From Minisyncoccia bacterium (lineage in GTDB: Bacteria > Patescibacteriota > Minisyncoccia > SW-4-49-11): a stretch of 64,000 nucleotides of DNA. The notes under the pieces were generated by a model that did not search any database, had not been told where the DNA came from, and saw nothing but the letters and a program-made list of their open reading frames with translations. The stretch spans positions 36,749 to 100,748 of the forward strand of contig JBIKWJ010000003.1 in NCBI GenBank assembly GCA_044356325.1. Reading direction: 5' to 3'. Below, in pieces: positions 1-64,000 of the stretch. How positions within the stretch are numbered: position 1 is the first letter of the stretch; each line of letters opens with the position of its first letter. A program made the translations under genes and the position numbers.

Positions 1-342
1 AACAGGAGTAAAAATAAACAAATATCCAAGAAGGAGAATAGCTAAAGAATATAGCCAACCATTCCACTTTTTTGCTCTCAAATAACTCCGTTCAAATAAA
101 ACAAAACCCGTTACTGTGATAATAGCTCCCCAGAAAGAGACTCTAACTAGATATAGATTAATTGTAGGGGTAAAAATATCTTCTCCAGTTCCAGAATATA
201 ATAAATTCAGTACTGAAGACCAAATTATAGCACCAAATAAAGTGATGCTAAATATTCTTCCTTTTGACTTTCCTGCTAAAATCAAACAGAGTAAAGCTAG
301 GTTAATAGATATAATGATTGTGCTAAGGAGAGCGTATGACAT
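1..342 (-). CDS. Partial polytopic membrane protein; the 3' end runs off the window edge
   Basis: Minus-strand reading frame from an ATG at 340-342 to position 1 with no stop, encoding four hydrophobic helices. More protein-like than the overlapping 116..373 plus-strand ORF. Confidence 0.3.
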   Translation of the reverse strand, partial: MSYALLSTIIISINLALLCLILAGKSKGRIFSITLFGAIIWSSVLNLLYSGTGEDIFTPTINLYLVRVSFWGAIITVTGFVLFERSYLRAKKWNGWLYSLAILLLGYLFIFTPV

Positions 343-378
343 TATATTTTGTTTTATTTTAAAATTTAACTAGTAAAG

Positions 379-1203
379 TTAGATCCTATAAAGAAATTTC
401 CATAAATAACTTGTCTTAATCTCTAGCACACAAACTTCTATATCATTTTTCTTAGAAAAATATCCCTTAATCTCCTCTCTTGATTGTTTATGTTCAGAAG
501 TTAGTGGTAAAAGATTTGGAATTGTAAATTGGACATTAAAGATTTTTTCAATATACGTTTTTAATCTACTCTTTAATGTTACTATTATAAATCTTTTTCT
601 CGTTTTTAACAAATATAAATATAATTTCAGACCTAATAATACTGTCACAATAGGGCTTTTTTTCTTTTTAGCACGATATTCTGGATCATGCACCCAGCGA
701 CCAATATCTACATAATCATAAAGCTCATCTTTTGGAATATCTACATTAAAGTAATTAAGTGTAGATAATTGTGTGGATTTATTATAAAAAATTAATCTCA
801 ATGTTCCTACAATTTGATTGTCTTTTAATACAACTAAATTAGTTGCAAAAGGATCATATCCATCAACAAAGATACCATGCTCTTTTTCCCCATCAATATA
901 TCCAATTTCCAAATAGACTTTATGCCTTAGTTGATATACTTGTTCTAAAAGTGAGCCATCTGCCTTAAGTACTTTATATCCTTGTAATAAAGCTATCCCG
1001 TCTAAAATTTTAACTAGAATTTCAATAATTAATACTTCAAAAAATCTTAAAATTTCTCGAGTATTATCTAAAAAAATAGTCCACAATACCCCTAAAGCAA
1101 TGGCAATATTAACGAAGGTTATAGGTTCCCATATAAAAATTTGTCCTATAATTAGAATACTCGTGATACTTACAATTATTAGCCCCCAGATATTTAAAGC
1201 CAT
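379..1203 (-). CDS. Membrane-anchored GNAT-fold N-acyltransferase (FeeM / acyl-homoserine-lactone-synthase-like)
   Basis: N-terminal two TM helices. C-terminal region (GYDPFATNLVVL...GTLRL...DIGRWVHDPEYR) resembles N-acyl amino acid synthase and autoinducer-synthase-like GNAT domains. Confidence 0.35.
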   Translation of the reverse strand: MALNIWGLIIVSITSILIIGQIFIWEPITFVNIAIALGVLWTIFLDNTREILRFFEVLIIEILVKILDGIALLQGYKVLKADGSLLEQVYQLRHKVYLEIGYIDGEKEHGIFVDGYDPFATNLVVLKDNQIVGTLRLIFYNKSTQLSTLNYFNVDIPKDELYDYVDIGRWVHDPEYRAKKKKSPIVTVLLGLKLYLYLLKTRKRFIIVTLKSRLKTYIEKIFNVQFTIPNLLPLTSEHKQSREEIKGYFSKKNDIEVCVLEIKTSYLWKFLYRI

Positions 1204-1292
1204 ACAATCAAATCATTAATTGACATCACCATAACACCTCTTTTATATTTTGTCAATACCTGACAATCAAGTTAATTCATTTCGGATTCTTT

Positions 1293-1994
1293 CTATTTGA
1301 GTACAATAGTCATAGACTTGATTTCACGGCGGGCAAATTCACTGAGAGCATACAAGGCTAATATAAGACCCATTATTTCGAGGAATTCTTCGATATGAGA
1401 AAGTTGTACATACCAATTAGTAAGCCCCTCCGTGCTCAATACTAGACCTCCAATAGCCTCCACTCCAATAACACCAAGAACATATATAATACCCCCTGCT
1501 ATCAAATAAAATCGTATATTGCGTGGTAATCGGAATAAAAATTGTATGTAGGCAAGTCCCACAATCAGTGCAATAGCCAGCCCTACTATTATCCATGACT
1601 GATATAACCAACCCGTTAATTCAAATGCATTACGCAAAGGTTCTATCAATAATTCATGTAATCCCCCAACCTCATCCAAAGCAATATATACAAATAAACA
1701 AGCTAGCCCTCTCCAACCAGCAGATTTTTTCCCTTGAGACTTCATACTAGATGCAATCAGGGAAGCCGTCAAGGCAGTATACAATGCAATAGAAGCCGTA
1801 AACCATGTCGGAATATTCGCCTCCTGATCTACATTAAAGACACGACTTGGCTCTGACATAATACTATAAGAGAGCGAGGCCTTTTTCTCCAATAATTCAT
1901 CCCCTTGAGGGGAAACAATAGCACTAATTACAATTAATATTACCGCAATCAATACCATTCCCATTATTACCAATCTTTGATTCCAGTATATCAT
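1293..1994 (-). CDS. Polytopic membrane protein, function unknown
   Basis: Long hydrophobic ORF. The tracked start at 2144 overlaps the upstream terminator hairpin, so the internal Met at 1994 (MIYWNQRL...) is the more likely start. Confidence 0.45.
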   Translation of the reverse strand: MIYWNQRLVIMGMVLIAVILIVISAIVSPQGDELLEKKASLSYSIMSEPSRVFNVDQEANIPTWFTASIALYTALTASLIASSMKSQGKKSAGWRGLACLFVYIALDEVGGLHELLIEPLRNAFELTGWLYQSWIIVGLAIALIVGLAYIQFLFRLPRNIRFYLIAGGIIYVLGVIGVEAIGGLVLSTEGLTNWYVQLSHIEEFLEIMGLILALYALSEFARREIKSMTIVLK

Positions 1995-2059
1995 TTCTAT
2001 TCTTATCAGTTCTGTCTCTCGTATTGTATTTATTGTACTATAAAATACGGTATTTAGAT

Positions 2060-2092
2060 AGAGAAAAGCCCGACACATAGTGCCGGGCTTTA
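2060..2092 (-). terminator. Candidate rho-independent terminator for the minus-strand COG0523 operon
   Basis: GC hairpin AGCCCG..CAC-ATA-GTG..CGGGCT at about 2067-2090, followed on the minus strand by TTTCTCTATC. Confidence 0.35.
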
Positions 2093-2106
2093 AAAAATCA
2101 TATGGA

Positions 2107-2502
2107 TTAACAATCAGCAGAAAGTTGGGCAAGATATTGCGCACTCAGAGAAAGTACCGGAATATCTTCAGAACAAGAAACACCACAGCAGTTGTACAGA
2201 GCAAAGTGAACACCCAAGTTGCTTTCACAGACTCTTCTCGAGATATCACATCCCAACAAACGGATGATCTCTTTTCCAACCGAGCCATTGGGATCGTGCC
2301 ATTGAATATCCGGAGAATTCATGGCAACGATTTCTTTGAGTCGGGCCAAGCCCAAATGCAAATCCACATGAAATGCTCTCCAAAGAGCTTGCTCTTGTTC
2401 CGTACGATTCAGCTCCAAAAAGTCAGGAGCAATCTCTCTGATCGAAGGGTAACTCATAGAGTCTCCAGAAAAATGAACAGGCATGATGAGTAATATACTC
2501 AC
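2107..2502 (-). CDS. Small Cys-containing hypothetical protein, last gene of the CooC-like / COG0523 operon
   Basis: Minus-strand ORF co-oriented and contiguous with the ATPase and GTPase genes. Contains CC..C and C..C pairs. The overlapping plus-strand ORF 2080..2493 is Arg/Ser-rich antisense junk. Confidence 0.4.
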   Translation of the reverse strand: MSILLIMPVHFSGDSMSYPSIREIAPDFLELNRTEQEQALWRAFHVDLHLGLARLKEIVAMNSPDIQWHDPNGSVGKEIIRLLGCDISRRVCESNLGVHFALYNCCGVSCSEDIPVLSLSAQYLAQLSADC

Positions 2503-2547
2503 CTCTTAATAATCAAAGGAAATTCACCCTTCATTATTAAAAGATAA

Positions 2548-3405
2548 TTACATTACTACTTTTTCTGCTCTCTTTGACTCAAAATATCTAAGTCGAGCCA
2601 ATGTATCAACTTTGATATATCGAGATTGTAGCTCACTCCAAATATCCTTTAAAGCTTGATTTGTATTACCATCCAATCCTTCAAAATTATATTCAGTGAT
2701 AGCTTCATCAATAGGAATTTCGCCTAATAAAATATCCTTATATTCTTGTTTTATCTGATGATATAAATCATTATCTCGAGGTTTATTTAATATTCCATAA
2801 AATGGGATATCTAATTTTGCTGCAAGTACTCGTAATTGCTCGAATACTTTTTTACTATTAATATGAGGCTCTACCACACCTACCAACATATCGACGCCAC
2901 TAAACAATCCAAAATGCAACATGTCAGCCCCCGCCACACCATCAATAATCACTTGATTATTTCCCTCATTTAATAATGGGAGATAAAATTTGAGAGGGGC
3001 AGAATGTCCATGAGCACACCGAGCACTATACAAAACATCTTCAGCCCCTAGCCCCACTACTTGCAAAGATAGATTATGATGAATTGGATAACTAATAGAT
3101 TGAGTGAATTCATCTGATGGCTGAAAACTAAATTGAGGTAAAATCCTATCTTCAAGAACAATACGAGACCATTTAGAATCTTGTTCTAGACCGACTTTAT
3201 ACTGAAAATCACTATGGGCTCGGTGGAATGTTTGTGTGTCATCTTTAACCTCAAATCCAAGAATGCTAGCCAAATCCATATTATGATCAGCATCAATCGC
3301 AAGTACTGAGTATATTCGAGCAAGATACATACTCAATAGCCATGAAGTTGTACTTTTCCCACTACCACCTTTTCCTACAATAGCAATTTTCATATCACCA
3401 AACAC
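2548..3405 (-). CDS. MinD/ParA/CooC-family P-loop ATPase (metal-centre maturation type)
   Basis: N-terminal deviant Walker A KIAIVGKGGSGKST and AIDAD motif. Overlaps the upstream GTPase gene by 16 nt. Confidence 0.6.
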   Translation of the reverse strand: MFGDMKIAIVGKGGSGKSTTSWLLSMYLARIYSVLAIDADHNMDLASILGFEVKDDTQTFHRAHSDFQYKVGLEQDSKWSRIVLEDRILPQFSFQPSDEFTQSISYPIHHNLSLQVVGLGAEDVLYSARCAHGHSAPLKFYLPLLNEGNNQVIIDGVAGADMLHFGLFSGVDMLVGVVEPHINSKKVFEQLRVLAAKLDIPFYGILNKPRDNDLYHQIKQEYKDILLGEIPIDEAITEYNFEGLDGNTNQALKDIWSELQSRYIKVDTLARLRYFESKRAEKVVM

Positions 3406-4469
3406 TTATCTAATGACTCTACAATAGCTTTTTTATCCATATCAGCTCCAATAAAGACAATTTTCTGTTCACCCTCAATCTCCCCACTCTTAGATTTACT
3501 CCAATATCCATAGGGGTCAAGATTAATAATATTTCCTGCTTGAGACCATAATAAGGCAGTCGTGAGATCAGAATTATCCCAAGCAAATCCCTTAGAGCGA
3601 ACAACCCCTTTTAATGTCCCATTTTGTAATAATTCCATCAACTTTTGTCTATCAAAAGGTTTTTTAGACTCATATACAAAACTACTAATACCATATTCTT
3701 CTGTTTCTGGAGTATGTTCACCTCTCATTTCCTTGAGCCATCCCATATTCTGAGAAGCTTTATCAAAATCAAATAGTCCGGTATTAAGAATTTGATCAAG
3801 AGTAATATCCCCTTTCACCGCCTCAATAATCCGAGCATCGGGATTAAGCTTAGTTACAATACCTCGAATAGTACCCACAGTTCCCTTATCCACCAAATCC
3901 ACTTTAGACAATACAATCACATCAGCAAATTCAATTTGATCTGTAAGAAGTCCCACAATGGTTCGGGTATCTTCTTCCCCAAGAGATTCATCAGTATCTT
4001 TAAGCTGATCTTCTGAGGCAAGATAATTCATAAAATTAGCCGTATCTACCACCGTCACCATGGTATCCAATCGTGCAAAGTTAGATAAAATATCTCCAGA
4101 CTCATCATCAAAGGTAAATGTTTCCGCAATAGGCAATGGTTCAGATATTCCCGTAGATTCAATCACTAGATAATCAAATCGATTTTCTTGAGCTAATTTC
4201 TTCACCTCCACCAATAAATCTTCCCGCAATGTACAACAAATACATCCATTACTGAGCTCAACCAGTTTTTCTTCGGTCTTACTCAGAGAAACCTCATTAT
4301 TAGCCACCAATTCCGCATCAATATTCACATCAGACATATCATTCACAATCACCGCAACCTTAAGACCCTGCCTATTTTTAAGAATAGCATTAAGAAGAGT
4401 AGTTTTCCCACTACCCAAAAATCCAGATAAGACCGTCACCGGTAAACGATGAGATTGAAACTCTAACAT
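3390..4469 (-). CDS. COG0523 (CobW/ZigA/YeiR) family metallochaperone GTPase
   Basis: GFLGSGKTTLLN P-loop and the CICCT metal-binding motif characteristic of COG0523, with a CobW C-terminal-like domain. Confidence 0.8.
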   Translation of the reverse strand: MLEFQSHRLPVTVLSGFLGSGKTTLLNAILKNRQGLKVAVIVNDMSDVNIDAELVANNEVSLSKTEEKLVELSNGCICCTLREDLLVEVKKLAQENRFDYLVIESTGISEPLPIAETFTFDDESGDILSNFARLDTMVTVVDTANFMNYLASEDQLKDTDESLGEEDTRTIVGLLTDQIEFADVIVLSKVDLVDKGTVGTIRGIVTKLNPDARIIEAVKGDITLDQILNTGLFDFDKASQNMGWLKEMRGEHTPETEEYGISSFVYESKKPFDRQKLMELLQNGTLKGVVRSKGFAWDNSDLTTALLWSQAGNIINLDPYGYWSKSKSGEIEGEQKIVFIGADMDKKAIVESLDKCLVI

Positions 4470-4518
4470 ACCAAGATAACTATTATTGTATCATCCTAGT
4501 ATACCCTAATCCTTCCTA

Positions 4519-4539
4519 TATTGCAAATCATTTGCAATA
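4519..4539. promoter_or_regulatory. Perfect 10-1-10 palindrome TATTGCAAATcATTTGCAATA, candidate Zur/Fur-family operator
   Basis: Exact inverted repeat seen in the sequence, 50 bp upstream of the COG0523 GTPase start codon. COG0523 genes are typically Zur-regulated. Confidence 0.4.
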
Positions 4540-4549
4540 TTTTGTATTT

Positions 4550-4945
4550 TTATCTTAATAGAATCCAAATATCTATTATCGTAATAGTTAATGTCACAAT
4601 AATAGCTAAAGCTACTATACTAGACCCAATATCTTTAATCCTCTTGATATGTATATTCCATTGAGGTTCCATAAAGTCACAAGTCAACTCAATTGCAGTA
4701 TTGATAAGCTCCAAAATAATGACAAAAGTTCCAAATAAAATAGTTTGCTTTATTAATGGCCAACTTTGCAGAAATATTTCTAATCCAAGTAATAGTAGAA
4801 TTACTACGCTTGTCTGTATAAACAAATTTTTGTCTCGAGAAAAAGCATATCGTAACCCCTCAATCCAAAGCTGATATTTTGATGATAATTTCATAAAGTA
4901 GTATAATCTTCTACCCGTTATATTACTATTTAGATAAACCACCAA
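4550..4945 (-). CDS. dgkA: Diacylglycerol kinase / undecaprenol kinase
   Basis: 131 aa with three TM helices and the ELINTAIE..D motif of the prokaryotic DgkA family. Confidence 0.75.
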   Translation of the reverse strand: MVVYLNSNITGRRLYYFMKLSSKYQLWIEGLRYAFSRDKNLFIQTSVVILLLLGLEIFLQSWPLIKQTILFGTFVIILELINTAIELTCDFMEPQWNIHIKRIKDIGSSIVALAIIVTLTITIIDIWILLR

Positions 4946-5180
4946 ATATATGTTGTTTCTCTAATTTTATATATAAAAAAATCACTACTCTTGATGTCCT
5001 ACAAGATGTCTTGATACAACAACAAAGATACCTGTAGATCAAATTTTACAGTATAATGAATCTATCAATTCCTTCAAAGACATATCTTCACTAATTTTGA
5101 CTCAAACAGGAAATATACAAATACACCTCACCGATGGTCTCAATCAAATTCAAGACCTCATATCCACAAGTATACCACTA

Positions 5181-5210
5181 GTCCCTCTTAGGAGGGGTTT
5201 TTTCTTTATT
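5181..5210 (+). terminator. Plus-strand rho-independent terminator with no upstream plus-strand ORF
   Basis: CCCTC-TTAG-GAGGG hairpin followed by TTTTTTCTTTATTTT. Confidence 0.4.
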
Positions 5211-5258
5211 TTATTACAAATATGATATACTTATCCTAAATAAGACTTATTTAATATT

Positions 5259-6011
5259 ATGCGTTATCAAGTAGTTTATGATAAATTAATAATTTCTGAT
5301 ATACGATTTGGCTCTCTTAAAGAAGATTCACTTTATTCAGTTTTTGAAAACCTCATTAACTCGGATCCCTTTTCTACAGATCACGAAATAAAGAAAAGTT
5401 TATTTATTAAGTTATCAAAAATATTTGTTTATATAGACTTAGTACTTCCAGAACTTAAATCTCCTCCTATAATAAACTATTCTCTCCCTTTTGAAAGTTT
5501 TCCAAAAACAACCTTTGAGAATGATATTATAAAAAACTTATTTGAAGACATTTGCGTTACATTTAGATCTAGTTTAGATATTTTAACACATTTACTTTAT
5601 ACCAAGATAAAATCTCTTCCTGCATTACCCAAAAAGCCCAATGGAGAATTAGATCCCAATGGGAAATACGAGGGTTTTAAACGAAGCTCTAAACTAAAGG
5701 TAGACACATTAAAAATATTAAAGAAAGATGCTCCGGCTTTATATGCAATATTTCAAAAACATAATGATTGGATAAAGCAACTTTGTGACTATCGTGATAC
5801 TATTATACATAAAAGAGGACATATTGATATTAGTTATTGGACGAAAACTCAAGAAAAGCAGTCAATTACTTGGATAACTCCTATGTTAGATAATGAAGAA
5901 TCAATAGAATTATTTACTATTAAAATTCGTGCGGAGATAATTGAATTTTATAAAGAAATTTTAACTGAATATGATAATCTAACTCCTCAAACCAACCCCT
6001 CGGCGGAGTAG
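5259..6011 (+). CDS. Hypothetical protein
   Basis: 250-aa ORF with no recognisable motif. Its last codons overlap a remnant of the ABC permease 3' end. Confidence 0.35.
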   Translation: MRYQVVYDKLIISDIRFGSLKEDSLYSVFENLINSDPFSTDHEIKKSLFIKLSKIFVYIDLVLPELKSPPIINYSLPFESFPKTTFENDIIKNLFEDICVTFRSSLDILTHLLYTKIKSLPALPKKPNGELDPNGKYEGFKRSSKLKVDTLKILKKDAPALYAIFQKHNDWIKQLCDYRDTIIHKRGHIDISYWTKTQEKQSITWITPMLDNEESIELFTIKIRAEIIEFYKEILTEYDNLTPQTNPSAE

Positions 6012-6025
6012 CATTAAACTTTTTA

Positions 6026-6361
6026 TCAAGCTTTTATCGCTTTCGTATTCTTTATTTTCTGAACAAGATATAATTGCCTCACCATCAAAATATAATTAAT
6101 TGTCATCCATATAATATATTTTACCCATCCATATGCCCATCCAACCTCGGAATCAATTTCCATACCAATACTAAAATGTACTCCCATAATGGATACAAAG
6201 AATATTCCTACTACCCAAAATAATTTTCTCTGATATTTCAGTATAGATATTTGTAACCATAATAACAGAACAAATGGGAAAAGTTGTATATATAATATTA
6301 GTATTGATCCTATTATACCCTCCCATATCATATTCCATTCCATATATATATTATTTAACAA
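6026..6361 (-). CDS. Small membrane protein, paralog of 7757..8077
   Basis: Near-identical to 7757..8077 (MEWNMIWEGI...). About three TM helices. Lies in the tandem cassette unit A. Confidence 0.5.
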   Translation of the reverse strand: MLNNIYMEWNMIWEGIIGSILILYIQLFPFVLLLWLQISILKYQRKLFWVVGIFFVSIMGVHFSIGMEIDSEVGWAYGWVKYIIWMTINYILMVRQLYLVQKIKNTKAIKA

Positions 6362-6362
6362 A

Positions 6363-6716
6363 CTACCTATTAACTTTCTCCTTTGGTTTTATATCAATGA
6401 GAAGAAAGGCTAATGCTAAGGTTAATAGAGTTTTATCAAATGGAATAATAAATAAAGCATTATATGTATTACTCATACTCAAAGCCAGTAAAAGTATTAT
6501 AGTTAAACTAAGTATAATAAGAACTATATAATACCATTTCTTCTCCAATAGAATAATACCCTCTAGATAATGAGCTCCACGTAAAATAGCTAAAATGAGT
6601 AGATACCATATCATAAAACTAATACTCCCTGATGGCTCAAAAACTACAATTCCAAGACTAATCAGTGTGATGAGAATTAATACATATTTTTTCATATAAT
6701 ATCCCTTTATCGACAA
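6363..6716 (-). CDS. Small polytopic membrane protein (candidate immunity protein)
   Basis: 117 aa with four hydrophobic helices, immediately downstream of the secreted protein 6707..7624. Confidence 0.45.
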   Translation of the reverse strand: MSIKGYYMKKYVLILITLISLGIVVFEPSGSISFMIWYLLILAILRGAHYLEGIILLEKKWYYIVLIILSLTIILLLALSMSNTYNALFIIPFDKTLLTLALAFLLIDIKPKEKVNR

Positions 6717-7624
6717 TTACCTCCTGTATATGACCAAAACCAGCTAGGTCCTGAGTATACCTGATGTGTGGCTAAACATGCTCCACGATTATAAGCCCAA
6801 TTAGCCCAGGCTGTAAAGACTCCAAGAGGGACTGACACAAAAGGAAGCCTAAAGAATATCGCTGTACCTGCTCCAGTAGCAAACATAATATTATTTGTTT
6901 CAGATCTATTGAAATAATAACTATATCCCCACCAATGTCTACCAATAACTGGATCAGCTACAACAGGATAAACTATTCCAGACACTTTATGTTCTACAAC
7001 CTGTATAAGCTTATTATTTCTTATTTTAAAATATGTTTTCACTTCTTTTCCCTTAGCATCTTTTGCCCAAGGTGGACTAATAATGGAAATAATTTTTGAT
7101 TGATCTTTATTAAATACTATTACTCCTTTTCCACCATCTTCATTTACCGCCTCTTTCAATACAAATTCTCCCTTGATTCCTATTTTATACTCATATTCAG
7201 TAGGAGCATCTGGATTGTCTATAATTGTGGTCATTCTTACTGAGCCATCATTATTAGCTTGTACGGTATTGCTAAAATCTGATTCACTAGCATAGGCTAC
7301 TACTTCTTTTGCTCCTTCTAATTCTGGTAGGGTTATATTAATAGATGTATTTTCTGCTTTTACATTTACTGGTTCATCAGCGTCTTTTGGTATATCTATT
7401 GTACTGTTATTTGTCTTGACTATTCCTGCAGAATCTTGATCTGATTTGAGATTAACTTGTGATGATTCTGATAGTAATCCATCTATTCCTTCTAATGCCG
7501 ATTTAATTTCTGTATTATCTTTATTTGGTATATTATCTGCTGCATTTACATAGCTCAATACTGAAACCTGACTAACTATTATCCCTACAATCGCTAAATA
7601 TATAATACCCTTTTCTAATCTCAT
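6707..7624 (-). CDS. Secreted protein with a conserved N-terminal domain and a variable Trp/Gly/Cys-rich C-terminus (toxin or bacteriocin-like), copy A
   Basis: Signal peptide. About 200 aa nearly identical to 9086..10054 up to GIVYPVVADPV, then a completely different 78-aa W/G-rich tail ending in two Cys. Confidence 0.6.
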   Translation of the reverse strand: MRLEKGIIYLAIVGIIVSQVSVLSYVNAADNIPNKDNTEIKSALEGIDGLLSESSQVNLKSDQDSAGIVKTNNSTIDIPKDADEPVNVKAENTSINITLPELEGAKEVVAYASESDFSNTVQANNDGSVRMTTIIDNPDAPTEYEYKIGIKGEFVLKEAVNEDGGKGVIVFNKDQSKIISIISPPWAKDAKGKEVKTYFKIRNNKLIQVVEHKVSGIVYPVVADPVIGRHWWGYSYYFNRSETNNIMFATGAGTAIFFRLPFVSVPLGVFTAWANWAYNRGACLATHQVYSGPSWFWSYTGGNCR

Positions 7625-7756
7625 ATGTGTAGTTTATGAATAATAAGAGTGTACATATATTTAATATATTAGGTTTATTTATATCTGTCAATATTTGACA
7701 GGACCGCACCCCCTAACCCCTCAACCCAACAACTTTCCAGAGTAGCATTAAATATT

Positions 7757-8077
7757 TTATTGATTCTTTATCTCTTTCGTATTTTTTATTTTACGGACAA
7801 GATATATTTGTCTTAACATCAAAATATAATTAATTGTCATCCATATAATATATTTTATCCATCCATATGCCCATCCAACCTCGGAATCAATTTCCATACC
7901 AATACTAAAATGAACCCCCATAATAGATACAAAGAATATTCCTACCACCCAAAATAATTTTCTCTGATATTTTAGTATAGATGTTTGTAACCATAATAAC
8001 AGAACAAATGGGAAAAGTTGTATATATAATATTAGTATTGATCCTACTATACCCTCCCATATCATATTCCATTCCAT
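7757..8077 (-). CDS. Small membrane protein, paralog of 6026..6361
   Basis: About 95% identical to 6026..6361. Lies in tandem unit B. Confidence 0.5.
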   Translation of the reverse strand: MEWNMIWEGIVGSILILYIQLFPFVLLLWLQTSILKYQRKLFWVVGIFFVSIMGVHFSIGMEIDSEVGWAYGWIKYIIWMTINYILMLRQIYLVRKIKNTKEIKNQ

Positions 8078-8085
8078 ATATATAA

Positions 8086-8601
8086 CTACTCAATACTAAA
8101 CTCTATTTTTTCTCCCATATTAGGTGATATATATTCTATAATATTTTCTCTTTTTTGAATACCATCAAATATATAGTTAATATCTATAGAACAATCTTCT
8201 GGAATCTTAATCCAAATTGTTCTTCTATCTCCTTTATTTAAGTCATTAAGAGATTTTTCTTCACAACCTAAAATTTGTATATCTGTAATTTTATCTGATG
8301 TAGAGTTTATCAGTGTAATCCTTGCATAATTAATTAATAATATAACAAAATAACTATATGCAATTGCTATCAAAATATTTAGTACTATTATACTACAAGA
8401 TTTTAGTTTTATATTTATACTATTTTTACTAAAAATTATTATAAATCCTAAAATAATACTTATTATAAGAATTATTATCCCTATAAAATAACTTATAAAA
8501 ATAATATCTATTGATAAAGTTATATAATACATCCCAAATAAAACTGTCTCTATCAGGAAAAATACTAGAGCTGTTATGACTGTGAATTTTTGTAAGCTCA
8601 T
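8086..8601 (-). CDS. Membrane protein with N-terminal TM helices and a C-terminal soluble domain (candidate immunity protein)
   Basis: 171 aa with four hydrophobic helices then a roughly 70-aa polar domain. Confidence 0.45.
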   Translation of the reverse strand: MSLQKFTVITALVFFLIETVLFGMYYITLSIDIIFISYFIGIIILIISIILGFIIIFSKNSINIKLKSCSIIVLNILIAIAYSYFVILLINYARITLINSTSDKITDIQILGCEEKSLNDLNKGDRRTIWIKIPEDCSIDINYIFDGIQKRENIIEYISPNMGEKIEFSIE

Positions 8602-8662
8602 ATATACATTAACCCCTATTTCCTCCTAGTTATATACCTTTTGATTATATATTATTATAAAT

Positions 8663-8887
8663 TCACTTTTTTATGGATATTACTATACTGATGATCATAA
8701 GAATTATTACCAATGCGTATGTTTTTATACCATTTACTATGAACTGCAGATACCCTTGTAAGCTCAAGTTCCCAAGCGACTGAGTTATCCAAGCATAAAT
8801 AAAATAAAAAAAGATTGTCCAAATAATTAATATTCCTATTTTTGTATATATTTTCATATTAATATTTAATCTTTTTTCTTTCCCCAT
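8663..8887 (-). CDS. Small membrane protein
   Basis: 74 aa with two TM helices. Confidence 0.35.
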   Translation of the reverse strand: MGKEKRLNINMKIYTKIGILIIWTIFFYFIYAWITQSLGNLSLQGYLQFIVNGIKTYALVIILMIISIVISIKK

Positions 8888-9096
8888 TGATATATAAATA
8901 GTAGTATTAACCCTATATATACCAAAGGATTTCTTATAACACTCATAAACCCTCTCCCCACAGAATTACCCATATCTATAATTGGATTACCTGTTTCCCT
9001 CAAAAATGGAAATGCCAGCCACATAATAAATAAGATAATTATGATGAATACTAAGTATCCTAATGACTGTAAAACTTTATTCTTTTTATCTTCCAT
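8866..9096 (-). CDS. Small membrane protein
   Basis: 76 aa with two TM helices, directly downstream of secreted protein copy B. Confidence 0.4.
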   Translation of the reverse strand: MEDKKNKVLQSLGYLVFIIIILFIMWLAFPFLRETGNPIIDMGNSVGRGFMSVIRNPLVYIGLILLFIYQWGKKKD

Positions 9097-10054
9097 ATGT
9101 AATATTAATTATATATATAGTTCGTGACTGTATATAGTTCTTTACTGGCTGCTTCCAAGGCCCTGGGATAAATCTTCCTGCAACACCAAAAACTAAACCA
9201 CTTGAACATCCATCAACAGCTCCCAGAAGTCTATCCCTCCAGCTCCAGTTTCGATCCTTTCCTACTAAAGTCCTTGCTCCCACTTTCAGTCCTTCCCATC
9301 CAAGATCAGTTATAGCTCCAGAAACACAAGATGTCGCTGCCCACACAGCAAATCCTACAAATGCAGCTGGAATAAACACAGGATCTGCCACCACAGGGTA
9401 AACAATACCAGGGACATTATGCTCTACATATTGTATGAGAGTAAGTCCATCAGTACTAAACCACGTTTTTACTTCTTTTCCCGTTGCATCTTTTGCCCAG
9501 GGTTTGGATATTATAGATATAGCGGTATTGCTATTATTATATAGTACCGCACTCCCATCAGATTGCAACTCTATTTTTCCACCTGTTGGCAAATCTACCT
9601 TATACTCATATTCAGTAGGAGCATCAGGATTATCTATGATAGTTGTCATTCTTACCGATCCATCATTATTAGCTTGTACGGTATTGCTAAAATCTGATTC
9701 ACTAGCATAGGCTACTACTCCTTTTGCTATAACTTTTCCTTCTTTTGCTCCTTCTAATTCGGGTAATGTAATATTAATGGATGTATTTCCTGCTTTTACA
9801 TTTACTGGTTCATCGGCATCCTTTGGTATATCTATTGTACTGTTATTTATCTTGACTATTCCTGCAGAATCTTGATCTGATTTGAGATTAACTTGTGATG
9901 ATTCTGATAGTAATCCATCTATTCCTTCTAATGATTGCTTGATTTCAATTGTCTCTGTATCTATTGCTTGAGCTGTCAATATTGGAGACACCTGTAATCC
10001 CAATATTGCTATAATTGTCAGATTTATAATTTGAGTTTGTAGTTTCATAAACAT
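9086..10054 (-). CDS. Secreted protein with a conserved N-terminal domain and a variable Trp/Gly/Cys-rich C-terminus, copy B
   Basis: Signal peptide. Shares the N-terminal domain with 6707..7624 through ...YPVVADPV, followed by a different 100-aa G/W-rich Cys-containing tail. Confidence 0.6.
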   Translation of the reverse strand: MFMKLQTQIINLTIIAILGLQVSPILTAQAIDTETIEIKQSLEGIDGLLSESSQVNLKSDQDSAGIVKINNSTIDIPKDADEPVNVKAGNTSINITLPELEGAKEGKVIAKGVVAYASESDFSNTVQANNDGSVRMTTIIDNPDAPTEYEYKVDLPTGGKIELQSDGSAVLYNNSNTAISIISKPWAKDATGKEVKTWFSTDGLTLIQYVEHNVPGIVYPVVADPVFIPAAFVGFAVWAATSCVSGAITDLGWEGLKVGARTLVGKDRNWSWRDRLLGAVDGCSSGLVFGVAGRFIPGPWKQPVKNYIQSRTIYIINITYGR

Positions 10055-10101
10055 TTACTTTATATATGAATTCTAGATTTTTTGTTAAATATTGTCAAGT
10101 T

Positions 10102-10872
10102 TTAACTCCTCAATCCAACACCTCGGCGGAGTAGCATTAAATCTGTAATAGAGAGCACAAGGACGAGCATTACGAGAATAGTGACAGATATCCCAATATT
10201 GACATCAGATATTCCAAAAAATCCATATCTAAAACCATTTACCATATAGAGAATTGGATTAAATCGTGAGACATTTTGCCAGAATTCTGGGAGAGCATTA
10301 ACAGAATAGAATACTCCTCCAAGATATGTAAGTGGAGTTAATACAAAGGTTGGGACAATGGCGGTATGGTCAAATTTCTTGGCAAAGACGGCATTCATAA
10401 GGCCTCCTAATGAGAATACTGTAGCAGTGAGTATAGAGAATAATAATACTGCCCAGATATTAAGTAGAGTTAATTTGGTAAATAGTAAAGCAATTAATAA
10501 TACCAATAATCCTACTCCGAGACCCCGTACAATTCCCCCTATAGTATATCCCCAAACTATTACCCAATTAGGGGTTGGAGAAACAAGTAATTCTTCTATG
10601 CTTTTGCCAAATTTAGCTCCAAAGAATGAGCCCACAACATTCATAAAAGCATTGGTAATAATCGCCATCATGACGAGTCCCGGCACAATGAATTGCATAT
10701 AACTCACTCCCTCAATATCCCGAATTTGGGAACCAACAAATGATCCAAAAATAAGAAAATAAAGACTGGTGGTAATTACAGAAGGTAATAATGTTTGTGG
10801 CCAAATTCGAAAAATTCGAATCATTTCTTTATTAATAATAGTATATAATGGTATCCAAATAGGTGCTTTCAT
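10102..10872 (-). CDS. ABC-2 type transporter permease
   Basis: 256 aa with six TM helices, immediately downstream of and co-oriented with the ABC ATPase. Confidence 0.7.
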   Translation of the reverse strand: MKAPIWIPLYTIINKEMIRIFRIWPQTLLPSVITTSLYFLIFGSFVGSQIRDIEGVSYMQFIVPGLVMMAIITNAFMNVVGSFFGAKFGKSIEELLVSPTPNWVIVWGYTIGGIVRGLGVGLLVLLIALLFTKLTLLNIWAVLLFSILTATVFSLGGLMNAVFAKKFDHTAIVPTFVLTPLTYLGGVFYSVNALPEFWQNVSRFNPILYMVNGFRYGFFGISDVNIGISVTILVMLVLVLSITDLMLLRRGVGLRS

Positions 10873-10873
10873 A

Positions 10874-11779
10874 TTATTGATTTACTTTATTGATGAACAC
10901 TTCCTCGAGTCTATTGCTCTTATTGCGTATTCCCATCACTTGAATATTATGCTGATGTAAATCTTGGGTAATAACATATAAATCCTCCCCTTTCAGTAAA
11001 TCGGTCTCAATGGTATCACCATCAGTGATTCGATATCGCTCAGGAAGACCTTTAGCCTCTCCCACAATATCTAATATGAGGGTATCCTTGGTAAGCTCAG
11101 ATAATAATTCTTTGACTGTACCTATTTCAAGAATATTCCCTTTATTAATAATTCCTACTCTATCACATAAATTCTCTGCCTCCTCGAGATAATGGGTGGT
11201 AAGTATAATAGTCACCCCTTCATTATGAAGTTCCCGTACGAATTCCCACATCTCACGCCGAAGGTCAACATCCACTCCTGCTGATGGCTCATCGAGTATC
11301 AGGATTTCCGGCTTATGAATCAAAGCTCGGGCTATCATAAGTCTTCGCTTCATACCTCCAGATAATTGCATAGCAACAGTATCTTTTTTGTCCCAGAGTC
11401 CAAGTCTCTTGAGTAATTCTTCAGAATATTCACGAGCCTGGGCTACTGGTACACCATAATATCCTCCCTGTTGTACTACAATATCCTGAACTTTTTCAAA
11501 CCAATTAAAATTAAATTCTTGTGGCACTACTCCAAGATATGTTTTAGCCTCAGATGGGAATTTAGCAAAATCTATACCATTAATGATAATTTCCCCCTTA
11601 GTTTTATTAGCAAGTGTAGTCAGTACATTAATTAATGTTGACTTCCCCGCTCCATTGGGTCCGAGCAACCCGAATATCTCTCCTTTATATATAGTTAAAT
11701 CAACTCCATTGAGAGCTTTAACCTTACCATCGCTATATGTCTTATATAACCCCTTTATATCTAATGCGATATCTGTCAT
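10874..11779 (-). CDS. ABC transporter ATP-binding protein
   Basis: Walker A GPNGAGKST, signature LSGGMKRRL and Walker B ILILDEP. Confidence 0.85.
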   Translation of the reverse strand: MTDIALDIKGLYKTYSDGKVKALNGVDLTIYKGEIFGLLGPNGAGKSTLINVLTTLANKTKGEIIINGIDFAKFPSEAKTYLGVVPQEFNFNWFEKVQDIVVQQGGYYGVPVAQAREYSEELLKRLGLWDKKDTVAMQLSGGMKRRLMIARALIHKPEILILDEPSAGVDVDLRREMWEFVRELHNEGVTIILTTHYLEEAENLCDRVGIINKGNILEIGTVKELLSELTKDTLILDIVGEAKGLPERYRITDGDTIETDLLKGEDLYVITQDLHQHNIQVMGIRNKSNRLEEVFINKVNQ

Positions 11780-11782
11780 ATA

Positions 11783-12685
11783 TTATACTTTATCTGAATA
11801 CTTTTTGAATATTGCAATCACTCCAATCCCAATCAATATACTTATACCAATTCCAAGTATGTATTCTGAATCCCATGGAGTTTGTAATATATAACTTTTA
11901 TCATTTACCTCCAAAAATGGCCACATTGCCCGTAATGATGCCAAGAGAATTCCCGTAATAATAGCCATAATAATACTATGATAAAAAGCTAGGGCTTTTT
12001 TGATTAAATTAATGAAGAGTAAAAACCCCACTCCAAGTCCACTAAAAAACACAATCAGTGGTAAAAGAGCCGTAAAATCTAATCCCACAATATCCCCCAC
12101 TAAACCAAGAATATACTGATATAATCCCATTGCAACCAAAACAGTAGAACCTCCTGATCCGAGTAACATAGACGCCACTCCTAATACTCCCCCAATAAAA
12201 ATATATCCATAAGATGGGCTCGCAACAAGCTCAGTAGGAGTCAATGAGAATACTCCAAAGAAAACAATACTAGATACGATAAAAAGAATATAATGTAATG
12301 ATTCTTTTTTATGAATACTTGTCCATGGCACTGAGATAGATGCTAAAATAAGCCCAAAGAAAAACCCATATACATATTGAGGTGCAATATCTAATAATGT
12401 ATGCAAAAGCTGAGACAGTCCAATTACCGCAATCAAGGTTCCAATACATAATGAAATCCCAAAACCCCAAGGAATAGCCTGAGCCACCGCCTTAACTTCA
12501 GACCATTTGCCACGACGCAATATGATGACAGCAAATCCTGTTTTAATCAACTGAGAAATCTGAAAGAGAATATCAATGAATTTTTCATATATTCCCAAGA
12601 CTAAGGCCAATGTTGCTGCATTAAGACCAGGAATAAGCTCTGCTACCCCCATCGCGACCCCCTGTAATACGGTAATTAAATTCAT
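11783..12685 (-). CDS. DUF368-family membrane protein
   Basis: N-terminal ELIPGLNAATLALVLGIYEKFI matches the DUF368 (COG2035) signature. Polytopic. Confidence 0.55.
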   Translation of the reverse strand: MNLITVLQGVAMGVAELIPGLNAATLALVLGIYEKFIDILFQISQLIKTGFAVIILRRGKWSEVKAVAQAIPWGFGISLCIGTLIAVIGLSQLLHTLLDIAPQYVYGFFFGLILASISVPWTSIHKKESLHYILFIVSSIVFFGVFSLTPTELVASPSYGYIFIGGVLGVASMLLGSGGSTVLVAMGLYQYILGLVGDIVGLDFTALLPLIVFFSGLGVGFLLFINLIKKALAFYHSIIMAIITGILLASLRAMWPFLEVNDKSYILQTPWDSEYILGIGISILIGIGVIAIFKKYSDKV

Positions 12686-12772
12686 ATACTTTTATACTAA
12701 AATATTAGACCTATTATAGCATAAAGTACGAGACAATGATATAATAAATATAATTGTCAGTAAAAATATGTT

Positions 12773-14056
12773 ATGGTGAAAGCCTTTATAAAAAAACAAT
12801 ATCATAGCCCTCTATTCCGTGGAGGTATGATTGTATTTATGGGATCATTTGGAGTGGGAGCTCTCAATTATATATTCAATATTATTGTCGCTCGCATACT
12901 CGACAAAGAGCAACTTGGTACTTTTGCAAGTTTATTCTCCCTACTCACTATCATCATCGTATTAGGAGGTGCTTTGAGTTTAGTTGTAATCAAATTCTCC
13001 TCGGTACTCTATGCCAAAAAAGATTATCCTGCTCTTGCTTCTTTTATACGAGCTTTATCCTATTATCTTGGACTTATATCCCTAGGGCTTATTATTCTAT
13101 TTGGTATTGCGAGCCCCTTTATTTATCGATTTCTCCATCTTGAATCCTTTGGGCCACTTATCATACTCGCCTTGTCTCTCGAGCTATCTCTGATAGGGTC
13201 TATTGGAACCAGTGTATTACAAGGAACTCAAAGATTTGTCGAATTTTCTCTATCCAGCCTATTTGGAGTAATAGCAAAAATATCAGCTCTTATTATATTC
13301 ACCCTACCTTTTTGGCCTATGTCACCCGTGACTGGAGCAATGCTCGCAGTGCCAATAGCAAGCATATTAGTGCTAGCCCTATCCCTTTATTTTCTCCGAG
13401 ATATTTTAAAGGCATACAATCCAGAAGCACCCCAATTACCCCATTTCAAATGGAAGGATATTATAATTTATACCATACCCACTACCGCTGCTGTATTAGG
13501 AATAACTCTCCTCAATTCTGTTGATATAATACTTGCCAAACATTATCTGATAGATGAGACCTCTGGAGATTATGCAGGACTTGCCACATTAGGTAAAATA
13601 ATATTCTTTGCTACTTCCGCCATTCCTGTTGCTATGTTCCCAATAGTATCCGCCCGCCATGCCGTCAATGAACCTCATCACAAAATGCTGTATGCCTCAC
13701 TCGCCTCTGTGGGATTAATGAGCTTTATTGCTTTTATATTTTATCAGTATTTCCCCGAGCTTATAGTCAACACCCTATTAGGAGAAAAATTCCTCCCTAT
13801 AGTACCCCTGCTTGGGACATTCGCCCTCATTATGGGAATGTATTCTCTTATCAATGTACTCGTCAATTACAATCTCTCTATTCAAAAATATAGTCTCAGT
13901 ATATTCCCTATTATAGGAAGTATAACTATGGCCATTGCTATTGTATATAATAATTCCTCCCTGGAGAGTATTGTGAATGCCGTATTCTGGAATATGACAG
14001 GACTATTTGTAATAATGTCATTGGTAAGTATATATCAAAATCGTAAAGGTGCTTGA
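12773..14056 (+). CDS. Polysaccharide / oligosaccharide flippase (Wzx/MOP superfamily)
   Basis: 427 aa with about 14 TM helices. Architecture typical of polysaccharide biosynthesis flippases. Confidence 0.6.
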   Translation: MVKAFIKKQYHSPLFRGGMIVFMGSFGVGALNYIFNIIVARILDKEQLGTFASLFSLLTIIIVLGGALSLVVIKFSSVLYAKKDYPALASFIRALSYYLGLISLGLIILFGIASPFIYRFLHLESFGPLIILALSLELSLIGSIGTSVLQGTQRFVEFSLSSLFGVIAKISALIIFTLPFWPMSPVTGAMLAVPIASILVLALSLYFLRDILKAYNPEAPQLPHFKWKDIIIYTIPTTAAVLGITLLNSVDIILAKHYLIDETSGDYAGLATLGKIIFFATSAIPVAMFPIVSARHAVNEPHHKMLYASLASVGLMSFIAFIFYQYFPELIVNTLLGEKFLPIVPLLGTFALIMGMYSLINVLVNYNLSIQKYSLSIFPIIGSITMAIAIVYNNSSLESIVNAVFWNMTGLFVIMSLVSIYQNRKGA

Positions 14057-14148
14057 TATATTTGTATTTAATATTATCATTTTCAGGGGATATTTTTCAT
14101 TCCACAACTCAAATATGATATACTATAATAGTACCTTGTCAAAAAATA

Positions 14149-14712
14149 ATGATTAATATGCAGGGTTTGTTTGAAATGTTTCGTAAGACTGATATCAATT
14201 TTAGTTTATGGGGAAGAGGAGAGGGCGCTCCAACCTTAACCCATCTTCTTGATGAAATCAATAGAGGCGAATGTAATCTTACATCTCAAGGTGGGCAAAT
14301 TATCCGTAATATTGCTATTGTTAATACCGCCATATTCTTCTTTGAGAGCAGGCAACTATTTCTTCAAAGCTCACAACAAAACTTATATTCATTTAGTAAT
14401 ATTAATATCACCTCAGATGCTTCTACCTCAATTAGAGTCAACTCTGGTGTACTTCCTTGTGAAGCTACTCAAAAGTTCCTTAACACAGATCCATTTAACA
14501 TTAATTTAACACCTGAGCAGTTAATATCAAGACATCGAACTTATCAATTCATTCCTTCGGTCGAATATCCAGGGATTAGGGATAGAATAATAGTCCATAG
14601 ATTTGAATGCTATCTCAACCCAAAGCAATATCGTCCCGATGGACATCTCCATATTACATCTCAGAGTGTTTCTCAATATCATTGGGTACCTATCCCCTCT
14701 CAGCCAGTTTAG
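14149..14712 (+). CDS. Hypothetical protein
   Basis: 187-aa ORF followed by its own terminator. Confidence 0.4.
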   Translation: MINMQGLFEMFRKTDINFSLWGRGEGAPTLTHLLDEINRGECNLTSQGGQIIRNIAIVNTAIFFFESRQLFLQSSQQNLYSFSNINITSDASTSIRVNSGVLPCEATQKFLNTDPFNINLTPEQLISRHRTYQFIPSVEYPGIRDRIIVHRFECYLNPKQYRPDGHLHITSQSVSQYHWVPIPSQPV

Positions 14713-14733
14713 CGACTGGCTTTTTTCTTTTTT
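14702..14733 (+). terminator. Rho-independent terminator
   Basis: AGCCAGT-ttagcg-ACTGGCT hairpin plus TTTTTTCTTTTTT. Confidence 0.6.
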
Positions 14734-14770
14734 ATATATATACTCCCTTATGTTATACTAAAGATAGTTA

Positions 14771-15514
14771 TTGAACCTTACCATGATCTATCCTGCCCCG
14801 AAAACTTTTTCCCTGATTATTCTTGATATGGATAAAATTTATCGGAGAACTAATCTTAAGCAATTTTTACAGAGCCTACCCGCCCAATATTGCATTCTAC
14901 TCAATGCCACTCATCGAGATATCGAGAGTATTAACAATATATATAGAGTGGCTACACATTTCATTCACCGACCCCGTTCCTGCGTAGTATTGTCTTATAA
15001 AGAAAAGTTACAATATGCAGTTCATCCTCCTCATGTAAATTGGGATAATATTGATAATAATCCCTGCCTGCATATACAAATTCAAGGTGTGAATTTGTTA
15101 CTTGCATATCTTGATCTCCATAGCTCGAGGAAAAGAAGAAAGCTTTTAGAGAATCTTGAGACAGGACATTTCAAGGATTATAAGGGAAAAGAATTAGATA
15201 TACATCTCCTAATCACCTATCTTGATACAAAGATCGCAATAGAGCCAGATATACTTACAACTAGGTATCGTTGGCAATATGTAGAGGCAGATAATAATCA
15301 GGATTCATTTATGGTCTCATCCTTTCATATCCTAGCTAATGTTGAAATAACAGATATACAATACCCTGAAACTGTCGATATATTAGAAGATGAGCAGCTC
15401 CGCATACCACCCTCAGCAGGATATATAGCCTATATCCCCTGTCTTCCGGGATGGAAAATAGATCATCTAAATATTTGCTCGCAGCTCGATCATTTTCCTA
15501 ATACCGTGTCTTAG
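14771..15514 (+). CDS. Hypothetical protein
   Basis: 247-aa ORF followed by a strong terminator. Confidence 0.4.
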   Translation: MNLTMIYPAPKTFSLIILDMDKIYRRTNLKQFLQSLPAQYCILLNATHRDIESINNIYRVATHFIHRPRSCVVLSYKEKLQYAVHPPHVNWDNIDNNPCLHIQIQGVNLLLAYLDLHSSRKRRKLLENLETGHFKDYKGKELDIHLLITYLDTKIAIEPDILTTRYRWQYVEADNNQDSFMVSSFHILANVEITDIQYPETVDILEDEQLRIPPSAGYIAYIPCLPGWKIDHLNICSQLDHFPNTVS

Positions 15515-15548
15515 CCACTCCCCCTACGGAGTGGCTTTTTTCTTTTTT
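15513..15548. terminator. Bidirectional rho-independent terminator
   Basis: AGCCACTCC-ccctac-GGAGTGGCT hairpin plus TTTTTTCTTTTTT. Sits between convergent genes. Confidence 0.7.
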
Positions 15549-16276
15549 AACTTCTTAGCTTGCTTCTGATAATATCTCAGAATTCTAAGACGATAAAATA
15601 TTCCCAATGTATCCACTAGAGTATCTCGGGTAGCTTTATATGTCACTCCACTTGCAGTTAAGTTGAGATATAATCTTACTGGCACTTCCAAAATAGCATA
15701 TTTATAATAGCGAGCTAAAACCAACATCTCTATATCAAAAGCATAACGCTTTACCACCATCTGATCCATAATAAAGGTAATTTTTTCCCGCTCAAAACCC
15801 TTGAGACCAACCTGCGTATCGCTAACCCCCAACCCAAATAATACAAAAGTAGTAAGTTGAGCACCCGCACTAATTACGCGTCGGAAAAAAGGATATTGAA
15901 TCACCGAACCTCTAGCCCGTTTTGACCCAATTACCACAGGCGCTTCGGTAATCTGTAGGGTTGCAATCACCAGAGAAATATTCTCAACCGGAAAATCAAG
16001 CCCCGCATCATAGAATACAACATATTTCCCCTTTGCAAATTGTAATCCGTATTTGAGAGCCCAACCCTTACCTTGATTTGGAGTAGAGAGATTAACAGAG
16101 GTCAACTCAGAGTCATAAGGATAGGCTGCATCAAAAGTCTCCTGACATCCATCAATTGCAATAATAATTTCTATATTTTCTGGCTGTTTGATAGCATAAG
16201 CCTCGAGAGCTAGAATTGTTTTGGCGATATTCTCCTTCTCTTTATAAGCCGGTACAACAATACTAATATCAACCAT
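15524..16276 (-). CDS. GT2-family glycosyltransferase (polyprenyl-phosphate sugar synthase, DPM1-like)
   Basis: N-terminal ISIVVPAYKE..IAIDG GT-A motifs and 250-aa size. Confidence 0.7.
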   Translation of the reverse strand: MVDISIVVPAYKEKENIAKTILALEAYAIKQPENIEIIIAIDGCQETFDAAYPYDSELTSVNLSTPNQGKGWALKYGLQFAKGKYVVFYDAGLDFPVENISLVIATLQITEAPVVIGSKRARGSVIQYPFFRRVISAGAQLTTFVLFGLGVSDTQVGLKGFEREKITFIMDQMVVKRYAFDIEMLVLARYYKYAILEVPVRLYLNLTASGVTYKATRDTLVDTLGIFYRLRILRYYQKQAKKLKKKKATP

Positions 16277-16556
16277 ATATTATGATAAATTCTTACTCCT
16301 ATTGTATCATAAAGATTATATTTTATGCAATTTGTGTACTTCTTCCTCCTAACTCCCAATAACACAATCAGCAATATCCCTAACCCAAAAAAATATTATA
16401 AAGATATATACCTTGTAACCATACACTTAATACATTCGCTCCTTTGATAATATTTCCGAATCCTGGAACAAATAAAGCAAAGATTCCAAGTATGAATATG
16501 CTAAAGGAAATAATTAATAAAATATTAAGGATTTGAGTTAATGATTTCATATAAGA

Positions 16557-16940
16557 TTAAATTTGATTATAATTCAGAATTTTTTTAATTAAAATTGTAT
16601 TCAACCCAATATATATTAATATAGATATCAATAATCCAACCATATTCCAATTTCCTCCTAAATACGAGAGCAGATACTTTATTTGTACAAAGCCATATGT
16701 CCAAGAAAGTATTATAGCTAAAGCTAATACACCTCCTTGTAGCTTGTTTTTTACACTAGTCACTAGTGTAAATATAATTTGGAATATATATATTCCAAGT
16801 GTAAATAGTTGTATTAATAGCATTATATTAATCTCATTAAATGCAAACTCATATCTATTAATGAGATATATAGAAATAATATTAATAGGCATCAGTATAG
16901 CTATTAATATTATATTAGTAATCAAATATTTTTTATTCAT
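16557..16940 (-). CDS. Small polytopic membrane protein
   Basis: 127 aa with four TM helices. Member of the six-gene array downstream of the lectin protein. Confidence 0.4.
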   Translation of the reverse strand: MNKKYLITNIILIAILMPINIISIYLINRYEFAFNEINIMLLIQLFTLGIYIFQIIFTLVTSVKNKLQGGVLALAIILSWTYGFVQIKYLLSYLGGNWNMVGLLISILIYIGLNTILIKKILNYNQI

Positions 16941-16947
16941 AATACAA

Positions 16948-17355
16948 TTATTTATTTCTTTGAGTATAGTAATTTAGCATTATAGTTATAAGAGCTAATA
17001 ATACCCATAATCCATACCACTTATTAGATAGTACAAGATCTGCTAATAGCCTAGAGTTTTCACTAAAATCCTTTACTATATATAAGCTAGCTGATATCAC
17101 AGTGATACTATTTAATATCCAATAATATCGATACCATTTACTTTTTTTATCACTAAATACCCCAAATAATGCTGGGATAAATACTAAAAGAATAATGTAT
17201 GGCAAAGATATAGTAAGAAGAAATCCAATATCTCCAATAGCACCCAATTTAAATTGAAATAAACTATTACCTGTAATATTACCAATTAATAATACCCCCG
17301 ACCCCAATGCCATAAGATAAATTAGTAGATATTTAGTAAAGAAGATTTTTTTCAT
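16948..17355 (-). CDS. Small polytopic membrane protein
   Basis: 135 aa with four TM helices. Overlaps the next gene by 4 nt. Confidence 0.4.
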   Translation of the reverse strand: MKKIFFTKYLLIYLMALGSGVLLIGNITGNSLFQFKLGAIGDIGFLLTISLPYIILLVFIPALFGVFSDKKSKWYRYYWILNSITVISASLYIVKDFSENSRLLADLVLSNKWYGLWVLLALITIMLNYYTQRNK

Positions 17356-17690
17356 ATTCTACTGCTTGCTACTTTATAAGCTATAATCCCATTAACCAAT
17401 ATATATAGTATAGTAACTATTACATTAGTCCAGATACCCAATCTTAGTGCTGGTAAATAAATACTCAAGATATAATATATAATTGCTAAGATTAGGCTCA
17501 AAAATACAAAATTCTTCCCCTCATATTGTTTTAGTAATATCACAATGAATTCTATGAAATAAATAATGAGTGTGAATATAAATATCTGCATTCCCCAAGC
17601 AATATTATCGAAAAGAGAAAAATACCAGACTACTAATACTCCTAAAGAGGTTATACTTAATATATTAAGTTGTATGATTAATTTATTCAT
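17352..17690 (-). CDS. Small polytopic membrane protein
   Basis: 112 aa with three to four TM helices. Confidence 0.4.
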   Translation of the reverse strand: MNKLIIQLNILSITSLGVLVVWYFSLFDNIAWGMQIFIFTLIIYFIEFIVILLKQYEGKNFVFLSLILAIIYYILSIYLPALRLGIWTNVIVTILYILVNGIIAYKVASSRI

Positions 17691-17733
17691 AAAAATTTTG
17701 GAATATTAAGTATTGCTCTTATTATATTACTAT

Positions 17734-17976
17734 TTATCTATTTTTAGAAATATATTTAAAAACATTGTCTATGAGATATACAATTATACCAACCAGCCCC
17801 AAAATGAGTAGTCCTCCCAAAATATACATATTAATACCAAATATATAATTAAACCAAGTAGCCTCCTCCCCAGCCTTGATATTTGAAAGATTAAATATCA
17901 TCCAAGCTAAACTTACTATAAATAGTATTCCTGAGAGACTACATATTATTACATATATTCCAATAATTTTTCTCAT
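17734..17976 (-). CDS. Small membrane protein
   Basis: 80 aa with two TM helices. Confidence 0.35.
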   Translation of the reverse strand: MRKIIGIYVIICSLSGILFIVSLAWMIFNLSNIKAGEEATWFNYIFGINMYILGGLLILGLVGIIVYLIDNVFKYISKNR

Positions 17977-17995
17977 ATAGAAGTAGCAAATGATC

Positions 17996-18457
17996 TTATT
18001 TTACTATCAAAAACAATCCTACAGTACCTACTATCTGCACTATATATAATAGTGTAAACTGTAATCGTGTTTTTGTACATTCACACAACAGAATACTCCC
18101 CAATCCAATGCTAAATATATAATATATTAATATTGCATTCCCATCATAACTCAAGAAAATAACCAAAACAAAAGCTAAAATCATACATAAGAACCCTATA
18201 CCTAAAGACTGATAAAATGATAAATAATATTGCCTTGGCAAAATACACTTACTTATCATTAATTGAGTATATAAGATCAACACACCCACCAACATATACA
18301 GTTCCGTAATATATTGCCAATCAATATAGGTGGAAATAAGAATACCCCCAATAAACCAAAGCCAAGTTAGCATTATCAAGATAATACCATTTCCAAACGC
18401 ATAAAGTATAGATTGTTTTATACCTGGATGAATTAAGATTGATTGATTAAGTTTCAT
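17996..18457 (-). CDS. Small polytopic membrane protein
   Basis: 153 aa with four to five TM helices. Confidence 0.4.
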   Translation of the reverse strand: MKLNQSILIHPGIKQSILYAFGNGIILIMLTWLWFIGGILISTYIDWQYITELYMLVGVLILYTQLMISKCILPRQYYLSFYQSLGIGFLCMILAFVLVIFLSYDGNAILIYYIFSIGLGSILLCECTKTRLQFTLLYIVQIVGTVGLFLIVK

Positions 18458-18465
18458 ATTGAAAC

Positions 18466-18906
18466 TTAATATAAAGTACTCCCTACAATCACCAAAGCTA
18501 AGGAGAGGTGGACAACAAATAGTATCATCACATACGTGTTGCTCTTAATAATGAGAGAAAATATTGATAGCGGAATTATTAATACAATGTAATAATATAA
18601 GGATGAGATAATAGGGCTGCTCTTTCCTAAGAGATACATTGTAATCACTACAATCTCTATGATTAATATAAGGTATAACGGAGACGAGACAATATTTTTT
18701 TTCATTCTTATTCTCTGCATCCATAGTAATAATCCAAATACTAGACCTAATATTCCTAAATAGATAATGGTAATATTAAAGTTGGGTTCTGTTATTTTAC
18801 CCCAAATGTTAGACTGTATTATAAAAGAACCTATTATTAATATTGTAATGATAATAATATTAATAATAGAAAGTCGTATTATAGAGAGTATAGATTGTTT
18901 CTTCAT
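18466..18906 (-). CDS. Small polytopic membrane protein
   Basis: 146 aa with four TM helices. Confidence 0.4.
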   Translation of the reverse strand: MKKQSILSIIRLSIINIIIITILIIGSFIIQSNIWGKITEPNFNITIIYLGILGLVFGLLLWMQRIRMKKNIVSSPLYLILIIEIVVITMYLLGKSSPIISSLYYYIVLIIPLSIFSLIIKSNTYVMILFVVHLSLALVIVGSTLY

Positions 18907-18927
18907 AAACTTATGTATAGATTAATA

Positions 18928-20697
18928 CTAAAGACTATTATACAAAATACCAGGGACATAACAACTAGTAGAGTAGCTAAAGGATCTCTTTATATCCCCC
19001 GTATATTTATTCCACATATCGGTAGAATATTTAGCACAATTATTTGCACACCAACTATATGACTGATTAACATATGAAGGTTTGTATTTAATATATAAAT
19101 TATCAACCTCATATCCCCTTAGATATTTAATCTCATCATACATTTGCTTTGATATAATAATATCTTTATACCTATACCCTGTGTTAATATTATGCTTAGC
19201 TATTTTCCAATCAGCACCACCCTTACCTTCATCGACATTAATATGATTGCCAGTTCCAATATTATTAATACGGTCCCAGTCATTAATATCATTGGTATCT
19301 TTATCGGGCCAAAAACTAAAGGTATTTGTAATTCCCCGTCCTGTTCTTCCTACTGCAGTCAATACGTGACCTTGATATCCCCCTATAACTGGAAATTGAG
19401 TGTTTGAAGCATATATCCTCAAATAGAATCTCTGTCCATTAAAATCATACTCCCCTGCATTAAAGCGTTGATTTTGACCGACATGGCATTGCCAGAGATG
19501 AATTCGACTTCCAAAGGTCACCCCAGCACTCGCGTCAAGACAATAGTCCTGATTGAATTTTGGTCTTATGGTACCATCTGATCTTACTACAAATTTCTGA
19601 TTATTACCACCATGACAATCCCATAAGTGCACCCTATCTCCATTATCATACTGTCCATTTGCCATATCTACATCTATACATTTCTCTACTCCTGGCTTAC
19701 CTACAAAGCGTATTTCTGAGCGCGCATCCACAAAACGGAATTGCTTTGGACCATCATTTGACCTTCCCCATAATTTAAAAGTTTGCCCATTCACTGCATT
19801 GGCATTATCTACATCCCAGATATAATCCCAATTTGATCTATTATATATAACCAGATTATTCACTGAATTAGATGAATCTCCCCAAGCAAAAACCTCTGGT
19901 ATTTTGATTAATTGTTTAGCTTTTTCTTTGAATGAAAGTTTAGGCTTTGAGTTATTCTTTAGAAATTCCTCTGATTTCTTCCTCTCTTCTAATATCTCAT
20001 TATTGAGTTTATCTATGCTTTCTTGACTTGGATATAATATATCCATTAACTCTTTATTACTGGTGGTTACTGCTGTTTGGGTTTTTGTTTTTATTGTATC
20101 TACTTGAGATTTTTTATTCCTTATTTTCTTATCCCAATTCCCTTTATTTTTTTGTATTTTTTGTTCTTGTTTAGCTATATTTTCATCTAATTTAGTAATA
20201 GCTTTTTGTATTTCGGTATTTTTCTCTTTCCCTTCTTTTAATTGCTTTCTTTTTTCTCTCTCATTATCTAATCCCTCATTCTTACCTCGATAATAATTAA
20301 TCTCTGTAATTTTAGAGTCATCAATAGTGCTATTATAGCTAATACCTCTTATCTTTTGCCCTGTTTTTATTTGACTGATTGGGATTATTTCTTCTCCAAT
20401 TATTGCTTTTGGCTCTTCACCACTATTGTCTTTAAGATTGACTATAGTATTAATATTTTCTAATTCTTCTTTATTAATTCCATCTCCTGTAAATGTTATT
20501 TCATTATATACTTGATTATATTTAGGGTTTTTACTGGGATCAATATATTCATTGAGTCCTTGCTCTTTGAGAGTTTTATTATTACTTTGGGCTATTGTCT
20601 TTGCAATTATTGTCCCCTTATAAATAAAAAAGATGGCTATCAAAGCCACTCCTAAAACCACCGCTCCCTTATAATATTTCTTATGACTATTCTCCAT
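18928..20697 (-). CDS. Membrane-anchored secreted protein with a ricin-B (beta-trefoil) lectin domain and an unknown C-terminal domain
   Basis: N-terminal TM anchor and a K/E-rich coiled-coil region. Three QxW-type repeats (KLWGRSNDGPKQF, HLWDCHGGNNQKF, HLWQCHVGQNQRF). About 190-aa Cys-containing C-terminal domain. Confidence 0.6.
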   Translation of the reverse strand: MENSHKKYYKGAVVLGVALIAIFFIYKGTIIAKTIAQSNNKTLKEQGLNEYIDPSKNPKYNQVYNEITFTGDGINKEELENINTIVNLKDNSGEEPKAIIGEEIIPISQIKTGQKIRGISYNSTIDDSKITEINYYRGKNEGLDNEREKRKQLKEGKEKNTEIQKAITKLDENIAKQEQKIQKNKGNWDKKIRNKKSQVDTIKTKTQTAVTTSNKELMDILYPSQESIDKLNNEILEERKKSEEFLKNNSKPKLSFKEKAKQLIKIPEVFAWGDSSNSVNNLVIYNRSNWDYIWDVDNANAVNGQTFKLWGRSNDGPKQFRFVDARSEIRFVGKPGVEKCIDVDMANGQYDNGDRVHLWDCHGGNNQKFVVRSDGTIRPKFNQDYCLDASAGVTFGSRIHLWQCHVGQNQRFNAGEYDFNGQRFYLRIYASNTQFPVIGGYQGHVLTAVGRTGRGITNTFSFWPDKDTNDINDWDRINNIGTGNHINVDEGKGGADWKIAKHNINTGYRYKDIIISKQMYDEIKYLRGYEVDNLYIKYKPSYVNQSYSWCANNCAKYSTDMWNKYTGDIKRSFSYSTSCYVPGILYNSL

Positions 20698-20867
20698 ATA
20701 ATTTACATATGTTAAACACCTATATGAAGATAGTATACTTTTTGTTATTAACTGTCAAATTGTGGATAAGTAGATACCAAATAAAATGCTCCCCTCAAAG
20801 TACGAAGAGAAGAAATTGAATAAAAGTAAGGCTCTTAATTGTAAGTCTTCAGGAGAGAGTGTATTTT

Positions 20868-20972
20868 TTGTCCCCCTTCGGAGGGGGCCGCCTGAAAGGC
20901 GGGGGTGGATAAAATATAAACTTGAAGTCTATCCTCCTCCGCCCTGCGGGCACCTCCCCCAAGGGAGGACAA
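20868..20972. repeat. GC-rich mosaic hairpin repeat block R1
   Basis: CCCCCTTCGGAGGGGG, GCCGCCTGAAAGGCGG and CCTCCCCCAAGGGAGGAC modules shared with other blocks. Confidence 0.7.
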
Positions 20973-21066
20973 TATTCTAATTTTATGCTGATATATATAC
21001 AAATTGCCACATGGCACGACCCTTATTGTAGATACAAATCTCAATGGGGGGTTGTTTTTTATATAC

Positions 21067-23445
21067 CTATTTCTTCCCCCAAGACCAAATTTTTTGAATC
21101 CCTAGCCATACAAAACCTAATATTGCGAGGATAATGAGTCCATAGGATATAATCTCAGCAATTACTACATTCCGAGATTTATGATAGCCAAATTCACATT
21201 CTGAATTAGCGGGTAATATTGCCGATTGAGTGAGCCCATTACGCTCAGGTTTGGTATCAATAGTTTTCTCTCCACAAGTCCATTTGAATTGAGGATTATA
21301 AACCTCTGCCACATTCACATTTTGATCCTTATCACCTGTTCTGACAATAGGATTATAGGAAAATGTTGCCACTACCTCATCTCCCGAGACATATTCTTGT
21401 ACCTCAGGCACTTCATAAATACGATATCCCTCTATAGTAGATTTCACCCATTTTAATTCTGATTTCCTCTCTAGAAGATAACAAGCGACCAGATTTCGCT
21501 TTTCCTTGAATCTATCATCACAATAATTATCGTAGTTCGTTGTCACAATATATTTAACATTATTCTCTCGTAGTATAGGAACCCATTCTGGCACAGAATA
21601 TTGAGGTAATATTTTTTCAAAATTATTAAATACTCTCTGATTAATAGCCATAGCTCGCGTATGATTCCAAGCTCCATCATCATCCCGAGTCAAATCGAGA
21701 ATACGATATTCCTGACTAGGATTAAGATTATCGACTAATTTTTTAGCTCTCTCAAAGCCAGGATAATGAGCCTCCATAGAAGGTACCGTATAGAATGTAT
21801 ACATTTTTAGCCCCTGATACCGAGCTGAAACTAATATCATTATCAGGAATACAGGAATAGAAAATACCCCCACCATACGCCATTGCTTTGACTTCATCTC
21901 GCTCACCACATAATACCAAGTAAGCCCACCCAAGATAGCAATACCAAGAGCAAATATCATCATAAATCTACCCGGAGTACGTAGCCCCCAAAAATAAGGG
22001 AAATACTCATTCAATACCCGATATAACCAAGACTTGCTATACCCCAGAGCCAAGTATCCCGCAATACCAGAACCAATCCAAAGAGGAAGTATATATTTGT
22101 TTCGCCTAAACCACAGAATAGATATAATACCAAAACTTGTCCAAATCAACCAAATAATACGATTATCTAGAGGAATATCCTTGAGCGAATATCCAATTTC
22201 CCCCGATACAATACCCTCTTTATTTTGAAGATATACCAGTTCTGTAATAGTAGGAGAATAATAATCTTTTACAAAAGGAACAATACGCTCCTTAGTCTGA
22301 GATTCATCCAATAAACCTGTATTGGCTCGATACCCAAAGAATGTCGGCACCAAAACATGTAGCCCCAATAAACACACAATAATCCATACCCCAGAGAATA
22401 ATCCCAAACGCCGCATTAATTCTCTCTGAGACTTATAATCAATCAAAGCAATACCCAACATAATAATTATCAGAGGAATAACATTGCTAAATACCATAGT
22501 AATCCCTGAAATCAATGTACTCAAAGCCACAATAATACCCAATACCAAAGTCCGATGTATAAGCCCAAACCAATTTGGCTTATGTCTCATCAACCATATC
22601 CAATCATTTACAATCCAAGGAAGCAAAGCATAAGCAATACCGAATTCCACCACACCATTTAATACCGAGAGATAAAATGGATTCAATATATATATAAGCG
22701 TAGCGAGAATTTGAACCCCAATACCACGACTACTTTTTGTCACCTGAGGGAGAATAGCTCTCATCAACTTTATAATACCCACAGCCGCAATACCAATACT
22801 CAAAAGCTGATGAATTTTTATCCCGAGATAAAAGTCCCCCGCCAAGAATGAAAGAATATGAGTGTATAATACCGCCCAATTACTCGTCAATATATTCCAA
22901 GCAAATCCAAATTGATAAAACCATCCAATCCAAAATGTCAAAAAAGCATCAAGATGAACAACTCCTCCCCCCATATCCAAAAAACTATTATGAGGAATAC
23001 CATCTTTAAAGAAATACTTCCCTGACACATAAATAAGAGATATACCCAATATCCCAATAATCCATATATAAATAGGGATTTTGGTGATTTGTTTGTGCCC
23101 CCAATTACCCGCTTTTTCTAAAGAACTCTCTAATCCTTTCCATCGCCATCGCTGCCCACTCCATATTTCACTAAACACCATAATACACATAAGATAAAAA
23201 ACATTCACCGCAAAAGCTTCAGCCAATTTATCTAATTTGAGAGACAAGGCAATAGGAGCGAGTACAAGAAAGGTAATCGCCCCATACCCTGCATATTTAC
23301 CATCTAATCGAAATAATATTACCACTCCAATATATGCCCAGATTAAAGATGACCATATACTTCCCAAAAGCAAAAAAGCAATCACAAAAATTGCAATAAC
23401 AATTGCTAATTTCACCCAATCTAGACCAGTAATTTCTGATTTCAT
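21067..23445 (-). CDS. Large polytopic membrane protein with a C-terminal soluble domain (GT-C-like glycosyltransferase candidate)
   Basis: 792 aa with at least 14 TM helices over about 520 aa, then a roughly 270-aa hydrophilic domain. Confidence 0.55.
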   Translation of the reverse strand: MKSEITGLDWVKLAIVIAIFVIAFLLLGSIWSSLIWAYIGVVILFRLDGKYAGYGAITFLVLAPIALSLKLDKLAEAFAVNVFYLMCIMVFSEIWSGQRWRWKGLESSLEKAGNWGHKQITKIPIYIWIIGILGISLIYVSGKYFFKDGIPHNSFLDMGGGVVHLDAFLTFWIGWFYQFGFAWNILTSNWAVLYTHILSFLAGDFYLGIKIHQLLSIGIAAVGIIKLMRAILPQVTKSSRGIGVQILATLIYILNPFYLSVLNGVVEFGIAYALLPWIVNDWIWLMRHKPNWFGLIHRTLVLGIIVALSTLISGITMVFSNVIPLIIIMLGIALIDYKSQRELMRRLGLFSGVWIIVCLLGLHVLVPTFFGYRANTGLLDESQTKERIVPFVKDYYSPTITELVYLQNKEGIVSGEIGYSLKDIPLDNRIIWLIWTSFGIISILWFRRNKYILPLWIGSGIAGYLALGYSKSWLYRVLNEYFPYFWGLRTPGRFMMIFALGIAILGGLTWYYVVSEMKSKQWRMVGVFSIPVFLIMILVSARYQGLKMYTFYTVPSMEAHYPGFERAKKLVDNLNPSQEYRILDLTRDDDGAWNHTRAMAINQRVFNNFEKILPQYSVPEWVPILRENNVKYIVTTNYDNYCDDRFKEKRNLVACYLLERKSELKWVKSTIEGYRIYEVPEVQEYVSGDEVVATFSYNPIVRTGDKDQNVNVAEVYNPQFKWTCGEKTIDTKPERNGLTQSAILPANSECEFGYHKSRNVVIAEIISYGLIILAILGFVWLGIQKIWSWGKK

Positions 23446-24424
23446 ATATATCTAATTGTATCATTTTTAGGACAATTAGCAACTTACCTACTTATACTAT
23501 AACCATCACTAAATAAAAAAGATGTGGCACAGATAAGGACTAACCCTTCACCACACGATATACATATAATTTATCCCTATACAAGCTTAAACCCACCTAC
23601 AAAGTTGAGGTGGGTAAATTATTGCTTTTTCCTTGTAGGAATATATCTAGCCTGACTATAATATATAGATTGCCAATCATCTTCTAATTGAAGCAGCCTG
23701 CATATTTGTTGTTTATATAAATATAAAGTGAGTGCTTTGTTGTGACAATGAGATTGTTTCAGCTTTTTCATATTAGCCTGTACTCTTTTAATCTCGTTTC
23801 TAATTTCTTGTATCCTCATCAGAAAACCTCCAAAAAAACACCCATCTACAATACCCAAAATGTTGATTTTTGTCAAATAAAAAGCTGTACAAAAAGCCAA
23901 AAATATGTTATTAATATGTTGGTTTTCATTATCAACCCATGACCAAAAACCATCGTTCAAAGTATCCGAGAATAATACTTATTTGTACAATTACAGCAAC
24001 CTTGTGCTTCGCAGTAGCTGCAAATGGGGCCATAAATCCCAAACAAATGCTAATATTGGCGAGTAATAATCTACATAGTTTTATCGATGACAAAACATAC
24101 CCAGATCCAAAAGATCCAAATGCTCAATGCTCAGCTATGACGCAAAGGCCTTGGAATCAAAGGTGGGGACCTTGCTGGAACTAGCGTCACATCACAACAA
24201 TACTCCATCGCAGGCAAACTGCGGTGGTTTTTTCATATATATTATTGACAAAAAATTTCTTAATGACCCAGATTTAAATAATCTCTTTGAACGGATTAAA
24301 TTACAGATACGTATAGATCAAGAAAGAGCAAAGGCAGAACAAGAATCTTTACCTAAGCAACAGGAGTAGAAAACATCAACCCCAAATCTGGCACATCTTG
24401 TGACCAGATTTTTTATTTACAGAT

Positions 24425-24722
24425 TCTGTCCACACCCACCGCAAAGCAGTCCCCCCTTCCACCTACGGTCGACAAGCTGCCGGCGAGGCCTGCCTGCGGT
24501 AGGCAGGGAGAGTTTTGAGGGCTTTCACTTCTAGCCCCCTTCGTAGGGGGGGCTTTCAGTCACCTGTATTTTGTACTAAATTCCCCTCTCTCCCTACGGG
24601 AGATAAATTGAGGGAGGTGGCCAGGCTTTGCCTGACGGGGTGGAGTAGTTTGCACTTTGCTCTTGCCCTTCTGTCCTCCCTTGGGGGAGGTGGCACGGAG
24701 TACTGGGTGTGGACTGTATTTT
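24425..24722. repeat. GC-rich mosaic hairpin repeat block R2
   Basis: Contains modules A, B, C, D and F shared with R3-R13. Confidence 0.75.
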
Positions 24723-24745
24723 TGTTTCTTATCTCCGAACCTAAT

Positions 24746-25816
24746 TCACCCAATACTTTGAAAATAATTATTCACAGCAAATTCATATTGCTCCATGAAT
24801 ATCTTTTTAAAATAAGTAATATTATTAGTCTCATAAAATAATATACTAGCCTTTTTATACTCAGCCTCAGAAACCCCTCTATAAGACAACGGGGTATAAT
24901 CACAAGCAATCAACATAGCATTAGATACAAGTCTAGCAGTCCTTTTATTCCCATCCTCAAAACCCTGTATATATGACAATAAAATCAAGCTAAAAAATGC
25001 CTTCTCAAACACATTAGAAGTCCCATTCACCAATTTCACCATAGACTTTATAGCCTCCTCAATATGAAACATATTATCTATTGGCCTATAATTAGTTCCC
25101 ACAATCCCCACTGGAGACTTTCTCAAATTATGAGTAATATTCAAATTTTTAACCAAAATCTGATGAGCTTTTTCAATAAAAGCCTGCTTCAAAACTTTAA
25201 AACTCTTTTTATGAGCTATCACAAAATCAAAAGCCTCCTTATGATTAAGGATCATTTGAGTCTCCTCCTGACTTTTACCAACCGCACTTTGATGATTTAC
25301 AATCAAAGACTCCGTATCCAAAAGAGAATAAGTGTTTCCCTCAATCTGAGAAGATTTCCACGCAAACTCAATAATTATCCTTTCAAACTCCTTATGCTTA
25401 ATCACATCACTATCTATACCCTCAAGATTACTAACAAAAGTATTATGCAAACCCTCCAAATAACTCATTTCCTCCTCCGTAAAAACTGAAGTCTCCGCCA
25501 AAAGTTTAAAAACATCAAAATTAAATTTACTATTAACTAACCTCTCATCCTGAGGAATAACAAAATACTCCTCTACATCTATAGGCCTCAAAAGAGCATA
25601 GCCGGGAGCCAAATTATACTCCACACCTCGCCCAGCACCAGTCTGCATCAAATATCCAAGCTCACATAATAATTGCAAATCCCTGACAATAGTCACGCGA
25701 GACACCTCCTCAGCCAAAAATTCCATTATATCCAAAACCGCCCCACTACTATGAGACTCAAAAAACTCTATAATTCTAAGTTGGCGAACATTAAGACCAA
25801 TATTATTCTGCTTCAT
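24746..25816 (-). CDS. Fic-family protein with N-terminal wHTH and a degenerate active-site motif
   Basis: Fic-fold region with QGFEDGNKRTAR in place of canonical HPFx(D/E)GNGRxxR. N-terminal HTH-like segment. Confidence 0.55.
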   Translation of the reverse strand: MKQNNIGLNVRQLRIIEFFESHSSGAVLDIMEFLAEEVSRVTIVRDLQLLCELGYLMQTGAGRGVEYNLAPGYALLRPIDVEEYFVIPQDERLVNSKFNFDVFKLLAETSVFTEEEMSYLEGLHNTFVSNLEGIDSDVIKHKEFERIIIEFAWKSSQIEGNTYSLLDTESLIVNHQSAVGKSQEETQMILNHKEAFDFVIAHKKSFKVLKQAFIEKAHQILVKNLNITHNLRKSPVGIVGTNYRPIDNMFHIEEAIKSMVKLVNGTSNVFEKAFFSLILLSYIQGFEDGNKRTARLVSNAMLIACDYTPLSYRGVSEAEYKKASILFYETNNITYFKKIFMEQYEFAVNNYFQSIG

Positions 25817-25896
25817 ATAAAATATATTAAATCATTAATTCAATCTAATTGTATCATAAATGATACAATTAAGCAATCGCAATGATACAATTAAAT

Positions 25897-26160
25897 CCAG
25901 CACTCCCTCCACTTCGTAGAGGCGACCTTTCAGTCACCTGTATTTTGTACTAAACTCCCCTCTCTCCCTACGGGTTTACCTCCCGTAGGGGTGGAGATAA
26001 ATTAAGGGAGGTGGCAGGGCGGTCCCTCCCATACTTTAAGTTTGGGAGGGGACGGAGGAGGACTTTTCAGACGGCGGAATGAGGACAAAAACCCCCTACT
26101 CCCCCACAGAATCACTATCTATCTTAGAGCGACTCCCCTGTTTTCGCTGACGATAAAAAG
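25897..26160. repeat. GC-rich mosaic hairpin repeat block R3
   Basis: Modules F and E. The 70-bp module E is identical to 28258-28335. Confidence 0.75.
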
Positions 26161-26236
26161 TATAGCCAAGGTAGCTAATATATATATAATTACAATTTCC
26201 TATGATATAATATAAAGACCATATTTACAAAATACT

Positions 26237-26674
26237 ATGAACAAAAATATTAAAAAATTTATAAAAAGATTTCAGGAATGGTTCATAATAAAACCAAACC
26301 TAGACATCTCAGAACACAAACCTCCCTTCTTTTCTGAAAGAGATATTTGGTGGTGTCGTTTAGGGGAGAATATAGGGATTGAAATAAGTGGCAAAGGTCG
26401 AGAGTTTGCTAGACCAGTAATAGTATTGAAGAAATTTTCACAAAGATTACTTTTAATAATACCAACTACAACAAAACTTACATTTTCTAATGGAACAGAA
26501 AAAGAGGGAGAAAGATTTATAAAATTTATTTATAATGACATTGTAATGTTAGCTTGCTTAGAACAAGTTAGAACTATAGACTATAGAAGATTAAAAAACA
26601 AATTAGGTCAATTAGATAAAAAAGATTTCAACTTGATACACACATCTTTTCAAAACTTATTTATAAAAAAATAA
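26237..26674 (+). CDS. PemK/MazF-like toxin fold protein
   Basis: RDIWWCRLGENIGIEISGKGREFARPVIVLKK...LLIIPTTTK matches the MazF/PemK core (W..dl.p..G.E..g.RP.lVl...vv.Pit). Confidence 0.5.
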   Translation: MNKNIKKFIKRFQEWFIIKPNLDISEHKPPFFSERDIWWCRLGENIGIEISGKGREFARPVIVLKKFSQRLLLIIPTTTKLTFSNGTEKEGERFIKFIYNDIVMLACLEQVRTIDYRRLKNKLGQLDKKDFNLIHTSFQNLFIKK

Positions 26675-26837
26675 GCCCTCTTGCGAGGGGCGCGGCTAGT
26701 GCCGAATACAATAGTAATATATACCAAAACTTTACATTTGTCAAGTCAAAATTTTCTGTCCCCTACTTCTTTATTTTCACAGTATTATGCTCTTTTGACT
26801 TAGAATGTTTTTTCTTCTGTCCTTCGTTGGTGAGTAT

Positions 26838-27012
26838 GGACTGAGATTTTTGTTCTCCATTCCCCTCTTGAGGGGTGGACAGCTTCGCTGGACGGGGTGG
26901 AGTATTTTGTCCTCCCTCACTAGCACTCTGTCCCTCGCTGGCAGCTTGTCGACCGTAGGTGGAAGGGTGGCACGGAGTGCCGGGTGTGGACTGAGCTTTA
27001 TTCCCCCTCTTC
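26838..27012. repeat. GC-rich mosaic hairpin repeat block R4
   Basis: Modules C, B and A in order. Confidence 0.75.
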
Positions 27013-27030
27013 CTAACCCAATAAAACCCA

Positions 27031-27094
27031 AGATACCCTAGACATAGAATCAAGGTAGTGCCCGAGATAATAATACCAAGATAAAAAATATGAT
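27031..27094 (+). repeat. 64-bp direct repeat, copy 1 (duplicate of the 3' end of the 28272..30518 gene)
   Basis: About 60/64 identical to 28345..28407. Encodes an ...ILCLGYLG... TM segment on the minus strand. Confidence 0.7.
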
Positions 27095-27126
27095 ATAATT
27101 AGTACTATATTCCAAAAATAAATATT

Positions 27127-27768
27127 ATGACTTATATTTTTTTAGATGAGAGTGGAGATTTAGGTTTTAACCTAAATAAAAGTGGGACAAGTGAAAACTT
27201 CATTATTACATTCTTTGTAATAAAAAATAAAAAGCCCTTTGATAATATTGTAAAGAAAACTCTTGCCAAAATGAATAAAGTAGAAAGAAAGTCTATACAA
27301 GGTGTTTTGCATTCTTATAAACTATTACCTAGAAGGAGAAAGAAGTTATTAAAATCTATATTAGAATATGATTTCAAGTTGATGGTAATAAGGTTAAATA
27401 AATCCAAAGTATACACACATTTACATAATGAAAAGCAGGTAGTTTACAATTATATAACCAATATATTACTAAATAGAATATTAGATAAAAAACTAATAGA
27501 CACTGATCAAAAAGTTCATCTTATAGCATCAAGAAGAGAAACAAATAAATTTCTAAATTCAAATTTTAAAAATTACTTAAAGAATAAAGCTCAAAAAAAC
27601 CATTCTATTGATATAGATATAAATATTGCATTATCCAATCAGGAAAAGTGTTTACAGATAGTAGATCTGATAAGCTGGTCATATTTCAGACACATAGAAC
27701 ACAAAGATAGTAGCTACTACAATATAATCAAAGAGATGATGGAAGAAGAAGTAATTTTGTTCCAATAA
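27127..27768 (+). CDS. DUF3800-family protein
   Basis: N-terminal IFLDESGDLGF is the DUF3800 hallmark. 213 aa. Confidence 0.55.
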   Translation: MTYIFLDESGDLGFNLNKSGTSENFIITFFVIKNKKPFDNIVKKTLAKMNKVERKSIQGVLHSYKLLPRRRKKLLKSILEYDFKLMVIRLNKSKVYTHLHNEKQVVYNYITNILLNRILDKKLIDTDQKVHLIASRRETNKFLNSNFKNYLKNKAQKNHSIDIDINIALSNQEKCLQIVDLISWSYFRHIEHKDSSYYNIIKEMMEEEVILFQ

Positions 27769-27924
27769 AACAAAACCCTAAGTGCCATTTAGAGGAACCA
27801 TACGGAGCCTCACACTTAGGGAATTACTTGTTGATTAGATTATAACAAATATACTCAAGTTTTGTCAAGACAAAAGCTCTCCCCTACTTCTTAATCTTAA
27901 TTACACTCTTAGACTTATTTTTCT

Positions 27925-28336
27925 TCTGTCCTTTATGTCTGTCCCTGCCTACCGTAGGTATGGCCTCCCTACTCACCTGTCCTCCCTTTTTTAATCCACC
28001 TTGGGTGGAGGGGGTGCCTGCAAGGCAGGGGTGGATGTATTTTGCAATTTGAGCTTTTGTCTCCCTTAGGAGGCTTTCGTCCCTCCTATATTTATTTAGG
28101 AGGGGGAGTACCCGCAGGGGGAGGGTGGATCAAACTCAAAATAAAATACTAAAATAATAACTGAGTTATAAAATTACAATTATCCACCTCCGGCACTCCG
28201 TGCCACCTCCTCCAACTACCTACGGATTTACCTCCCGTAGGGATGGAGTTAAAAAGGAGGACAAAAACCCCCTACTCCCCCACAGAATCACTATCTATCT
28301 TAGAGCGACTCCCCTGTTTTCGCTGACGATAAAAGG
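27925..28336. repeat. GC-rich mosaic hairpin repeat block R5
   Basis: Modules B, D, H and A, ending in the 70-bp module E. Confidence 0.75.
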
Positions 28337-30518
28337 AATACCCTAGATACCCTAGACAAAGAATCAAAGTAGTGCCCGAGATAATAATACCAAGGTAAAA
28401 ATATGATTGAGGTTTGAAGTATAAAGTTAGCTCTAGATCTATACTTCCATCTAGATTCTCCTTGTACATAGACTTATCAAAATTAGCTTTGATATACTCA
28501 GGGTCAATAGTCCATTGATTAGCATAGTCATATACAAGTTTATGGGTGTCTTCAAAGAGGGGTTTTTGGAATAAAATATTTATATCACGCTGGGTAGCAT
28601 ATTTAAATTGTGTATCATTGTAATGTTGAATATTAGGGTTTTGATTATCTAGATAAAGTTTATACTGCTTATTAAATCCTTCTAAAAAGTTTAATTGTGT
28701 ATTATCCTTTATCCCCTTCAAACTAATATTATATTGAGTGATATTGGTTTTAGTAAATGAATATTCTTGATTATCTGGCAGAACTATTTTAGGAGTAAAA
28801 ATTTCATCTGGAACTTTATATAAACTTAAATATTGATTGTCTATAATTTTGGTAACATTCGTAGAGTTTACAATTTCAATCATTTTATTTATATCTTTTT
28901 CTTTATCAAAAATATCTTTACGTATTAAAATATATTTAATATTAGTATTTTGTAATACATTAATATCTTTAGTTTCAACAAATTGTTTTAACAAATCATC
29001 TTGTAAAGAATCATAGTATACAGGATTTTCTCTTATTAGAGTAGCAATAATATCTCTTCCTATATATAATTTTTTATTGGTATCATAAACTCTAAAACCT
29101 CCAGATTCTGGTAAACTTAAAACTTTGTAAAAGTCTTTATCCTCATTTAAATAAGTCACTGTATCTGTATATTCCTGAGGGACATCAAATACATATGATC
29201 CACTATTTGGATAATTATCTTTAGATAATACGACTTCTTTTGTCAAGAATGGATATGAAAATAGTATAACTAAAAAAATAATATATAGACCAAATACATA
29301 TCTAATAGTCTTCTTATTATAGGAAGAGAATATGTATAGAAAAATAATAATAACTGTAATAGGAATTAATACCGAGAATTTATTATCAGGAGAGCGGACA
29401 GCACCAAACAATGATATATTATCAAGTAAAAAAGAATATATCCCTCCAAAGGGGGGTAATGGCCCTTTTGCAAAAAATATACTTATTAACAATATAGTTA
29501 TATACGGTAGTATTTTATGTCTAATAGCCTTTGCTAGAAGGGCAATGGTCATTACAATATATATTGATAATGAACTTAGGATAAACAGAGGCCCATTAAT
29601 ATATGTTGAGAACGTATAAAGACTCTTAGAGGTCCAAGAAGTATATATTGGCCAATGATAGTGTCCCTTCAAAATTGTTAATATGCCACCTTGAACCAAA
29701 TTATTTGTAGAATTAATTAAATTATTGGCAACAAAACTTTGATCTTTAGCCTGTACTAAAAAGGGTATAATAGTTGGCAGTCCTATAATAATTAAAAATG
29801 GAACTATTATTATAGTCCTATTAATAAAACATTTCCACCTAATTTGTGAGAAATGGAATCCTATCAAGATTATAGATAAGAAAATAATAGGAATTACATA
29901 CGTAATATGAAATAAGATAATACTACTTAATAGTATCAGCCATATAAGCCCTATATTACTTATATTTGATTTAATAAGTTTTAAAAGATAATATACAAAA
30001 AGTGGTATAGCACCATAGGAGATATATGATATTGAGAAAAAAATACCATTATTTATATTGCTAATATTAAATGGGTTAACAAAATAAAATAAAGTAGTTA
30101 AAATTATAATAAAGTAATCCTCTCTCTTTAAAAGTTGTTTATTTACGATATACTCATAATATATAAAATATATACCTAAAAATGATAGTATTAAGATAGA
30201 TGTTTGTATAAAAAAATATAGAATAATTGTTGTTTGCCCAAAAGATATTCCTGTTATCGTATGTATTATCATTTGAAATAAATCTGTAACTAAAAATTGA
30301 TATGGATTTACAGCCTGAAACATATCAAATCCATTATAAAAGGGTGGCTTTATAATCAATGAATTATTAAAAAAACTATATGCTGAATTTACCGATAAGG
30401 TATCATGAACTACTAATAAATTGTTTTGTTTAAAATTTAAAAATAGATATCCCGTTATCAATAAACTGAAAAACACAAGCCCTACACAAATGATTATTAT
30501 ATTTTTACTTTTTACCAT
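28272..30518 (-). CDS. Large polytopic membrane protein with a C-terminal periplasmic domain (GT-C-like). Last codons lie in repeat R5.
   Basis: 748 aa with about 13 TM helices, then a roughly 330-aa hydrophilic domain and a final TM. Overlaps the upstream methyltransferase by 14 nt. Confidence 0.55.
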   Translation of the reverse strand: MVKSKNIIIICVGLVFFSLLITGYLFLNFKQNNLLVVHDTLSVNSAYSFFNNSLIIKPPFYNGFDMFQAVNPYQFLVTDLFQMIIHTITGISFGQTTIILYFFIQTSILILSFLGIYFIYYEYIVNKQLLKREDYFIIILTTLFYFVNPFNISNINNGIFFSISYISYGAIPLFVYYLLKLIKSNISNIGLIWLILLSSIILFHITYVIPIIFLSIILIGFHFSQIRWKCFINRTIIIVPFLIIIGLPTIIPFLVQAKDQSFVANNLINSTNNLVQGGILTILKGHYHWPIYTSWTSKSLYTFSTYINGPLFILSSLSIYIVMTIALLAKAIRHKILPYITILLISIFFAKGPLPPFGGIYSFLLDNISLFGAVRSPDNKFSVLIPITVIIIFLYIFSSYNKKTIRYVFGLYIIFLVILFSYPFLTKEVVLSKDNYPNSGSYVFDVPQEYTDTVTYLNEDKDFYKVLSLPESGGFRVYDTNKKLYIGRDIIATLIRENPVYYDSLQDDLLKQFVETKDINVLQNTNIKYILIRKDIFDKEKDINKMIEIVNSTNVTKIIDNQYLSLYKVPDEIFTPKIVLPDNQEYSFTKTNITQYNISLKGIKDNTQLNFLEGFNKQYKLYLDNQNPNIQHYNDTQFKYATQRDINILFQKPLFEDTHKLVYDYANQWTIDPEYIKANFDKSMYKENLDGSIDLELTLYFKPQSYFYLGIIISGTTLILCLGYLGYSFYRQRKQGSRSKIDSDSVGE

Positions 30519-31380
30519 ATACCATATAAACCGCTCCTGTAAAAATATTGTTTTGAAGTATATAATATATTTTCCTCAAAAAATCATTTTTCATCTTTTC
30601 CTCAGATGGATAAAATGCAAAAGAAGACACAATTATATTATTAAACTGATTACTTTTATGTAATTTTTTTAATTTATAGGTGGTATAACTTAGTTCATAT
30701 CCATAATAACGTTCTAGAACTTTGCCTTTTAATAGATTTATATGGATATACTCCAATACTTGTCGTATTCCTAGTATATCTGGAATATTATTAAAAAATC
30801 GAAATATCCACCACAAATTAAAAGCAGGGACAGTATTAAATGATACTCCCCCAGGTCTTAATACTCTATAACTCTCCTTTAAGATATTATTGGTATCTTT
30901 AAAATGCTCAATTACCCCTCCCCCATAAATAAAATCTACACTATTGTCTTTTAAGGGCATATTATTGATATCATCATAAATAAGAATATATTTTGTATAT
31001 TTTTTTTCATCAAAATATTTTTTGAGAGTTAAAAGCATTTCATAGTTAAAATCTATTCCAACAAAATAAGCATTATACGTCTCTAGCACATAGTCTGCAA
31101 TATGAGCAGGCCCACAACCAATTTCTAAATATATTGAATCTTGATTTATAGTATAAGCTTTTTCAATATATCTAATAGCATCTTTTAATTTACTCTCATT
31201 AAAATCTTCCCGATCTTTTTTTAATTTTTCCAAACTAAAATCATAAATTTTAGTCCAAGCTTTTTTTGAAATAGCGATGTCTTGACCGTCGCTAAATTCT
31301 TTTAGTGACTTATTTACATAAATTCCATTATTATCAACAGATAATTTCCCTTCTTTTATAATTTCATTTAAATTTAGCAT
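30505..31380 (-). CDS. Class I SAM-dependent methyltransferase
   Basis: Motif I LEIGCGPAH. Confidence 0.65.
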   Translation of the reverse strand: MLNLNEIIKEGKLSVDNNGIYVNKSLKEFSDGQDIAISKKAWTKIYDFSLEKLKKDREDFNESKLKDAIRYIEKAYTINQDSIYLEIGCGPAHIADYVLETYNAYFVGIDFNYEMLLTLKKYFDEKKYTKYILIYDDINNMPLKDNSVDFIYGGGVIEHFKDTNNILKESYRVLRPGGVSFNTVPAFNLWWIFRFFNNIPDILGIRQVLEYIHINLLKGKVLERYYGYELSYTTYKLKKLHKSNQFNNIIVSSFAFYPSEEKMKNDFLRKIYYILQNNIFTGAVYMVYGKK

Positions 31381-31382
31381 AG

Positions 31383-32525
31383 TTATAATTCTAAATTCTT
31401 AAAAATATCAGCATAATTAAATTTTCTAGCATATTGTTTTGCATTCTGACGATACTGTATATTATTACTTTTTTTCAATAGAAAATCAATAGCATGTATT
31501 ATACTTTCTTTTGTCTCATCAATAATAATTCCACATTTACTCTCTTCAATATCTTTGGCATTCCAAGGAATATCTGTAAGTAGTACAGGTACCCCACAAG
31601 CAATATATGTTTTGATTTTTCCAGGATCGGCATAGTATGTCCAAGTATCTAATTTTTTAATATATGGTGCTACTGCAATTGTGGACTTTGCGACTTCATT
31701 TTCTAATTCTTTAATATCTTCTATTTTACCTAAGAAAATACAATGTTTTCTTATATGTAATGTGTCCACTAATACTTCAAGTTCATCTCTATAAGAACCT
31801 CCTCCAATAATTTTAAATATTATTTTAGGATATTTTTTAATAATATCTGGGAGATATTTTAGAATTAACTGCACACCTTGTTTGGGTAATAAATGCCCCA
31901 TAAAAACAATAGTATAAGGGTCAATCTCATCATATGAATATGTTTTTACTTTATCTACCCACATACCATAAGGTACCACTTTATGAGATTTGTAATTTTC
32001 TTTTTTTATATCTAAGAATTTCTCTCTTGCCTCCAACATACGGGGACTCAAATCCCACATTTCATCAGATTCTTTATATCCAGATATATTAATCCAGTGA
32101 TAAATTTTATTCTTCCATCCACCCTGAAATCTATTTTCAGGGACAAAATCCATAGTCCAAAAAACTACTTTTTTTACCTTACCAAAAAATTTTAATAATC
32201 GACCAAATAAGACACATAGACCATCCATCCCTATATAGGTATCAAATATAATCTTAGTTTTATAGGTATACCTAAATGTTGCCCATAATTCTTTGAGATA
32301 TAATATTGGTTCAGGTAAATATGAATAGTCTTTACCTCTATATTCCTCAACTAATTTCCCCTTTTTATATAATCTATAATAACTACATCTATCTGGAGCA
32401 TCAGAAAAGCTGTGAAGAATGTGTAATACCGTTGAATATTTTTGATCATTCAAATATACAACCAATTCATCATCTGGCTGAGTAAGAAATTTATGCGCAA
32501 CAATTACAATATTATTATTTGACAT
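31383..32525 (-). CDS. GT4 (GT-B fold) glycosyltransferase
   Basis: C-terminal GT-B domain (...ESKCGIIID...). Confidence 0.6.
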   Translation of the reverse strand: MSNNNIVIVAHKFLTQPDDELVVYLNDQKYSTVLHILHSFSDAPDRCSYYRLYKKGKLVEEYRGKDYSYLPEPILYLKELWATFRYTYKTKIIFDTYIGMDGLCVLFGRLLKFFGKVKKVVFWTMDFVPENRFQGGWKNKIYHWINISGYKESDEMWDLSPRMLEAREKFLDIKKENYKSHKVVPYGMWVDKVKTYSYDEIDPYTIVFMGHLLPKQGVQLILKYLPDIIKKYPKIIFKIIGGGSYRDELEVLVDTLHIRKHCIFLGKIEDIKELENEVAKSTIAVAPYIKKLDTWTYYADPGKIKTYIACGVPVLLTDIPWNAKDIEESKCGIIIDETKESIIHAIDFLLKKSNNIQYRQNAKQYARKFNYADIFKNLEL

Positions 32526-32527
32526 AC

Positions 32528-33355
32528 CTATGACCTTCTTTGTCTTAAAAAGTTAAATAATACTACTTTTACTGAATTAGGTAAAATTGGTATTAATATT
32601 AATTGAAATACACTTGATAAAATGTCTTTAGTGGAGGCTTTATAACCGTATTCTACCAAAGCCTTGAGCCGGATATATAATGTAAGATATTGCTGTCTAT
32701 TTGCTTTAGCTGATGAAGACTGAGTTTCACTTGTACGATATTTTAATACTATATCACTAAGATTTGCAAATTTATATCTCTTCCCAACTCTAAAATAAAA
32801 ATCATAATCTTCGGTAGGACTAAGTTTGTCATTATATATATTGTCTTGTATTACTTCTTTTCTATACATGATACAAGGATGAGAAAATGGACTTTGTTTA
32901 AATATATATTTACGTAGGGAAGTATCATCTGCATAATATGATCTCGCATAGAGCACTTGATCTAGTGATTCATTATATACTTCCATTGCCCCACCCACAA
33001 TTCCTACTTCTAAGTTAGAATCTAAAAAGGATACTTGTTTCTCAAATCGCTCAGGGTAGGTCCAATCATCTGCATCCATTCGAGCTAAATATTTACCCTT
33101 GGATAATGAAATAGCCTTATTGAGATTACCAGCAATTCCTAAATTTTTTTCATTTTTAACTCCCACAATACGAGAATCTTTTTTTGCATATTTTTGAATG
33201 ATTTTCCAAGTACTATCTGTAGAACAATCATCTATAATAATACATTCAAAATCTGTAAATGTCTGATTCAATATACTATCTATTGCTTCACCTAAATACT
33301 TTTCTGCATTATAGGCTGGTATAAGTACTGAAACTTTTGGCACACTCATATTCAT
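32528..33355 (-). CDS. GT2-family glycosyltransferase
   Basis: VSVLIPAYNAEKYL...IIIDDCSTD...DADD motifs. Confidence 0.8.
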   Translation of the reverse strand: MNMSVPKVSVLIPAYNAEKYLGEAIDSILNQTFTDFECIIIDDCSTDSTWKIIQKYAKKDSRIVGVKNEKNLGIAGNLNKAISLSKGKYLARMDADDWTYPERFEKQVSFLDSNLEVGIVGGAMEVYNESLDQVLYARSYYADDTSLRKYIFKQSPFSHPCIMYRKEVIQDNIYNDKLSPTEDYDFYFRVGKRYKFANLSDIVLKYRTSETQSSSAKANRQQYLTLYIRLKALVEYGYKASTKDILSSVFQLILIPILPNSVKVVLFNFLRQRRS

Positions 33356-33416
33356 ATTTAAATAATTTCATTTTATTATATCACAAATAGTTTATAGTGC
33401 TAAACTCGGTCTACCA

Positions 33417-33742
33417 TCCCCTGAGGGAGGGGGTGAGAGCAGTCCACACCCGGCACTTTGTGACACCCTTCCACCTACGGTCGACAAGCTGCCAGCGAGG
33501 CCTGCCTGCGGTAGGCAGAGACAAAAAATACCATCCACCCCGTCAGACATAGCCTGCCACCCCTCAAGAGGGGAATTTTTAGGGCAAGTTGCAAATTACA
33601 TCCACCCTCCCCCGTCGCAAATGGGATTTGCTCCTGTCCTCCTCCGTCACCTACGGTGACACCTCCCCCAAGGGAGGACAAGAGTGCAAGTTGCAAAATT
33701 AAATACAGGCGACTGAAAGGTCGCCCCTACGAGAAAGTAGGA
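33417..33742. repeat. GC-rich mosaic hairpin repeat block R6
   Basis: Modules A, B, C, D and F. Confidence 0.75.
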
Positions 33743-33760
33743 TAATAGCTTAATTTTTAA

Positions 33761-34777
33761 TTAAAAATTTATATTGGATAATCTTTTTATAATAGCTTCT
33801 TCGCTAGGTAGATATTTTGCATATTCTTTGGGGAGATTTTCGTATTTGTTATAGGTGGCTACTCCGATTGGATCTTTGGCTTGTTCTAGCATATATTCTA
33901 CTTCTGTTCTGTTTTTGTCTTTGCAGATTACGATGCCGATGGTGCGATTGTGTTGTTCTTGTTTGACTTGTTTGTTGATTAGTTGCATATACATTTGGAC
34001 TTGCCCCATATCTTTGGGTTGAAATTCTCTTGCCTTGAGTTCGAAGACTATATAGCAGTTGAGTTTGAAATTAAAAAACAAAAGATCTATAAAATACTCT
34101 TTTTCTTCTATGGTTAGTCTGTATTGTCTACCTACAAATGCGAAGCTCCCTCCCATATCTGCTAGAAAATTGACGACATTGGTGACTATGGTGTTTTCTA
34201 TTTCCTTCTCGCTAAATGGTTGGTCGGGGCTGATTAGCTCTATATTATAATCATCTACAAACTCCCAAGCGACTTGGGCTTTGAGTGTGTCTAGGATGGT
34301 GGTGTTGAAATTGTTCTGAGCTAGGGCTTGATTTTCGAAATGGTGAGATTTTATTTTATCTATTAGGTCTAGTTTTGACCAGCCCATTTGTTTGGTCTTT
34401 TTGAGGTAGTATTCTTTTTGAATATCGTCTTTACATTTTTCAAAAATAAGTTTGTTTTGTATCCAGCCAATTTCTCGCACCAGTGGAGCGAGTTTTTTAT
34501 TATCTTTGTATGTTTCATAAAAAGTTTTCATTCTCCATAGATTGGATGCTGAAAAACCTTTAATTCCTGGGAATTCTCTTTGTAAATCTTTGGATAATTG
34601 TTCTACTATGGATTTCCCCCATCCTTGATCTTGCATTTGCTGGCTGACTGATTTTCCTATTTCCCAATATAATTCTACTGTCTGTTTGCTGACTGTTTTG
34701 AGCATTTCATATCTGGCTGATTGGATTTTGGTTAGAATTTGCTCTAAAAATGGTTGGTATTGGGTGATTTGTGTCAT
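33761..34777 (-). CDS. YhcG-family (DUF1016) PD-(D/E)XK nuclease
   Basis: N-terminal ELYWEIGKSV and C-terminal IDLLFFNFKLNCYIVFELKAREFQPKDMGQVQMYM (PDDEXK core) are typical of DUF1016/YhcG. Confidence 0.7.
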   Translation of the reverse strand: MTQITQYQPFLEQILTKIQSARYEMLKTVSKQTVELYWEIGKSVSQQMQDQGWGKSIVEQLSKDLQREFPGIKGFSASNLWRMKTFYETYKDNKKLAPLVREIGWIQNKLIFEKCKDDIQKEYYLKKTKQMGWSKLDLIDKIKSHHFENQALAQNNFNTTILDTLKAQVAWEFVDDYNIELISPDQPFSEKEIENTIVTNVVNFLADMGGSFAFVGRQYRLTIEEKEYFIDLLFFNFKLNCYIVFELKAREFQPKDMGQVQMYMQLINKQVKQEQHNRTIGIVICKDKNRTEVEYMLEQAKDPIGVATYNKYENLPKEYAKYLPSEEAIIKRLSNINF

Positions 34778-34840
34778 ATTTTGATTTAGTATATGGTTTT
34801 ATTATAACATGGGAAAAATAATTATGAATTAATTAATTAC

Positions 34841-35030
34841 CATCCACCCTCCCCCTTCGGGTACTCCCTCCTAAGGGAGACAAAAGCTCAAGTAACAAAA
34901 TCCACCCCGTCCAGCGAAGCTGTCCACCCCTCAAGAGGGGAATTTAGTACAAAATACAGTCCTCCTCCGTCACCTACGGTGACACCTCCCCCAAGGGAGG
35001 ACAGAAGGGAAGAAGCTCAGTCCACCCTAT
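34841..35030. repeat. GC-rich mosaic hairpin repeat block R7
   Basis: Modules C and D. Confidence 0.75.
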
Positions 35031-35090
35031 TCTATATTTTTTATAAAAGATATGTTATAATAAATATAGGATAAAAAATAATAAACATAT

Positions 35091-35816
35091 ATGATTGAGT
35101 TAAAAGGAGTGAGTAAAAAGTTCAAGAATAAAACCGTCATTCATGATCTGGATTTGACTATCAAAAAAGGTGAATTTTATGCTCTTATTGGTCCTAATGG
35201 TGCAGGCAAAAGTACCCTTATCAAATTATTGACGGGTTTATTGAAGCCTACCGAAGGGGATATTCTTCTTGATGGGGTTAGTATTGTGGATGAGCCTCAG
35301 AATGCTAAATCTTTTATTGGATATATTCCTGATGAACCTACAATTTGGGATGGTATGACTGGTTTTGAATTTCTCAATTTTGTGGGTGCTCTATATAATC
35401 TGCCTGTTGATGAGAGAATGCGTAATATTCGCAAATTATTAAAGCTGTATAAGCTTACTGGTACCGAAAATCAATTGTATCAGGATTATTCTCGTGGATA
35501 TAAGCAAAAATACTCTATTATTGCAGCTCTATTGCATGATCCTGCTATTCTCTTTATTGATGAGCCTATTGTAGGTCTTGATCCTATTAGTATTGATCTT
35601 ACTAAACATATTTTTGATACATTTGTAAAAGAAGGTGGTACTATTCTGATGGTTACCCATACTTTATTTGTGGCTCAAGAATTGGCTAGCTGTATTGGTA
35701 TATTTGAAAAGGGTAAAATTATAGCTGAGGGAACTTATAAAGAATTAGCTGACAAAGCTCATCTTCCTACCAAAACTTCTCTTGATGCAGTGTATAAAAA
35801 TTATTTAGATAAATAA
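35091..35816 (+). CDS. ABC transporter ATP-binding protein
   Basis: Walker A GPNGAGKST, signature YSRGYKQK and Walker B LFIDEP. Confidence 0.85.
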   Translation: MIELKGVSKKFKNKTVIHDLDLTIKKGEFYALIGPNGAGKSTLIKLLTGLLKPTEGDILLDGVSIVDEPQNAKSFIGYIPDEPTIWDGMTGFEFLNFVGALYNLPVDERMRNIRKLLKLYKLTGTENQLYQDYSRGYKQKYSIIAALLHDPAILFIDEPIVGLDPISIDLTKHIFDTFVKEGGTILMVTHTLFVAQELASCIGIFEKGKIIAEGTYKELADKAHLPTKTSLDAVYKNYLDK

Positions 35817-35822
35817 AAAAAT

Positions 35823-37502
35823 ATGTCGGATTCATTTGGATTATTCTTGTCTTATCCTGGGCAAGTTATTAAAAGATATTTATCTCGTGAACGATTTACT
35901 CGAGTTTTTACTATAAGTATTTTCTTGATTATTATTGCTTTGGTAGCGGCTGCAATTTATGCTATTACTTTTGGAGGATTGACTTTTATTAAAACAGATC
36001 AAGAATTGAGAGAAGGTTTTCAATTCTATATTATTCAATTATTTGGATTGCTGATATTTGTTTTAGGATTTGTTAATAGTGTTCTGATTATTGCATCTGG
36101 ATTTGCTCGAAGGAATTATCAGTGGATTGCAATTACTCCATCATTTTCTATCTTAGCTTTTATTCAATTATTTCAGCTTTTGACTTCTAGTCTTTGGATT
36201 TTTTTAGCTATTATTACTCCCGTTTTATTGGCTATTGTGAATTTTACTGGTATTAGTTGGTTTGGATTTGTATTGAGTTTTCTTTTAACTACTGCGTTGA
36301 TTATAACCGCTAGTGTGAGTGGTACATTTTTCTATCTTGTAAGTATTTATATATTACAGGGATTTTCTCAGCTTCTGAAGAGGAATATCGTCACTCAATC
36401 TCGAGCTATATTTATTTTAATTATATTCTCTATTATTGCTGCTATTGGATTATGGCGCACTGCTATTCCTCAAGATTTTGTGCAATTCTTTGATGGGAGC
36501 TCTGTTGAACAGATTGATACCCTTCAAGAAAAATTAATATTCTTGCCTACATTTGGTATTTCTCAAGTTTTACATAATGTTTTATTTGATTCTACTTCAT
36601 TTGGAATTAGATATGTAATAATATTGATTATTCTTTCTCTTGCAGCACTTGTAACTCTCTATGCTCTGCTTCGTATTCAATATTTGTCTATTTGGCAATT
36701 ATTACAGGAAGGTAACTATGTAGCGGATAAAAGTGTTTTTGAGCCTAATTATAAGCCTTATAATTTCCCTTCATCGAGCATTGTGCATACTATTATTGAT
36801 AAAGAATTACTTCTTATTTGGAGAGATAAAAAAAATCTCCTATGGCTTTTGATTGTCATAGCTCTTTGGGGGGCTCAAACTGCTGTGAGCTGGCGTGTTA
36901 CTACTAATGCAGCTTCTTATGCTTATGGAGCAGTCGAAACTATTCCTAATTTTGTTTACCCTTTGATTCTTGCTATTGGATTATACTTTATTAGTGCTCT
37001 TGCCCTCAGATTTGTATTCCCTACTTTTAGTGCTGAGCGAAAAGTAGCCTGGATATTAGGGGTTGCTCCAATTTCTCTTTGGAATATTGCTGTTGGTAAA
37101 TTATTAATATATGCAGGATTATTCACTTTGATTGGGAGTCCTTTGCTTATTGCAAATTTTGTCCTTTTAAATTTTGAATTTTTCCCTGCTGTTATCTATT
37201 GGCTTGTGTTTGGGCTTTCTGTTATCTTGATTGTACTACTTGCTATATTCTTGTCTGTACGATATCCAAATCGTTTTTCTAGCGATCCTGAAACATTATC
37301 TACTACATTACCTGGCCTTGCTTTTACTAGCCTTGCTCTTGGGGGAAGCTTGATTATATCTAATATTATGTATTTGGCTCTCACCACAATAGATTTAGCT
37401 ACACTATTGATGCTATTGATTACTATTCTTAGTCTCTTACTTACGAGTTTGATTTATAGGGCTGCCGAGAAATTTGAATATTCTGGAGAAATTATTGCTT
37501 AG
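35823..37502 (+). CDS. Large polytopic membrane protein, putative ABC permease partner
   Basis: 559 aa with at least 12 TM helices, directly downstream of the ABC ATPase. Confidence 0.5.
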   Translation: MSDSFGLFLSYPGQVIKRYLSRERFTRVFTISIFLIIIALVAAAIYAITFGGLTFIKTDQELREGFQFYIIQLFGLLIFVLGFVNSVLIIASGFARRNYQWIAITPSFSILAFIQLFQLLTSSLWIFLAIITPVLLAIVNFTGISWFGFVLSFLLTTALIITASVSGTFFYLVSIYILQGFSQLLKRNIVTQSRAIFILIIFSIIAAIGLWRTAIPQDFVQFFDGSSVEQIDTLQEKLIFLPTFGISQVLHNVLFDSTSFGIRYVIILIILSLAALVTLYALLRIQYLSIWQLLQEGNYVADKSVFEPNYKPYNFPSSSIVHTIIDKELLLIWRDKKNLLWLLIVIALWGAQTAVSWRVTTNAASYAYGAVETIPNFVYPLILAIGLYFISALALRFVFPTFSAERKVAWILGVAPISLWNIAVGKLLIYAGLFTLIGSPLLIANFVLLNFEFFPAVIYWLVFGLSVILIVLLAIFLSVRYPNRFSSDPETLSTTLPGLAFTSLALGGSLIISNIMYLALTTIDLATLLMLLITILSLLLTSLIYRAAEKFEYSGEIIA

Positions 37503-37555
37503 AGTTTTTAGATAAAATACTATCAATCATGCTCCGTCCCTCTCATATAAATATA

Positions 37556-37656
37556 GGAGGACAGTGTATTATGTTCCTGCCTACCGCAGGCAGGCCTCAC
37601 TGGTAGCTTGTCGACCATAGGTGGAAGGGGGACCACGTCAGTGGTGGGTGTGGACA
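37556..37656. repeat. GC-rich mosaic hairpin repeat block R8
   Basis: Module B in reverse orientation, then module A. Confidence 0.7.
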
Positions 37657-37684
37657 AACCTAATCTTCTTATAGGAAGATTACT

Positions 37685-38059
37685 TTACAACAAAATCTTA
37701 CTCTTAATAAAATCCTCCAGTATAGGGGTTATACTATTTATAGATTTGAGTACTTCTTCATCAGTAAATCGTAACACAGTAAAACCTAAATTTTCTAAAT
37801 ACCTTTGCCTTATTAGGTCATTTTCATAAATTTCAGGGTGATTATGGCTTTCTCCATCTACTTCAATGATGAGTTTTAATTCTAGACAAATAAAATCTAC
37901 AACATATTTACCTATTGGTCTCTGTCTTCTAAATATAACTCCTAGTTTTTTACCTTTTAATATATATTTCCAGAGACTAGCCTCTGCTTTTGTCATTGAT
38001 TTACGAAGTTTGTGAGCAATGGGTTGTAATTGAGAATTATAATTATTATTTTGTTTCAT
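37685..38059 (-). CDS. DUF559 (Vsr-like endonuclease fold) protein
   Basis: YVVDFICLELKLIIEVDGESH...RQRYLENLGFTVLRF matches the DUF559 core. Confidence 0.65.
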   Translation of the reverse strand: MKQNNNYNSQLQPIAHKLRKSMTKAEASLWKYILKGKKLGVIFRRQRPIGKYVVDFICLELKLIIEVDGESHNHPEIYENDLIRQRYLENLGFTVLRFTDEEVLKSINSITPILEDFIKSKILL

Positions 38060-38095
38060 AGGAAAATATTATTCCTATGGGGGTATTGCTGAGTA

Positions 38096-38320
38096 CTGTC
38101 CACACCCACCACTAACGTGGTTCCCCCTCGCCAGCGAGGGACAAAAAGCTTTGTCCTCCCTTGGGGGAGGTGCCTGCAAGGCGGAGGAGGATATACCTTA
38201 CCAGCTACCTCCTCCGTCGCAAACAGGATTTGCTCCTGTGAAACCTCACGGTTTCCCAAACCTTCCTACACGGGAAAACTCCCGTTTTCCCGACCCCTTT
38301 CCCGGAGGCAGAAGCTTACC
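38096..38320. repeat. GC-rich mosaic hairpin repeat block R9
   Basis: Modules A, D and G, plus the gcttaccagctaccgcctccg module that extends into the 3' end of the DUF2207 gene. Confidence 0.7.
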
Positions 38321-39944
38321 AGCTACCGCCTCCGCCTCCACCAGAGCCACCACCAGCAGAACCTCCACCAGATGAGGCTGATGACATAGTGGAAGATAAT
38401 GAGCTATCTATACTACTGACAAAATCAGTTGGAATAAATACTACTCCATTATTAGAATGATACCAATCTGGATTGGTTGTAATAAGTCCTTCAAAGGCTT
38501 TTGCCCATACTGTTGCCAGCCCAAGAGCAATGGCAAAAGGTAATATTTCAAAAAATATATATTCTTTTTCTTGGAATTGTAATCTATCTTTTTCTGCTAC
38601 TCTAATATATTCTTCTAGTCCTAGAATATGTTCTAATACTCTTGTCCCCTCTTCTGTTCTCTTTGGGGCATAAAATGCTGAGATAGCGGCCAATATTGCT
38701 AGAATATTTAATGATATTGCAATCCATCCTGAAATAAACACCCCAATAATAAAAGCTAATATGAATAGGCCTACTACTATGACACCTAATATACTTCTTG
38801 GTATATTGGGATTTATTGCAAAATATTGTTTCACCTCATCTCTATATATGCTCTTATATATTATATTAAATTTATCCCCTATATGCTCATCTGTTAAATC
38901 TTTCGTAGTGACAGTTTTTCTCTTACCTTTAAATAATATACCTAATAATTCCTGCTCAAATGGCTTTAATGTTTTACCCTTTGGTATATCTTTGAGGTCA
39001 AATTGAAATATCCCATTACTAAACCATTTCTTCTCTTCTATTTGGGTTATATTGAGTATGCCTTGTTGCGCAAGGGATATAATAGTAGCAGATATCTCTA
39101 CTGGGGTTGAATAAGTGTTCTTGAACCGTATAATTGCAGCTGGGCTCATACCCTTTGGTGCATCATATTGTCTTACTATAGGTGTGCGGATTTTGGGGTC
39201 TCTTGCCCAAGCATTCCAGACAAAATATAATATTAAACTTCCTATGATGAGAATTACCCCCGCAATACTCTTATATATAAGCTCTTGATTCTCTTCCCAC
39301 CAAGTTGGAGGGGTAAGTGTACCAAGTGGAAATCCTATTGCAAAAGTTAACCCTTCTCCCGCTGCAAGTGATTGATTAGATGTTATCTCAATAGTACGAG
39401 CATTTGTCCAAGTAATAGTACAGTCTTGCGCTTTTGATGAAGACATACCGGTATAACAATATAATTTGTCCCCGACTTTGTCTTGTAAATCTTCTGGTAA
39501 TAGAATTGTTGCGGAAGCTTGCTCTATGGGGACTTCCCAGTCAGTTCCTGTTATTTGCCAATATAATTCATCTCTATCTTGGAGTTTTTCGATCACGCCC
39601 TTTACTTGATAGGTAATACTATATTGATTGAGGCCTGTAAGGTATATATCTGCATCTCCTATTTTGATATTAATTTCTCCACCCCGACTAATTTCCTGAG
39701 TTGCCGCCCTCCCATTTTGTAATGCCTGTATATCCCCTTGTATATTAATTCCTTTGAGGGGAATTGTCCGATAAATTCCACGCCTTTCATTTTCTCCAAA
39801 ATCATAGGATATATTCTCCTCTACTTGTATACTCCTATCAGTATTGACTGTAATAGTACTCTTAAAATCTCGTATAGTCTCGGCTGATACCAATACTGGG
39901 AAAATATATAAAACTATTGCGATCAGAGCATATTGAGCTTTCAT
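38316..39944 (-). CDS. DUF2207-like membrane protein with a C-terminal Gly-rich tail
   Basis: Signal peptide, a roughly 200-aa extracytoplasmic domain, TM helices and a C-terminal SGGGSAGGGSGGGGGGSW tail. Confidence 0.5.
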   Translation of the reverse strand: MKAQYALIAIVLYIFPVLVSAETIRDFKSTITVNTDRSIQVEENISYDFGENERRGIYRTIPLKGINIQGDIQALQNGRAATQEISRGGEINIKIGDADIYLTGLNQYSITYQVKGVIEKLQDRDELYWQITGTDWEVPIEQASATILLPEDLQDKVGDKLYCYTGMSSSKAQDCTITWTNARTIEITSNQSLAAGEGLTFAIGFPLGTLTPPTWWEENQELIYKSIAGVILIIGSLILYFVWNAWARDPKIRTPIVRQYDAPKGMSPAAIIRFKNTYSTPVEISATIISLAQQGILNITQIEEKKWFSNGIFQFDLKDIPKGKTLKPFEQELLGILFKGKRKTVTTKDLTDEHIGDKFNIIYKSIYRDEVKQYFAINPNIPRSILGVIVVGLFILAFIIGVFISGWIAISLNILAILAAISAFYAPKRTEEGTRVLEHILGLEEYIRVAEKDRLQFQEKEYIFFEILPFAIALGLATVWAKAFEGLITTNPDWYHSNNGVVFIPTDFVSSIDSSLSSTMSSASSGGGSAGGGSGGGGGGSW

Positions 39945-39982
39945 AATAGAATATTTTATATTCTTAGTATAGCATATATTAC

Positions 39983-40708
39983 CTACAGATAATCTAAGAT
40001 TTTATCATAATTCAAAAAATTCAATCCGCTGAATAGATATTTTGCTATTATTTCTAAGTTACTGGTGATAAATAATATTCCAATTAACACCAAAAATATT
40101 CCACTAATAACTCTAATAATAGGTGTTATATGCTCTATCTTTTGCAATAATTCTCGCCCTTGAGCTAATGATAAAGCAGTAAGTAAAAATGGTACTGCAA
40201 GTCCAAGAGAGAATACAAACATCAAAAAAGCTCCCTCTAATACCGTCCCATCATTGATAAGAAAAGTCAGTATAGTCCCGAGTATTGGCCCAATACAAGG
40301 ACTCCACCCCACTCCTAAAAGCATTCCTAATAATACCGAACTCTGAGCTGTCCCTGCTCTCAATGATTTGATTCGAGGTGTCCAGGTTTTTTGGAATAAT
40401 GCAAATCGGAATAATCCTATCATTTCTAATCCCCAGATAATAATAATTATTCCTGCGATACGAGAAATAAGTAGCCGAGTTTCTGCATTTAATAGTCCTG
40501 CTAGGCTGGTTGCAAATATTCCAAGAGTCACAAATACACCCATAAAACCGAGTATAAATAAGGCTCCATTGCGTATAGTTTGGAATTTGTTAAGCTTACC
40601 ATCCCCTGTTATAAAGCCAATATAGGCGGGTATAAGAGGAAATGTACAAGGAGCAAGAAATGTGAGCATTCCTGCTACAAAACTTGCTCCTATTAATGAA
40701 CTAGTCAT
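39983..40708 (-). CDS. ccdA: Cytochrome c-type biogenesis protein CcdA / DsbD transmembrane domain
   Basis: FLAPCTFPLIP and a second SPCIGPIL Cys motif. Six TM helices. Confidence 0.75.
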   Translation of the reverse strand: MTSSLIGASFVAGMLTFLAPCTFPLIPAYIGFITGDGKLNKFQTIRNGALFILGFMGVFVTLGIFATSLAGLLNAETRLLISRIAGIIIIIWGLEMIGLFRFALFQKTWTPRIKSLRAGTAQSSVLLGMLLGVGWSPCIGPILGTILTFLINDGTVLEGAFLMFVFSLGLAVPFLLTALSLAQGRELLQKIEHITPIIRVISGIFLVLIGILFITSNLEIIAKYLFSGLNFLNYDKILDYL

Positions 40709-40714
40709 AGTAAT

Positions 40715-41917
40715 TTATTTGTTTCGATATTCTAATACCAATGCGCCGAGTGAAGTATATACCACTCCTAATCCTATGATGAATCCAAGAATTGGTAACC
40801 AAGCTAAGAGTGACAATACTACATATATTCCTAATGCTATGAAATATATTTGCCAATCAGATTTTCCAAATTGATATTTTTTATGTAACCATTGGGCAGT
40901 CACAATACTAGCTATTGCTTGAGAGAATACAATTAATGAGATATAAGCAAATAATGTAAATAGAGCTAATGGAATACCAATAATAGTAATTATGAGGAGG
41001 ATAATTATAGCAATCGGAATAAAGAATAATAATGCTCCATAGATAAATGCTCTAAATCCTTCTTCCCAATTAGAAACTCTTTTTACTGCTTTTTGAATGA
41101 ATTTTTTATTGAAATTGAATATAAGTCCGATTACAAGAGCTGCTGATAATATTTCCCATACGAGGAACCCTGAGAAGACTTTAGGTCCCATATCTTTTTT
41201 ATTTACCTTTTCTTTTAATAATTCAGCATCAAATGTTGCCTTTGTTCCTTCGGCAAGATTTGGAGTTAAATCTAATTCTTTGGTAAATCCATATATTACA
41301 TTTCCCCCGAATAGAGATGCTTCACTAATATCTACGGTTTCACTTGCAACAAAAGTTGTTTTTCCTCCAAGTTTTCCATCAAGCGTAAAATCTCCTGTTC
41401 TAATATTACTATCTCCTTGTACTTCTCCTGTGATGGTAGTATTCTCAGAAGCCACTCTAATATTTCCTTTTACTGTCCCATCTAATTTAAGTTGTGACAC
41501 AAAAGCAATAATATCTCCAGAAATAGTTGCATCTTTATCTATGATTAAGGTTTGGGCAAATACAATCACATCCCCTTTTACATTACCTTTAATAGTAACA
41601 TTAGAAGCTGCAATTCTAACATCATCTCCAATATCTTGATTTACCGCAACGGAATCTCCTGCCACTATTAAATCTTCTGAAATGGTAGCATCAATATCTA
41701 CTCTACCCGATGCAATCACAGCATCCCCCTCTATCGGGCTATCTATTTGCACTGTCTGTCCTGCCAAATAAGCATCTCCCTGAACTTTTTCTTTTGGATT
41801 AACAATATCCCCAGCATCTAATAACAAAGCAGATGCAGACTGAGTTCCAAACAGTACTAGTACAGCTACTAGTGCAATAAGATATTTTTTCATAGTAGTA
41901 TGATTATTAATATACAT
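40715..41917 (-). CDS. Secreted beta-helical repeat protein (bactofilin / DUF4097-like repeats) with a C-terminal four-TM anchor
   Basis: Signal peptide. Repeats of the form GD.V....V.I.G.V.GD. Hydrophobic C-terminus. Confidence 0.4.
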   Translation of the reverse strand: MYINNHTTMKKYLIALVAVLVLFGTQSASALLLDAGDIVNPKEKVQGDAYLAGQTVQIDSPIEGDAVIASGRVDIDATISEDLIVAGDSVAVNQDIGDDVRIAASNVTIKGNVKGDVIVFAQTLIIDKDATISGDIIAFVSQLKLDGTVKGNIRVASENTTITGEVQGDSNIRTGDFTLDGKLGGKTTFVASETVDISEASLFGGNVIYGFTKELDLTPNLAEGTKATFDAELLKEKVNKKDMGPKVFSGFLVWEILSAALVIGLIFNFNKKFIQKAVKRVSNWEEGFRAFIYGALLFFIPIAIIILLIITIIGIPLALFTLFAYISLIVFSQAIASIVTAQWLHKKYQFGKSDWQIYFIALGIYVVLSLLAWLPILGFIIGLGVVYTSLGALVLEYRNK

Positions 41918-41985
41918 ATAGTATACACCTTCTAGTAAAAATCACAAAATAAAGGTATAGTGTATGTAGAATAAGATAAAAATAT

Positions 41986-42987
41986 ATGAAATTACTTGCC
42001 TTTGAAATAGACGAATCAGAAAAATTATATTTAGAAAATCATTTACCTGAGTCTCTTGCCCGAGAATATTATTCAGATATTCTAAGCCTTGAAGCTTTAG
42101 AGAATAAAGAAGATACCACACATCTTGCGGTATTCGTATACTCTCAAGTTAATACCCAAGTTCTAGACAAACTCCCAAACTTGAAAGCAATATTTACTAT
42201 GTCTACAGGATATGATCATATTGATATTACAGCTGCTCAGAACCGAGGAATTAGTGTACACTCCGTACCTTTTTATGGTGAGAATACGGTAGCGGAGCAT
42301 ACTTTTGCCCTGATATTAGCTTTGTCTCGACAAATTGTCCCCTCAGTAGCTCGTACTCGTACTTTTGATTTTAATCCTGCTGGATTAGAGGGTTTTGACC
42401 TCAAGGGGAAAACATTAGGAATTATTGGTATGGGACATATTGGATCTTTTGTTGCCCGTATTGCCAAAGGATTTAGTATGAATATAATAGCCTATGACCC
42501 ATTTCCTAAACCGGAACTCGCTACTGAAATTGGATTTACTTATGCGAGTCTCGAGGAATTACTCCCCCAATCAGATATTGTCACTCTTCATACAGCATAT
42601 AGAGCTGAGACACATCATATTATTAATCAGGAATCTATACAATTATTCAAGAGAGGTTCTTATCTTATTAATACTGCTCGTGGAGGATTGGTTGAAACTT
42701 CGGCTCTTATCAAAGGACTTGAAGATGGGATTCTAGCTGGAGCTGGGCTAGATGTATTAGAAGAGGAATGTTTTATCAAAGAAGAAAAAGAATTATTATC
42801 TGAGTCTTTCCGTAAAACCTGTGATCTCACCACCGTGGTACAAGATCATCTCCTCATCCAAGACCCCCGTATTATTGTGACCCCTCATAATGCTTTCAAT
42901 TCTCGTGAAGCTCTCGAGCGAATTCTCGAGACAACAGTTACTAATATTACATCTCAATTAGAGAATAATCTTGTGAATCAGATATAG
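41986..42987 (+). CDS. D-isomer-specific 2-hydroxyacid dehydrogenase (NAD-binding)
   Basis: GKTLGIIGMGHIGSFVARIAKGF Rossmann motif and the catalytic R..E..H arrangement. Confidence 0.8.
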   Translation: MKLLAFEIDESEKLYLENHLPESLAREYYSDILSLEALENKEDTTHLAVFVYSQVNTQVLDKLPNLKAIFTMSTGYDHIDITAAQNRGISVHSVPFYGENTVAEHTFALILALSRQIVPSVARTRTFDFNPAGLEGFDLKGKTLGIIGMGHIGSFVARIAKGFSMNIIAYDPFPKPELATEIGFTYASLEELLPQSDIVTLHTAYRAETHHIINQESIQLFKRGSYLINTARGGLVETSALIKGLEDGILAGAGLDVLEEECFIKEEKELLSESFRKTCDLTTVVQDHLLIQDPRIIVTPHNAFNSREALERILETTVTNITSQLENNLVNQI

Positions 42988-43414
42988 TAAAAATTGAATC
43001 GCCTTGTTATCAAAACTTGACAAAATACATACTTTGTGATATAAAAGCACTGTCCTACTGACTTCATCTTATGCTAAGACTTCGTAGACACCCTTTGCCT
43101 GTTTGGAAAGGGCCTGTTTGGAAAAGACTTTTGCGCTATGTGATACAAGATTGTAGGAGTTTTAGTCTCATCGCTTGTTGGCGGGGGAATGGGTGGTGGG
43201 GTAAGCTTTTGCTCATTTTCTATGGTGGGTTCCTTTTTTCATTATTTCCTCTGTTTTTTGGAGATGTTGTTCTCTTTGTTGTCATTAACCTATTTTTCAT
43301 ATTTCCCCTAGCACTTTTAATACTAATTCTCATTACATGCGACGACTTTTGTCACTGGTGGCAAGAAAAAGAAGCAGAGAACCACACAATCTGAATCAGA
43401 GACTTCATCTTATC

Positions 43415-43445
43415 AACCCCTCCTCTAGAGGGGTTTTTACTTTTA
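43415..43445. terminator. Rho-independent terminator
   Basis: CCCCTC-ctcta-GAGGGG hairpin plus TTTTTACTTTT. Confidence 0.55.
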
Positions 43446-43462
43446 TAATCTTCTAGAACTCA

Positions 43463-44014
43463 TTATCCTACTACTATTTCACTTAATATTTTTGCCCATT
43501 TGGCATCCAGGAAATGACTACTATTTGGGATTGCTATTAACTCCCCTTCTAAATCTTTTGCAATATTCTGAGCTTGTATAAAAAGGATATTAGTATCATC
43601 CTCTGAGCCGATGACTTTAATCTCCCCTTTTATCTTGGATTTCACCTGATTAATATCTATCAAATGCTCAAAAAAATTAGCATAATTGCCATCACGGAAG
43701 CTGGCATTGCTAATAGAGTTATCAAAAGGGGCTATGAGGACAATATTCTCTACACTTAACTCTGCCTGCTCCAACAATAATAGTACGGCTCTCGTCCCCA
43801 GACTATGTCCTACAAGAGTTATAGGGTATTGAGAGTCTCTCACCGCCTGCTCTATAATAGGATACCAATCTGTGAAGACAGGATATTTACCTCCAGGCAA
43901 ATCGAGAGTTATAATTTCATTCCCCTCTTCTGTTATCAATTGCCGGAATTCTGGATGCCAAACACTTTCACTGCTGTGATTATATCCTGGTATATCTATG
44001 ACGGTAATTGCCAT
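43463..44014 (-). CDS. Alpha/beta hydrolase, YdeN/RBBP9-like serine hydrolase
   Basis: GHSLG nucleophile elbow. 183 aa. Confidence 0.55.
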   Translation of the reverse strand: MAITVIDIPGYNHSSESVWHPEFRQLITEEGNEIITLDLPGGKYPVFTDWYPIIEQAVRDSQYPITLVGHSLGTRAVLLLLEQAELSVENIVLIAPFDNSISNASFRDGNYANFFEHLIDINQVKSKIKGEIKVIGSEDDTNILFIQAQNIAKDLEGELIAIPNSSHFLDAKWAKILSEIVVG

Positions 44015-44214
44015 TATTTTTGGAAATAATTAATAATTAATTGTATGAATCCAATAATAGTAATCACTATACCTACTCCAATCAAAATAGGAAAAAGAAT
44101 CTGAGCAATAAATTGAGCCACAAAACAAAATACCGCAAGTCCCAAACCTCCCCAGATTAACCATTCTGGCTTTGCTTGTCCTTGGGTTTTCTCACCTACA
44201 ACTTTAATCTCCAT
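44014..44214 (-). CDS. Small membrane protein
   Basis: 66 aa with two TM helices. Confidence 0.3.
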   Translation of the reverse strand: MEIKVVGEKTQGQAKPEWLIWGGLGLAVFCFVAQFIAQILFPILIGVGIVITIIGFIQLIINYFQK

Positions 44215-44279
44215 ATATAACTATTTATCCTGAACTTAATAATTATATTATATCATATTTCATATAGTATATTCACTAT

Positions 44280-44990
44280 TTACTCAACTATATAAGAAAT
44301 TTTTGTCATGCCCTTATTAGATTTTATTTTCCTAATTATTATCTTACCAATTTCAGCAGATTGTTCTATATGAGTTCCCCCACAACCACATCCTGGAAAG
44401 CCCGTAAAGTTTATTACTCTTGCTGACTTACCTGCAGGTGCCAAAATAGATTGTGCTTCAGCTTCTTTAGGAGTTAAATTATTCTTTTCTATGGATAAAT
44501 TCTTATTTATCAAATCATCAATTTTTTCTTGTAAATTTATTATCATTTCACTCGAGTTTTCAACTATTCCCTCATATTCTACATAGGGACCATTGGGAAA
44601 ATGAAAACCTTTTCCTGGTTTTAAATTATCTAAACCCATTTCTAATATAGCACAATCTATCAGATGTCCAGCTGAGTGTAGTTTTGCATTTTGTATACGT
44701 CTATTTTGATCAATTTTCAATAAAACAGCATCCCCTTTTTGAAATTCTCCATTTTTAAATTCTCCAAAATGCCAAATATCTCCTGATTCATCTAATCTAA
44801 CATCATTAACCAAAAAAATAATATCCCCAAAAACTATTTTTCCATTGTCAGCAGGCTGTCCTCCCCCTTGAGGGTAAAATATTGTTTTATCTAAAATTAC
44901 TGCCTGACCTTTCTCACTATTTCTTATATCAACAACTTTTGCATCGAATTCAAATAAATATGTATCATCTAAATATTCTAACTTTGTCAT
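44280..44990 (-). CDS. alaX: Alanyl-tRNA editing protein AlaX-like (tRNA synthetase SAD domain)
   Basis: HSAGHLI and CGCGGTHI zinc-binding motifs. Confidence 0.75.
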   Translation of the reverse strand: MTKLEYLDDTYLFEFDAKVVDIRNSEKGQAVILDKTIFYPQGGGQPADNGKIVFGDIIFLVNDVRLDESGDIWHFGEFKNGEFQKGDAVLLKIDQNRRIQNAKLHSAGHLIDCAILEMGLDNLKPGKGFHFPNGPYVEYEGIVENSSEMIINLQEKIDDLINKNLSIEKNNLTPKEAEAQSILAPAGKSARVINFTGFPGCGCGGTHIEQSAEIGKIIIRKIKSNKGMTKISYIVE

Positions 44991-45092
44991 ATTATTGATA
45001 ATTAAATTTCATATTTTCAATTATACACTACTTATAGATATAATAATAGATTGAAATATATTATGTACTAATCCATTTTATAAAACCAAAAA

Positions 45093-45224
45093 CCCCCACG
45101 AGGGGGGCTTGGTAAAAATATAAAAGAGCTTGAATAGTATACCGATTTTAGATAATTATGTCAATATTACTTTTTTATATTCCCCTCTTGAGGGGTGTCA
45201 TCTTTGATGATGGGGTGGAATGTC
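45093..45224. repeat. GC-rich mosaic hairpin repeat block R10
   Basis: CCCCCACGAGGGGGG hairpin and module C (TTCCCCTCTTGAGGGGT..GGGGTGGA). Confidence 0.6.
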
Positions 45225-45229
45225 CTAAA

Positions 45230-45889
45230 TTACTCCTTGGTAATTTTTGCTGAGATAATTTTGACATCTTCGACTGGTCTGTCTCCAGGGGCGGTTGCTA
45301 CATTTCCAATACTTTCTACAATATCGAGTCCCCCGATTACTTTTCCTACATTAGTATGTACTCCATCTAGCCAAGGAGTTGACTCAGCTGTTACAATGAA
45401 GAATTGTGAGCCATTAGTATTAGGTCCAGAATTGGCTAGGGCAAAACTTCCCTTTACGAGAGGCTCATCATTGAATTCATCATCATATTTTTCTCCAGCA
45501 TCTCCAGTTCCATATAAAGCAGATTTGCTTGGGTCTTTGGTATTAGGGTCTCCTCCTTGTATCATAAAATCTTTTATCACTCGATGGAATATGGTATCAT
45601 TATATACTCCATTGTTAGCGTATTTAGTGATATATTCTACTGTTTTAGGGGATAAATCTTTGAATAATTCGATAGTTATTACTCCTTTGTTGGTGGTAAG
45701 TTCAAGTATTGGTCGCTCTTTCATAATATCTTCATTTAATTTGGTAATTTGTTGAGTAGTATTGAGACTAGCCTTAATCTCATCATTTCCTTTTTTACTA
45801 AAATCTTGATTAATATACATTCCTACTCCTGCTACTATTAAAAAGATTCCTATTGCAAAATATCCTAATTTCCTCATATCTGTATTCAT
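45230..45889 (-). CDS. ppiB: Cyclophilin-type peptidyl-prolyl cis-trans isomerase, membrane-anchored
   Basis: FHRVIKDFMIQGGDP plus an N-terminal TM helix. Confidence 0.85.
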   Translation of the reverse strand: MNTDMRKLGYFAIGIFLIVAGVGMYINQDFSKKGNDEIKASLNTTQQITKLNEDIMKERPILELTTNKGVITIELFKDLSPKTVEYITKYANNGVYNDTIFHRVIKDFMIQGGDPNTKDPSKSALYGTGDAGEKYDDEFNDEPLVKGSFALANSGPNTNGSQFFIVTAESTPWLDGVHTNVGKVIGGLDIVESIGNVATAPGDRPVEDVKIISAKITKE

Positions 45890-45947
45890 TATTCATATTG
45901 GTATGAATATAGTATATCATAAAAAGTTTTTATCAAAAAATAAATCT

Positions 45948-46619
45948 CTATTTCTCCAAATGAGAATGGTCATTATATACCCATACTCTCCAGCCGGTAT
46001 ACGGATATTCAGGATTATATTGTAAAATTGTGAGTCCGGCATTCTCTATCCAATATTGCTCTTGTAGCCGATCATATAATTCCGGGTTAATAGTATCTCC
46101 TAGAATTGCTCTGATAATCAGGGTATTGAGGAAAAATTGATGAGTTACTACACCTATATTTTGTTCTGGTCTTGATTGTAATAATTCTAAAGCTTTATCC
46201 ACTCGAACAATCATAGTATCATAACTATCTCCATCTTCTACCTGCTCACCTGAATTAAACAAACTATGTTTCCAAGCATTTTCTGTAGCTAATATCAGCT
46301 CATCACTACGCAATTTACCAATAATAGAACTAGGTTTTTGTCTCTCTATGAAGAAATCTGAGTATTCAATATTATAGTCGCTATACTGACTAATAATTTC
46401 TGTGGTCTCACGAGCACGAGTTAAAGTACTAGATAATAATACATCTAATTCAAATTTAGCTATACGCTTAGCTAATCTTTGAGACTGCTCTCGCCCTAAT
46501 TCCGTAAGATACTGTTCAGCTAAATGTATATCTTCATTAATAGAATCAAGATGTTGTATATTACCTTCACTTTGGCCATGCCGGAAAAAATAAATAGTTT
46601 TTTGTGGTTTTGATTGCAT
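45948..46619 (-). CDS. Histidine phosphatase family protein (phosphoglycerate-mutase-like)
   Basis: IYFFRHGQSEGN RHG motif. Confidence 0.7.
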   Translation of the reverse strand: MQSKPQKTIYFFRHGQSEGNIQHLDSINEDIHLAEQYLTELGREQSQRLAKRIAKFELDVLLSSTLTRARETTEIISQYSDYNIEYSDFFIERQKPSSIIGKLRSDELILATENAWKHSLFNSGEQVEDGDSYDTMIVRVDKALELLQSRPEQNIGVVTHQFFLNTLIIRAILGDTINPELYDRLQEQYWIENAGLTILQYNPEYPYTGWRVWVYNDHSHLEK

Positions 46620-46648
46620 AATAAAAGGTTAGTGGACCGTACTGGGAT

Positions 46649-46745
46649 ACAAACCGGACGCCTTGTCCTGGGAAACCCTCGGTTTCCCAACCTTCCAACA
46701 CAGGAAACTCCCGTTTCCCGACCCCTTCCCTACTGGTTCGATTAA
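46649..46745. repeat. GC-rich repeat block R11 (module G)
   Basis: GGTTTCCCAACCTTCCAACACAGGAAACTCCCGTTTCCCGACCCC is nearly identical to 38250-38300. Confidence 0.7.
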
Positions 46746-46761
46746 TAATACAAAGGCCATG

Positions 46762-46834
46762 TGGACCGTACTGGGATCGAACCAGCGACCTCTTCCATGC
46801 CATGGAAGCGCGCTACCAACTGCGCCAACGGCCC
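46762..46834 (-). tRNA. tRNA-Ala (anticodon GGC)
   Basis: Cloverleaf folded by hand from the reverse complement. G3:U70 Ala identity pair. Anticodon loop AUGGCAU. No encoded CCA. Confidence 0.85.
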
Positions 46835-46935
46835 CTTATATATCTAGTATATCAGGATATAAAGTCTATTACAATATATTGAATTCTACCCAAATATATA
46901 GTATACTATATATACTTAGCAACTAATCTAATCAT

Positions 46936-47304
46936 ATGACTAGTAAAAATGCTTTTGGAATTATTATCATTGGATTTGGAGTAATATGGCTATTGGGTAG
47001 TTTTGGAGCTCCTACTCCAAAACTGGGGGATTGGCTACCTGCTTTATTTATTGCGGCTGGAGTTTGGAAATTATTAGAATCTCAGTTCAAATCAATTACT
47101 TTTTCTATTATTCTCATTGGTATTGGAGTAGTTCTAGGTCTTCTTCGATTAGAAATTATTACTTGGGAGGATTTCTGGCTTGCTGTGGGACCTATTATTG
47201 TTATTCTGATTGGTATCAATATACTTATCGGCAACAAGTATAATAAAGGGTATAAAGAAGGAGATACAAAGCCTAAGGTATCAGAGGAAGAAGAGAAGAA
47301 ATAA
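46936..47304 (+). CDS. Small polytopic membrane protein
   Basis: 122 aa with three to four TM helices and a K/E-rich tail. Confidence 0.4.
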   Translation: MTSKNAFGIIIIGFGVIWLLGSFGAPTPKLGDWLPALFIAAGVWKLLESQFKSITFSIILIGIGVVLGLLRLEIITWEDFWLAVGPIIVILIGINILIGNKYNKGYKEGDTKPKVSEEEEKK

Positions 47305-47366
47305 TTCTATTGACATTTTTTTCATTTCGGTTCATACTTAATATATACTAAATAAATATTAAATAT

Positions 47367-48203
47367 ATGGTTTCTTTCAAATTACACAATGGTTTTGATC
47401 GGCTTAAGATGTATAATGGATTGATGGGGGCTCTCCACTTCTTCCAAGCTGGATTAATGTTATATATTTCTAAAGAATATTTACTACCTGTATTTACCCA
47501 TTATCTCAAATTTGATGCTGCAAATCGTAGCGCTATACCTATGCCAGTAGAAGAAAAGTTATTTGATGTAAATGTTGGACCAGCTGTTGCTTTATTCTTA
47601 TTATTATCAGCATTAGCCCATTTTATTACAATTTTACCTAATGTGTATCCTTGGTATATCAAAAATCTCAAGAAGCATATTAATGTGATCAGATGGTATG
47701 AATATGCTCTATCATCATCAATAATGATTGTAATAATAGGATTGTTGGTTGGTATTTATGACTTCTCTACTCTCTTATTACTCTTTGGACTTAATGCCGC
47801 TATGAATCTTTTTGGTCTTGTGATGGAGCAAATCAATCAAGATAGAAAAGATGTTAATTGGCTTCCATATATATTTGGATGTATTGCAGGTATAATCCCT
47901 TGGATTGTTATTTTCCTTCATTTCCAAGGAGCTCTTGCTAATGTCGATGTAGATGTGCCAAGTTTTGTATATTGGATTGTATTCTCATTATTTGCAGTAT
48001 TCAATGTATTTGCTATTAATATGTTCCTTCAATACAAAAAAGTTGGGCCTTGGAAATCATATGTGTTCGGAGAGAAAATCTATGTTTTCCTATCCCTATT
48101 TGCTAAAACATTATTAGCTTGGCAGGTATGGTCAGGAACTCTTAGAGGTCGTGAGAATGACGTATCATCTGCTATTAATCATATTATTAACTTAATTTCA
48201 TAA
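47367..48203 (+). CDS. Heliorhodopsin (seven-TM retinal protein, inverted topology)
   Basis: Diagnostic motifs IRWYEYALSSSIMIV, FGCIAGIIPWIV, VPSFVYWIVFSLF and FLSLFAKTLLAWQVWSGTL (Schiff-base Lys). These closely parallel heliorhodopsin 48C12 as recalled from memory. 278 aa. Confidence 0.8.
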   Translation: MVSFKLHNGFDRLKMYNGLMGALHFFQAGLMLYISKEYLLPVFTHYLKFDAANRSAIPMPVEEKLFDVNVGPAVALFLLLSALAHFITILPNVYPWYIKNLKKHINVIRWYEYALSSSIMIVIIGLLVGIYDFSTLLLLFGLNAAMNLFGLVMEQINQDRKDVNWLPYIFGCIAGIIPWIVIFLHFQGALANVDVDVPSFVYWIVFSLFAVFNVFAINMFLQYKKVGPWKSYVFGEKIYVFLSLFAKTLLAWQVWSGTLRGRENDVSSAINHIINLIS

Positions 48204-48226
48204 TTTCAAAGAGAAATTAAAGTACT

Positions 48227-48256
48227 AAAAAAGCTCCGATTACTCGGAGCTTTTTT
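48227..48256. terminator. Bidirectional rho-independent terminator
   Basis: AAAAAAGCTCCG-attact-CGGAGCTTTTTT. Confidence 0.7.
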
Positions 48257-48268
48257 AGTATCGAGGAC

Positions 48269-48520
48269 TTATTCTCGAGGCTTAGCAGGTTGAATAGAGA
48301 TTTCTCTTTCTAGAAGAGATGCTCCATCTAACTGTTGAATTGCTCGCTCAGCTTCTTCTTCTGTGGCAAATTCGACGAAACCGTAACCTTTGCTACGTCC
48401 CTCTTCTTTGTCAAAGATGATTTTTGCTGATATTACAGTTCCAACAGTCTCAAAAAGAGATTGTAAGTCCTGGTTTGTTGCTTTGTACGCAATATTTCGT
48501 ACAAATAGATTCTTGCTCAT
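48269..48520 (-). CDS. RRM-domain RNA-binding protein
   Basis: RNP-2 LFVRNI and RNP-1 KGYGFVEF. Confidence 0.75.
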   Translation of the reverse strand: MSKNLFVRNIAYKATNQDLQSLFETVGTVISAKIIFDKEEGRSKGYGFVEFATEEEAERAIQQLDGASLLEREISIQPAKPRE

Positions 48521-48661
48521 AATTTACATTGTTGAAGAAAGATTGCTCTTTCTTGCTAATACTTTATCTCCTGTCGACCTGCCTAAGCCCAGGATTAATA
48601 TCAATATACCATATATGTCAAAATTTGTACAATATTATCCACAATTTAGAGAATAATTGAA

Positions 48662-49606
48662 TTATCCAACCAAAATATCTTGTAAATCAGACACTAAGTC
48701 GAGAGCTTCTACATTTGGTCTTTGAAAAGCATTTCTTCCCATAATAGTTCCAAAAGCACCTCCTTCACGAATAGCTCTCACTTCCTCTTCTAAAGTCTCA
48801 GCATTTGTAAAGTCTCCCCCTGAATGAATAACAATACGATGTCCATTATAGGCGGCCTTCATAACAAGACCTATTCTGTTTTTGAGAGTTTTGGTATTGA
48901 GATTATCATAAATACCAAGTTTTTTATTAGATTCAAGTCCATATCCCTCAAGAGGAAGCTTTACCTTGATAATATGAGCTCCCAAACTAGCTCCAAGTGC
49001 AACTGCATAAGCGATAATGTCTACTGCTCGCTCTTGTCCTGGAATCAGCCCCTCTCCTCGAGGATATATCCATAATATGGTAATTAGTCCGGCCTTTCGA
49101 GCATCAGCTATTAATTCTTTCGCCTGTTGTTCTATTTGATTACTATGTATTGATCCTGGATAAAGAGTGAATCCTACTGCCTCACATCCTAGTCTCACAG
49201 CGTCCCCCACCCAAGAATGAATTGATGGTCGGGGATTTTTCTCATCAGGTATCATCAAATTATGAGAATTTACTTTCAGAATAGTAGGAACATTGTGACG
49301 CGCCAATAATTCAAAACCTCGCTCAAGAGATCCTAGTGGAGCTGCAAAAGCATTGAATCCACCATCTACCGCAAATTGTGCCTGCTCTAGGGGGTCATAC
49401 ATAATAGGATTGGGCTCAAAGGCCCTTCCTGGTCCATGTTCAAGAATTTGATCAATAGGAAGTATCATCAATTTACCGGTACCTCCAATTCTTCCGTGAT
49501 TAAGAATACGTAATAGATTTTTTTGCTGAGCTGGAGTATTGGTACTACGATACCAAGAAATAATTTCCTCCATACGAGCTTTATGTTTGGGTTTTGTAGA
49601 AGGCAT
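48662..49606 (-). CDS. Class I fructose-bisphosphate aldolase (DhnA/FbaB, archaeal-type)
   Basis: DeoC/LacD-family TIM barrel with a Schiff-base Lys in IIKVKLP. 314 aa. Confidence 0.55.
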   Translation of the reverse strand: MPSTKPKHKARMEEIISWYRSTNTPAQQKNLLRILNHGRIGGTGKLMILPIDQILEHGPGRAFEPNPIMYDPLEQAQFAVDGGFNAFAAPLGSLERGFELLARHNVPTILKVNSHNLMIPDEKNPRPSIHSWVGDAVRLGCEAVGFTLYPGSIHSNQIEQQAKELIADARKAGLITILWIYPRGEGLIPGQERAVDIIAYAVALGASLGAHIIKVKLPLEGYGLESNKKLGIYDNLNTKTLKNRIGLVMKAAYNGHRIVIHSGGDFTNAETLEEEVRAIREGGAFGTIMGRNAFQRPNVEALDLVSDLQDILVG

Positions 49607-49616
49607 AAAAATAGTT

Positions 49617-50303
49617 TTAGATATGTTTTTTTGATATTACATTATTTTCACTATCTAAATTATATACCAAAATATCCCCAATAGCAAATTCTACTCCTTC
49701 AATCTCATTATCAGACAAATGATCGAGATATTTTAATATAACTCGCAAGGTATTACCATGTAGAGATAATACAATTTGCTCATTATCTTGTAGAGCTGAG
49801 ATAATATGCCCCTCTAGATAAGGGATTACTCTCTTATAGGCATCATCGAGGCTTTCTGTACGAGGAAGCAAATCCTTAGAAACAGAAATATATTTAGGGT
49901 CTAAATAGGCATTACGAGGATCATCTAATTCTAATTCCGCGGGTCTCGTATAATATCCTCGGCGATAATTATGTAATTGTTCCCAAGATAACTCATCCAA
50001 AATATCTACTTTTGATTTACCTTGTAATTTGCCATAATGCCTCTCATTTAGCCTCCAGTCACGAGTTATCGGGATATTGGTTTGTCCCATTTCCTCTAAA
50101 ATAGTATCTAGGGTTATAATGGCTCTCTTCAATACCGACGTATATGCTCTATTGAATACAAAACCTTTAGTTTTAAGTTTTTGCCCCATTAATCGAGCCT
50201 CCTCCACACCCTCAGGAGTTAAATCAACATCAGTCCAACCTGAGAATAAATTTTGTTTATTCCATAAACTTTGCCCATGCCTTACTAATACCAATTTCTT
50301 CAT
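49617..50303 (-). CDS. gpmA: 2,3-bisphosphoglycerate-dependent phosphoglycerate mutase
   Basis: LVLVRHGQSLWN..FSGWTD motif. Start taken at MKKLV, which gives an ATGA overlap with the xth stop. The tracked upstream start at 50336 is less likely. Confidence 0.8.
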   Translation of the reverse strand: MKKLVLVRHGQSLWNKQNLFSGWTDVDLTPEGVEEARLMGQKLKTKGFVFNRAYTSVLKRAIITLDTILEEMGQTNIPITRDWRLNERHYGKLQGKSKVDILDELSWEQLHNYRRGYYTRPAELELDDPRNAYLDPKYISVSKDLLPRTESLDDAYKRVIPYLEGHIISALQDNEQIVLSLHGNTLRVILKYLDHLSDNEIEGVEFAIGDILVYNLDSENNVISKKHI

Positions 50304-51079
50304 TCTATTATATCTAATTCTAGTACTACAGGACAATGATCAGAACCATATACATCAGATAATATATAGGCATCCCTCACCTTGTCTTTTAATAATTCAC
50401 TGACAAAAAAATAATCTATTCTCCAACCCACATTGCGGTCTCGAGATCGCGTCTTCATATCCCACCAAGTATATAATTCTGGCTTATCTGTTTTGAGTCT
50501 GAGAGTATCTGTAAACCCATATTCTTGAGTTAGTGTATCAAGCCAAGCTCGCTCTTCTGGGAGGAATCCTGAGGTTTTGAGATTGTCTTTTGGGCGAGCT
50601 AAATCTATTTCGGTATGAGCAGTATTCACATCTCCTGTAATAATAATTTGCTTTGTGTGATAATCTATCCCTTTTAAATATTGTAATAAAGCTTCATAGA
50701 ATTTAAGCTTATATCCAAGTCTCTCTGGACCAGAACCTCCATTGGGGAAATAAATATTTATCAAAATAAATTTCTCATAGGTAGCAATTTGAATTCTCCC
50801 CTCTTGGTCAAATATATCATCTAACTTAAATCCTGTTTGTATAGATATTGGCTCAGTTTTGGAGTAAATTGCGACACCACTATACCCTTTGCGAATACCT
50901 GATTCAAAATAAGAAGTATATCCTGGTATATACAAAATATCATCAGTTAATTGCTCCCGATGAGATTTGGTCTCTTGCATACACAGAATATCTGGCTGAT
51001 ATTTTTCCAAAAAGGGCTGGAATAATTCCTTTCTTTGCAATGCCCGCAATCCATTTACATTCCACGATATTAATTTCAT
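50300..51079 (-). CDS. xth: Exodeoxyribonuclease III
   Basis: MKLISWNVNGLRA start, the ...QETK motif and a C-terminal SDHCPV. Confidence 0.85.
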   Translation of the reverse strand: MKLISWNVNGLRALQRKELFQPFLEKYQPDILCMQETKSHREQLTDDILYIPGYTSYFESGIRKGYSGVAIYSKTEPISIQTGFKLDDIFDQEGRIQIATYEKFILINIYFPNGGSGPERLGYKLKFYEALLQYLKGIDYHTKQIIITGDVNTAHTEIDLARPKDNLKTSGFLPEERAWLDTLTQEYGFTDTLRLKTDKPELYTWWDMKTRSRDRNVGWRIDYFFVSELLKDKVRDAYILSDVYGSDHCPVVLELDIIE

Positions 51080-51169
51080 ATAATTTTATGACCTATTGGT
51101 ATTATTATATCATAAAAACATGATATTTAGAATTGTATGTATGGTTTATTTCTGCAAAGTGAGCTTTTT

Positions 51170-51360
51170 GTCCTCCTTCGGAGGAGCTTTAAGTCCCTCC
51201 TATATTTATTTAGGAGGGGGTGGCATGGAGTGCCGGAGGTGGATGTCCGTAGAGTCGGCGACCCCGCCGACATTGGTTTCGTAGAGGCGACCTCTCAGTC
51301 CCTGCATTATCGTAGCGGAGGGTTTATCCCTCCACACGCAACCAATTCCGCTAATTACCC
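51170..51360. repeat. GC-rich mosaic hairpin repeat block R12
   Basis: Modules H, A and F. Confidence 0.7.
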
Positions 51361-51843
51361 TTGACAAAATTAGAGAAATGTGCTATATATCAAACGTTCC
51401 TATCGAGAATCATTATGAGCACTGAATTGGTTGAAATTACTCTTTTGATGAGGCAATCTTTCTTTGACCTTCTATCGTTTATTGAAGAAACGTATGGCCA
51501 GCCAAGAGAAGAAGCAATTCATGGATCTGTAGGTCTTTATGCCCGAAATAGAATTGAATCAAAAAAAGGAAATCGGTTAGCTTCAATACGCCATAATAAT
51601 ACTATTGTGAGAGCATATGAAGAGATTCAGAGTAATAACCTCACCCAATTAATTGAACTTAGACTTTGTGTACATGAATCTTTTGCTGAGGCGCTACAAT
51701 TGCTTGCATATAATGATAGAAAAACAAGGCCAGAAATACTACATAAATCTGTAAACCTATATGCAGAATATATGGCTGATTTAAAAAAAGGATATAGATT
51801 AGCTTCAATAAGATCTGATAATTCTATTGAAACAATCTATTAA
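51361..51843 (+). CDS. Hypothetical protein with two tandem repeats of about 62 aa (possible tandem ribbon-helix-helix)
   Basis: The repeats ELVEITLLMRQSFFDLL...GNRLASIRHNN and QLIELRLCVHESFAEAL...GYRLASIRSDN are clearly homologous. The real start may be the internal Met (MSTELV...). Confidence 0.4.
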   Translation: MTKLEKCAIYQTFLSRIIMSTELVEITLLMRQSFFDLLSFIEETYGQPREEAIHGSVGLYARNRIESKKGNRLASIRHNNTIVRAYEEIQSNNLTQLIELRLCVHESFAEALQLLAYNDRKTRPEILHKSVNLYAEYMADLKKGYRLASIRSDNSIETIY

Positions 51844-51936
51844 GATGTATCTTCATACATCTTCCAACCCTGGTAACCCAGGGTTTTTTCTTTTTCATAC
51901 AATCTACTTTTGTTTCAAAACACAAACACTATAGGC

Positions 51937-52298
51937 TAGTGAGGGGGCGTGGAGTTCTGTCTCCCTTTGGAGGGAGTACCCGTAGGGGGAGGGTGGATTT
52001 GTTTTTAACATATTAAATAATTAAAACTCTATCCACCTCCGACCTGACGGCCACCTCCTCCAAAGGAGGACATGATAGAATTAGAACCCTCCGCTACAAA
52101 ATACCGTCCTCCTCCGTCACCTTCGGTGCCACCTCCCCCACCTGTCTGCCATAGGTAGAAGGTAGGACAGTATTTCTGTCCCTGCCTGCCGTAGGCACGG
52201 CCTCGCTGGCGAGGGTGCCCGCAGGGTGGGTGTGGACTGAGCTTAGATTCCCCTCTTGAGGGGTATCAGGCTTACCTGACGGGGTGGAGGTAATTTTT
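51937..52298. repeat. GC-rich mosaic hairpin repeat block R13
   Basis: Modules H, D, B, A and C. Abuts the hisS stop codon. Confidence 0.75.
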
Positions 52299-53589
52299 AC
52301 TCAATCTCCCCCAAATCTTCAAGCAATACAATTTCCTGTTCTCCTGATTCCATATTTTTGACGAGTACTTCTCCGGCTTTCGCCTCATCACCTCCAAAGA
52401 ATATAGCCTCCGTATAGCCTTTACGATTGGCATATTGTAAAGCTTTTTTAAAATTGGTAATTTCTGGATACACGTCAAAAGCTATTCCCTGCTCATCTCG
52501 GAGGGCAACAATTGATTTGATATCATCTGTTACAGTCTTATCATTTAATAAAAATACTCCTATTTTAGTAGTATCTCCATATTGAATTGATTGAAACCAC
52601 TCTTGCTCCCGCAGAATTCCAAATAGACGACTTACTCCAATAGAGGCTCCAAATCCGGTAATAGGAGTATCAATATAATGGGATACGAGATTATCATATC
52701 GCCCTCCTGAACACATACTCCCAAAAGACTCCAACCCTGCCAGGAAACTCTCGAATACTGTTCCGGTATAATAATCCTGACCTCTTACTATAGAGATATC
52801 TATACTATAATCTTTAATTTGGAATGAATCTAAATACTGAATTAACTGAGTAAGCTCATCAATTCCCTCTTGATACAAAACATTATCGATATTCTGTTGC
52901 TGTAATAATTCTATTATTTCTTGATTATTTTTCCCATTTTCAAATAAACTTAATAATGTATCTATTACTAAATCTGGTGTTTGTATATCCCTGAGAGCTT
53001 GTATCCAATCTGCCTCCGATAATTTAGCTTTTTTATCTACAATTCTCAGAATTGAAGCTATATCTGTAATACTATATGAATCCAATAATCCTGCAAGAAT
53101 TTTACGATTGCTAATTTTGAAAGTAATAGCTGGTAATTCTAATATATCAATAGTATTCTGAATTACTGATAATATCTCAGCCTCAGCCAATCTACTATTA
53201 TTGCCCAGTATATCAATATCCGCCTGATATAATTCTCGGTATCGCCCCTTTTGTGGTTTTTCAGCTCGCCAGGATTTACCAATTTGATATATTTTTGCGG
53301 GTAATACTATATTGCGATTATGCTCAGCTATGTAGCGGGCTAATGGCACAGTCAAATCAAAGCGTAAACTCAAATCTCTATCCCCTTTTTGAAAACGATA
53401 TATTTCTTTATCTAATTCTCCTCCGGCTTTGGCTAGAATTACCTCAGAATATCCGATAGAAGCTGTTTCAATAGGAACAAATCCTGCATGTTCATATTCT
53501 TCTCGAATGGTATCCAATATGTAATTAAATTTCACCTGCTCTTCAGGAGTATATTCAATAAATCCAGATGGTAATTGGAATTTTGGCAT
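52297..53589 (-). CDS. hisS: Histidine--tRNA ligase
   Basis: Class II aaRS motifs plus HisRS-specific RYIAEH and SMCSGGRYDNL. Confidence 0.9.
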   Translation of the reverse strand: MPKFQLPSGFIEYTPEEQVKFNYILDTIREEYEHAGFVPIETASIGYSEVILAKAGGELDKEIYRFQKGDRDLSLRFDLTVPLARYIAEHNRNIVLPAKIYQIGKSWRAEKPQKGRYRELYQADIDILGNNSRLAEAEILSVIQNTIDILELPAITFKISNRKILAGLLDSYSITDIASILRIVDKKAKLSEADWIQALRDIQTPDLVIDTLLSLFENGKNNQEIIELLQQQNIDNVLYQEGIDELTQLIQYLDSFQIKDYSIDISIVRGQDYYTGTVFESFLAGLESFGSMCSGGRYDNLVSHYIDTPITGFGASIGVSRLFGILREQEWFQSIQYGDTTKIGVFLLNDKTVTDDIKSIVALRDEQGIAFDVYPEITNFKKALQYANRKGYTEAIFFGGDEAKAGEVLVKNMESGEQEIVLLEDLGEIE

Positions 53590-53600
53590 AATGCATTACT

Positions 53601-54086
53601 CTAAGACAATACTTCTAATACTTGCCCAGCATGCTTTAAGGGATTCACCTTTTTAAAATGTTGTATAAGCTTACCCTCCTCATCAATAAGGAATGTATCT
53701 CGCTGTATACCCATATATTTTTTCCCAAACATAGATTTCTCTTTCCAAACTCCATATTCCTGTACTACTTTTTTATCTGTATCGGCTAAAAGAGGGAAGT
53801 TGAGATTATGCTTTTCCACGAATTTCTTATGGGATTTTACATCATCTACACTTACTCCTAACACCACAATCCCCTTGGCTTCAAGGTCATTCATAGAATC
53901 ACGCATACCCTCTGCCTGAACCGTACATCCAGGAGTCATATCTTTTGGATAAAAGTATAATATTACTTTTTTACCCCGATATTGTGACAAAGTATGAGAC
54001 TTTCCATCTTGATCTTGTAGTGTAAAATCTGGTACCAATTCTCCAAATGTAGGCATATATTTTCTCTTATCGTATAGATTCATCAT
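53601..54086 (-). CDS. bcp: Peroxiredoxin Bcp/PrxQ
   Basis: YFYPKDMTPGCT peroxidatic Cys motif. Confidence 0.8.
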   Translation of the reverse strand: MMNLYDKRKYMPTFGELVPDFTLQDQDGKSHTLSQYRGKKVILYFYPKDMTPGCTVQAEGMRDSMNDLEAKGIVVLGVSVDDVKSHKKFVEKHNLNFPLLADTDKKVVQEYGVWKEKSMFGKKYMGIQRDTFLIDEEGKLIQHFKKVNPLKHAGQVLEVLS

Positions 54087-54115
54087 AGCATAATATCAAT
54101 AATACAGCAATTGAA

Positions 54116-54622
54116 TTATACTTTTCTTAATAAGCCCCTCAAAATTTTATAATCAGGACAATATCGAGCAACAATATTCCAAAATCTCACCGAATGATTC
54201 ATCTCTACCAAATGAGCAAGCTCATGTATTACCACATAATCCATCAATTCAGGCTCCAGAAACATAAGCCGATAAGAAAAATTGAGATTACACTTACTCG
54301 AACAACTACCCCAACGAGTAGTAGTATGCCGTATACTCAAGCGATTATAACTAAGTCCCATCACCTCTGCCCAATATACCACTCTCGCGGTAATAATAAT
54401 TCTTGCCCTATCTCTATGTTCCTGATAATGTTGCTCAGTATAGATATTTTCCGGAATAGTAGCCAATTTTTCTCGTATCCAATCCTGCTTAGATTCTACA
54501 AATTGCTTGGCAATATATTGCGGTACTCTTGGGGGAATAGTAACGATAATTTCACGGTTCGCATTGATACGAATACTCACTCGTTTTGTTTTATTGGATT
54601 TTTTAATCGTGTATGCTAACAT
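54116..54622 (-). CDS. YgjP-like (DUF45) zinc metallohydrolase
   Basis: HELAHLVEMNHSVRFW motif. Confidence 0.65.
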   Translation of the reverse strand: MLAYTIKKSNKTKRVSIRINANREIIVTIPPRVPQYIAKQFVESKQDWIREKLATIPENIYTEQHYQEHRDRARIIITARVVYWAEVMGLSYNRLSIRHTTTRWGSCSSKCNLNFSYRLMFLEPELMDYVVIHELAHLVEMNHSVRFWNIVARYCPDYKILRGLLRKV

Positions 54623-54652
54623 ATATTTAGTATATCATGTATCTATATTCTT

Positions 54653-55177
54653 ATGCGTGAATCATTTGAACAAATGCTAACAGGAGGTCATCCCAACTCA
54701 CTGGGACGAACATTAGAAGTAGTAGAATTAATACTTCAAGATAAAAAAAGAGTAGCTGAATTATTAGACACCTATTCATCATCAGATGAAGTAGTAAGAC
54801 TGCGTATTTCTAATGCCCTAAAACGCATATGCAAAGAACATCCAGACTGGATATATCCATACACCGATATATTACTCTCAAAAATTGCTAAAATTAATCA
54901 AGCATCCACCCAATGGACTTTAGCTACCCTATTTCGATTATTATCATCCTCCTTAACTACCGATCAAAAAGACCTTGCCATACAACATCTCAAACATAAT
55001 CTGGATACTCATAGTGATTGGATTGTAATCAATACCACTATGGAAACATTATTCACTTGGGGCAAAGATAATCCCCCATTAGCTGAATGGCTTATTCCAA
55101 GACTTAAAAAATTCCAACAAGATACCCATAAATCAATATCCGGAAGGGCAACTAAATACCTTATAGCCTTATCTTGA
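54653..55177 (+). CDS. HEAT-repeat protein, possibly DNA alkylation repair (AlkD-like)
   Basis: All-alpha repeat composition. Weak resemblance only. Confidence 0.3.
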   Translation: MRESFEQMLTGGHPNSLGRTLEVVELILQDKKRVAELLDTYSSSDEVVRLRISNALKRICKEHPDWIYPYTDILLSKIAKINQASTQWTLATLFRLLSSSLTTDQKDLAIQHLKHNLDTHSDWIVINTTMETLFTWGKDNPPLAEWLIPRLKKFQQDTHKSISGRATKYLIALS

Positions 55178-55367
55178 CTATATCTCTCTTATTCGGTACA
55201 ATATACAAGTACCTTTCAAATCTAATTCCGCGATAGCTTTACCTCAAAGCTGTCCCTTCTCGAAAAGAAGCAAGGGAATTAGAAAAAAAGTTAAAATCAG
55301 GACAAGGAAAAGAATATCTGAAATCAATTATGATTAAGAAATTCAATCTCAATTCTGACTAGATAAT

Positions 55368-55442
55368 TCCGCGATAGCTCAGCGGTAGAGCAGTCGACTG
55401 TTAATCGATTGGTCGTAGGTTCGAATCCTACTCGCGGAGCCA
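55368..55442 (+). tRNA. tRNA-Asn (anticodon GTT)
   Basis: Hand-folded cloverleaf. Acceptor stem UCCGCGA/UCGCGGA, anticodon loop CUGUUAA, encoded CCA. Confidence 0.9.
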
Positions 55443-55454
55443 AAACAAAATAAT

Positions 55455-55482
55455 GCCAGGTTTTTACCTGGTTTTATTTTTG
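55455..55482 (+). terminator. Rho-independent terminator after tRNA-Asn
   Basis: CCAGG-ttttta-CCTGG hairpin plus TTTTATTTTT. Confidence 0.55.
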
Positions 55483-55518
55483 TTATTGCTTTTGAGAAAG
55501 TAGGATGAGAAGTTAAGT

Positions 55519-55549
55519 AAAAAAAACCCCCCAGCAATGGCGCTGGGGG
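55519..55549 (-). terminator. Rho-independent terminator for the high-GC gene
   Basis: On the minus strand, CCCCCAGC-gccatt-GCTGGGGG followed by TTTTTTTT. Confidence 0.6.
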
Positions 55550-55616
55550 AAATAGAATGGGTGACAGTATAACCCTTAGGCGTCGCGAGTACTCTCGCGT
55601 GAGGTGTTGTTCCCTC

Positions 55617-55958
55617 CTACTTCCCCGCGGGCTTGAACAGCGGGTGCTGCCTGATGTCGTTGGTGAGGTGCAGGAGTAGTGAGAACATCGCTAGGGACAA
55701 CTGAGAAGCATTACCTTTCGATTTCACTTCATCGCAGTAGCACTCAACCTCCACTCCTGGGATCCTCAAGGCGTCCAAGACAGCTTTCACCTGGGCGTGC
55801 ATCTCCTGCAAGTAGTTTAGCCGGTCCGCTTCATCCACGAACAGGGTCTTTCGGACTGAGAGGGTGAGTGGTGAGCCCCCCTGCGGTATCACGACAACTT
55901 TGTCCCAATCGGTCGACCCTTGTGATGTAGCTGTGTCGAGGGTGGTGGTAGTGGTCAT
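55617..55958 (-). CDS. Hypothetical protein encoded by a compositionally foreign (about 55% GC) segment
   Basis: 113-aa ORF with a codon composition unlike the flanking 28-30% GC DNA. Has its own GC-rich terminator. Sits immediately 3' of tRNA-Asn. Confidence 0.45.
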   Translation of the reverse strand: MTTTTTLDTATSQGSTDWDKVVVIPQGGSPLTLSVRKTLFVDEADRLNYLQEMHAQVKAVLDALRIPGVEVECYCDEVKSKGNASQLSLAMFSLLLHLTNDIRQHPLFKPAGK

Positions 55959-56061
55959 AACTGCTGTCTAGGAATTTCCTTAGACATGAAGGTCTTGGTG
56001 ACTATATCATATTTATTTCATTTTGTCAATCTAATATAACTAAAGATATTTGTGAGGATTC

Positions 56062-56093
56062 TCCCAAACTATAGTGAGAAGGTAGTGGGGTAA
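56062..56093 (+). repeat. 32-bp direct repeat copy 1 (TCCCAAACTATAGTGAGAAGGTAGTGGGGTAA)
   Basis: 31/32 identical to 62332..62363. Confidence 0.7.
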
Positions 56094-56169
56094 TAATTTG
56101 ACAAAAATATATAAATTACATAGACTGTAACTAATTAGTAAACAAAGTCTATTCTCTCTTATACTATTT

Positions 56170-56901
56170 ATGTTTAACTTTTCTAAGACCAATAAGAACC
56201 CCGAGGGACTTATTAGATTTTATTCTTTAGAGAGTTTTTGGTTACAGAGTTTTTCACAAGAAGAAAAAGTATATATTGCAGAAACCTATCAACCGATAGG
56301 AACAAATAAAAAAGAGTCGCTTATAAAAGGATCTATTCTGGATTCAAGCCAGACAGCATCAATGTTTCTCTCAACATTAGCAGGTTGGTTTGATAATCCA
56401 AGAGATAGAAGTATAGCTGTAAGGCTTATTAGAAAATCTATAGACCTAGCTAAAGAAGGGGGTGAAAATTCATATATAGATTTAGATTATGCATTATCCT
56501 CGGCAATAACTATTCTATATAAATTAAGAGATGATGAAAAAATATTAGAAGAGGTAATTAACTTATGTTATTCTCAAATTTCAATCGCTAAAGACGTTTT
56601 CCCAAAACTATTAGTATTTTTCAATCCTCCCTATAATAAAAATGACTTTGATCCGAACACAAAAGTTTGGCATTCAAAAAGACAAGAGTATGTTTTGTGG
56701 AAAGACTACAATGAAGTAGCCGTAGATAAAATAATTCCAGGACATACAGGCTATACTCAATTAGTAATTATCTTAAAGAAACAGAAAAAATATAGCGAGA
56801 TAATTAATTTATGTGAACGGGCTAAAAAAGAGGGTTGGTCGGGTGATTGGGATAAAAGAATAGAATTTGCTAAAAAGCAATTAAACAAATTAAATAAGTA
56901 A
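56170..56901 (+). CDS. Hypothetical protein
   Basis: 243-aa ORF downstream of the 32-bp repeat copy 1. Confidence 0.4.
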   Translation: MFNFSKTNKNPEGLIRFYSLESFWLQSFSQEEKVYIAETYQPIGTNKKESLIKGSILDSSQTASMFLSTLAGWFDNPRDRSIAVRLIRKSIDLAKEGGENSYIDLDYALSSAITILYKLRDDEKILEEVINLCYSQISIAKDVFPKLLVFFNPPYNKNDFDPNTKVWHSKRQEYVLWKDYNEVAVDKIIPGHTGYTQLVIILKKQKKYSEIINLCERAKKEGWSGDWDKRIEFAKKQLNKLNK

Positions 56902-57192
56902 TCCGTTATAAGAAAGTGGTGGGGGGAAGGAAAAGTCAAGGAACAAAGGCACCACTTTAGAGTTTGGAAGGTTTAGAGATAGAATCTTATCAAATTCATC
57001 TCGCTTATTTTTGTATGCACTTTCGTCAAAGCTGTATTTTTTTATAATCTTAAAAGCTTTTCTAGCACAATAATCCTCTAGACGCTTAACCTGAGCGGGT
57101 AAAGAATTACCAGCTTCCCTTTGCTCTTCAGTTGATACTCGTGCTAATATTATTGCTTTCATAGTTTTAAAATATTGTTTGTAGACGTTCAA
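56890..57192 (-). pseudogene. Truncated serine recombinase (resolvase catalytic-domain N-terminal fragment)
   Basis: MKAIILARVSTEEQ...SLPAQ..RLEDYC matches a serine-recombinase N-terminus with the catalytic Ser. The frame collapses after about 75 aa and the HTH/DNA-binding domain is missing. Confidence 0.5.
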
Positions 57193-57278
57193 CTAGAGAC
57201 AATTTAATTTGTAGACGTTTAAATCTATTTTAACCTCTACAAATAGATTTGTCTATGTTTTAACATTCACAATTTTAT

Positions 57279-58373
57279 TTACCCTGTAATAGATATTAAC
57301 TCAGGAAATACATATAAACTAGGTTTACTACCTTTACCCTTTCTTAAAAGTTTAATTATTTTAGCTTCTTCTAATTTCTGAATTACCTGACGAGAATAAG
57401 GAGGCCTTACATTAGTTTTTTGTGAAAATTGAGTAGAAGTAAAATAGGGATAAGAAAAGAGAAAATCAAGAATATCAACAGCATATTGAGATTTCGTAAC
57501 GTTTCGTATCTCCTCTTTTTTTTCTCCATATAAAAACATAATATCTTTTGCCTTTTCAATGTTTAGTTCTGACTGCTCCTTAACAGCTTTTAAAAAATAG
57601 ATGATCCAAGAATCCCAATCACCATTAGATGATATCGCGTTTAATTTAGAGTAATAAACTTCTCTATCTTTTTCAAAATATGCACTCAAATAAAACATTG
57701 GTGTCGAAAGAACTTGCTTATAATGAAGAAATAGGGGGAGTATAATTCTACCTAAACGACCATTACCATCCCCAAAAGGATGAATAATTTCAAATTGAGC
57801 ATGTATGATAGCAAGTTGTACAAGAGGATCTTTTTCTTGGGAGTGAATATATGTCTCAAGATTTGCCATTAAGTCATTTATATCCTGAGGTGCAGGAGGT
57901 ACATAACTAGCTTCTTCAATTGTTGTTCCATCACTACCTATAAAAACTTGCCAATCTCTATACTTTCCAATTACTTTAGTTTGAGACCTTACTTCACTAA
58001 GAAGAATCTTATGGATTTCTTTTAATAGTCTTCCTGTTAAAGGAGTTTCTTTCATTTTCTCTATAGCAAAATACATAGATTTCCTATAGTTTAGAACTTC
58101 AAGAATATCTGCTTTTTTTTCATCCATTTCCATCGGATCTGCTTCATATTCAAGAACTTCTTCAAGAGTAGCTTGTGTTCCTTCAATCTTAGAAGATATC
58201 ACAGCTTCTTGAGTGGTTAATGGAGCCAGCAATACACTCGGATTAGGTATCCCTTGTAACAAACCATCAAATTTTGAAAGCCTATCTCTCGCATCACCAA
58301 TTAATGAGATATATTTTACCCAATCAAGATTTTCTAAAGGTAACGTTTTAGGTACAAATGGAGTTTTAGACAT
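57279..58373 (-). CDS. Fic-family protein (canonical AMPylation motif) with C-terminal wHTH
   Basis: HPFGDGNGRLGR motif. 364 aa. Confidence 0.8.
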   Translation of the reverse strand: MSKTPFVPKTLPLENLDWVKYISLIGDARDRLSKFDGLLQGIPNPSVLLAPLTTQEAVISSKIEGTQATLEEVLEYEADPMEMDEKKADILEVLNYRKSMYFAIEKMKETPLTGRLLKEIHKILLSEVRSQTKVIGKYRDWQVFIGSDGTTIEEASYVPPAPQDINDLMANLETYIHSQEKDPLVQLAIIHAQFEIIHPFGDGNGRLGRIILPLFLHYKQVLSTPMFYLSAYFEKDREVYYSKLNAISSNGDWDSWIIYFLKAVKEQSELNIEKAKDIMFLYGEKKEEIRNVTKSQYAVDILDFLFSYPYFTSTQFSQKTNVRPPYSRQVIQKLEEAKIIKLLRKGKGSKPSLYVFPELISITG

Positions 58374-58381
58374 AGTTATAA

Positions 58382-58558
58382 TTATTTAATCTTTACATTA
58401 TTAAGGAAATCATCGAACTCTTGCTTCTCTATTCGAAACTCTTTACCTATCTTATAAGCCTTTAATTTTCCTGCATTTATATATCTATATATAGTCATAA
58501 CATTAAGTTTGAGCTTATCAGATATCTCTTTTGCTGTGTAAAATTCTTGTGTGTTCAT
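58382..58558 (-). CDS. Excisionase-family (MerR-like) HTH DNA-binding protein; 58 aa, below the ORF-track cutoff
   Basis: Hand translation: MNTQEFYTAKEISDKLKLNVMTIYRYINAGKLKAYKIGKEFRIEKQEFDDFLNNVKIK. Xis/AlpA-like pattern (..v.TiyR.i..G.l.a.kiG...ri....l..fl). Confidence 0.5.
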   Translation of the reverse strand: MNTQEFYTAKEISDKLKLNVMTIYRYINAGKLKAYKIGKEFRIEKQEFDDFLNNVKIK

Positions 58559-58602
58559 ATTGTTTGTGATTACTTATATTATACTTTACTTTTCTTAACA
58601 AG

Positions 58603-58974
58603 TCAATTTTTATTATAGATCTGTAAAACCTTTTCATTCTCCTCTATATCCAGAGGAATAAAGTCTTTTAATTGCTTCTCTATCTCTTTTATCCACGGAG
58701 GATATAGATCCCCTTCCATTATATTAGCAACTTTTTTCAACCTATCCATAAGCCTATACCAAGTTCTTTGACTACAATGTGGTTCAATTAAACTTCTGAG
58801 ATCCCTAATTCCCCCATCTTCTTTCATAAGTACAATCATCCCAACCAACATAACGGCTTCTGTGGGTTTAGCTCTTATCGACAGCGTTTGAAGTAGTACA
58901 TCTTGAGGCTTATCCTTAGATATGAAAAAGATTTTATTTCCTTTCATAATAAGATTCTCCCAATACCATATCAC
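58603..58974 (-). CDS. Hypothetical protein
   Basis: 123-aa ORF. Confidence 0.35.
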   Translation of the reverse strand: MIWYWENLIMKGNKIFFISKDKPQDVLLQTLSIRAKPTEAVMLVGMIVLMKEDGGIRDLRSLIEPHCSQRTWYRLMDRLKKVANIMEGDLYPPWIKEIEKQLKDFIPLDIEENEKVLQIYNKN

Positions 58975-59063
58975 TATGTTATGACATATATTACGATGTA
59001 TCTCATCTTATTCAGTTATTGTATTATTGACATCTATAATATCGCATGATAAAGTGAGTTTAT

Positions 59064-59768
59064 ATGAAAAAATCTCCTATTAATTCTCCAGAAACCCCTA
59101 CCCCTTTACGCTTTGCAATACTTGCTACTGATATTGTCCTTTTTACTATATTTGATGGGGCTTTATATGTCAGACTTATGACAGTCAATCGTCCCCCACA
59201 TTTTGTACATCAGCCTGGATTACCTGGAGGACTTATTCGTCCTGATGAAATTGCAGAAGAAGCAGCTCGCCGTATCATTGATGAAAAAGGATATATTAAT
59301 TCAAAAAAAGTATATTTAGAACAGTTATTTACATTTAGTAATATTAATCGTGATCCACGTGGACGAGTTGTTGCTGTTGGCTATATTGGATTAATTTCAG
59401 AAGATAAGTTAACTGCTAAAGAAAAAGATAGTACGGGGGCCACTTATTGGTCACCAGTACATACTGCTAAACATTTAGCATATGATCATGATGAAATTCT
59501 CGCAACAGCATTAAAGAGATTAGCTTCTCGCGTCCATTATACTACCTTAATTGGACAGCTACTTCCTCGTGAATTTACGCTTACTGAATTAGAGAGAGCT
59601 TTTGAAAGTATATTAGGAAATGATCTTGATAGACGTAATTTTCGTAAAAAAATACTCAAGCTTGATATTGTAAAATCTACTGGTAAAAAAAGAGCCAATG
59701 GAGCTTTTCGACCTGCCGAATTATATCGTATGACTTCAAAAAAAGTTGAAGAAATAGAAGTCCTATAA
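59064..59768 (+). CDS. nrtR: NrtR-type regulator (Nudix-like N-terminal domain plus C-terminal winged HTH)
   Basis: Nudix-fold N-terminus with a degenerate Nudix box. C-terminal roughly 90-aa wHTH. Positioned immediately upstream of nadM-nadV, the classical NrtR regulon arrangement. Confidence 0.65.
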   Translation: MKKSPINSPETPTPLRFAILATDIVLFTIFDGALYVRLMTVNRPPHFVHQPGLPGGLIRPDEIAEEAARRIIDEKGYINSKKVYLEQLFTFSNINRDPRGRVVAVGYIGLISEDKLTAKEKDSTGATYWSPVHTAKHLAYDHDEILATALKRLASRVHYTTLIGQLLPREFTLTELERAFESILGNDLDRRNFRKKILKLDIVKSTGKKRANGAFRPAELYRMTSKKVEEIEVL

Positions 59769-59868
59769 AAGAATTATATCCATAATCCTTTTATATATTT
59801 GACAATACTTATTGTATTTGATACACTATCTAAGTTAACACTTCTTTTTTTAACTTTACTAAATGTAT

Positions 59869-59890
59869 TAGTTACACTAAGTAGTGTTAA
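59869..59890. promoter_or_regulatory. Imperfect inverted repeat TAGTTACACTAAGTAGTGTTAA, candidate NrtR operator
   Basis: GTTACAC / GTGTTAA half-sites 25 bp upstream of nadM. A third TTAACAC half-site lies at about 59834. Confidence 0.3.
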
Positions 59891-59914
59891 TGTTCTTTCA
59901 CAAATGGTAATCCT

Positions 59915-60826
59915 ATGGTAGTTCTTCCCCCCTCATCTCTTGGAGTGGTAGTTGGTCGCTTTCAAGTGGCAAAACTACATCCAGGACATCATCGAATTAT
60001 TGAGGCAGCTATGTCTAAGCATGAGAGACTTCTTATTGTTCTTGGTAGTAGCCGTGGATTTGCCTCAGATAAAGACCCCCTTTCTTTTGCAGCCAGGGCT
60101 CAGATGATTGCTCAAGAATATCCAAATGCGATTATTCTTGAGCAATTTGATCATCCAAGTGACTATATTTGGTCTCGGCAACTTGATCATCTTATAGCTG
60201 GTGTTGCAAGAAATTCGATAGTAACACTTTATGGTGGCCGAGATTCATTTATCCCCTATTATAGTGGTTTTTATCCAATAATCACTATTCCTAATTACAG
60301 GGATTATAATGGGACAAAGTATCGCACCATAATTCGTGACCGTATTGGTAAATCCACCGCCTGGAGACAGGGAGTTATTCATGCAGCACAAAATCGCCCA
60401 CCCCAAACCTATAGCACGGTTGATATTACAGTTATAAGACCTGGTCAGGTTTTACTTGCGGAAAAATATCAGGATGAAGGTAAGTTTCGATTTTTCGGAG
60501 GATTTGTGGATAACACAGACATCTCTGATGAAGCTGCGGCTAAGCGAGAATTACGAGAAGAGGCTGGTAGTTTTGAGGTTGCTGATTGGCATTATCTTGG
60601 ATCTACCCGTATTACTGACTGGCGTTATAAAAAAACGCGAGACGGTATTATGACTCGTTTTTTTGTAGCTCGCTACATTTTTGGGCGACCTGAACCTGGT
60701 GATGATATCGATAAACTTCATTGGGTATCCCTTGATACCTTTAAGGAAAATCTTATCCCAAGCCATATCCCCCTAGGAGAAATGCTCCTGCAATTTATTC
60801 AGAACAACCCCAAACACTGTTTCTAA
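59915..60826 (+). CDS. nadM: Bifunctional NMN adenylyltransferase (NadM-type) / Nudix ADP-ribose pyrophosphatase
   Basis: N-terminal VVVGRFQVAKLHPGHH (the archaeal-type (H/T)xGH cytidylyltransferase motif). C-terminal Nudix box GGFVDNTDISDEAAAKRELREEAG. Confidence 0.8.
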   Translation: MVVLPPSSLGVVVGRFQVAKLHPGHHRIIEAAMSKHERLLIVLGSSRGFASDKDPLSFAARAQMIAQEYPNAIILEQFDHPSDYIWSRQLDHLIAGVARNSIVTLYGGRDSFIPYYSGFYPIITIPNYRDYNGTKYRTIIRDRIGKSTAWRQGVIHAAQNRPPQTYSTVDITVIRPGQVLLAEKYQDEGKFRFFGGFVDNTDISDEAAAKRELREEAGSFEVADWHYLGSTRITDWRYKKTRDGIMTRFFVARYIFGRPEPGDDIDKLHWVSLDTFKENLIPSHIPLGEMLLQFIQNNPKHCF

Positions 60827-60836
60827 GGAGATTATC

Positions 60837-62255
60837 ATGCCCCAACAAAACACCCTCAATCTGCGCGGCATCATGAACACCATTCTTCTTTCCGATAGCT
60901 ACAAATTTACTCATTGGAAACAATATCCACCCAATACTCAAAAGGTGTATTCCTTTTTTGAGAGTCGTGGTGGAGTTTTCCCAGAAGTTACATTTTTTGG
61001 CCTTCAATACTATCTCATGGAATATCTTGTTGGAAAACGAGTTACTCTGGAAGATATAGCTGAGGCAAAAAATGATTATGCTCTCCATTTCGGTAATGAT
61101 AAGCTATTCAATGAAAATGGTTGGAAGAGAATCGTAGAAGTGCATAATGGGAAATTACCTGTACGCATTTCTGCAGTTCCTGAGGGATTAACCGTCCCCA
61201 CAGGAAATGTACTCATGACCATTGAGAATACTGACCCGGAGTTGCCATGGATTACTAATTACCTCGAGACTATTCTCTCCCTAGTATGGTATCCAACGAC
61301 CATTGCCACTCAAAGCCGGCAAATGCGTAATGCAGTTTATCAGTCTCTCCTAGAGACGGGTGACCCTGCAGGCATTGATTTCAAAGTACATGATTTTGGC
61401 TTTCGTGGTTCAACCTCGGTTGAATCGGCGGGCATTGGTGGTATGGCTCATTTAACCGCTTTCTCTGGTAGTGATACCTATGCAGGCATCATTTATGCTC
61501 GCCGTTACTATCAAGAGCCCATGGCGGGATTTTCCATACCTGCAGCCGAACATAGCACCGTAACAAGCTGGGGTAAAGAGCATGAGATAGATTCCTATCA
61601 AAATATGCTCAACCAATTCCCAGAAGGCCTTGTTGCAGTAGTGAGTGATAGCTATGACATTTATCGAGCTTGCTCTGAATTATGGGGGACAAAACTCCGT
61701 GATCAGGTGCTTGCAAGAGATGGTGTACTAGTGATTCGCCCAGATAGCGGAGAACCAGTTGAAGTAGTACTAAAAGTTCTTGAATTACTCGGCCAGTATT
61801 TTGGTAGGAGTAAAAATGATAAAGGCTATTGGGTATTAAACCCCAAAGTACGTATCATTCAAGGAGATGGTATTGACTATCAAATGCTGAGAAAAATTCT
61901 TTTCTCAATAGAGCATGCTGGTTGGTCTGCTGACAATTTGGCATTTGGGTCAGGTGGTGGATTACTGCAAAAGGTTAATCGTGATACACAAAAGTTTGCG
62001 ATAAAAGCCTCGGCTATACTTCGCGACAATACTTGGCACGATGTTCTCAAAGACCCCGTAACTGATCCTGGAAAAAAGTCTAAACCTGGTCGCCTCGCAC
62101 TTATTCATACTGACGGTCATTATCGCACAGTAAGAGAAGAAGAGGCTATCAAGCTTAATACCCCAAATCTATTACAGCCTGTTTTTGAGAATGGGAATCT
62201 CCTTCGAGAAACCACTTTTGCAGAAGTAAGAGATAGAGTTCGTACCATGAACTAG
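60837..62255 (+). CDS. nadV: Nicotinamide phosphoribosyltransferase
   Basis: 472-aa NAPRTase-family protein with GFRGSTSVESAGIGGMAHL. Linked to nadM and nrtR. Confidence 0.8.
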   Translation: MPQQNTLNLRGIMNTILLSDSYKFTHWKQYPPNTQKVYSFFESRGGVFPEVTFFGLQYYLMEYLVGKRVTLEDIAEAKNDYALHFGNDKLFNENGWKRIVEVHNGKLPVRISAVPEGLTVPTGNVLMTIENTDPELPWITNYLETILSLVWYPTTIATQSRQMRNAVYQSLLETGDPAGIDFKVHDFGFRGSTSVESAGIGGMAHLTAFSGSDTYAGIIYARRYYQEPMAGFSIPAAEHSTVTSWGKEHEIDSYQNMLNQFPEGLVAVVSDSYDIYRACSELWGTKLRDQVLARDGVLVIRPDSGEPVEVVLKVLELLGQYFGRSKNDKGYWVLNPKVRIIQGDGIDYQMLRKILFSIEHAGWSADNLAFGSGGGLLQKVNRDTQKFAIKASAILRDNTWHDVLKDPVTDPGKKSKPGRLALIHTDGHYRTVREEEAIKLNTPNLLQPVFENGNLLRETTFAEVRDRVRTMN

Positions 62256-62280
62256 TTAAGTCCCAACTTCATCATACTCA

Positions 62281-62312
62281 CCGGCATACAATATTGTATG
62301 CCGGTATTTTTA
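62281..62312 (+). terminator. Rho-independent terminator after nadV
   Basis: Perfect 24-nt palindrome CCGGCATACAATATTGTATGCCGG plus TATTTTTAT. Confidence 0.7.
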
Positions 62313-62331
62313 TCTAAATTTTCAAAAACTA

Positions 62332-62363
62332 TCCCAAACTATAGTGAGAGGGTAGTGGGGTAA
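62332..62363 (+). repeat. 32-bp direct repeat copy 2
   Basis: TCCCAAACTATAGTGAGAGGGTAGTGGGGTAA. Confidence 0.7.
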
Positions 62364-62429
62364 AGAGATTATATTGTGCTATACTACAAATATAATCTAT
62401 AAGCAAAACTTTTATCAAAATATAAAATT

Positions 62430-63242
62430 ATGAAAGAAGAAGATGCATTAAATCGAATACAGTCCCTTTTGTTATCAAATCAAGATAACATCTCTAGTAT
62501 AGAAGACCTCAGAAACATTATCAAAAGTCCATTTACTAAAGAAAACCCCCTTATCCTTATTGATAATCATGAAATAGTACAAGAACAAATTAAATCTAAT
62601 ATTTCTCATATACAAAGCTATTTGGATGAGCTCTTCCCATTTATATTGAAAATAAAAGAAGATTACATTGAAGATATTACCGAAGAGACTACTTTTTGTG
62701 CAGTTTACTTACTAATGAGATTTACCGTACAAAATTGGAGTTCTGTACTATCTCTCGCAAAGCAAGGTGATTATGGAAGCCTTCCGTTAATTCGTATATC
62801 AAATGAAGCAGTAGACCTAGCAACTTTATTTGTTTTTGATCATCACAAAGGAGAAGATCACAATCTCATGAAATGGTTTGGGGGTAAAATTATTAAACAT
62901 GAAAAATACAGAAATAAATATCCAAAATTTTTTAATAAAGAAGGCCAAGAAGCTACCCTGTTAAGCAACGCTCTAAATTACCTACATCAAACAGAGAGTT
63001 TAGCTACCCATCCCTCTTATATTAACATGATACAGAATATCAGCCCCCTCACAGAAGACTTTGATACCTCAGGTATGGTACAATATTCTCGCGTATATGA
63101 TGGACTAAGTTATGTGCTGGAAGCAATAAGAATCATGAATACTAGCTTAAAACTTGTTTATAAAATTCTTCTCAAAGACCTCCAAGGATGTGAACAGCTA
63201 AGTAAAATTAAATATAGATATGACACTCCTACTGTAGAATAA
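62430..63242 (+). CDS. Hypothetical protein
   Basis: 270-aa ORF downstream of the 32-bp repeat copy 2. Confidence 0.4.
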   Translation: MKEEDALNRIQSLLLSNQDNISSIEDLRNIIKSPFTKENPLILIDNHEIVQEQIKSNISHIQSYLDELFPFILKIKEDYIEDITEETTFCAVYLLMRFTVQNWSSVLSLAKQGDYGSLPLIRISNEAVDLATLFVFDHHKGEDHNLMKWFGGKIIKHEKYRNKYPKFFNKEGQEATLLSNALNYLHQTESLATHPSYINMIQNISPLTEDFDTSGMVQYSRVYDGLSYVLEAIRIMNTSLKLVYKILLKDLQGCEQLSKIKYRYDTPTVE

Positions 63243-63265
63243 GCATCCTACATCCCCCACTCAAA

Positions 63266-63296
63266 GGTTCGAACGTCGTCTAGCTCGCGGAGCCAA
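63266..63296 (+). repeat. tRNA-Asn 3'-end fragment (GGTTCGAA...CTCGCGGAGCCAA), candidate attR
   Basis: The 13-bp CTCGCGGAGCCAA is identical to the tRNA-Asn 3' end at 55431-55443. The T-loop GGTTCGAA is also retained. Confidence 0.6.
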
Positions 63297-63399
63297 CTCT
63301 CTTTAAATAGTTTTTTTAGCTTTTGTTTGGTTTACCATATAATATATTTGTTCGTATTTATTAAATATGTTACATTACATATAATACTACATAAATACT

Positions 63400-64000
63400 A
63401 TGGATGTGAAAGAAAATAACTTTATGAATATTAACAAAAAAACTATGAGTACTATATTGATAATTGTCGGGATTGTGTTAGTTGTGTGGCTTCTGTATAC
63501 CTGGCTTCCAGTGGATAATATTGAGGAGCCCAAATATACACTTATAAGCAAGACAAGTGGCTATGAGATACGAGAATATGCCTATTATATACTCGCCGAA
63601 ACCACAATCAGCGGTGCAGAGAACAGAGACGAGGCGTCAAGAAAAGGTTTTTCTATAATCGCTGGCTATATCTTTGGCGATAATATCAAGAGAGATAAAA
63701 TCTCTATGACAGTACCCGTTAATACCGAGGAGAGTACTTCAGAAAAGATCGCTATGACAGCACCGGTTAATACTGAGAAAATAGAGATGACTATGCCGGT
63801 TAATACTGAGGAAGAAGCAGATAGCGGTGCATACAATGTCTCTTTTGTCATGCCAAGCAAATATACACTAGAGACTTTGCCCGAGCCAAATGATAAGAGA
63901 GTAAAATTACGTGAAGTGCCGGCGCATAAGGTGGCAGTGAGGAGGTTTAGTTGGACGACTAGCGAATCAGCTTTTAAAAAAAACGAGGCAGAGCTATTGA
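63400..64000 (+). CDS. SOUL/HBP heme-binding family protein; 3' partial, runs off the window
   Basis: N-terminal TM helix then EEPKYTLISKTSGYEIREYAYYILAET, the SOUL family signature. The alternative start is 63424. Confidence 0.6.
   Translation, partial: MDVKENNFMNINKKTMSTILIIVGIVLVVWLLYTWLPVDNIEEPKYTLISKTSGYEIREYAYYILAETTISGAENRDEASRKGFSIIAGYIFGDNIKRDKISMTVPVNTEESTSEKIAMTAPVNTEKIEMTMPVNTEEEADSGAYNVSFVMPSKYTLETLPEPNDKRVKLREVPAHKVAVRRFSWTTSESAFKKNEAELL

Follow-up and report, generated by a model that had tools for sequence, protein, structure and literature searches.

What do two tandem blocks of small genes beside an ABC transporter encode in the genome of an ultrasmall Paceibacteria (CPR) bacterium, and is the transporter part of the same system? 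To answer this, we analysed a 64-kb stretch of DNA, hereafter the window, in which a first-pass annotation had described secreted proteins with variable, toxin-like C-termini.

Layout of the cassettes and their boundaries

Two minus-strand cassettes, cassette 1 (about 7713–10101) and cassette 2 (about 5979–7712), each contain a gene for a protein with a Sec signal peptide (S1 or S2), followed by genes for small polytopic membrane proteins (Table 1). The annotated tandem array is real: its open reading frames (ORFs) are as first described, and those of S1, TM76, TM74, TM171, TM106, S2, TM117 and TM111 all lie on the minus strand. Stop and start codons of neighbouring cassette genes overlap. The best promoter-like sites are located directly upstream of S1 and S2, with a total site count not above that of shuffled sequences, and each cassette would begin with its own promoter-like site.

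The last 42 nt of the ABC-2 permease gene recur at each cassette boundary. These copies, noted earlier as permease remnants, proved genuine: relative to the permease end they carry 5 and 9 mismatches, and a search of both strands of the 64-kb window allowing 12 mismatches gave only these two and the permease end itself, against none in 100 shuffles. The remnant closing the array is overlapped by the 3′ end of a plus-strand ORF (5259–6011), and the DNA repeat at 5979–6278 is 90% identical to 7713–8012. In the related locus L003, the same closing remnant and plus-strand ORF block are present, and a degenerate copy identical to 7713–7754 is located after the TM106 homologue. Neither the cassette ORFs nor the P250 ORF had Pfam, PHROG or PDB matches.

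Table 1 Features of the two cassettes and the adjoining transporter genes.
Feature	Position	Strand	Details
Permease 3′ remnant closing array	5979–6020	−	37/42, 5 mismatches
TM111, second TM106-family copy	6026–6361	−	likely start 6343
TM117, 4-TM, best candidate for Tail B immunity	6363–6716	−	overlaps S2 stop by 10 nt
S2, closticin-574-family pre-pro-protein	6707–7624	−	305 aa
Tail B, predicted released peptide	6710–6952	−	81 aa, net charge about +3, 2 conserved Cys
Promoter-like site upstream of S2	7663–7691	−	TTGACA-17-TATATT, 11/12 match
Degenerate permease 3′ remnant, boundary between cassettes 1 and 2	7713–7754	−	33/42, 9 mismatches
TM106, conserved cassette-terminal membrane protein	7757–8077	−	lineage-restricted orphan family
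TM171, 3 TM helices and C-terminal soluble part	8086–8601	−	not tail-specific
TM74, 2-TM, candidate immunity protein	8663–8887	−	overlaps TM76 by 22 nt
TM76, 2-TM, candidate immunity protein	8866–9096	−	overlaps S1 stop by 11 nt
S1, closticin-574-family pre-pro-protein	9086–10054	−	322 aa; 320 aa in public gene calls
Tail A, predicted released peptide	9089–9382	−	98 aa from Pro225, net charge about +5, 2 Cys
Promoter-like site upstream of S1	10070–10098	−	TTGACA-17-TAGAAT, 11/12 match, joint best in region
Permease 3′ end, repeat source	10102–10143	−	last 42 nt of ABC-2 permease
ABC-2 permease, YadH-type	10102–10872	−	PF01061 E 5e-37; NF011648 E 5.6e-112, above cutoff
ABC transporter ATPase, DrrA/YadG-like	10874–11779	−	PF00005 E 5e-34; TIGR01188 E 2.4e-74, below cutoff

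Precursors of the closticin 574 family

By sequence comparison, the N-terminal domain of S1 and S2, which had not been recognised as any named family, is a homologue of the closticin 574 pro-region; this bacteriocin was reportedly described from Clostridium tyrobutyricum ADRIAT 932 by Kemperman et al. in 2003. S1 matched the reference closticin 574 sequence (exactly UniRef100_Q8GCU9 / AAN86034.1) by BLASTP with an E value of 3e-16 over 243 aa, covering the WAKDAxG and PVVADP motifs, and the family profile matched it by hhalign with 99.7% probability (E 3.9e-26). The closticin 574 pre-protein has 309 aa, of which the signal peptide takes up 27 aa and the mature peptide 82 aa (PMC10888436). The stretch from Pro228, within its ADP motif, to the C-terminus is exactly 82 aa long; judged by this length, the PVVAD|P junction appears to coincide with the published mature start at Asp|Pro. 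The closticin-like mature peptide of Bacillus altitudinis was designed to begin with PDWSK and gave no activity in a cell-free assay (PMC10888436), and a peptide with reported bacteriocin activity matches the final 83 aa of the C. butyricum homologue (PMC5894183).

In S1, a signal peptide of about residues 1–30 (...TAQA|I) is followed by the pro-domain up to D224 (codon 9383–9385) and a tail spanning P225–R322; in S2 the signal peptide (...YVNA|A) precedes a pro-domain that reaches to D224 (codon 6953–6955) and a P225–R305 tail. The two proteins align over residues 1–226 (157/235 identical, E 1e-95) and their likeness ends directly after ...GIVYPVVADPV, the tails reaching 25% at most in a forced alignment, which confirms the shared junction with unrelated tails seen earlier. 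The near-identity claimed for about 200 aa holds for residues 31–147 (92%) but not for the signal peptides (39%) or residues 148–225 (62%). AF2 modelled S1 with a confident beta-domain and a helical tail (pLDDT 88.6), and S2 with a pLDDT of 74.6; the exact S2 sequence was found in public metagenomes.

The pro-domain family counts 3393 cluster representatives, and no Pfam model exists for it. Across 49 diverse members, residues W186, A187, D189, A190, Q208, P220, V221, A223, D224 and P225 never vary, the pro-domain lacks Cys in 182 of 227 members and has a median charge of −14, and its fold resembles the carbohydrate-binding supersandwich domains of glycosidases and lyases. The predicted product is a pre-pro-protein in three parts. 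A Sec signal peptide comes first, then an acidic pro-domain of about 195 aa, all-beta and Cys-free, with a supersandwich fold and the invariant PVVAD|P at its end, and last a cationic tail of about 80–100 aa that contains a Cys pair. The precursor would be exported by Sec, as its homology with closticin 574 suggests.

The closticin group also includes the plasmid bacteriocin of C. butyricum MIYAIRI 588, the C. beijerinckii pNF1 gene and B. altitudinis CLB. S1 and S2 have in common with this group the Sec signal, the homologous pro-domain of about 200 aa with both motifs, Asp|Pro at the boundary of pro-domain and mature peptide, and the cationic C-terminal peptide with its Cys pair. A small membrane protein is encoded downstream in both cases, at the closticin 574 locus a 98-aa protein with 2 TM helices. 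In contrast to that group, the present locus holds two tandem cassettes, each with two to four membrane-protein genes, has no PedC-like thioredoxin gene such as the clostridial loci possess, and lies at a chromosomal CPR hotspot rather than on a small Firmicute plasmid.

Variable tails and candidate immunity proteins

The large-bacteriocin or polymorphic-toxin architecture with a demarcation motif, put forward in the first-pass annotation, is borne out by close homologues that switch to unrelated tails exactly at ADP. P0006, for example, shares 98% identity with S1 across the final 100 residues of the pro-domain and then continues into an unrelated DUF6973 tail. The P[VI]xADP motif occurs in 126 sequences and is followed by at least 22 tail clusters. 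Tails of the family, of at least 20 unrelated types, are cationic (median charge +4), about 84 aa long and usually contain 2 or 4 Cys, with 2, 4 or 6 Cys in 217 of the 227 members. Some are DUF2599 or DUF6973, and rare members carry DUF4258, a domain for which a role as toxin module has been proposed.

Tails A and B are both Trp/Gly-rich. Tail A, predicted by AF2 to form three helices, belongs to a family of 11 members; it is 54% identical (52% by tblastn) to the tail that L003 encodes in its cassette-2 precursor, P0004, the pro-domains being 80–87% identical. Tail B is predicted to adopt a mixed alpha/beta fold, and its family has distant members on other closticin-type carriers; it is unrelated to DUF2599 (hhalign probability 0.3%). 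Neither tail is homologous to mature closticin, so we infer activity from architecture and composition only, on which the peptides are probably antibacterial.

Tail A opens with a strongly hydrophobic 19-residue stretch (KD 1.94), which might just as well be a membrane anchor; a basic segment comes next, as the positive-inside rule would have it. S1 and S2 might then be type I membrane-anchored surface proteins with a functional supersandwich ectodomain, for instance a carbohydrate-binding adhesin for host attachment, a TM anchor and a cytoplasmic tail, and the array would serve surface-antigen variation. The likeness of the fold to carbohydrate-binding domains fits this idea, as does the lifestyle of CPR bacteria, which are episymbionts that need adhesins. 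We nevertheless consider it improbable. The C-terminus of the homologous closticin 574 is freed as a bacteriocin, Tail B has no TM-grade segment and many tails (DUF2599, DUF6973) are globular, rich in Cys and not hydrophobic. The Cys number is even in 96% of tails, and therefore points to an extracytoplasmic, disulfide-bonded location. Moreover, the variable part is the tail, whereas the putative ectodomain is conserved over residues 31–147 (92% between S1 and S2), the reverse of antigenic variation.

As a bacteriocin precursor, the protein would be cleaved at the Asp-Pro bond to free the tail, a disulfide-stabilized hydrophobic or amphipathic peptide that may attack competing (or host) cells at their membrane or envelope; until then, the acidic pro-domain would hold it soluble and inactive. 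The precursors of eukaryotic alpha-defensins and cathelicidins offer an analogy: their anionic pro-piece offsets the cationic, disulfide-bonded peptide at the C-terminus, which proteolysis then sets free. There is no homology, however, and the pro-domain here has a bacterial beta-supersandwich fold.

Every ORF downstream of the precursors encodes a small multi-TM protein, and this genomic context suggests that the membrane proteins probably protect the producer. Presumably coupled in translation to the genes before them, TM76 and TM74 (with TM171) would act against Tail A and TM117 against Tail B. TM76 occupies the same position after Tail A in L085, a 70%-identical TM74 homologue follows a Tail A variant in L003, and TM117 also follows Tail B in L001, L002 and L016. 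Tails and membrane proteins do not pair off strictly: in L007, homologues of TM74/TM76 come after a different tail, and TM171 is not tail-specific because it occurs with both Tail A and a DUF6973 tail (L003, L004, L085). TM106 and TM111 accompany several tail types and are therefore unlikely to be tail-specific. They are close copies, as annotated, at 93% identity (97/104) instead of the 95% given; their family, found in only 24 clusters among 5.8 billion proteins, supplies the last gene in most cassettes examined.

Polymorphic toxin systems, said to have been described by Zhang, Iyer, Aravind and colleagues in 2011–2012, are similar in that close homologues share an N-terminal region for secretion or presentation and then change abruptly to unrelated C-terminal modules; small downstream candidate immunity genes and variable cassette arrays are further common points, and the rare DUF4258 members add to the likeness. 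Here, in contrast, export is by Sec only, with no Rhs/YD, HINT, PT-TG or PT-VENN modules; most tails look like short membrane-active peptides rather than enzymes; the array is made up of full-length duplicates instead of 5′-truncated orphan toxin modules; and polytopic membrane proteins take the place of soluble binders as candidate immunity proteins.

The neighbouring transporter and cassette variation

The first-pass annotation linked the ABC exporter functionally to the cassettes. As a dedicated exporter or immunity pump, the transporter would have anchored the duplications by which the array grew through joint function, and ABC-2 pumps do give immunity to some lantibiotics. Where enough flanking DNA is available, all arrays of the Paceibacteria clade lie downstream of the permease, usually directly after it, and a permease remnant stands at each boundary in the window. 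However, permease orthologues occur at 66 loci in many phyla, this YadH/PRK15066-type transporter being conserved in CPR, Omnitrophota, Planctomycetes and Gammaproteobacteria, and five close relatives keep it without a cassette (permease 86–94% identical). Nor is an ABC-2 transporter adjacent at the closticin locus or in two distant family members examined in context. S1 and S2 carry Sec signals instead of a double-glycine leader, and a C39 peptidase domain is missing from the ABC system. The proposed link is therefore not supported, and we regard a dedicated partnership as very unlikely; the remnants record a recombination site and not a common function. The ATPase gene, also present in cassette-free relatives, is taken as a conserved neighbour rather than an established part of the system.

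Class II bacteriocin loci (pediocin, pneumococcal blp) resemble the locus in their cationic disulfide peptides, small membrane immunity proteins (candidates here), strain-variable cassette content and adjacent ABC genes. They differ in their GG leader and C39-peptidase ABC exporter; where those loci encode a leader of about 20 aa, S1 and S2 have a Sec signal and a folded pro-domain (about 195 aa), and the neighbouring ABC system is of a housekeeping ABC-2 type.

Sister Paceibacteria genomes contain 0, 1, 2 or 3 cassettes with differing tails at the same syntenic locus. Such variation could reflect mobile units inserted site-specifically, in the manner of integrons or genomic islands, at an att-like permease 3′ end, with the 42-nt repeats as attL/attR scars rather than products of unequal crossing-over. 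The repeats are indeed sharply bounded, by the permease stop codon and about 40 nt upstream, the window has n+1 copies for n cassettes, and blocks of TM106, remnant and P250 ORF differ in position between the window and L003. Even so, this is an unlikely origin: no integrase or recombinase was recognised in or adjoining the array, L003 has n copies for n cassettes, the single-cassette loci L001, L004/L023 and L024 have no second repeat within 11 mismatches, and the long flanking homologies of the pro-domain and TM106 genes suffice for homologous recombination.

Together, these results indicate that the region probably comprises two closticin-574-family bacteriocin cassettes at a hotspot of recombination that lies downstream of housekeeping ABC-2 transporter genes in this Paceibacteria genome. 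The homology arms for duplication, loss and swapping of tail-plus-immunity modules would be the sequence encoding the pro-domain, the gene of the TM106 family and the 42-nt repeat of the permease end, and recombination between them would account for the 0–3 cassettes and many tail types of the sister genomes.

Organization of the array

All of the relevant genes between 5979 and 10143 are encoded on the minus strand. Behind an ABC ATPase and an ABC-2 permease lies the first cassette, headed by the secreted precursor S1 and continued by four small membrane proteins named by their length in residues (TM76, TM74, TM171 and TM106), and behind it a shorter one, headed by the precursor S2 and continued by TM117 and TM111. 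DNA repeats bear out two proposals of the first-pass annotation, namely that the array consists of two units and that the permease 3′ end is present three times. The two remnants differ from the 42-nt permease end by 5 and 9 mismatches, and homology among the three copies stops exactly at the permease stop codon; no further site within 12 mismatches was present on either strand of the 64-kb window, and none arose in 100 shuffles.

Features of the array and its flanks, in window coordinates
Feature	Position	Strand	Remarks
ABC ATPase	10874-11779	-	first in transcription order
ABC-2 permease	10102-10872	-	second, directly after the ATPase
S1	9086-10054	-	after the permease; followed by TM76, TM74, TM171, TM106
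TM106	7757-8077	-	closes the S1 cassette
Permease-end remnant, 42 nt	7713-7754	-	between TM106 and S2
S2	6707-7624	-	followed by TM117, TM111
TM111	6026-6361	-	closes the S2 cassette
Second permease-end remnant	5979-6020	-	after TM111
P250 ORF	5259-6011	+	250 aa; converges on the array
Diacylglycerol kinase	4550-4945	-	far-side flank; PF01219, E 2.7e-19
CobW-like GTPase	3390-4469	-	far-side flank
CbiA/ParA-like ATPase	2548-3405	-	far-side flank

S1 and S2 align from the N terminus to ...GIVYPVVADPV (157/235 identical residues, E 1e-95) and show no alignment past this junction. Identity is 39% in the signal peptides, 92% over residues 31–147, 62% over residues 148–225 and 25% in a forced alignment of the tails, termed A in S1 and B in S2; TM106 shares 93% identity with TM111. 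Overlapping stop and start codons at S1/TM76, TM76/TM74 and S2/TM117 suggest translational coupling. S1 and S2 are each preceded by one of the region's two best sigma-70-like matches (11/12), which lie immediately after the permease end and the first remnant, respectively. Promoter-like sites in total were not above chance in this AT-rich DNA.

A closticin-type pro-domain and its C-terminal payloads

Searches of Pfam, NCBIfam and PHROGs returned nothing significant for S1, S2, their tails or any of the membrane proteins. The N-terminal domain, which the first-pass annotation could assign to no named family, nevertheless corresponds to the pro-region of closticin 574. S1 matched a 309-aa reference sequence, identical to UniRef100_Q8GCU9/AAN86034.1, 'closticin 574 [Clostridium tyrobutyricum]', over 243 residues that include the WAKDAxG and PVVADP motifs (BLASTP E 3e-16), and a profile of 49 family members matched it with an hhalign probability of 99.7% (E 3.9e-26). 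By these comparisons the pro-domain of about 200 aa is homologous to the closticin 574 pro-region; closticin 574 itself carries no Pfam domain. Both precursors begin with heuristically predicted Sec signal peptides, with hydrophobic h-regions at residues 9–27 (S1) and 6–24 (S2) and putative AxA-type sites at AQA↓I and VNA↓A (↓, cleavage position), respectively.

The closticin 574 pre-protein is described as 309 aa long, about 27 aa of it signal peptide, and as being cut outside the cell to yield an 82-aa antimicrobial peptide (PMC10888436). In the database sequence, the stretch from Pro228 of the ADP motif to the C terminus is exactly 82 aa, from which we infer that the cut falls between the invariant Asp and Pro (D227↓P228). 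Three further observations each fit such a cut: the Pom-1 fragment (PMC7690686) matches the closticin mature region, the design of a closticin-like mature peptide from Bacillus altitudinis began at PDWSK (PMC10888436), and the active bacteriocin corresponds to the last 83 aa of the C. butyricum and C. beijerinckii homologues (PMC5894183). The junction noticed in both S1 and S2 at first pass thus coincides with the known mature-peptide start of a known bacteriocin family; PVVADP is present in both precursors, and the Asp-Pro boundary is invariant family-wide. A secreted conserved domain with a changing C terminus could also be read as a membrane-anchored adhesin with a variable anchor; beside a homologous pro-region from which an antimicrobial peptide is freed outside the cell, we give that account a low probability.

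Past the junction, the tails align with mature closticin 574 (PNWTKIGKCAGS...) without convincing similarity and cluster separately from it, resembling it in composition only (two Cys, net positive charge, richness in Gly and Trp). The closticin 574 locus has a 98-aa protein of two transmembrane helices downstream and a PedC-like thioredoxin gene upstream (292-669 in L012/L013, the closticin loci); no cassette ORF in the window matches a thioredoxin family. The adjoining thioredoxin gene is a recurrent rather than a necessarily defining feature and fits disulfide formation in the mature peptide. Plasmid matches from C. butyricum (H1-H6) likewise overlap an annotated 'thioredoxin family protein'.

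In a full phmmer scan, 1.84 billion cluster representatives (50% clustering) were compared with the S1 pro-domain. This returned 3393 representatives at E<=1e-3 and 1391 at E<=1e-10, a family without a Pfam or NCBIfam model. In a set of 5.8 billion proteins, a search gave 138 homologues, the closest from Paceibacterota/Parcubacteria metagenomes and the more distant from Actinobacteria. In plasmid records, members are carried by small plasmids in Clostridium and Bacillus and by large ones in Streptomyces; among the matches listed from C. butyricum, B. cereus and Streptomyces, almost all plasmid copies are annotated 'hypothetical protein'. One 920-aa protein (P0176) contains two tandem closticin-type pro-domains with ADP ends at 331 and 596, a multi-carrier variant. 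A 1321-aa protein with 20 matching stretches (P0222) was rejected as a member: the WAKDA motif is missing, and the single [AS]DP site lies outside the family junction context.

Columns W186, A187, D189, A190, Q208, P220, V221, A223, D224 and P225 do not vary among 49 diverse members. Of 126 sequences, 104 read PVVADP at the junction, 15 PVTADP and 3 PIVADP, and four rarer variants occur once each; the tails that follow fall into at least 22 unrelated clusters. Very close relatives of S1 change tails precisely at ADP, in keeping with the first-pass view of a conserved N-terminal part joined to unrelated C-terminal modules; P0006, for example, matches S1 at 98% identity through the final 100 residues of the pro-domain and continues into an unrelated DUF6973 domain. 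Among 227 members, 217 have a tail with 2, 4 or 6 Cys and 182 a Cys-free pro-domain; the tails have a median length of 84 aa and a median charge of +4 (93% positive), and the pro-domains a median charge of −14.

Most tails are without annotation, the Pfam matches being DUF2599 (14 of 133 members), DUF6973 and, rarely, DUF4258 (2 of 133). DUF2599 (PF10783) and DUF6973 (PF22322) stand directly after PVVAD↓P as C-terminal payloads in P0006, P0011, P0019, P0023 and others. This position suggests that both are secreted, disulfide-bonded effector domains; DUF2599 has no assigned function, and no function for either was found in the literature searched. Tails A and B matched no Pfam family at E up to 10. 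Single-linkage BLAST clustering had grouped tail B with DUF2599, a relationship ruled out by hhalign (probability 0.3%), and that cluster was split accordingly. Searching the 5.8-billion-protein set with a tail B profile returned a single fragment and missed known members, and is therefore uninformative about other carriers.

In having a conserved N-terminal region with unrelated C-terminal modules, the family resembles polymorphic toxin systems. Unlike these, S1 and S2 gave no Pfam or NCBIfam match to a trafficking or pre-toxin module (Rhs/YD, HINT, PT-TG, PT-VENN, LXG, T5SS–T7SS signals) and have only a Sec signal, and tails A and B match none of the known toxin C-terminal domains (Pfam, E up to 10). 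They also differ from double-glycine-leader bacteriocins, which rely on a GG leader and a C39-peptidase ABC exporter: the N termini here are Sec-type, and the neighbouring ABC system consists of a separate ATPase and an ABC-2 permease without a peptidase domain.

The AlphaFold2 model of S1 (pLDDT 88.6, pTM 0.79) predicts an all-beta domain at residues ~55–228 followed by a tail of three helices; the poorer S2 model (pLDDT 74.6) gives its tail a mixed alpha/beta fold. Foldseek found no match in the PDB at E<=0.001, nor did the family profile match any PDB sequence.

Cassette variation, membrane proteins and the transporter

The window matches a freshwater Paceibacteria contig, and related genomes share a syntenic locus in which a VCA0040-like gene, the ABC ATPase and the ABC-2 permease are followed by a variable insert and then by DUF1653, cobW and CbiA genes; cobW is syntenic in relatives, and their DUF1653 gene is absent from the window. 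As anticipated at first pass, the insert varies both in cassette number, from 0 to 3, and in tail. Single cassettes carry tail B (L001, L002), DUF6973 (L004/L023) or tail A (L085, with the window's gene order TM76-TM74-TM171-TM106), and L083 pairs a single full cassette, whose tail is of another type, with a 146-aa TM protein. L003/L021 hold three cassettes, one with a tail A variant between two with DUF2599, and no cassette occurs in five loci (L018, L019, L020, L025, L027) whose permease is 86–94% identical. Several metagenome contigs (L005, L006, L007, L017) begin or end within or beside the array, which fits assembly breaks caused by repeats or population heterogeneity. A secreted or anchored protein of about 200–212 aa, absent from the window, occurs in the variable region of L001 (11716-12354) and L083 (4508-5113), the two copies being 83% identical.

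The ORFs downstream of the precursors at these loci all encode small proteins with 2–4 transmembrane helices. Which gene comes first differs between tail types: tail A is followed by TM76/TM74, tail B by TM117, tail E by a 146-aa protein and DUF2599 by TM proteins of ~100–112 aa. However, TM171, homologues of TM74/76 and TM106 were each found with more than one tail. A TM106/TM111 protein closes most cassettes whatever the tail type; the family has only 24 clusters among 5.8 billion proteins and is a lineage-restricted orphan, with more distant relatives (31–41% identical) in the DUF2599 cassettes of L003 and in L083. Its occurrence with different tails points to a conserved flank of the cassette or an accessory protein with a general role, rather than to a tail-specific immunity protein.

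Both remnant variants of the window also occur in L003, the degenerate one in identical form, each after a TM106-family gene. In the window and in L003 cassettes lie next to 42-nt repeats, and the single-cassette loci lack extra remnants. Site-specific, integron-like cassettes would have recombination sites around every cassette and a recombinase; no recombinase was recognised among the array ORFs tested, P250 included, and we consider this alternative improbable. The last codons of P250 are encoded by the reverse complement of the permease-end remnant, and homologues lie beside cassettes on the opposite strand in L003 (80%, again overlapping the remnant), L001 (53%) and probably L083 (a 244-aa ORF). 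As a candidate recombinase it was rejected, having no detectable homology in Pfam, NCBIfam, PHROG or the PDB.

The permease remnants at the cassette boundaries had been taken at first pass to tie the ABC exporter functionally to the cassettes. The remnants stand, but a dedicated ABC partner is rejected on the conservation of the transporter and given a low probability. The permease is a PRK15066/YadH-type ABC-2 protein (E 5.6e-112) with orthologues in 66 loci from CPR, Omnitrophota, Planctomycetes, Gammaproteobacteria and other groups, and the transporter is present in close relatives without cassettes. Closticin itself and two distant closticin-family genes viewed in context are not beside an ABC-2 transporter, and the precursors have Sec-type N termini. 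The remnants record sites of recombination, not service of the transporter to the cassettes.

Proposed mechanism and significance

We propose that the precursor is exported by Sec and that its acidic, Cys-free pro-domain, with a supersandwich fold, would keep the cationic, hydrophobic or amphipathic tail soluble and inactive. A cut at Asp224↓Pro225, made by a protease, by the acid lability of the Asp-Pro bond or by self-processing through the invariant WAKDA and Q residues, would free tail A as a 98-aa and tail B as an 81-aa peptide. Stabilised by disulfides, these may act on the envelopes of target cells, while the small membrane proteins encoded directly downstream would shield the producer. 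Homologous recombination between conserved flanks (the genes for the pro-domain and TM106, and the permease-end repeat) would drive diversification.

A wider reading, which we offer tentatively and regard as rather unlikely, is that the closticin pro-domain is a general, possibly self-cleaving carrier, a beta-supersandwich that places the invariant WAKDA...Q...PVxAD↓P so as to break its own Asp-Pro bond. On this reading, monoderm-type bacteria (Firmicutes, Actinobacteria and CPR) would share a very large and still uncurated superfamily, defined by this module, of polymorphic bacteriocins or toxins exported by Sec, with DUF2599 and DUF6973 as two of its payloads. In the genome-reduced, episymbiotic Paceibacteria the hypervariable array could serve against competitors and also against the host envelope, for example permeabilising it for nutrient access.

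Closticin 574 dates from 2003, and genome mining routinely flags 'closticin-like' genes, so the genes in the window belong, by their carrier domain, to a known kind. Our literature search was limited and earlier descriptions are possible, but it yielded none of how large the family is, of the carrier's polymorphic use with dozens of unrelated payloads joined at an invariant Asp-Pro, of DUF2599 and DUF6973 as payloads or of tandem variable arrays in CPR genomes, and no paper mentioning closticin in a CPR context. Closticin 574, treated in that literature as an odd single bacteriocin, is suggested by these results to be the tip of a large family. The fixed Asp-Pro release site followed by dozens of unrelated payloads provides a rule for mining antimicrobial peptides, namely whatever follows PVxAD↓P, and a functional context for DUF2599 and DUF6973. 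The locus also documents a cassette-swapping hotspot in streamlined genomes. For CPR bacteria, about whose interactions with hosts and competitors little is understood, an anonymous array of 'hypothetical proteins' thereby becomes an antimicrobial system open to testing.

Follow-up and report, generated by a model that had tools for sequence, protein, structure and literature searches.

Within a 64,000-nt stretch of contig JBIKWJ010000003.1 from a Minisyncoccia bacterium (the window), a gene for a 589-aa protein with a ricin-B-type lectin domain is followed on the same, minus, strand by seven genes for small membrane proteins (Table 1). The spacings from this putative toxin gene through w127 are 21, 8, 19, 43, -4 and 7 nt. 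The tight packing in the original prediction is thus borne out, although the 4-nt overlaps that it placed at some junctions come down to one, w112/w135. It also listed six polytopic proteins of 80-153 aa with two to five TM segments; these stand, but the array has a seventh member, w56, starting 6 nt beyond w127. Homologues of w56 lie in the arrays of loci L010 and L029 (dN/dS 0.21), with gene calls in L030-L033, and its retention in two other loci at this dN/dS indicates that the feature extends past w127.

Upstream of the toxin ATG, the promoter TTGACA-N17-TATACTAT/TATAGTAT and its leader were kept in 18 of 18 aligned loci, including those with toxins only ~37% identical. A scan detected no terminator-like sites between array genes, the sole same-strand candidate falling within the toxin gene. 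From these sequence patterns, the toxin gene and all seven small genes are most likely transcribed from a single conserved promoter. Envelope-glycan genes (a GT2 gene, a flippase gene and a VCA0040-like gene) surround the locus.

Table 1. Features of the putative lectin-toxin locus, in window coordinates
Feature	Coordinates	Strand	Basis or proposed role
Putative lectin-toxin gene (589 aa)	18928..20697	-	ORF
Probable Sec signal peptide (aa 1 to ~36)	20590..20697	-	By inspection
N-terminal domain (aa 45-265), alpha/beta module and long helical hairpin	19903..20565	-	AF2
Ricin-B-type beta-trefoil lectin domain (aa 266-414)	19456..19902	-	Pfam PF00652
C-terminal domain (aa 415-589), putative His444/Asn458/Cys554 hydrolase	18931..19455	-	AF2, conservation, fold match
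Hypervariable tip (aa 530-589), contains the catalytic-Cys helix	18931..19110	-	Swapped cassette; identity profile
w146 (146 aa, 4-5 TM, family F)	18466..18906	-	Proposed cognate immunity protein
w153 (153 aa, 4-5 TM, family t)	17996..18457	-	Proposed orphan immunity protein
w80 (80 aa, 2 TM, family B)	17734..17976	-	Proposed orphan immunity protein
w112 (112 aa, 4 TM, family E)	17352..17690	-	Proposed orphan immunity protein, usually paired with family B
w135 (135 aa, membrane protein, family A)	16948..17355	-	Proposed orphan immunity protein
w127 (127 aa, 4 TM, family u)	16557..16940	-	Array member
w56 (56 aa, about two TM segments, family K)	16380..16550	-	Seventh array member, beyond the six originally predicted
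Sigma-70-type promoter (TTGACA, 17-nt spacer, TACTAT), then ~35-nt leader	20730..20758	-	Pattern scan
Variable island relative to L001 (closest syntenic genome)	16554..19110	-	blastn breakpoints

Domains of the large protein

Full-length homologues of the large protein (n=27) come exclusively from metagenomes or Paceibacteria/Parcubacteria MAGs. By inspection, its N-terminus combines a K-rich n-region with a 16-aa hydrophobic core, and homologues carry the small-x-small motifs ASA-N, ALA-N or VKA-V immediately ahead of a conserved GLNEYIDPS motif; a cleavable Sec signal peptide is thus more likely here than the TM anchor previously proposed. The N-terminal domain that follows (AF2 pLDDT 86.6, pTM 0.74) matched no PDB fold (best E=0.42) and is new; it is also the best-conserved portion of the protein, at 93-99% identity to P0002, the closest relative and the reference for our identity profile.

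The predicted lectin is well supported, both by Pfam (Ricin_B_lectin, E=1e-15, 58.5 bits; cutoff 29) and by PDB lectin, CBM13 and ricin B matches covering aa 295-413, with E down to 1e-13. It has conserved Cys pairs and its nearest kin are actinobacterial CBM13 modules. All three predicted beta-trefoil repeats are present, with a Q-x-F motif (PKQFRF, NQKFVV, NQRFNA) in place of the QxW first proposed. T5/T6/T7, Rhs/YD or LXG modules gave no Pfam match in the large protein.

The C-terminal domain, described originally as uncharacterised, Cys-containing and about 190 aa long, spans 175 aa with three Cys and indeed matched no Pfam or NCBIfam family. Likewise, we found no relative among PDB sequences, no sequence-profile link to the NlpC/P60, LRAT or PPPDE families, and no sequence match to DUF4105 or LRAT. 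In the AF2 model, which is of good confidence (pLDDT 80, pTM 0.81), Cys554 (domain Cys140) is the first residue of helix 140-152, His444 (domain His30) opens strand 31-37 and Asn458 (domain Asn44) lies on the adjacent strand. The His occurs in 63/63 members of the family alignment and the Cys in 57/63, with five gaps; a polar residue follows the His at +14 and the Cys at +110. The only near-significant PDB fold match was TseH (6v98; E=0.046, probability 0.89, TM 0.50, 14% identity), and the model is consistent with a putative Cys/His hydrolase of TseH-like, permuted papain/NlpC-P60 topology, rather than with a structural or adhesin module. The two other Cys are both present or both absent across relatives, which suggests a disulfide. 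Together with the signal-peptide-like N-terminus and the lectin, this co-occurring Cys pair leads us to infer an extracellular protein.

Relatives of the C-terminal domain without a lectin exist, and no small membrane gene adjoins them, indicating that the fold is not intrinsically that of a toxin.

Mosaic ends of the putative toxin and variable arrays

Identity to P0002 drops from the N-terminal level to 91% in the lectin, 76% in the core of the C-terminal domain and 31% in the tip, its last 60 residues. The putative catalytic residues are conserved while the tip around them diverges. A second relative, P0015, retains the N-terminus (80-90%) but shows only 48% identity in the lectin and 36% in the C-terminal domain.

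Nucleotide homology to L001, L027 and L028 ends in blastn comparisons at one common position, window base 19111, and picks up again at 16553 in the comparison with L001 and at 18466 in that with L028. The unit swapped relative to L028 is therefore exactly the tip plus w146. Relative to L001 the island measures 2557 nt in the window and 621 nt in L001, where it holds the tip and one 145-aa gene, and the DNA on either side of it is 92-96% identical. In L016, short toxin-tip remnants (...IWWYN..QCSKGY*) lie directly 5' of the second and third small genes; none were found in the window, where the intergenic gaps are too short for any. L022 contains a tandem pair of toxin genes.

The six small proteins reported originally are hydrophobic (GRAVY 0.74-1.41) and have the predicted TM segments in Kyte-Doolittle scans. 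Since the small genes show dN/dS values of 0.13-0.51 over fourteen homologous pairs, and independent gene callers recovered the identical array in other samples, these ORFs are, on such sequence criteria, real genes rather than AT-rich artefacts. The seven proteins fall into seven families, none of them related to another in profile-profile comparisons (best hhalign probability 21%), in agreement with the claim that they are unrelated; the lineage-specific membrane-protein expansion once offered as an alternative does not fit, because the array genes are not paralogues. None of the seven matched DUF443.

The comparison covered ~19 related loci, each taken from a metagenome or a Paceibacteria/Parcubacteria MAG. 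Wherever downstream DNA was available, one to seven small hydrophobic genes lie on the toxin strand, beginning -23 to +21 nt from the toxin stop, and together the arrays draw on more than 13 unrelated families. The site flanked by a 792-aa gene and a GT2 gene is occupied in four relatives by one, one, seven and seven genes, in differing combinations.

Families that head the array in one lineage recur further down elsewhere, as orphans. The w153 gene heads the array behind a differently tipped toxin in L027/L028, the w153-w80-w112 block showing 96.4% nucleotide identity; family B (w80, dN/dS 0.24) comes first behind related-tip toxins in L003, L019 and L011, and family A (w135) is first in L007 and L009. 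Family E (w112, dN/dS 0.14-0.39), the one family searched database-wide, formed 14 clusters among 5.8 billion proteins and belongs to an array downstream of a lectin-toxin gene in every context with sufficient flanking DNA, and so was not found apart from the lectin gene. For w127 there are no relatives among the ~19 compared loci, although L030 and L031 have it in this array, and w146 had no word-index homologue among the 5.8 billion proteins; w146 is 30% identical to the gene directly 3' of the toxin in syntenic L001.

Loci with the same tip type shared the first downstream family in 10/16 locus pairs, a value reached in 0/20000 permutations of a test that ignores shared ancestry, and family C directly follows all four type II toxins. 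The correspondence is not one-to-one: the window's tip groups with tips that family B follows, but the first gene here is w146, of family F.

Interpretation of the locus

We consider it probable that a freshwater member of the Paceibacteria (CPR) here encodes a bacteriocin-like, polymorphic operon for a toxin and immunity to it, as the mosaic C-terminus, breakpoints, array variability, tip/first-gene correlation and L016 remnants support the toxin and orphan-immunity reading in the original prediction. The toxin would be exported through Sec, its lectin binding a surface glycan of a neighbouring cell, and the Cys/His domain (His444, Cys554 and probably Asn458) would act on a target in the wall or at the membrane's outer face. 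The substrate could be a peptide of the peptidoglycan, a lipid-linked precursor, or an acyl group on a lipid or lipoprotein. A cassette made up of the last ~60 residues, with the catalytic-Cys helix, is probably traded between strains by homologous recombination, with its 5' crossover point in the conserved region coding for KY[ML]RGY, and would move together with the gene directly downstream. The first small membrane protein, w146, would then be the cognate immunity protein, and the six genes behind it orphan immunity genes, either retained from earlier cassettes or gained against competitors' toxins. If true, this would be a bacterial warfare system made from previously undescribed protein families in a tiny CPR bacterium.

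Alternatively, an epibiotic CPR cell could use a secreted or surface lectin-hydrolase to attach to its host bacterium's envelope and breach it, for attack or feeding, with the small membrane proteins serving as accessories (uptake, anchoring or regulation) rather than for protection, and with tip and array varying as they track the host. CPR bacteria are thought to be epibionts (PMC13622651), and the actinobacterial affinity of the lectin, the neighbouring GT2, flippase and VCA0040-like genes, the absence of small membrane genes beside lectin-less relatives and the imperfect mapping of tip type to first gene would all suit such an enzyme. However, this leaves unexplained the pile-up of up to seven mutually unrelated membrane genes behind one enzyme, the exact swap of tip and adjacent gene, and the tip remnants ahead of downstream small genes, all three of them standard hallmarks of toxin-immunity cassettes (Zhang et al. 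2012, PMC3482391; PMC9484751). We therefore regard host attack as rather unlikely.

It is quite improbable that a housekeeping envelope enzyme lies by chance beside fast-evolving, lineage-specific membrane proteins in a variable region under relaxed constraint, with no conflict function. The region between the conserved flanking genes does vary among relatives, orphan hydrophobic ORFs are plentiful in small AT-rich genomes, and hardly any relatives could be detected for w146 or w127. Nevertheless, the small genes are under purifying selection, they adjoin the toxin in all ~19 independent loci at four or more chromosomal sites, the breakpoints are sharp and common to several loci instead of reflecting gradual decay, and the catalytic residues stay invariant within a diverging tip.

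The layout also recalls a phage-derived lysis cassette, in which an endolysin-like wall hydrolase with a signal-arrest-release N-terminus precedes holins and antiholins, because here a putative wall hydrolase, hydrophobic near its N-terminus, is followed by small proteins with two to four TM segments; moreover, genes of mobile elements or defence (among them Bro-N, T5orf172, RhuM and type I R-M) occur near some related loci. Nonetheless, a PHROG scan of nine proteins (the eight of the locus and the 792-aa protein encoded upstream) gave no match beyond one at chance level (E=0.008), a Foldseek search of a viral structure library returned nothing, and no phage structural or replication genes lie nearby. 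The site is chromosomal in four genomes, between the genes for the 792-aa membrane protein and GT2, and a polymorphic enzyme tip with up to seven unrelated membrane genes is atypical of lysis cassettes, making this origin highly improbable.

Relation to known toxin systems

Class III bacteriocins (bacteriolysins such as lysostaphin and zoocin A) and modular protein bacteriocins of the colicin/pesticin type are secreted proteins that join a surface-targeting module to a C-terminal envelope-degrading enzyme, with self-protection encoded alongside. For targeting, the known examples rely on SH3b or other domains, and their toxin domains are of the M23, muramidase or nuclease kind; immunity to them works through wall modification (Fem-like enzymes) or soluble binding proteins; arrays of small membrane proteins set the present locus apart. 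Where immunity proteins to wall hydrolase toxins are known, most are soluble or held by a lipid anchor. Counting against the immunity reading, the array proteins are polytopic with short loops, and the enzyme they would have to neutralise is putatively soluble.

TseH (VCA0285) of V. cholerae, an antibacterial T6SS effector directed at the cell envelope, is an NlpC/P60-type cysteine hydrolase whose catalytic residues come in the same order: a His, then a polar residue 14-17 positions on, and a Cys ~110 after the His at a helix N-terminus. It differs in its T6SS delivery, in having no lectin and in the third residue, Glu where the window's protein has a putative Asn. The substrate of TseH has been described as still enigmatic (PMC11696984). 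Lnb matches TseH structurally (catalytic residues Asn66-His49-Cys148 and Glu81-His64-Cys172, respectively), and Lnb/LnsA/LRAT-like enzymes act at the membrane surface on lipids or lipoproteins (PMC11160734). The window's protein resembles Lnb in the order and spacing of its His ... Asn ... Cys residues, and an Lnb-like action at the membrane surface would fit membrane-embedded immunity proteins; those acyltransferases, however, are housekeeping and non-polymorphic, and no DUF4105/LRAT sequence match links them to our domain.

The S. aureus toxin TspA is a polymorphic T7SS toxin whose gene has 2-16 tandem genes for polytopic membrane immunity proteins (TsaI) immediately behind it, with a toxin 3' fragment inside the immunity array (PMC9484751). 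The window similarly has seven membrane genes behind its toxin, and L016 has toxin-tip fragments. Unlike here, where the seven families are unrelated, TsaI proteins are paralogues of one family (DUF443, 5 TM), and TspA is LXG-type, T7SS-secreted and membrane-depolarising, as opposed to a Sec-type lectin with a Cys/His hydrolase-like domain.

More generally, polymorphic toxin systems (PMC3482391; CdiA-CT/CdiI, Rhs, colicin/pyocin-type) share with this locus a conserved N-terminal part and a hypervariable C-terminal toxin part, a crossover point marked by conserved sequence, an immunity gene directly downstream that is exchanged with the toxin end, and the gathering of orphan immunity genes and displaced toxin-end remnants further downstream. 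They differ in that export here is apparently plain Sec, that the ~60-residue end of one enzyme fold is swapped instead of a whole domain of different fold, that the putative immunity proteins are all small polytopic membrane proteins from many unrelated families, and that the host is a CPR bacterium.

The operon and its surroundings

From sequence comparisons, we conclude that this locus probably encodes a polymorphic toxin-immunity system, composed of a Sec-exported, lectin-targeted toxin and a series of membrane immunity genes. The operon lies in AT-rich DNA (window G+C 27–42%) and begins with the gene for the putative toxin, followed on the same strand by small ORFs separated, from the toxin stop onward, by 21, 8, 19, 43, -4 and 7 nt. 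The predicted packed genes for small polytopic membrane proteins are indeed present, although they number seven and not six, because a further short ORF closes the array. All seven products are strongly hydrophobic (GRAVY 0.74–1.47), with roughly two to five TM segments apiece in Kyte-Doolittle profiles.

Features of the toxin locus and its flanks (window coordinates)
Feature	Position	Strand	Remarks
589-aa ORF (putative toxin)	18928..20697	minus	followed by six small ORFs (146, 153, 80, 112, 135 and 127 aa)
Seventh array ORF, 56 aa	16380..16550	minus	6 nt past preceding gene
Adjacent family B and E genes	17352-17976	minus	order B, E
Promoter/leader region	20698-20772	minus	
Hairpin-forming repeats	20866-20972		intergenic, upstream of operon
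Further repeat copies	33634-33681, 34960-35003, 38151-38196		
792-aa polytopic membrane protein	21067-23445	minus	no Pfam, PHROG or PADLOC match
Fic/DOC-family protein with HTH domain	24746-25816	minus	about 4 kb upstream; also in locus L001
Two ORFs	14149-14712, 14771-15514	plus	no Pfam match; between GT2 and polysaccharide flippase genes
Variable segment	14083-15545		in L008 and L027/L028, replaced or highly divergent

The toxin ATG is preceded by a promoter of the form TTGACA-N17-TATACTAT/TATAGTAT and a leader of about 35 nt, which are kept in 18/18 aligned loci (besides the window, the related loci L001, L003, L005, L007, L008, L010-L016, L019, L022, L023, L027 and L029). In L015, L016 and L022, the 64 nt upstream of the toxin gene are 85–87% identical to those of the window, whereas the toxin proteins are only about 37% identical, suggesting either a regulatory leader that has been conserved or a handle for recombination. 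We found no terminator-like site between the array genes, the only one on that strand lying inside the toxin gene.

The intergenic DNA upstream of the operon contains short, GC-rich, hairpin-forming repeats (for instance CCCCCTTCGGAGGGGG, CCGCCTGAAAGGCGG and CCTCCCCCAAGGGAGG), which are also found at other places in the window and in L005, L008, L009, L012, L016 and L027/L028; they look like REP or terminator elements, and Rfam gave no match. The gene for the 792-aa membrane protein directly precedes the toxin operon in L001, L008 and L027/L028 as well, with two copies in L008, and envelope-glycan genes flank the toxin locus. The segment containing the two unassigned plus-strand ORFs shows 71.5% identity or no match in L008 and L027/L028, and is a second variable spot by the operon. 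We also considered, and discarded, a relationship to the patescibacterial VanZ-2/ABC/peptidase operon (PMC12419801), because the ABC genes are 4–5 kb away and are missing from the non-syntenic toxin loci.

A lectin-bearing protein with a predicted Cys/His domain

By inspection, residues 1 to ~36 of the putative toxin look like a Sec signal peptide; in homologues, ASA/N, ALA/N or VKA/V occur directly ahead of a conserved GLNEYIDPS motif. The best-conserved region of the protein, aa 45–265, yielded a confident AF2 model (pLDDT 86.6), consisting of an alpha/beta module and a long helical hairpin, that matched no fold in the PDB (best E = 0.42). It is followed by a ricin-B/CBM13 beta-trefoil at aa 266–414 (PF00652, E = 1e-15, score 58.5 bits where the cutoff is 29), with PDB CBM13 matches down to 1e-13 spanning aa 295–413. 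The three trefoil repeats expected from the original prediction are there, but their motif is Q-x-F (PKQFRF, NQKFVV, NQRFNA) and not Q-x-W; the Gln and aromatic columns are kept across homologues. Relatives of the toxin were found only in metagenomes and in MAGs labelled Paceibacterota, Paceibacteria or Parcubacteria, except for one labelled Saccharibacteria.

The C-terminal domain (aa 415–589) had been described as uncharacterised, and profile searches agree: four diverse domain sequences gave no Pfam or NCBIfam match even at E ≤ 10, including any link to NLPC_P60, LRAT, Peptidase_C92/C97 or DUF4105, and the domain profile retrieved nothing among PDB sequences. When 1.84 billion representative proteins were searched exhaustively with an HMM, only 57 relatives emerged (E ≤ 0.001), in nearly all of which the domain is C-terminal and nearly always located behind a ricin-B domain. 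Among 63 aligned domains, His30 (domain numbering; aa 444) occurs in all, Cys140 (aa 554) in 57, with gaps in five of the rest, and Asn44 (aa 458) in 55; Asp82, Asn65 and Asp53 are, like Asn44, nearly invariant.

In the AF2 model of this domain (pLDDT 80, pTM 0.81), Cys140 opens helix 140–152, His30 starts strand 31–37 and Asn44 sits on the neighbouring strand 41–48, a predicted papain/NlpC-P60 arrangement with the permuted His-before-Cys order. The only near-significant match to a PDB fold was TseH (PDB 6v98; E = 0.046, probability 0.89, TM 0.50), a V. cholerae T6SS effector of the NlpC/P60 type that acts on the envelope and is reported to target peptidoglycan. The spacing of His30-Asn44-Cys140 parallels the triads reported for TseH (Glu81-His64-Cys172) and for the related lipoprotein N-acyltransferase Lnb (Asn66-His49-Cys148) (PMC11160734). 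Two other Cys residues of the domain are either both present or both absent across homologues, suggesting a disulfide and an extracellular location.

The domain family also includes a branch lacking the lectin (P0070, P0068, P0073, P0075 and P0076), whose members have an N-terminal TM segment and an insertion of about 70 residues ahead of the Cys motif SNCVAYS. For P0070 (L034 5001-6179), the single member inspected in its genomic context, the neighbour is a YbjQ_1 gene and no small membrane gene lies downstream. In this branch, the relative of the toxin domain may have a housekeeping role.

An array of unrelated membrane proteins

None of the seven array proteins belongs to a family in Pfam, NCBIfam, PHROG or PADLOC, and a homology search of 5.8 billion proteins found no relatives of the first, w146. 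They can nevertheless be taken as genuine genes, since dN/dS was 0.13–0.51 across 14 homologous pairs of small genes from different loci and the same array was annotated by other pipelines in independent samples. As had been proposed, the array proteins are mutually unrelated: profile-profile comparison separated them into seven families (F, t, B, E, A, u and K, in gene order), and the possibility of hidden paralogy was rejected because hhalign yielded links through fragments or chimeras only. Outside the array, tblastn with all families detected no additional copies in the window.

Several individual families show their own patterns. Families B (about 80 aa, 2 TM) and E (about 110 aa, 4 TM) are adjacent and in the order B-E in the window, in L003 and L029 and at two places in L028, and also occur singly, B in L011 and E in L010; they may form a two-protein unit. 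A chimeric small gene in L003 (10295-10600), with an N-terminal half similar to family A (w135) and a C-terminal half similar to family F (the 145-aa gene of L001), indicates recombination between array genes. Family F is decayed to a 52-aa remnant in L027, and L028 retains an intact 144-aa gene.

The suggested check for conservation of small membrane genes next to the lectin gene was positive in a comparison of about 19 non-redundant loci: wherever downstream sequence exists, one to seven small hydrophobic genes follow on the same strand, starting -23 to +21 nt from the toxin stop. These loci occupy several chromosomal sites, beside type I R-M genes, mraZ or the Ile-tRNA synthetase gene, indicating that the adjacency of toxin and small genes is not inherited synteny. 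The site of the window, between the genes for the 792-aa membrane protein and a GT2 protein, is common to four genomes, with arrays F-t-B-E-A-u-K (window), F (L001), C (L008) and t-B-E-F-A-B'-E' (L028). Additionally, L022 contains two tandem lectin-toxin genes (25-1794 and ~2367-3953) with one small membrane gene between them, and its second toxin is 97% identical to that of L015.

An exported protein followed by small membrane proteins might also be a holin-endolysin cassette for phage lysis. We regard this as highly improbable, given the chromosomal, syntenic site in four genomes and the lack of any match in a fold search of a viral library. Likewise, no protein of the locus had a hit in PHROGs or PADLOC, which counts against both phage lysis and anti-phage defence.

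Exchange of putative toxin tips and relation to known systems

The putative toxin is a mosaic. Compared with its closest relative, P0002, identity is 93–99% over the first 265 aa, 91% in the lectin and 76% in the domain core, but drops to 31% in the last 59 aa; compared with the related protein P0015, it is 80–90% at the N-terminus, 48% in the lectin and 36% in the C-terminal domain. Nucleotide homology to L001, L027 and L028 stops at the same base, window position 19111, just past the conserved KY[ML]RGY codons and ahead of the hypervariable tip (aa 530–589) that carries the conserved Cys. Homology to L001 restarts at 16553, delimiting a variable island of 2557 nt, with the tip and six genes, as opposed to 621 nt in L001. 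Homology to L028 restarts at 18466, and w153-w80-w112 are 96.4% identical, so that the tip and w146 are precisely what was exchanged in the window with respect to L028. Chance adjacency of fast-evolving genes could hardly account for such sharp breakpoints common to several loci, nor for the purifying selection on the small genes and their recurrence behind the toxin at several genomic sites, and we consider it quite unlikely.

The tip also covaries with the gene that follows it. The first downstream family was the same in 10 of 16 pairs of loci sharing a tip type, a value reached in 0 of 20000 label permutations in a test that ignores phylogeny. Family C comes first after all four 'type II' toxins, family D after the cluster-13 toxins, and family B behind three tips of the cluster that includes the window. 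The window tip itself groups with those B-followed tips, yet is followed by family F, and is distinguished from them by a 7-residue insertion. A strict correspondence of one tip to one immunity gene is too strong, the match being imperfect.

Families found in first position recur further down other arrays (C in L009, G in L005, D in L007 and L011, and B, E and A in the window). Moreover, L016 contains two toxin 3'-end remnants of about 20–25 codons (3983-4097, ending in IWWYNEDSENKGFPDSQCSKGY and a stop, and 4476-4544, ending in IWWYNKQQGPYSQCSKGY), which are of the form IWWYN..QCSKGY-stop, lie directly ahead of the second and third small membrane genes and are displaced fragments of toxin tips. 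Tblastn with all toxins found neither remnants nor a second toxin gene in the window, which has a single one.

An alternative explanation is that the protein is an enzyme for attacking the host cell, accompanied by accessory membrane proteins without an immunity role. This would fit CPR biology, the imperfect mapping of tips to first genes and the existence of lectin-less relatives of the domain with no small membrane gene beside them. It leaves unexplained, however, the cassette-wise exchange, the accumulation of orphan genes and the tip remnants, and we consider it rather unlikely. A polymorphic toxin-immunity system is favoured by the combination of a conserved N-terminus and a variable tip, the shared breakpoint, the covariation of the first gene, the orphan families and the tip remnants.

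In such a system, Sec would export a lectin-targeted toxin bearing a putative Cys/His hydrolase domain, whose C-terminal cassette would be exchanged jointly with the cognate membrane immunity gene, in the window probably w146; the other six array genes would be orphan immunity genes, retained or acquired. Toxicity, protection by the membrane proteins and the choice of cognate gene are what we infer from these patterns. A membrane-proximal substrate is attractive, because the putative immunity proteins are embedded in the membrane and acyltransferases of lipids and lipoproteins are found among the permuted NlpC/P60 enzymes (PMC11160734), but peptidoglycan is the reported target of TseH itself. 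Taken further, and only tentatively, the locus might represent the first interbacterial toxin-immunity system recognised in Paceibacteria, in which one fold is kept while Cys-bearing tips of about 60 residues are exchanged with matched membrane immunity proteins from more than 12 unrelated families. Such cassette-matched integral-membrane proteins would imply that the substrate lies in the membrane, be it lipid II, a lipoprotein or a phospholipid, and that immunity acts within the membrane plane and not through a soluble inhibitor.

The CPR/Patescibacteria account for a large part of bacterial diversity; to our knowledge, almost nothing is known about competition among them or their attack on other cells. 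If our interpretation is correct, the locus would offer a compact and tractable system of CPR antagonism, made of one Sec-exported protein and small immunity genes, together with a new cysteine-hydrolase-like toxin domain, a new N-terminal domain, confidently predicted and without structural match, and more than 12 families of putative membrane immunity proteins, all of them new. From the lectin, one may learn which surface glycan the target bears and, hence, which cells oppose each other in freshwater CPR communities.

In full-text literature searches, we found no such system described for Patescibacteria or Parcubacteria. Systems of this kind are already known, and their defining marks have been established (PMC3482391). 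None of the eight proteins of the locus had an LXG, WXG or DUF443 Pfam match, so the likeness to the T7SS toxin and immunity genes TspA/TsaI of S. aureus is by analogy only. TspA is, even so, the closest functional analogue, being followed by a string of 2–16 polytopic TsaI immunity genes that also includes a fragment of the toxin (PMC9484751). What is new here is the toxin domain family (57 representatives, no Pfam family), the N-terminal domain and all the small membrane families, as well as the combination of plain Sec export with a lectin, and the host lineage. The swapped unit is also new, a sub-domain with the putative catalytic Cys and not a whole toxin domain, an unusual mode of diversification that could reveal the enzyme surface recognised by the immunity protein.

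Follow-up and report, generated by a model that had tools for sequence, protein, structure and literature searches.

Repeat islands in the window

The window analysed here is a 64,000-nucleotide stretch of an AT-rich Patescibacteria genome. A GC scan of it returned 13 GC-rich islands, which are all 13 of the loci where the original prediction had placed about 3 kb of GC-rich hairpin repeats. The blocks sum to 2,878 nt, have a GC content of 53.9% against 34.3% window-wide, and are mosaics of recurring hairpin modules of 25–100 nt (Table 1). Repeat searches recovered the modules quoted in the prediction. Direct searches gave a 45-nt unit identical at 33636 and 34959 and a 56-nt unit with 96% identity at 24454 and 33466; inverted searches gave matches of 61–81 nt with 85–95% complementarity (24427/37576, 26933/33440 and 26848/34894). 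Repeat matches this long in 64 kb are not chance products. Most modules terminate in the hexamer TCCACC/GGTGGA, which occurs 47 times in the window, 25 of them inside the blocks (4.5% of its length).

An origin as assembly artefacts had been raised in the original prediction. The region 50297–55589, which includes blocks 51170–51360 and 51937–52298, is 100% identical, base for base, in four assemblies from different samples, and the 32–40 kb region is identical in three. Because independent assemblies give identical sequence, the blocks are not artefacts of this kind.

Table 1 Features of the window.
Feature	Position	Strand	Evidence
Block 1: weak D-like two-hairpin arm (20869–20911), F-like unit (20927–20971)	20868–20972	.	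direct and inverted repeats; 17.3 bits
Block 2: mosaic of A, B/C, G, degenerate D (24606–24646) and F-like modules, between convergent gene ends	24425–24722	.	direct and inverted repeats; 26.6 bits
Block 3: G module and two-hairpin arms, between Fic and PemK genes	25897–26077	.	direct and inverted repeats
a': duplicated remnant of 748-aa gene 3' end, encoding YLGYTFYRQRKQGSRSKIDSDSVGE and stop; not a hairpin module	26078–26173	-	direct repeat, translation
Block 4: D arm (26858–26903, G-rich strand on +), then B and A modules reversed	26838–27012	.	inverted repeats; 63.7 bits
c': second duplicated remnant of 748-aa gene 3' end, FYLGIIISGTTLILCLGYLGF (TM anchor)	27023–27087	-	direct repeat
Block 5: C, D4-type, E-like and A-type arms, between DUF3800 and 748-aa genes	27925–28253	.	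direct and inverted repeats
Block 6: A, B/C, D arm (33532–33577, -), E-like, F (33636–33680), G	33417–33742	.	direct and inverted repeats; 68.3 bits
Block 7: E arm (34842–34885), D arm (34899–34944, -), F unit (34959–35003, = 33636–33680)	34841–35030	.	direct and inverted repeats; 67.9 bits
Block 8: C, B and A modules; last 33 nt (37624–37656) are the stop-codon-side (low-coordinate) arm of DUF559	37556–37656	.	inverted repeats
DUF559 (Vsr-like PD-(D/E)XK) endonuclease gene, 124 aa, between inverted A-type arms	37685–38059	-	Pfam PF04480 E=2.4e-32; PDB 3HRL E=6e-23; arms 91% complementary
Block 9a: start-codon-side (high-coordinate) arm of DUF559 (38097–38129), F-like unit (38151–38196)	38096–38209	.	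inverted repeats
First copy of 13-bp direct repeat CTTACCAGCTACC, in block 9a; GGGSW-stop remnant of DUF2207 end	38197–38209
H element, ~105 bp, two strong hairpins, at extreme 3' end of DUF2207 gene	38210–38314	.	z = -5.75
Second copy of 13-bp direct repeat, with the real DUF2207 stop codon	38315–38327
Apparent ordinary terminator hairpin (by eye)	45093–45115
Solo D arm immediately downstream of PPIase gene	45178–45221	+	51.8 bits
Second H element copy, beside 3' end of tRNA-Ala (46761–46834)	46649–46745	.
Block 12: F-like and A-type arms, two 'hairpin + CTAC' units, upstream of 160-aa cargo ORF	51170–51360	.	direct and inverted repeats
Block 13: E arm (51955–51998), F-like units, C/A modules, D arm (52246–52290), right after HisRS stop codon	51937–52298	.	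direct and inverted repeats; 48.1 bits; identical in 4 assemblies

Five strong D arms (48–68 bits) lie in the window, and the weaker matches within blocks are other module types. Some details of the islands had to be redrawn. Not every module is an imperfect palindrome over its whole length; most consist of two short hairpins with conserved ends. The block at 45093–45224 keeps one solo arm, its remainder resembling an ordinary terminator. The supposed 70-bp module (26078–26173, identical to 28254–28349) is neither GC-rich nor palindromic and is instead the duplicated native 3' end of the 748-aa gene (28272..30518); this a' piece also flanks PemK cassettes in two other loci (L104 and L073). Repeats were said to supply the C-termini of this gene and of 38316..39944, and here the direction is reversed. 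Both tails, a TM anchor in the former and a Gly-rich sequence ending GGSW-stop in the latter, are native and were duplicated beside insertions. The H element is the one element flanked by a direct repeat, of 13 bp, and further copies of it occur in loci L087, L025, L051 and L104. D/E-type elements show no evident target-site duplication in the loci compared.

Arm architecture and covariation

The basic unit of the family is an 'arm' of ~42–55 nt. On its G-rich strand it comprises a fixed hairpin, 5'-(A)TTCCCCT-CTTG-AGGGG, a second hairpin of free sequence, and a G-rich tail that is likewise fixed, CGGGGTGGA(TGTATTT). The window also has sister types, A, E, F and H, which keep the layout but differ in sequence. 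Arms occur solo, as inverted pairs that form MITE-like elements of 81–96 bp, and as inverted pairs enclosing a DUF559 gene. A composite MITE/REP-like family of small palindromic elements, as originally proposed, is supported.

Comparison of 102 distinct central hairpins showed that stem positions 3–7 are 90–93% Watson-Crick, with all four pair types used and covariation in five of six stem pairs; G-T and A-C account for ~2.6% and ~1% of pairs, respectively. Paired cells reach 95.7%, against 82.8% in shuffled sets (0 of 500 shuffles as high) and 38–51% with partners slid. Three-nucleotide loops on the G-rich strand include GNA (n = 26) and TTC (n = 2). At the gathering threshold, an Rfam search of the window returned tRNAs only, and a cut-off of E ≤ 10 added nothing of relevance, in line with the earlier statement that no named repeat family is recognisable. 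A scan of viral contigs and searches of the literature likewise found no match, and the family is apparently undescribed.

Distribution across phyla and within genes

The original prediction is incomplete on three main points, namely the spread of the family across phyla, its in-frame insertion in housekeeping genes and its coupling to DUF559. Scanning genomes for a 25-base pattern made of the invariant module ends (TTCCCCTCTTGAGGGGT-hairpin-GGGGTGGA) gave at least 118 stretches, where we estimate ~0.01 by chance. Among the matches listed, the pattern is present in Patescibacteria, Kapabacteria/Ignavibacteria, a Bacillota MAG and others, including complete Kapabacteria chromosomes and large Bacillota contigs, and identical module ends stand beside unrelated genes in unrelated phyla. 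Relative to genes, copies have no preferred orientation, either overall or in Patescibacteria. The Bacillota MAG has an 18:1 bias, with copies upstream of co-oriented genes, which hints at a host-level role or an insertion bias in that MAG.

Of 148 copies, 27 lie inside ORFs, on both strands and in at least five reading frames. The family sits in-frame in essential genes of ultra-small Patescibacteria, where elements of 81, 84 or 87 bp add ~28 aa to bona fide KsgA, Tgt, IF-2 and PurD proteins; the inserted peptides matched no NCBIfam model.

Between genes, blocks occupy variable, insertion-prone sites beside accessory genes, which bears out the proposed insertion hot spots. The orthologous HisRS–phosphatase spacer of a related Paceibacteria MAG holds different modules and unrelated cargo ORFs, and at the position of the window's 30-bp spacer (54086–54116) the same MAG carries ~420 bp of modules. 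Small cargo at block sites includes Fic, PemK, DUF3800, a YhcG nuclease and a 160-aa ORF (51361–51843). The window DUF559 gene, too, had been listed in the original prediction simply as a bracketed gene.

Coupling to a DUF559 nuclease gene

Long versions of the element, of 445–570 bp, carry a gene of ~125–160 codons for a DUF559 (Vsr-like) endonuclease, and gene and arms are tightly coupled. Most commonly, the start codon is placed immediately outside one arm, translation runs through that arm, and the TGA stop falls within the other. DUF559 adjoins arms in 11 of 119 loci, and arms flank all five DUF559 homologs picked by protein similarity alone. An arm-encoded peptide begins 97 of 120 homologs, and 93 of the 120 end in FPS/FSS, placing the stop codon in the arm. 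The arm-flanked clade is very large and homogeneous, with at least 985 clusters, and its best 120 members show 72–84% identity. The window DUF559 shares 36–40% identity with this arm-fused clade and lacks a fusion to its own arms. Both arm orders around the gene occur (R-gene-L and L-gene-R), and no DUF559 was seen in the fetched loci of solo-arm-rich genomes (Bacillota, Thermotogaceae-labelled and Kapabacteria).

Downstream of rpoD, arms and DUF559 follow directly after the stop codon in five relatives, two carry an arm only (L140 and L180), and ~60 have neither; arms and gene there are thus mostly both absent or both present. No transposition event was caught, and all assembled strains of the window organism are identical around the DUF559 locus.

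Discussion

On balance, we favour the reading that the blocks are accumulations of tiny, non-coding, selfish DNA hairpin elements at insertion hot spots, whose DUF559-bearing form is autonomous and nuclease-driven. Selfish behaviour is suggested by the lack of orientation bias, the copies in several ORF frames and the in-frame housekeeping-gene insertions. The DUF559 nuclease is probably the mobiliser. It would recognise an arm in the form of a single-stranded DNA hairpin or a cruciform and nick or cut there, after which host repair and replication machinery would copy or move arms, singly or in pairs, and the genes they flank into new positions. Such positions may lie after stop codons, at terminator-like hairpins, in other arms and occasionally, in-frame, in genes. 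Repeated insertion at the same sites would build the mosaics of the window, where other small cargo genes would also collect.

Several observations count against this reading: a rigid transposon would not predict both arm orders, no transposition or D/E-type target-site duplication was seen, solo-arm-rich genomes lack DUF559 in the fetched loci, the window DUF559 is divergent and unfused, and the Bacillota MAG is orientation-biased. In addition, Vsr-fold enzymes have known roles as repair nickases and homing endonucleases, and we know of no transposon driven solely by a PD-(D/E)XK nuclease.

Tentatively, the arms might instead be REP/MITE-like and moved by another enzyme, such as a RAYT/IS200-type Y1 transposase acting on single-stranded hairpins, with DUF559 a free-standing homing-endonuclease gene specialised in invading palindromic arm pairs. 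Vsr-fold homing endonucleases reportedly exist, in I-Bth0305I and the 'fractured genes' endonucleases. A review of PD-(D/E)XK enzymes also assigns a homing endonuclease from a group I intron to the VSR/DUF559 clade. A gene placed centrally in L-R as well as R-L pairs is expected if the palindromic junction is the homing site, strand-specific hairpins without target duplication resemble IS200/IS605 and REP biology, and the arm-only rpoD sites and solo-arm-rich genomes fit as well. However, the ~40 of 79 window ORFs of at least 70 aa that were scanned, all large ones included, yielded no Y1 transposase, TnpB, DDE transposase or integrase, and no transposase-like family is prominent among recurrent arm neighbours (larger clusters annotated). 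Moreover, the ORF start and stop are embedded in arms in ~80% of homologs, as transposase genes overlap terminal repeats, and the ~60 empty rpoD sites are armless. The same ORF scan, with no integrase, weighs against a reading we regard as very improbable, in which 24.4–28.4 kb is an integron-like cassette array and the repeats are attC-type sites for a site-specific recombinase. Structured repeats do separate single-gene units there (Fic, PemK, DUF3800), and duplicated ends of the 748-aa gene flank cassettes in the window and a related MAG, which suggests site-specific insertion at that gene end. Yet the cassettes do not all share one orientation, what is duplicated at the boundary is the gene end (a'/c') and not the GC-rich modules, and in other genomes the same modules stand singly beside housekeeping genes and inside genes.

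It is unlikely that the modules are host-functional structured elements (terminators, mRNA stabilisers or small regulatory RNAs of the Whalefall-1 kind) conserved for their effect on neighbouring genes. E. coli REP elements do stabilise mRNA, a T-run often follows the fixed hairpin on the C-rich strand, several window copies directly follow a stop codon (HisRS, PPIase), two hairpins and a G-rich tail also make up the Rfam Whalefall-1 motif, and the Bacillota bias would fit. Against this, termination needs no 5–8 stacked modules, identical ends recur beside unrelated genes in unrelated phyla, and the match to Whalefall-1 reaches 19 bits, where the gathering score is 37. The absence of orientation bias overall and in Patescibacteria, stems that are almost purely Watson-Crick and lack the G-U pairs usual for RNA helices, and copies that lie within ORFs on either strand, read in several frames, also speak against the original suggestion that the modules are possibly RNA-structured.

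Our preferred reading, of selfish hairpin elements with a nuclease-bearing form, has parallels in several known systems. One is the family of Rickettsia palindromic elements (RPE), short selfish palindromes found in-frame in housekeeping genes (Ogata et al. 2000, 2002, via PMC10969869). Both families inhabit AT-rich reduced genomes, insert in-frame in unrelated housekeeping genes and intergenically, encode peptides tolerated in loops, and have no known transposase. RPEs are ~100–150 bp and their families are defined by conserved peptides, whereas the elements here are 81–96 bp, built from two 42-nt arms, and conserve nucleotide ends but not the peptide (at least five frames). They also span several phyla and have long forms with a built-in DUF559 gene.

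REP/BIME and REPINs with RAYT (Enterobacteria, Pseudomonas) are likewise GC-rich imperfect palindromes of 20–45 nt, in many copies and alternating-orientation mosaics, with inverted doublets flanking a small gene thought to move them and no target duplication. Here, in contrast, that gene encodes a PD-(D/E)XK DUF559 nuclease in place of a Y1 HUH transposase, a fixed GTAG head is absent, each arm comprises two hairpins, of which one has a stem of free sequence, and copies also lie within genes. The conserved ends are common to several phyla, whereas those of REPs are species-specific. Bacterial MITEs (Correia, ERIC, Nezha and others) share terminal inverted repeats, a length below 200 bp, high copy number and longer gene-bearing relatives; unlike them, our elements have no DDE transposase parent that we could find, a 'TIR' that is a structured two-hairpin unit also found alone, and a flanking direct repeat in the H element only. 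Vsr-fold homing endonucleases (the I-Bth0305I/EDxHD family and 'fractured gene' endonucleases) are small Vsr-like PD-(D/E)XK nucleases on selfish DNA, and the window protein matches the DUF559 structure 3HRL. The gene here, known from sequence alone, lies outside any intron or intein, between hairpin arms that embed its ends.

The Whalefall-1 RNA motif (Rfam RF01762) shares a C-rich/G-rich hairpin with a (C)UUGG loop, a variable hairpin and a G-rich tail ending GAGGAC. It is described as RNA from metagenome only, whereas our evidence concerns DNA-level elements, and the window scores 17–19 bits against it; nonetheless, Whalefall-1 may be a sister arm type.

Results

Repeat blocks in the window

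Against a window GC content of 34.3%, a 40-nt sliding scan located GC-rich islands at every one of the 13 loci at which GC-rich repeats had been proposed. The blocks sum to 2,878 nt at 53.9% GC, close to the expected total of about 3 kb, and occupy 4.5% of the window. Repeat searches recovered the proposed modules as direct and inverted matches that are long and nearly exact: one unit of 45 nt recurs without change at 33636 and 34959, another of 56 nt is 96% identical between 24454 and 33466, and inverted matches of 61-81 nt show 85-95% complementarity. Nearly all of the GC-rich repeated DNA lies within 20.9-52.1 kb. Most modules end in the hexamer TCCACC/GGTGGA, which occurs 47 times in the window, 25 of them inside blocks.

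The window is part of a 109-kb contig assembled from metagenome JGI 3300037508, one of a lake time series in which this organism occurs (also in 3300043803 and 3300044636). The stretch 50297-55589, which holds two blocks, is 100% identical in four assemblies from different samples, and the 32-40 kb region is identical in three; because independent assemblies are identical over block regions, an assembly artefact can be excluded. An origin as group II intron fragments was also rejected, as an Rfam search returned no intron match. At the gathering threshold only tRNAs pass, and at E ≤ 10 no relevant family appears apart from weak matches to Whalefall-1 (RF01762), at 17-19 bits against a gathering score of 37. 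The F module, one of the sister module types, can be aligned to Whalefall-1 from end to end and shares its architecture, but it scores about half the gathering threshold. This ‘RNA’, found only in metagenomes, may be another arm type of the same element superfamily.

The basic unit, which we call an arm, combines a fixed hairpin, a hairpin of free sequence and a G-rich tail. A covariance model built from cross-phylum arms of the D type detects five strong copies in the window (Table). Other module types are matched weakly, and the layout of two hairpins and a G-rich tail is common to them.

Table. Coordinates of arms, modules and associated features in the window
Feature	Position	Strand	Evidence or remark
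D arm	26858-26903		Covariance model, 48-68 bits (range for the five D arms)
D arm	33532-33577		As above
D arm	34899-34944		As above
D arm	45178-45221		As above
D arm	52246-52290		As above
F module	20931-20972; 34959-35004; 38151-38192		Aligns to Whalefall-1
A-type arms	37624-37656; 38097-38129		Inverted, 91% complementary
DUF559 gene, 124 aa	37685-38059	-	PF04480 E=2e-32, 111.5 bits (cut-off 20.6); PDB 3HRL E=6.3e-23
H element	38210-38314; 46649-46745		Two-hairpin unit
748-aa gene 3' end, intact	28254-28401
Remnant a'	26078-26173		Duplicated gene end
Remnant c'	27023-27087		Duplicated gene end
Hairpin + CTAC units	51250-51330
Paralogous duplications	5980-10141		AT-rich
Heliorhodopsin gene	47367-48203		Pfam E=1e-93
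tRNA-Asn	55368-55442
56% GC stretch	55526-55949		Just past tRNA-Asn
113-aa ORF	55617-55958	-	Within the 56% GC stretch

Distribution and hairpin structure of the D arm

The D-arm probe consists of TTCCCCTCTTGAGGGGT and GGGGTGGA separated by a 14-20-nt gap, giving 25 fixed bases, for which we estimate about 0.01 chance matches in the collection scanned. It has five copies in the window and at least 118 matching stretches in a scan of one genome per species. Many of these lie in Patescibacteria (Nomura-, Paceibacteria, Minisyncoccia and Saccharibacteria-labelled MAGs), and others in complete Kapabacteria chromosomes, Ignavibacteria, Nitrospirota, Brocadia, a Bacillota MAG with contigs of up to 531 kb and a 277-kb Fibrobacteria contig. 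Labels of Hyphomicrobiales, Burkholderiales, Desulfobulbaceae and possibly Thermotogaceae are doubtful, the GC content being unfit for the named taxon. The cross-phylum claim is based on the Kapabacteria and Ignavibacteria (complete chromosomes, and type IX secretion (T9SS) proteins with copies), the large Bacillota contigs and the Fibrobacteria contig. The type IX secretion sorting domain is a Bacteroidota-type feature and, since Ignavibacteria copies sit within such domains, presence outside Patescibacteria is secure.

Between the invariant ends, all 102 different central sequences form a hairpin, with 90-93% Watson-Crick pairing at stem positions 3-7 and all four pair types represented. G-T pairs account for about 2.6% and A-C for about 1%, and a G·A mismatch near the stem base is conserved in 74 of the 102. 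The folding and covariation analysis that had been proposed for the copies supports this helix: when 34 arms are aligned without gaps, covariation is seen at five of the six helix pairs, and paired cells reach 95.7%, against 82.8% in shuffled alignments (0 of 500 shuffles attain 95.7%) and 38-51% with partners slid. Three-nucleotide loops on the G-rich strand include GNA in 26 cases (GAA 15, GTA 9) and TTC in two; GTAG in arms is mostly part of C-GTA-G loops. The C-GNA-G triloop belongs to an unusually stable type of DNA mini-hairpin, d(GCGAAGC). Such triloops, together with the near absence of wobble pairs, point to an arm that forms its hairpin in single-stranded DNA of one particular strand rather than in RNA.

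Complete elements and copies inside genes

A complete element comprises two arms in inverted order, 5'-TTCYCCTCTTGAGGRG..hairpin..GGTGGA, a 3-10-nt spacer and TCCACC..hairpin..CYCCTCAAGAGGRGAA-3', and spans 81-96 bp in all. Fifty arm pairs lie within 900 bp of each other, most of them 81-151 bp, with inverted arms of about 40 nt. No target-site duplication is evident at D/E-type ends.

Twenty-seven of 148 copies lie within long ORFs, where elements measure 81, 84 or 87 bp and the frame or strand that is read varies between copies, at least five being used. The resulting peptides include STPSRKRATPQEGN, HPPRQ..TPQEGN, EPPLKRGI, HPSRGEL, IPLLRGG.. and NSPLEGW; with multiple frames and strands read, it is the nucleotide sequence that is conserved and not the peptide. 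The covariance model found no in-gene copy inside this window.

The host proteins of the in-gene copies, which come from related loci, are genuine. KsgA/RsmA, Tgt and IF-2 score above curated Pfam and NCBIfam cut-offs, PurD reaches 202 bits, under its 288-bit cut-off on account of its ORF being a fragment, and FAD oxidase, type III methylase and T9SS sorting domains are also matched. Alignment to solved structures places about 28 extra residues between residues 184 and 223 of KsgA and about 28 between 202 and 240 of Tgt. Upstream of its arm-pair insertion, the Tgt protein (locus L047, 5238-6533) has a further insertion of about 31 aa (residues 101-133) when compared with solved structures. In two Ignavibacteria proteins (L067, 81-1397; L083, 5208-7445) the in-frame arm lies in the C-terminal sorting domain used for type IX secretion (…FGEKE-STPSSLRDATPQEGN-LRIDVS…).

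A DUF559 nuclease gene between arms

DUF559, a Vsr-like PD-(D/E)XK endonuclease, adjoins arms in 11 of 119 loci. These versions measure 445-570 bp, with the gene between the arms, and protein identity to the query is 52-80% across differently labelled phyla. A protein search with one arm-linked DUF559 returned at least 985 clusters, the best 120 at 72-84% identity to the query; among those best 120, an arm-encoded peptide stands at the start of 97 sequences and FPS or FSS at the end of 93. As an independent test, five homologs were picked only for their long contigs, regardless of repeats. Each of them has an arm on either side, always in the order ATG, a translated arm (TCCACCCCG-hairpin-CCACCCCTCAAGAGGGGAA), the DUF559 domain and a second arm with the stop in TTC CCC TCT TGA. 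In insertion sequences, the ends of transposase genes are likewise embedded in inverted terminal structures.

Three of the five picked units lie directly after the rpoD stop codon. We surveyed 80 metagenomic relatives of that rpoD. In about 60, both arms and DUF559 are absent and rpoD is followed by a dsbA-like gene or a plain terminator; two relatives carry an arm only and five carry arms and DUF559. These states resemble the outcome of insertions at a preferred site. Two arm configurations occur among the units after rpoD (L126, L130, L132, L136 and L172), which would point to separate hits. Some of the empty sites (among L133-L212) hold an A-run/CCCCC-loop-GGGGG/T-run terminator that resembles the fixed hairpin of the arm, and such terminator hairpins may be a preferred target.

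The window protein is a DUF559/Vsr-like member by both the curated cut-off and a solved structure, and its gene lies between inverted A-type arms (Table). Its identity to the clade of arm-fused proteins is only 36-40%, and the window gene has no such fusion with its own arms. Strain assemblies around it are all identical and hence uninformative on presence or absence.

Gene ends, cassettes and insertion sites

On either side of the H element copy nearest the DUF559 gene stands a 13-bp direct repeat, CTTACCAGCTACC, and the DUF2207 stop codon falls within this repeat; H is therefore inserted at the very end of the DUF2207 gene. The Gly-rich tail of 38316..39944 (...GGGGGGSW*), which the original prediction had derived from repeats, is the gene's own. 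Its 70-bp module proved to be coding sequence, specifying the last 25 residues of a 748-aa protein with a C-terminal membrane anchor (...YFYLGIIISGTTLILCLGYLGYSFYRQRKQGSRSK...). Nor do repeats supply the C-terminal codons of that gene: since remnants a' and c' of the native end flank the PemK and DUF3800 cassettes, the end was duplicated by insertions. The remnant-flanked arrangement also occurs in a related MAG.

Three copies of the 748-aa gene end are present in the window, one of them intact. In a related MAG (L104, 1-3300; L073, 2150-4566), two PemK-like cassettes are each bounded by the same gene-end piece of about 90 bp, and the gene end looks like a site of site-specific cassette insertion. 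No antitoxin gene is visible alongside PemK. An integron reading of 24-28 kb was rejected because no integrase (IntI) was found among the ORFs scanned (about 40 of 79 ORFs of ≥70 aa, all large ones included), the cassettes are in mixed orientations (Fic on the - strand, PemK and DUF3800 on the + strand) and the repeat at their boundaries is a gene end.

In a related Paceibacteria MAG, at 72-76% nucleotide identity, the modules found in orthologous spacers are different ones, and the HisRS-phosphatase spacer holds an unrelated cargo ORF. These differences support the view that the blocks mark insertion hot spots. Two further units, each a GC-rich hairpin followed by CTAC (GGCGAC..GTCGCC-CCTAC and GTCGGCG..CGCCGAC-TCTAC), lie upstream of a cargo ORF in the window and in the related MAG (L087, 3685-3745). 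Read on the opposite strand, with GTAG as the head, they resemble REPs, and they may form a separate small family.

Discussion

The repeats are best read as DNA-level selfish hairpin elements, of which the DUF559-bearing form would be the autonomous one. The nuclease would recognise the arm in its single-stranded hairpin or cruciform form, whereupon host repair and replication would copy arms and arm-flanked genes to new sites, with repeated hits building up the mosaics; the enzyme and substrate are steps that we infer. The main rival casts DUF559 as a homing endonuclease that invades arm pairs, with another enzyme moving the arms, and it fits the occurrence of both arm orders around the gene, the existence of arm-only states and the finding that solo arms of Bacillota and Kapabacteria have no DUF559 nearby.

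A host function or RNA role of the arms is a weak alternative. It can draw on an 18:1 orientation bias in the Bacillota MAG and on the shared layout of Whalefall-1, sub-threshold at 19 bits against 37. Relative to flanking genes, however, the 148 copies show no orientation bias overall, which argues against a terminator or UTR role and led us to reject the former; copies are read inside ORFs in several frames, and stems are nearly all Watson-Crick, with few G-T pairs. The original suggestion of RNA-structured modules is disfavoured on the same grounds.

In that Bacillota MAG (WRLT01), an A-run precedes the solo D arms (L007, L018, L031, L041, L052, L056 and others), and extra GACGGGGTGGAAAG half-copies often follow. 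Of 19 informative cases, 18 have on the tail (GGGGTGGA) side a gene that is encoded by the arm's G-rich strand and points away from the arm. This pattern could be an insertion bias or a role domesticated in the lineage.

Like REP/BIME sequences, the window modules are short, GC-rich, imperfect palindromes present in many extragenic copies and mosaic clusters, but related copies also occur inside genes. The arm-flanked gene is DUF559 and not a Y1 RAYT, there is no conserved GTAG head, and no Y1_Tnp was found among the window ORFs scanned. Arm pairs resemble MITEs in their terminal inverted repeats, small size and lack of coding capacity. Of direct repeats at the element ends, only the 13-bp one around the H element was seen, with no target-site duplication at D/E-type ends, and the parent-like long form encodes DUF559 rather than a known transposase. 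The hairpins, loop strand bias and lack of target-site duplication would fit IS200/IS605 elements (including PATEs); neither TnpA nor TnpB was found among the window ORFs scanned. With Rickettsia palindromic elements (RPEs) the family shares in-frame insertion into unrelated genes, at related loci KsgA, Tgt, IF-2, PurD, FAD oxidase and T9SS sorting domains. It differs in being read in at least five frames with no conserved peptide, and no NCBIfam model matches the inserted peptides at E ≤ 1.

In the literature searched, the core 14-mer is not printed in any paper, no paper links MITE, REP or palindromic elements to Patescibacteria, and DUF559 with such repeats is not described. Viral contigs gave zero exact matches, with no sign of phage carriage. 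We file the finding under a known kind, small palindromic mobile repeats, and see a substantial chance that the DUF559-driven unit represents a new class of mobile element. A fuller proposal, which we hold tentatively and rate somewhat below an even chance, is that the arm-DUF559-arm unit is the autonomous member of a new prokaryotic class whose sole protein is a Vsr-like PD-(D/E)XK nuclease with strand-specific DNA hairpins as its substrate, with arm-only derivatives spread across several phyla and remodelling essential Patescibacteria proteins in-frame.

Palindromic in-frame insertion was still treated as special to Rickettsia in a 2024 review (PMC10969869). If the proposal is true, it would provide a second, much broader case, in which the tolerance and use of such insertions by cells becomes testable. 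Although the genomes of Patescibacteria (CPR) are tiny and streamlined, about 4.5% of the window consists, on the best reading, of selfish hairpin DNA, and related elements lie within KsgA, Tgt, IF-2 and PurD of this group. DUF559 is a candidate enzyme for these elements, open to biochemical test; we know of none ever put forward for RPEs. For annotation, the blocks yield spurious GC-rich ORFs, as predicted, and, in MAG annotations, DUF559 genes that are artificially extended at the N-terminus and proteins with apparent ‘insertions’, and they may act as contig break points.

Scanning the cargo genes against NCBIfam brought no further information. Elsewhere in the window, the 56% GC stretch has no similarity to the modules and looks like foreign DNA at a tRNA gene; its 113-aa ORF has no NCBIfam match. 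The paralogous duplications, of 300, 222 and 134 nt and at 90%, 90% and 93% respectively, cover a run of small genes without a Pfam match and are unrelated to the GC-rich family. The window also encodes a heliorhodopsin (Table), and the genome is apparently of Paceibacteria type.
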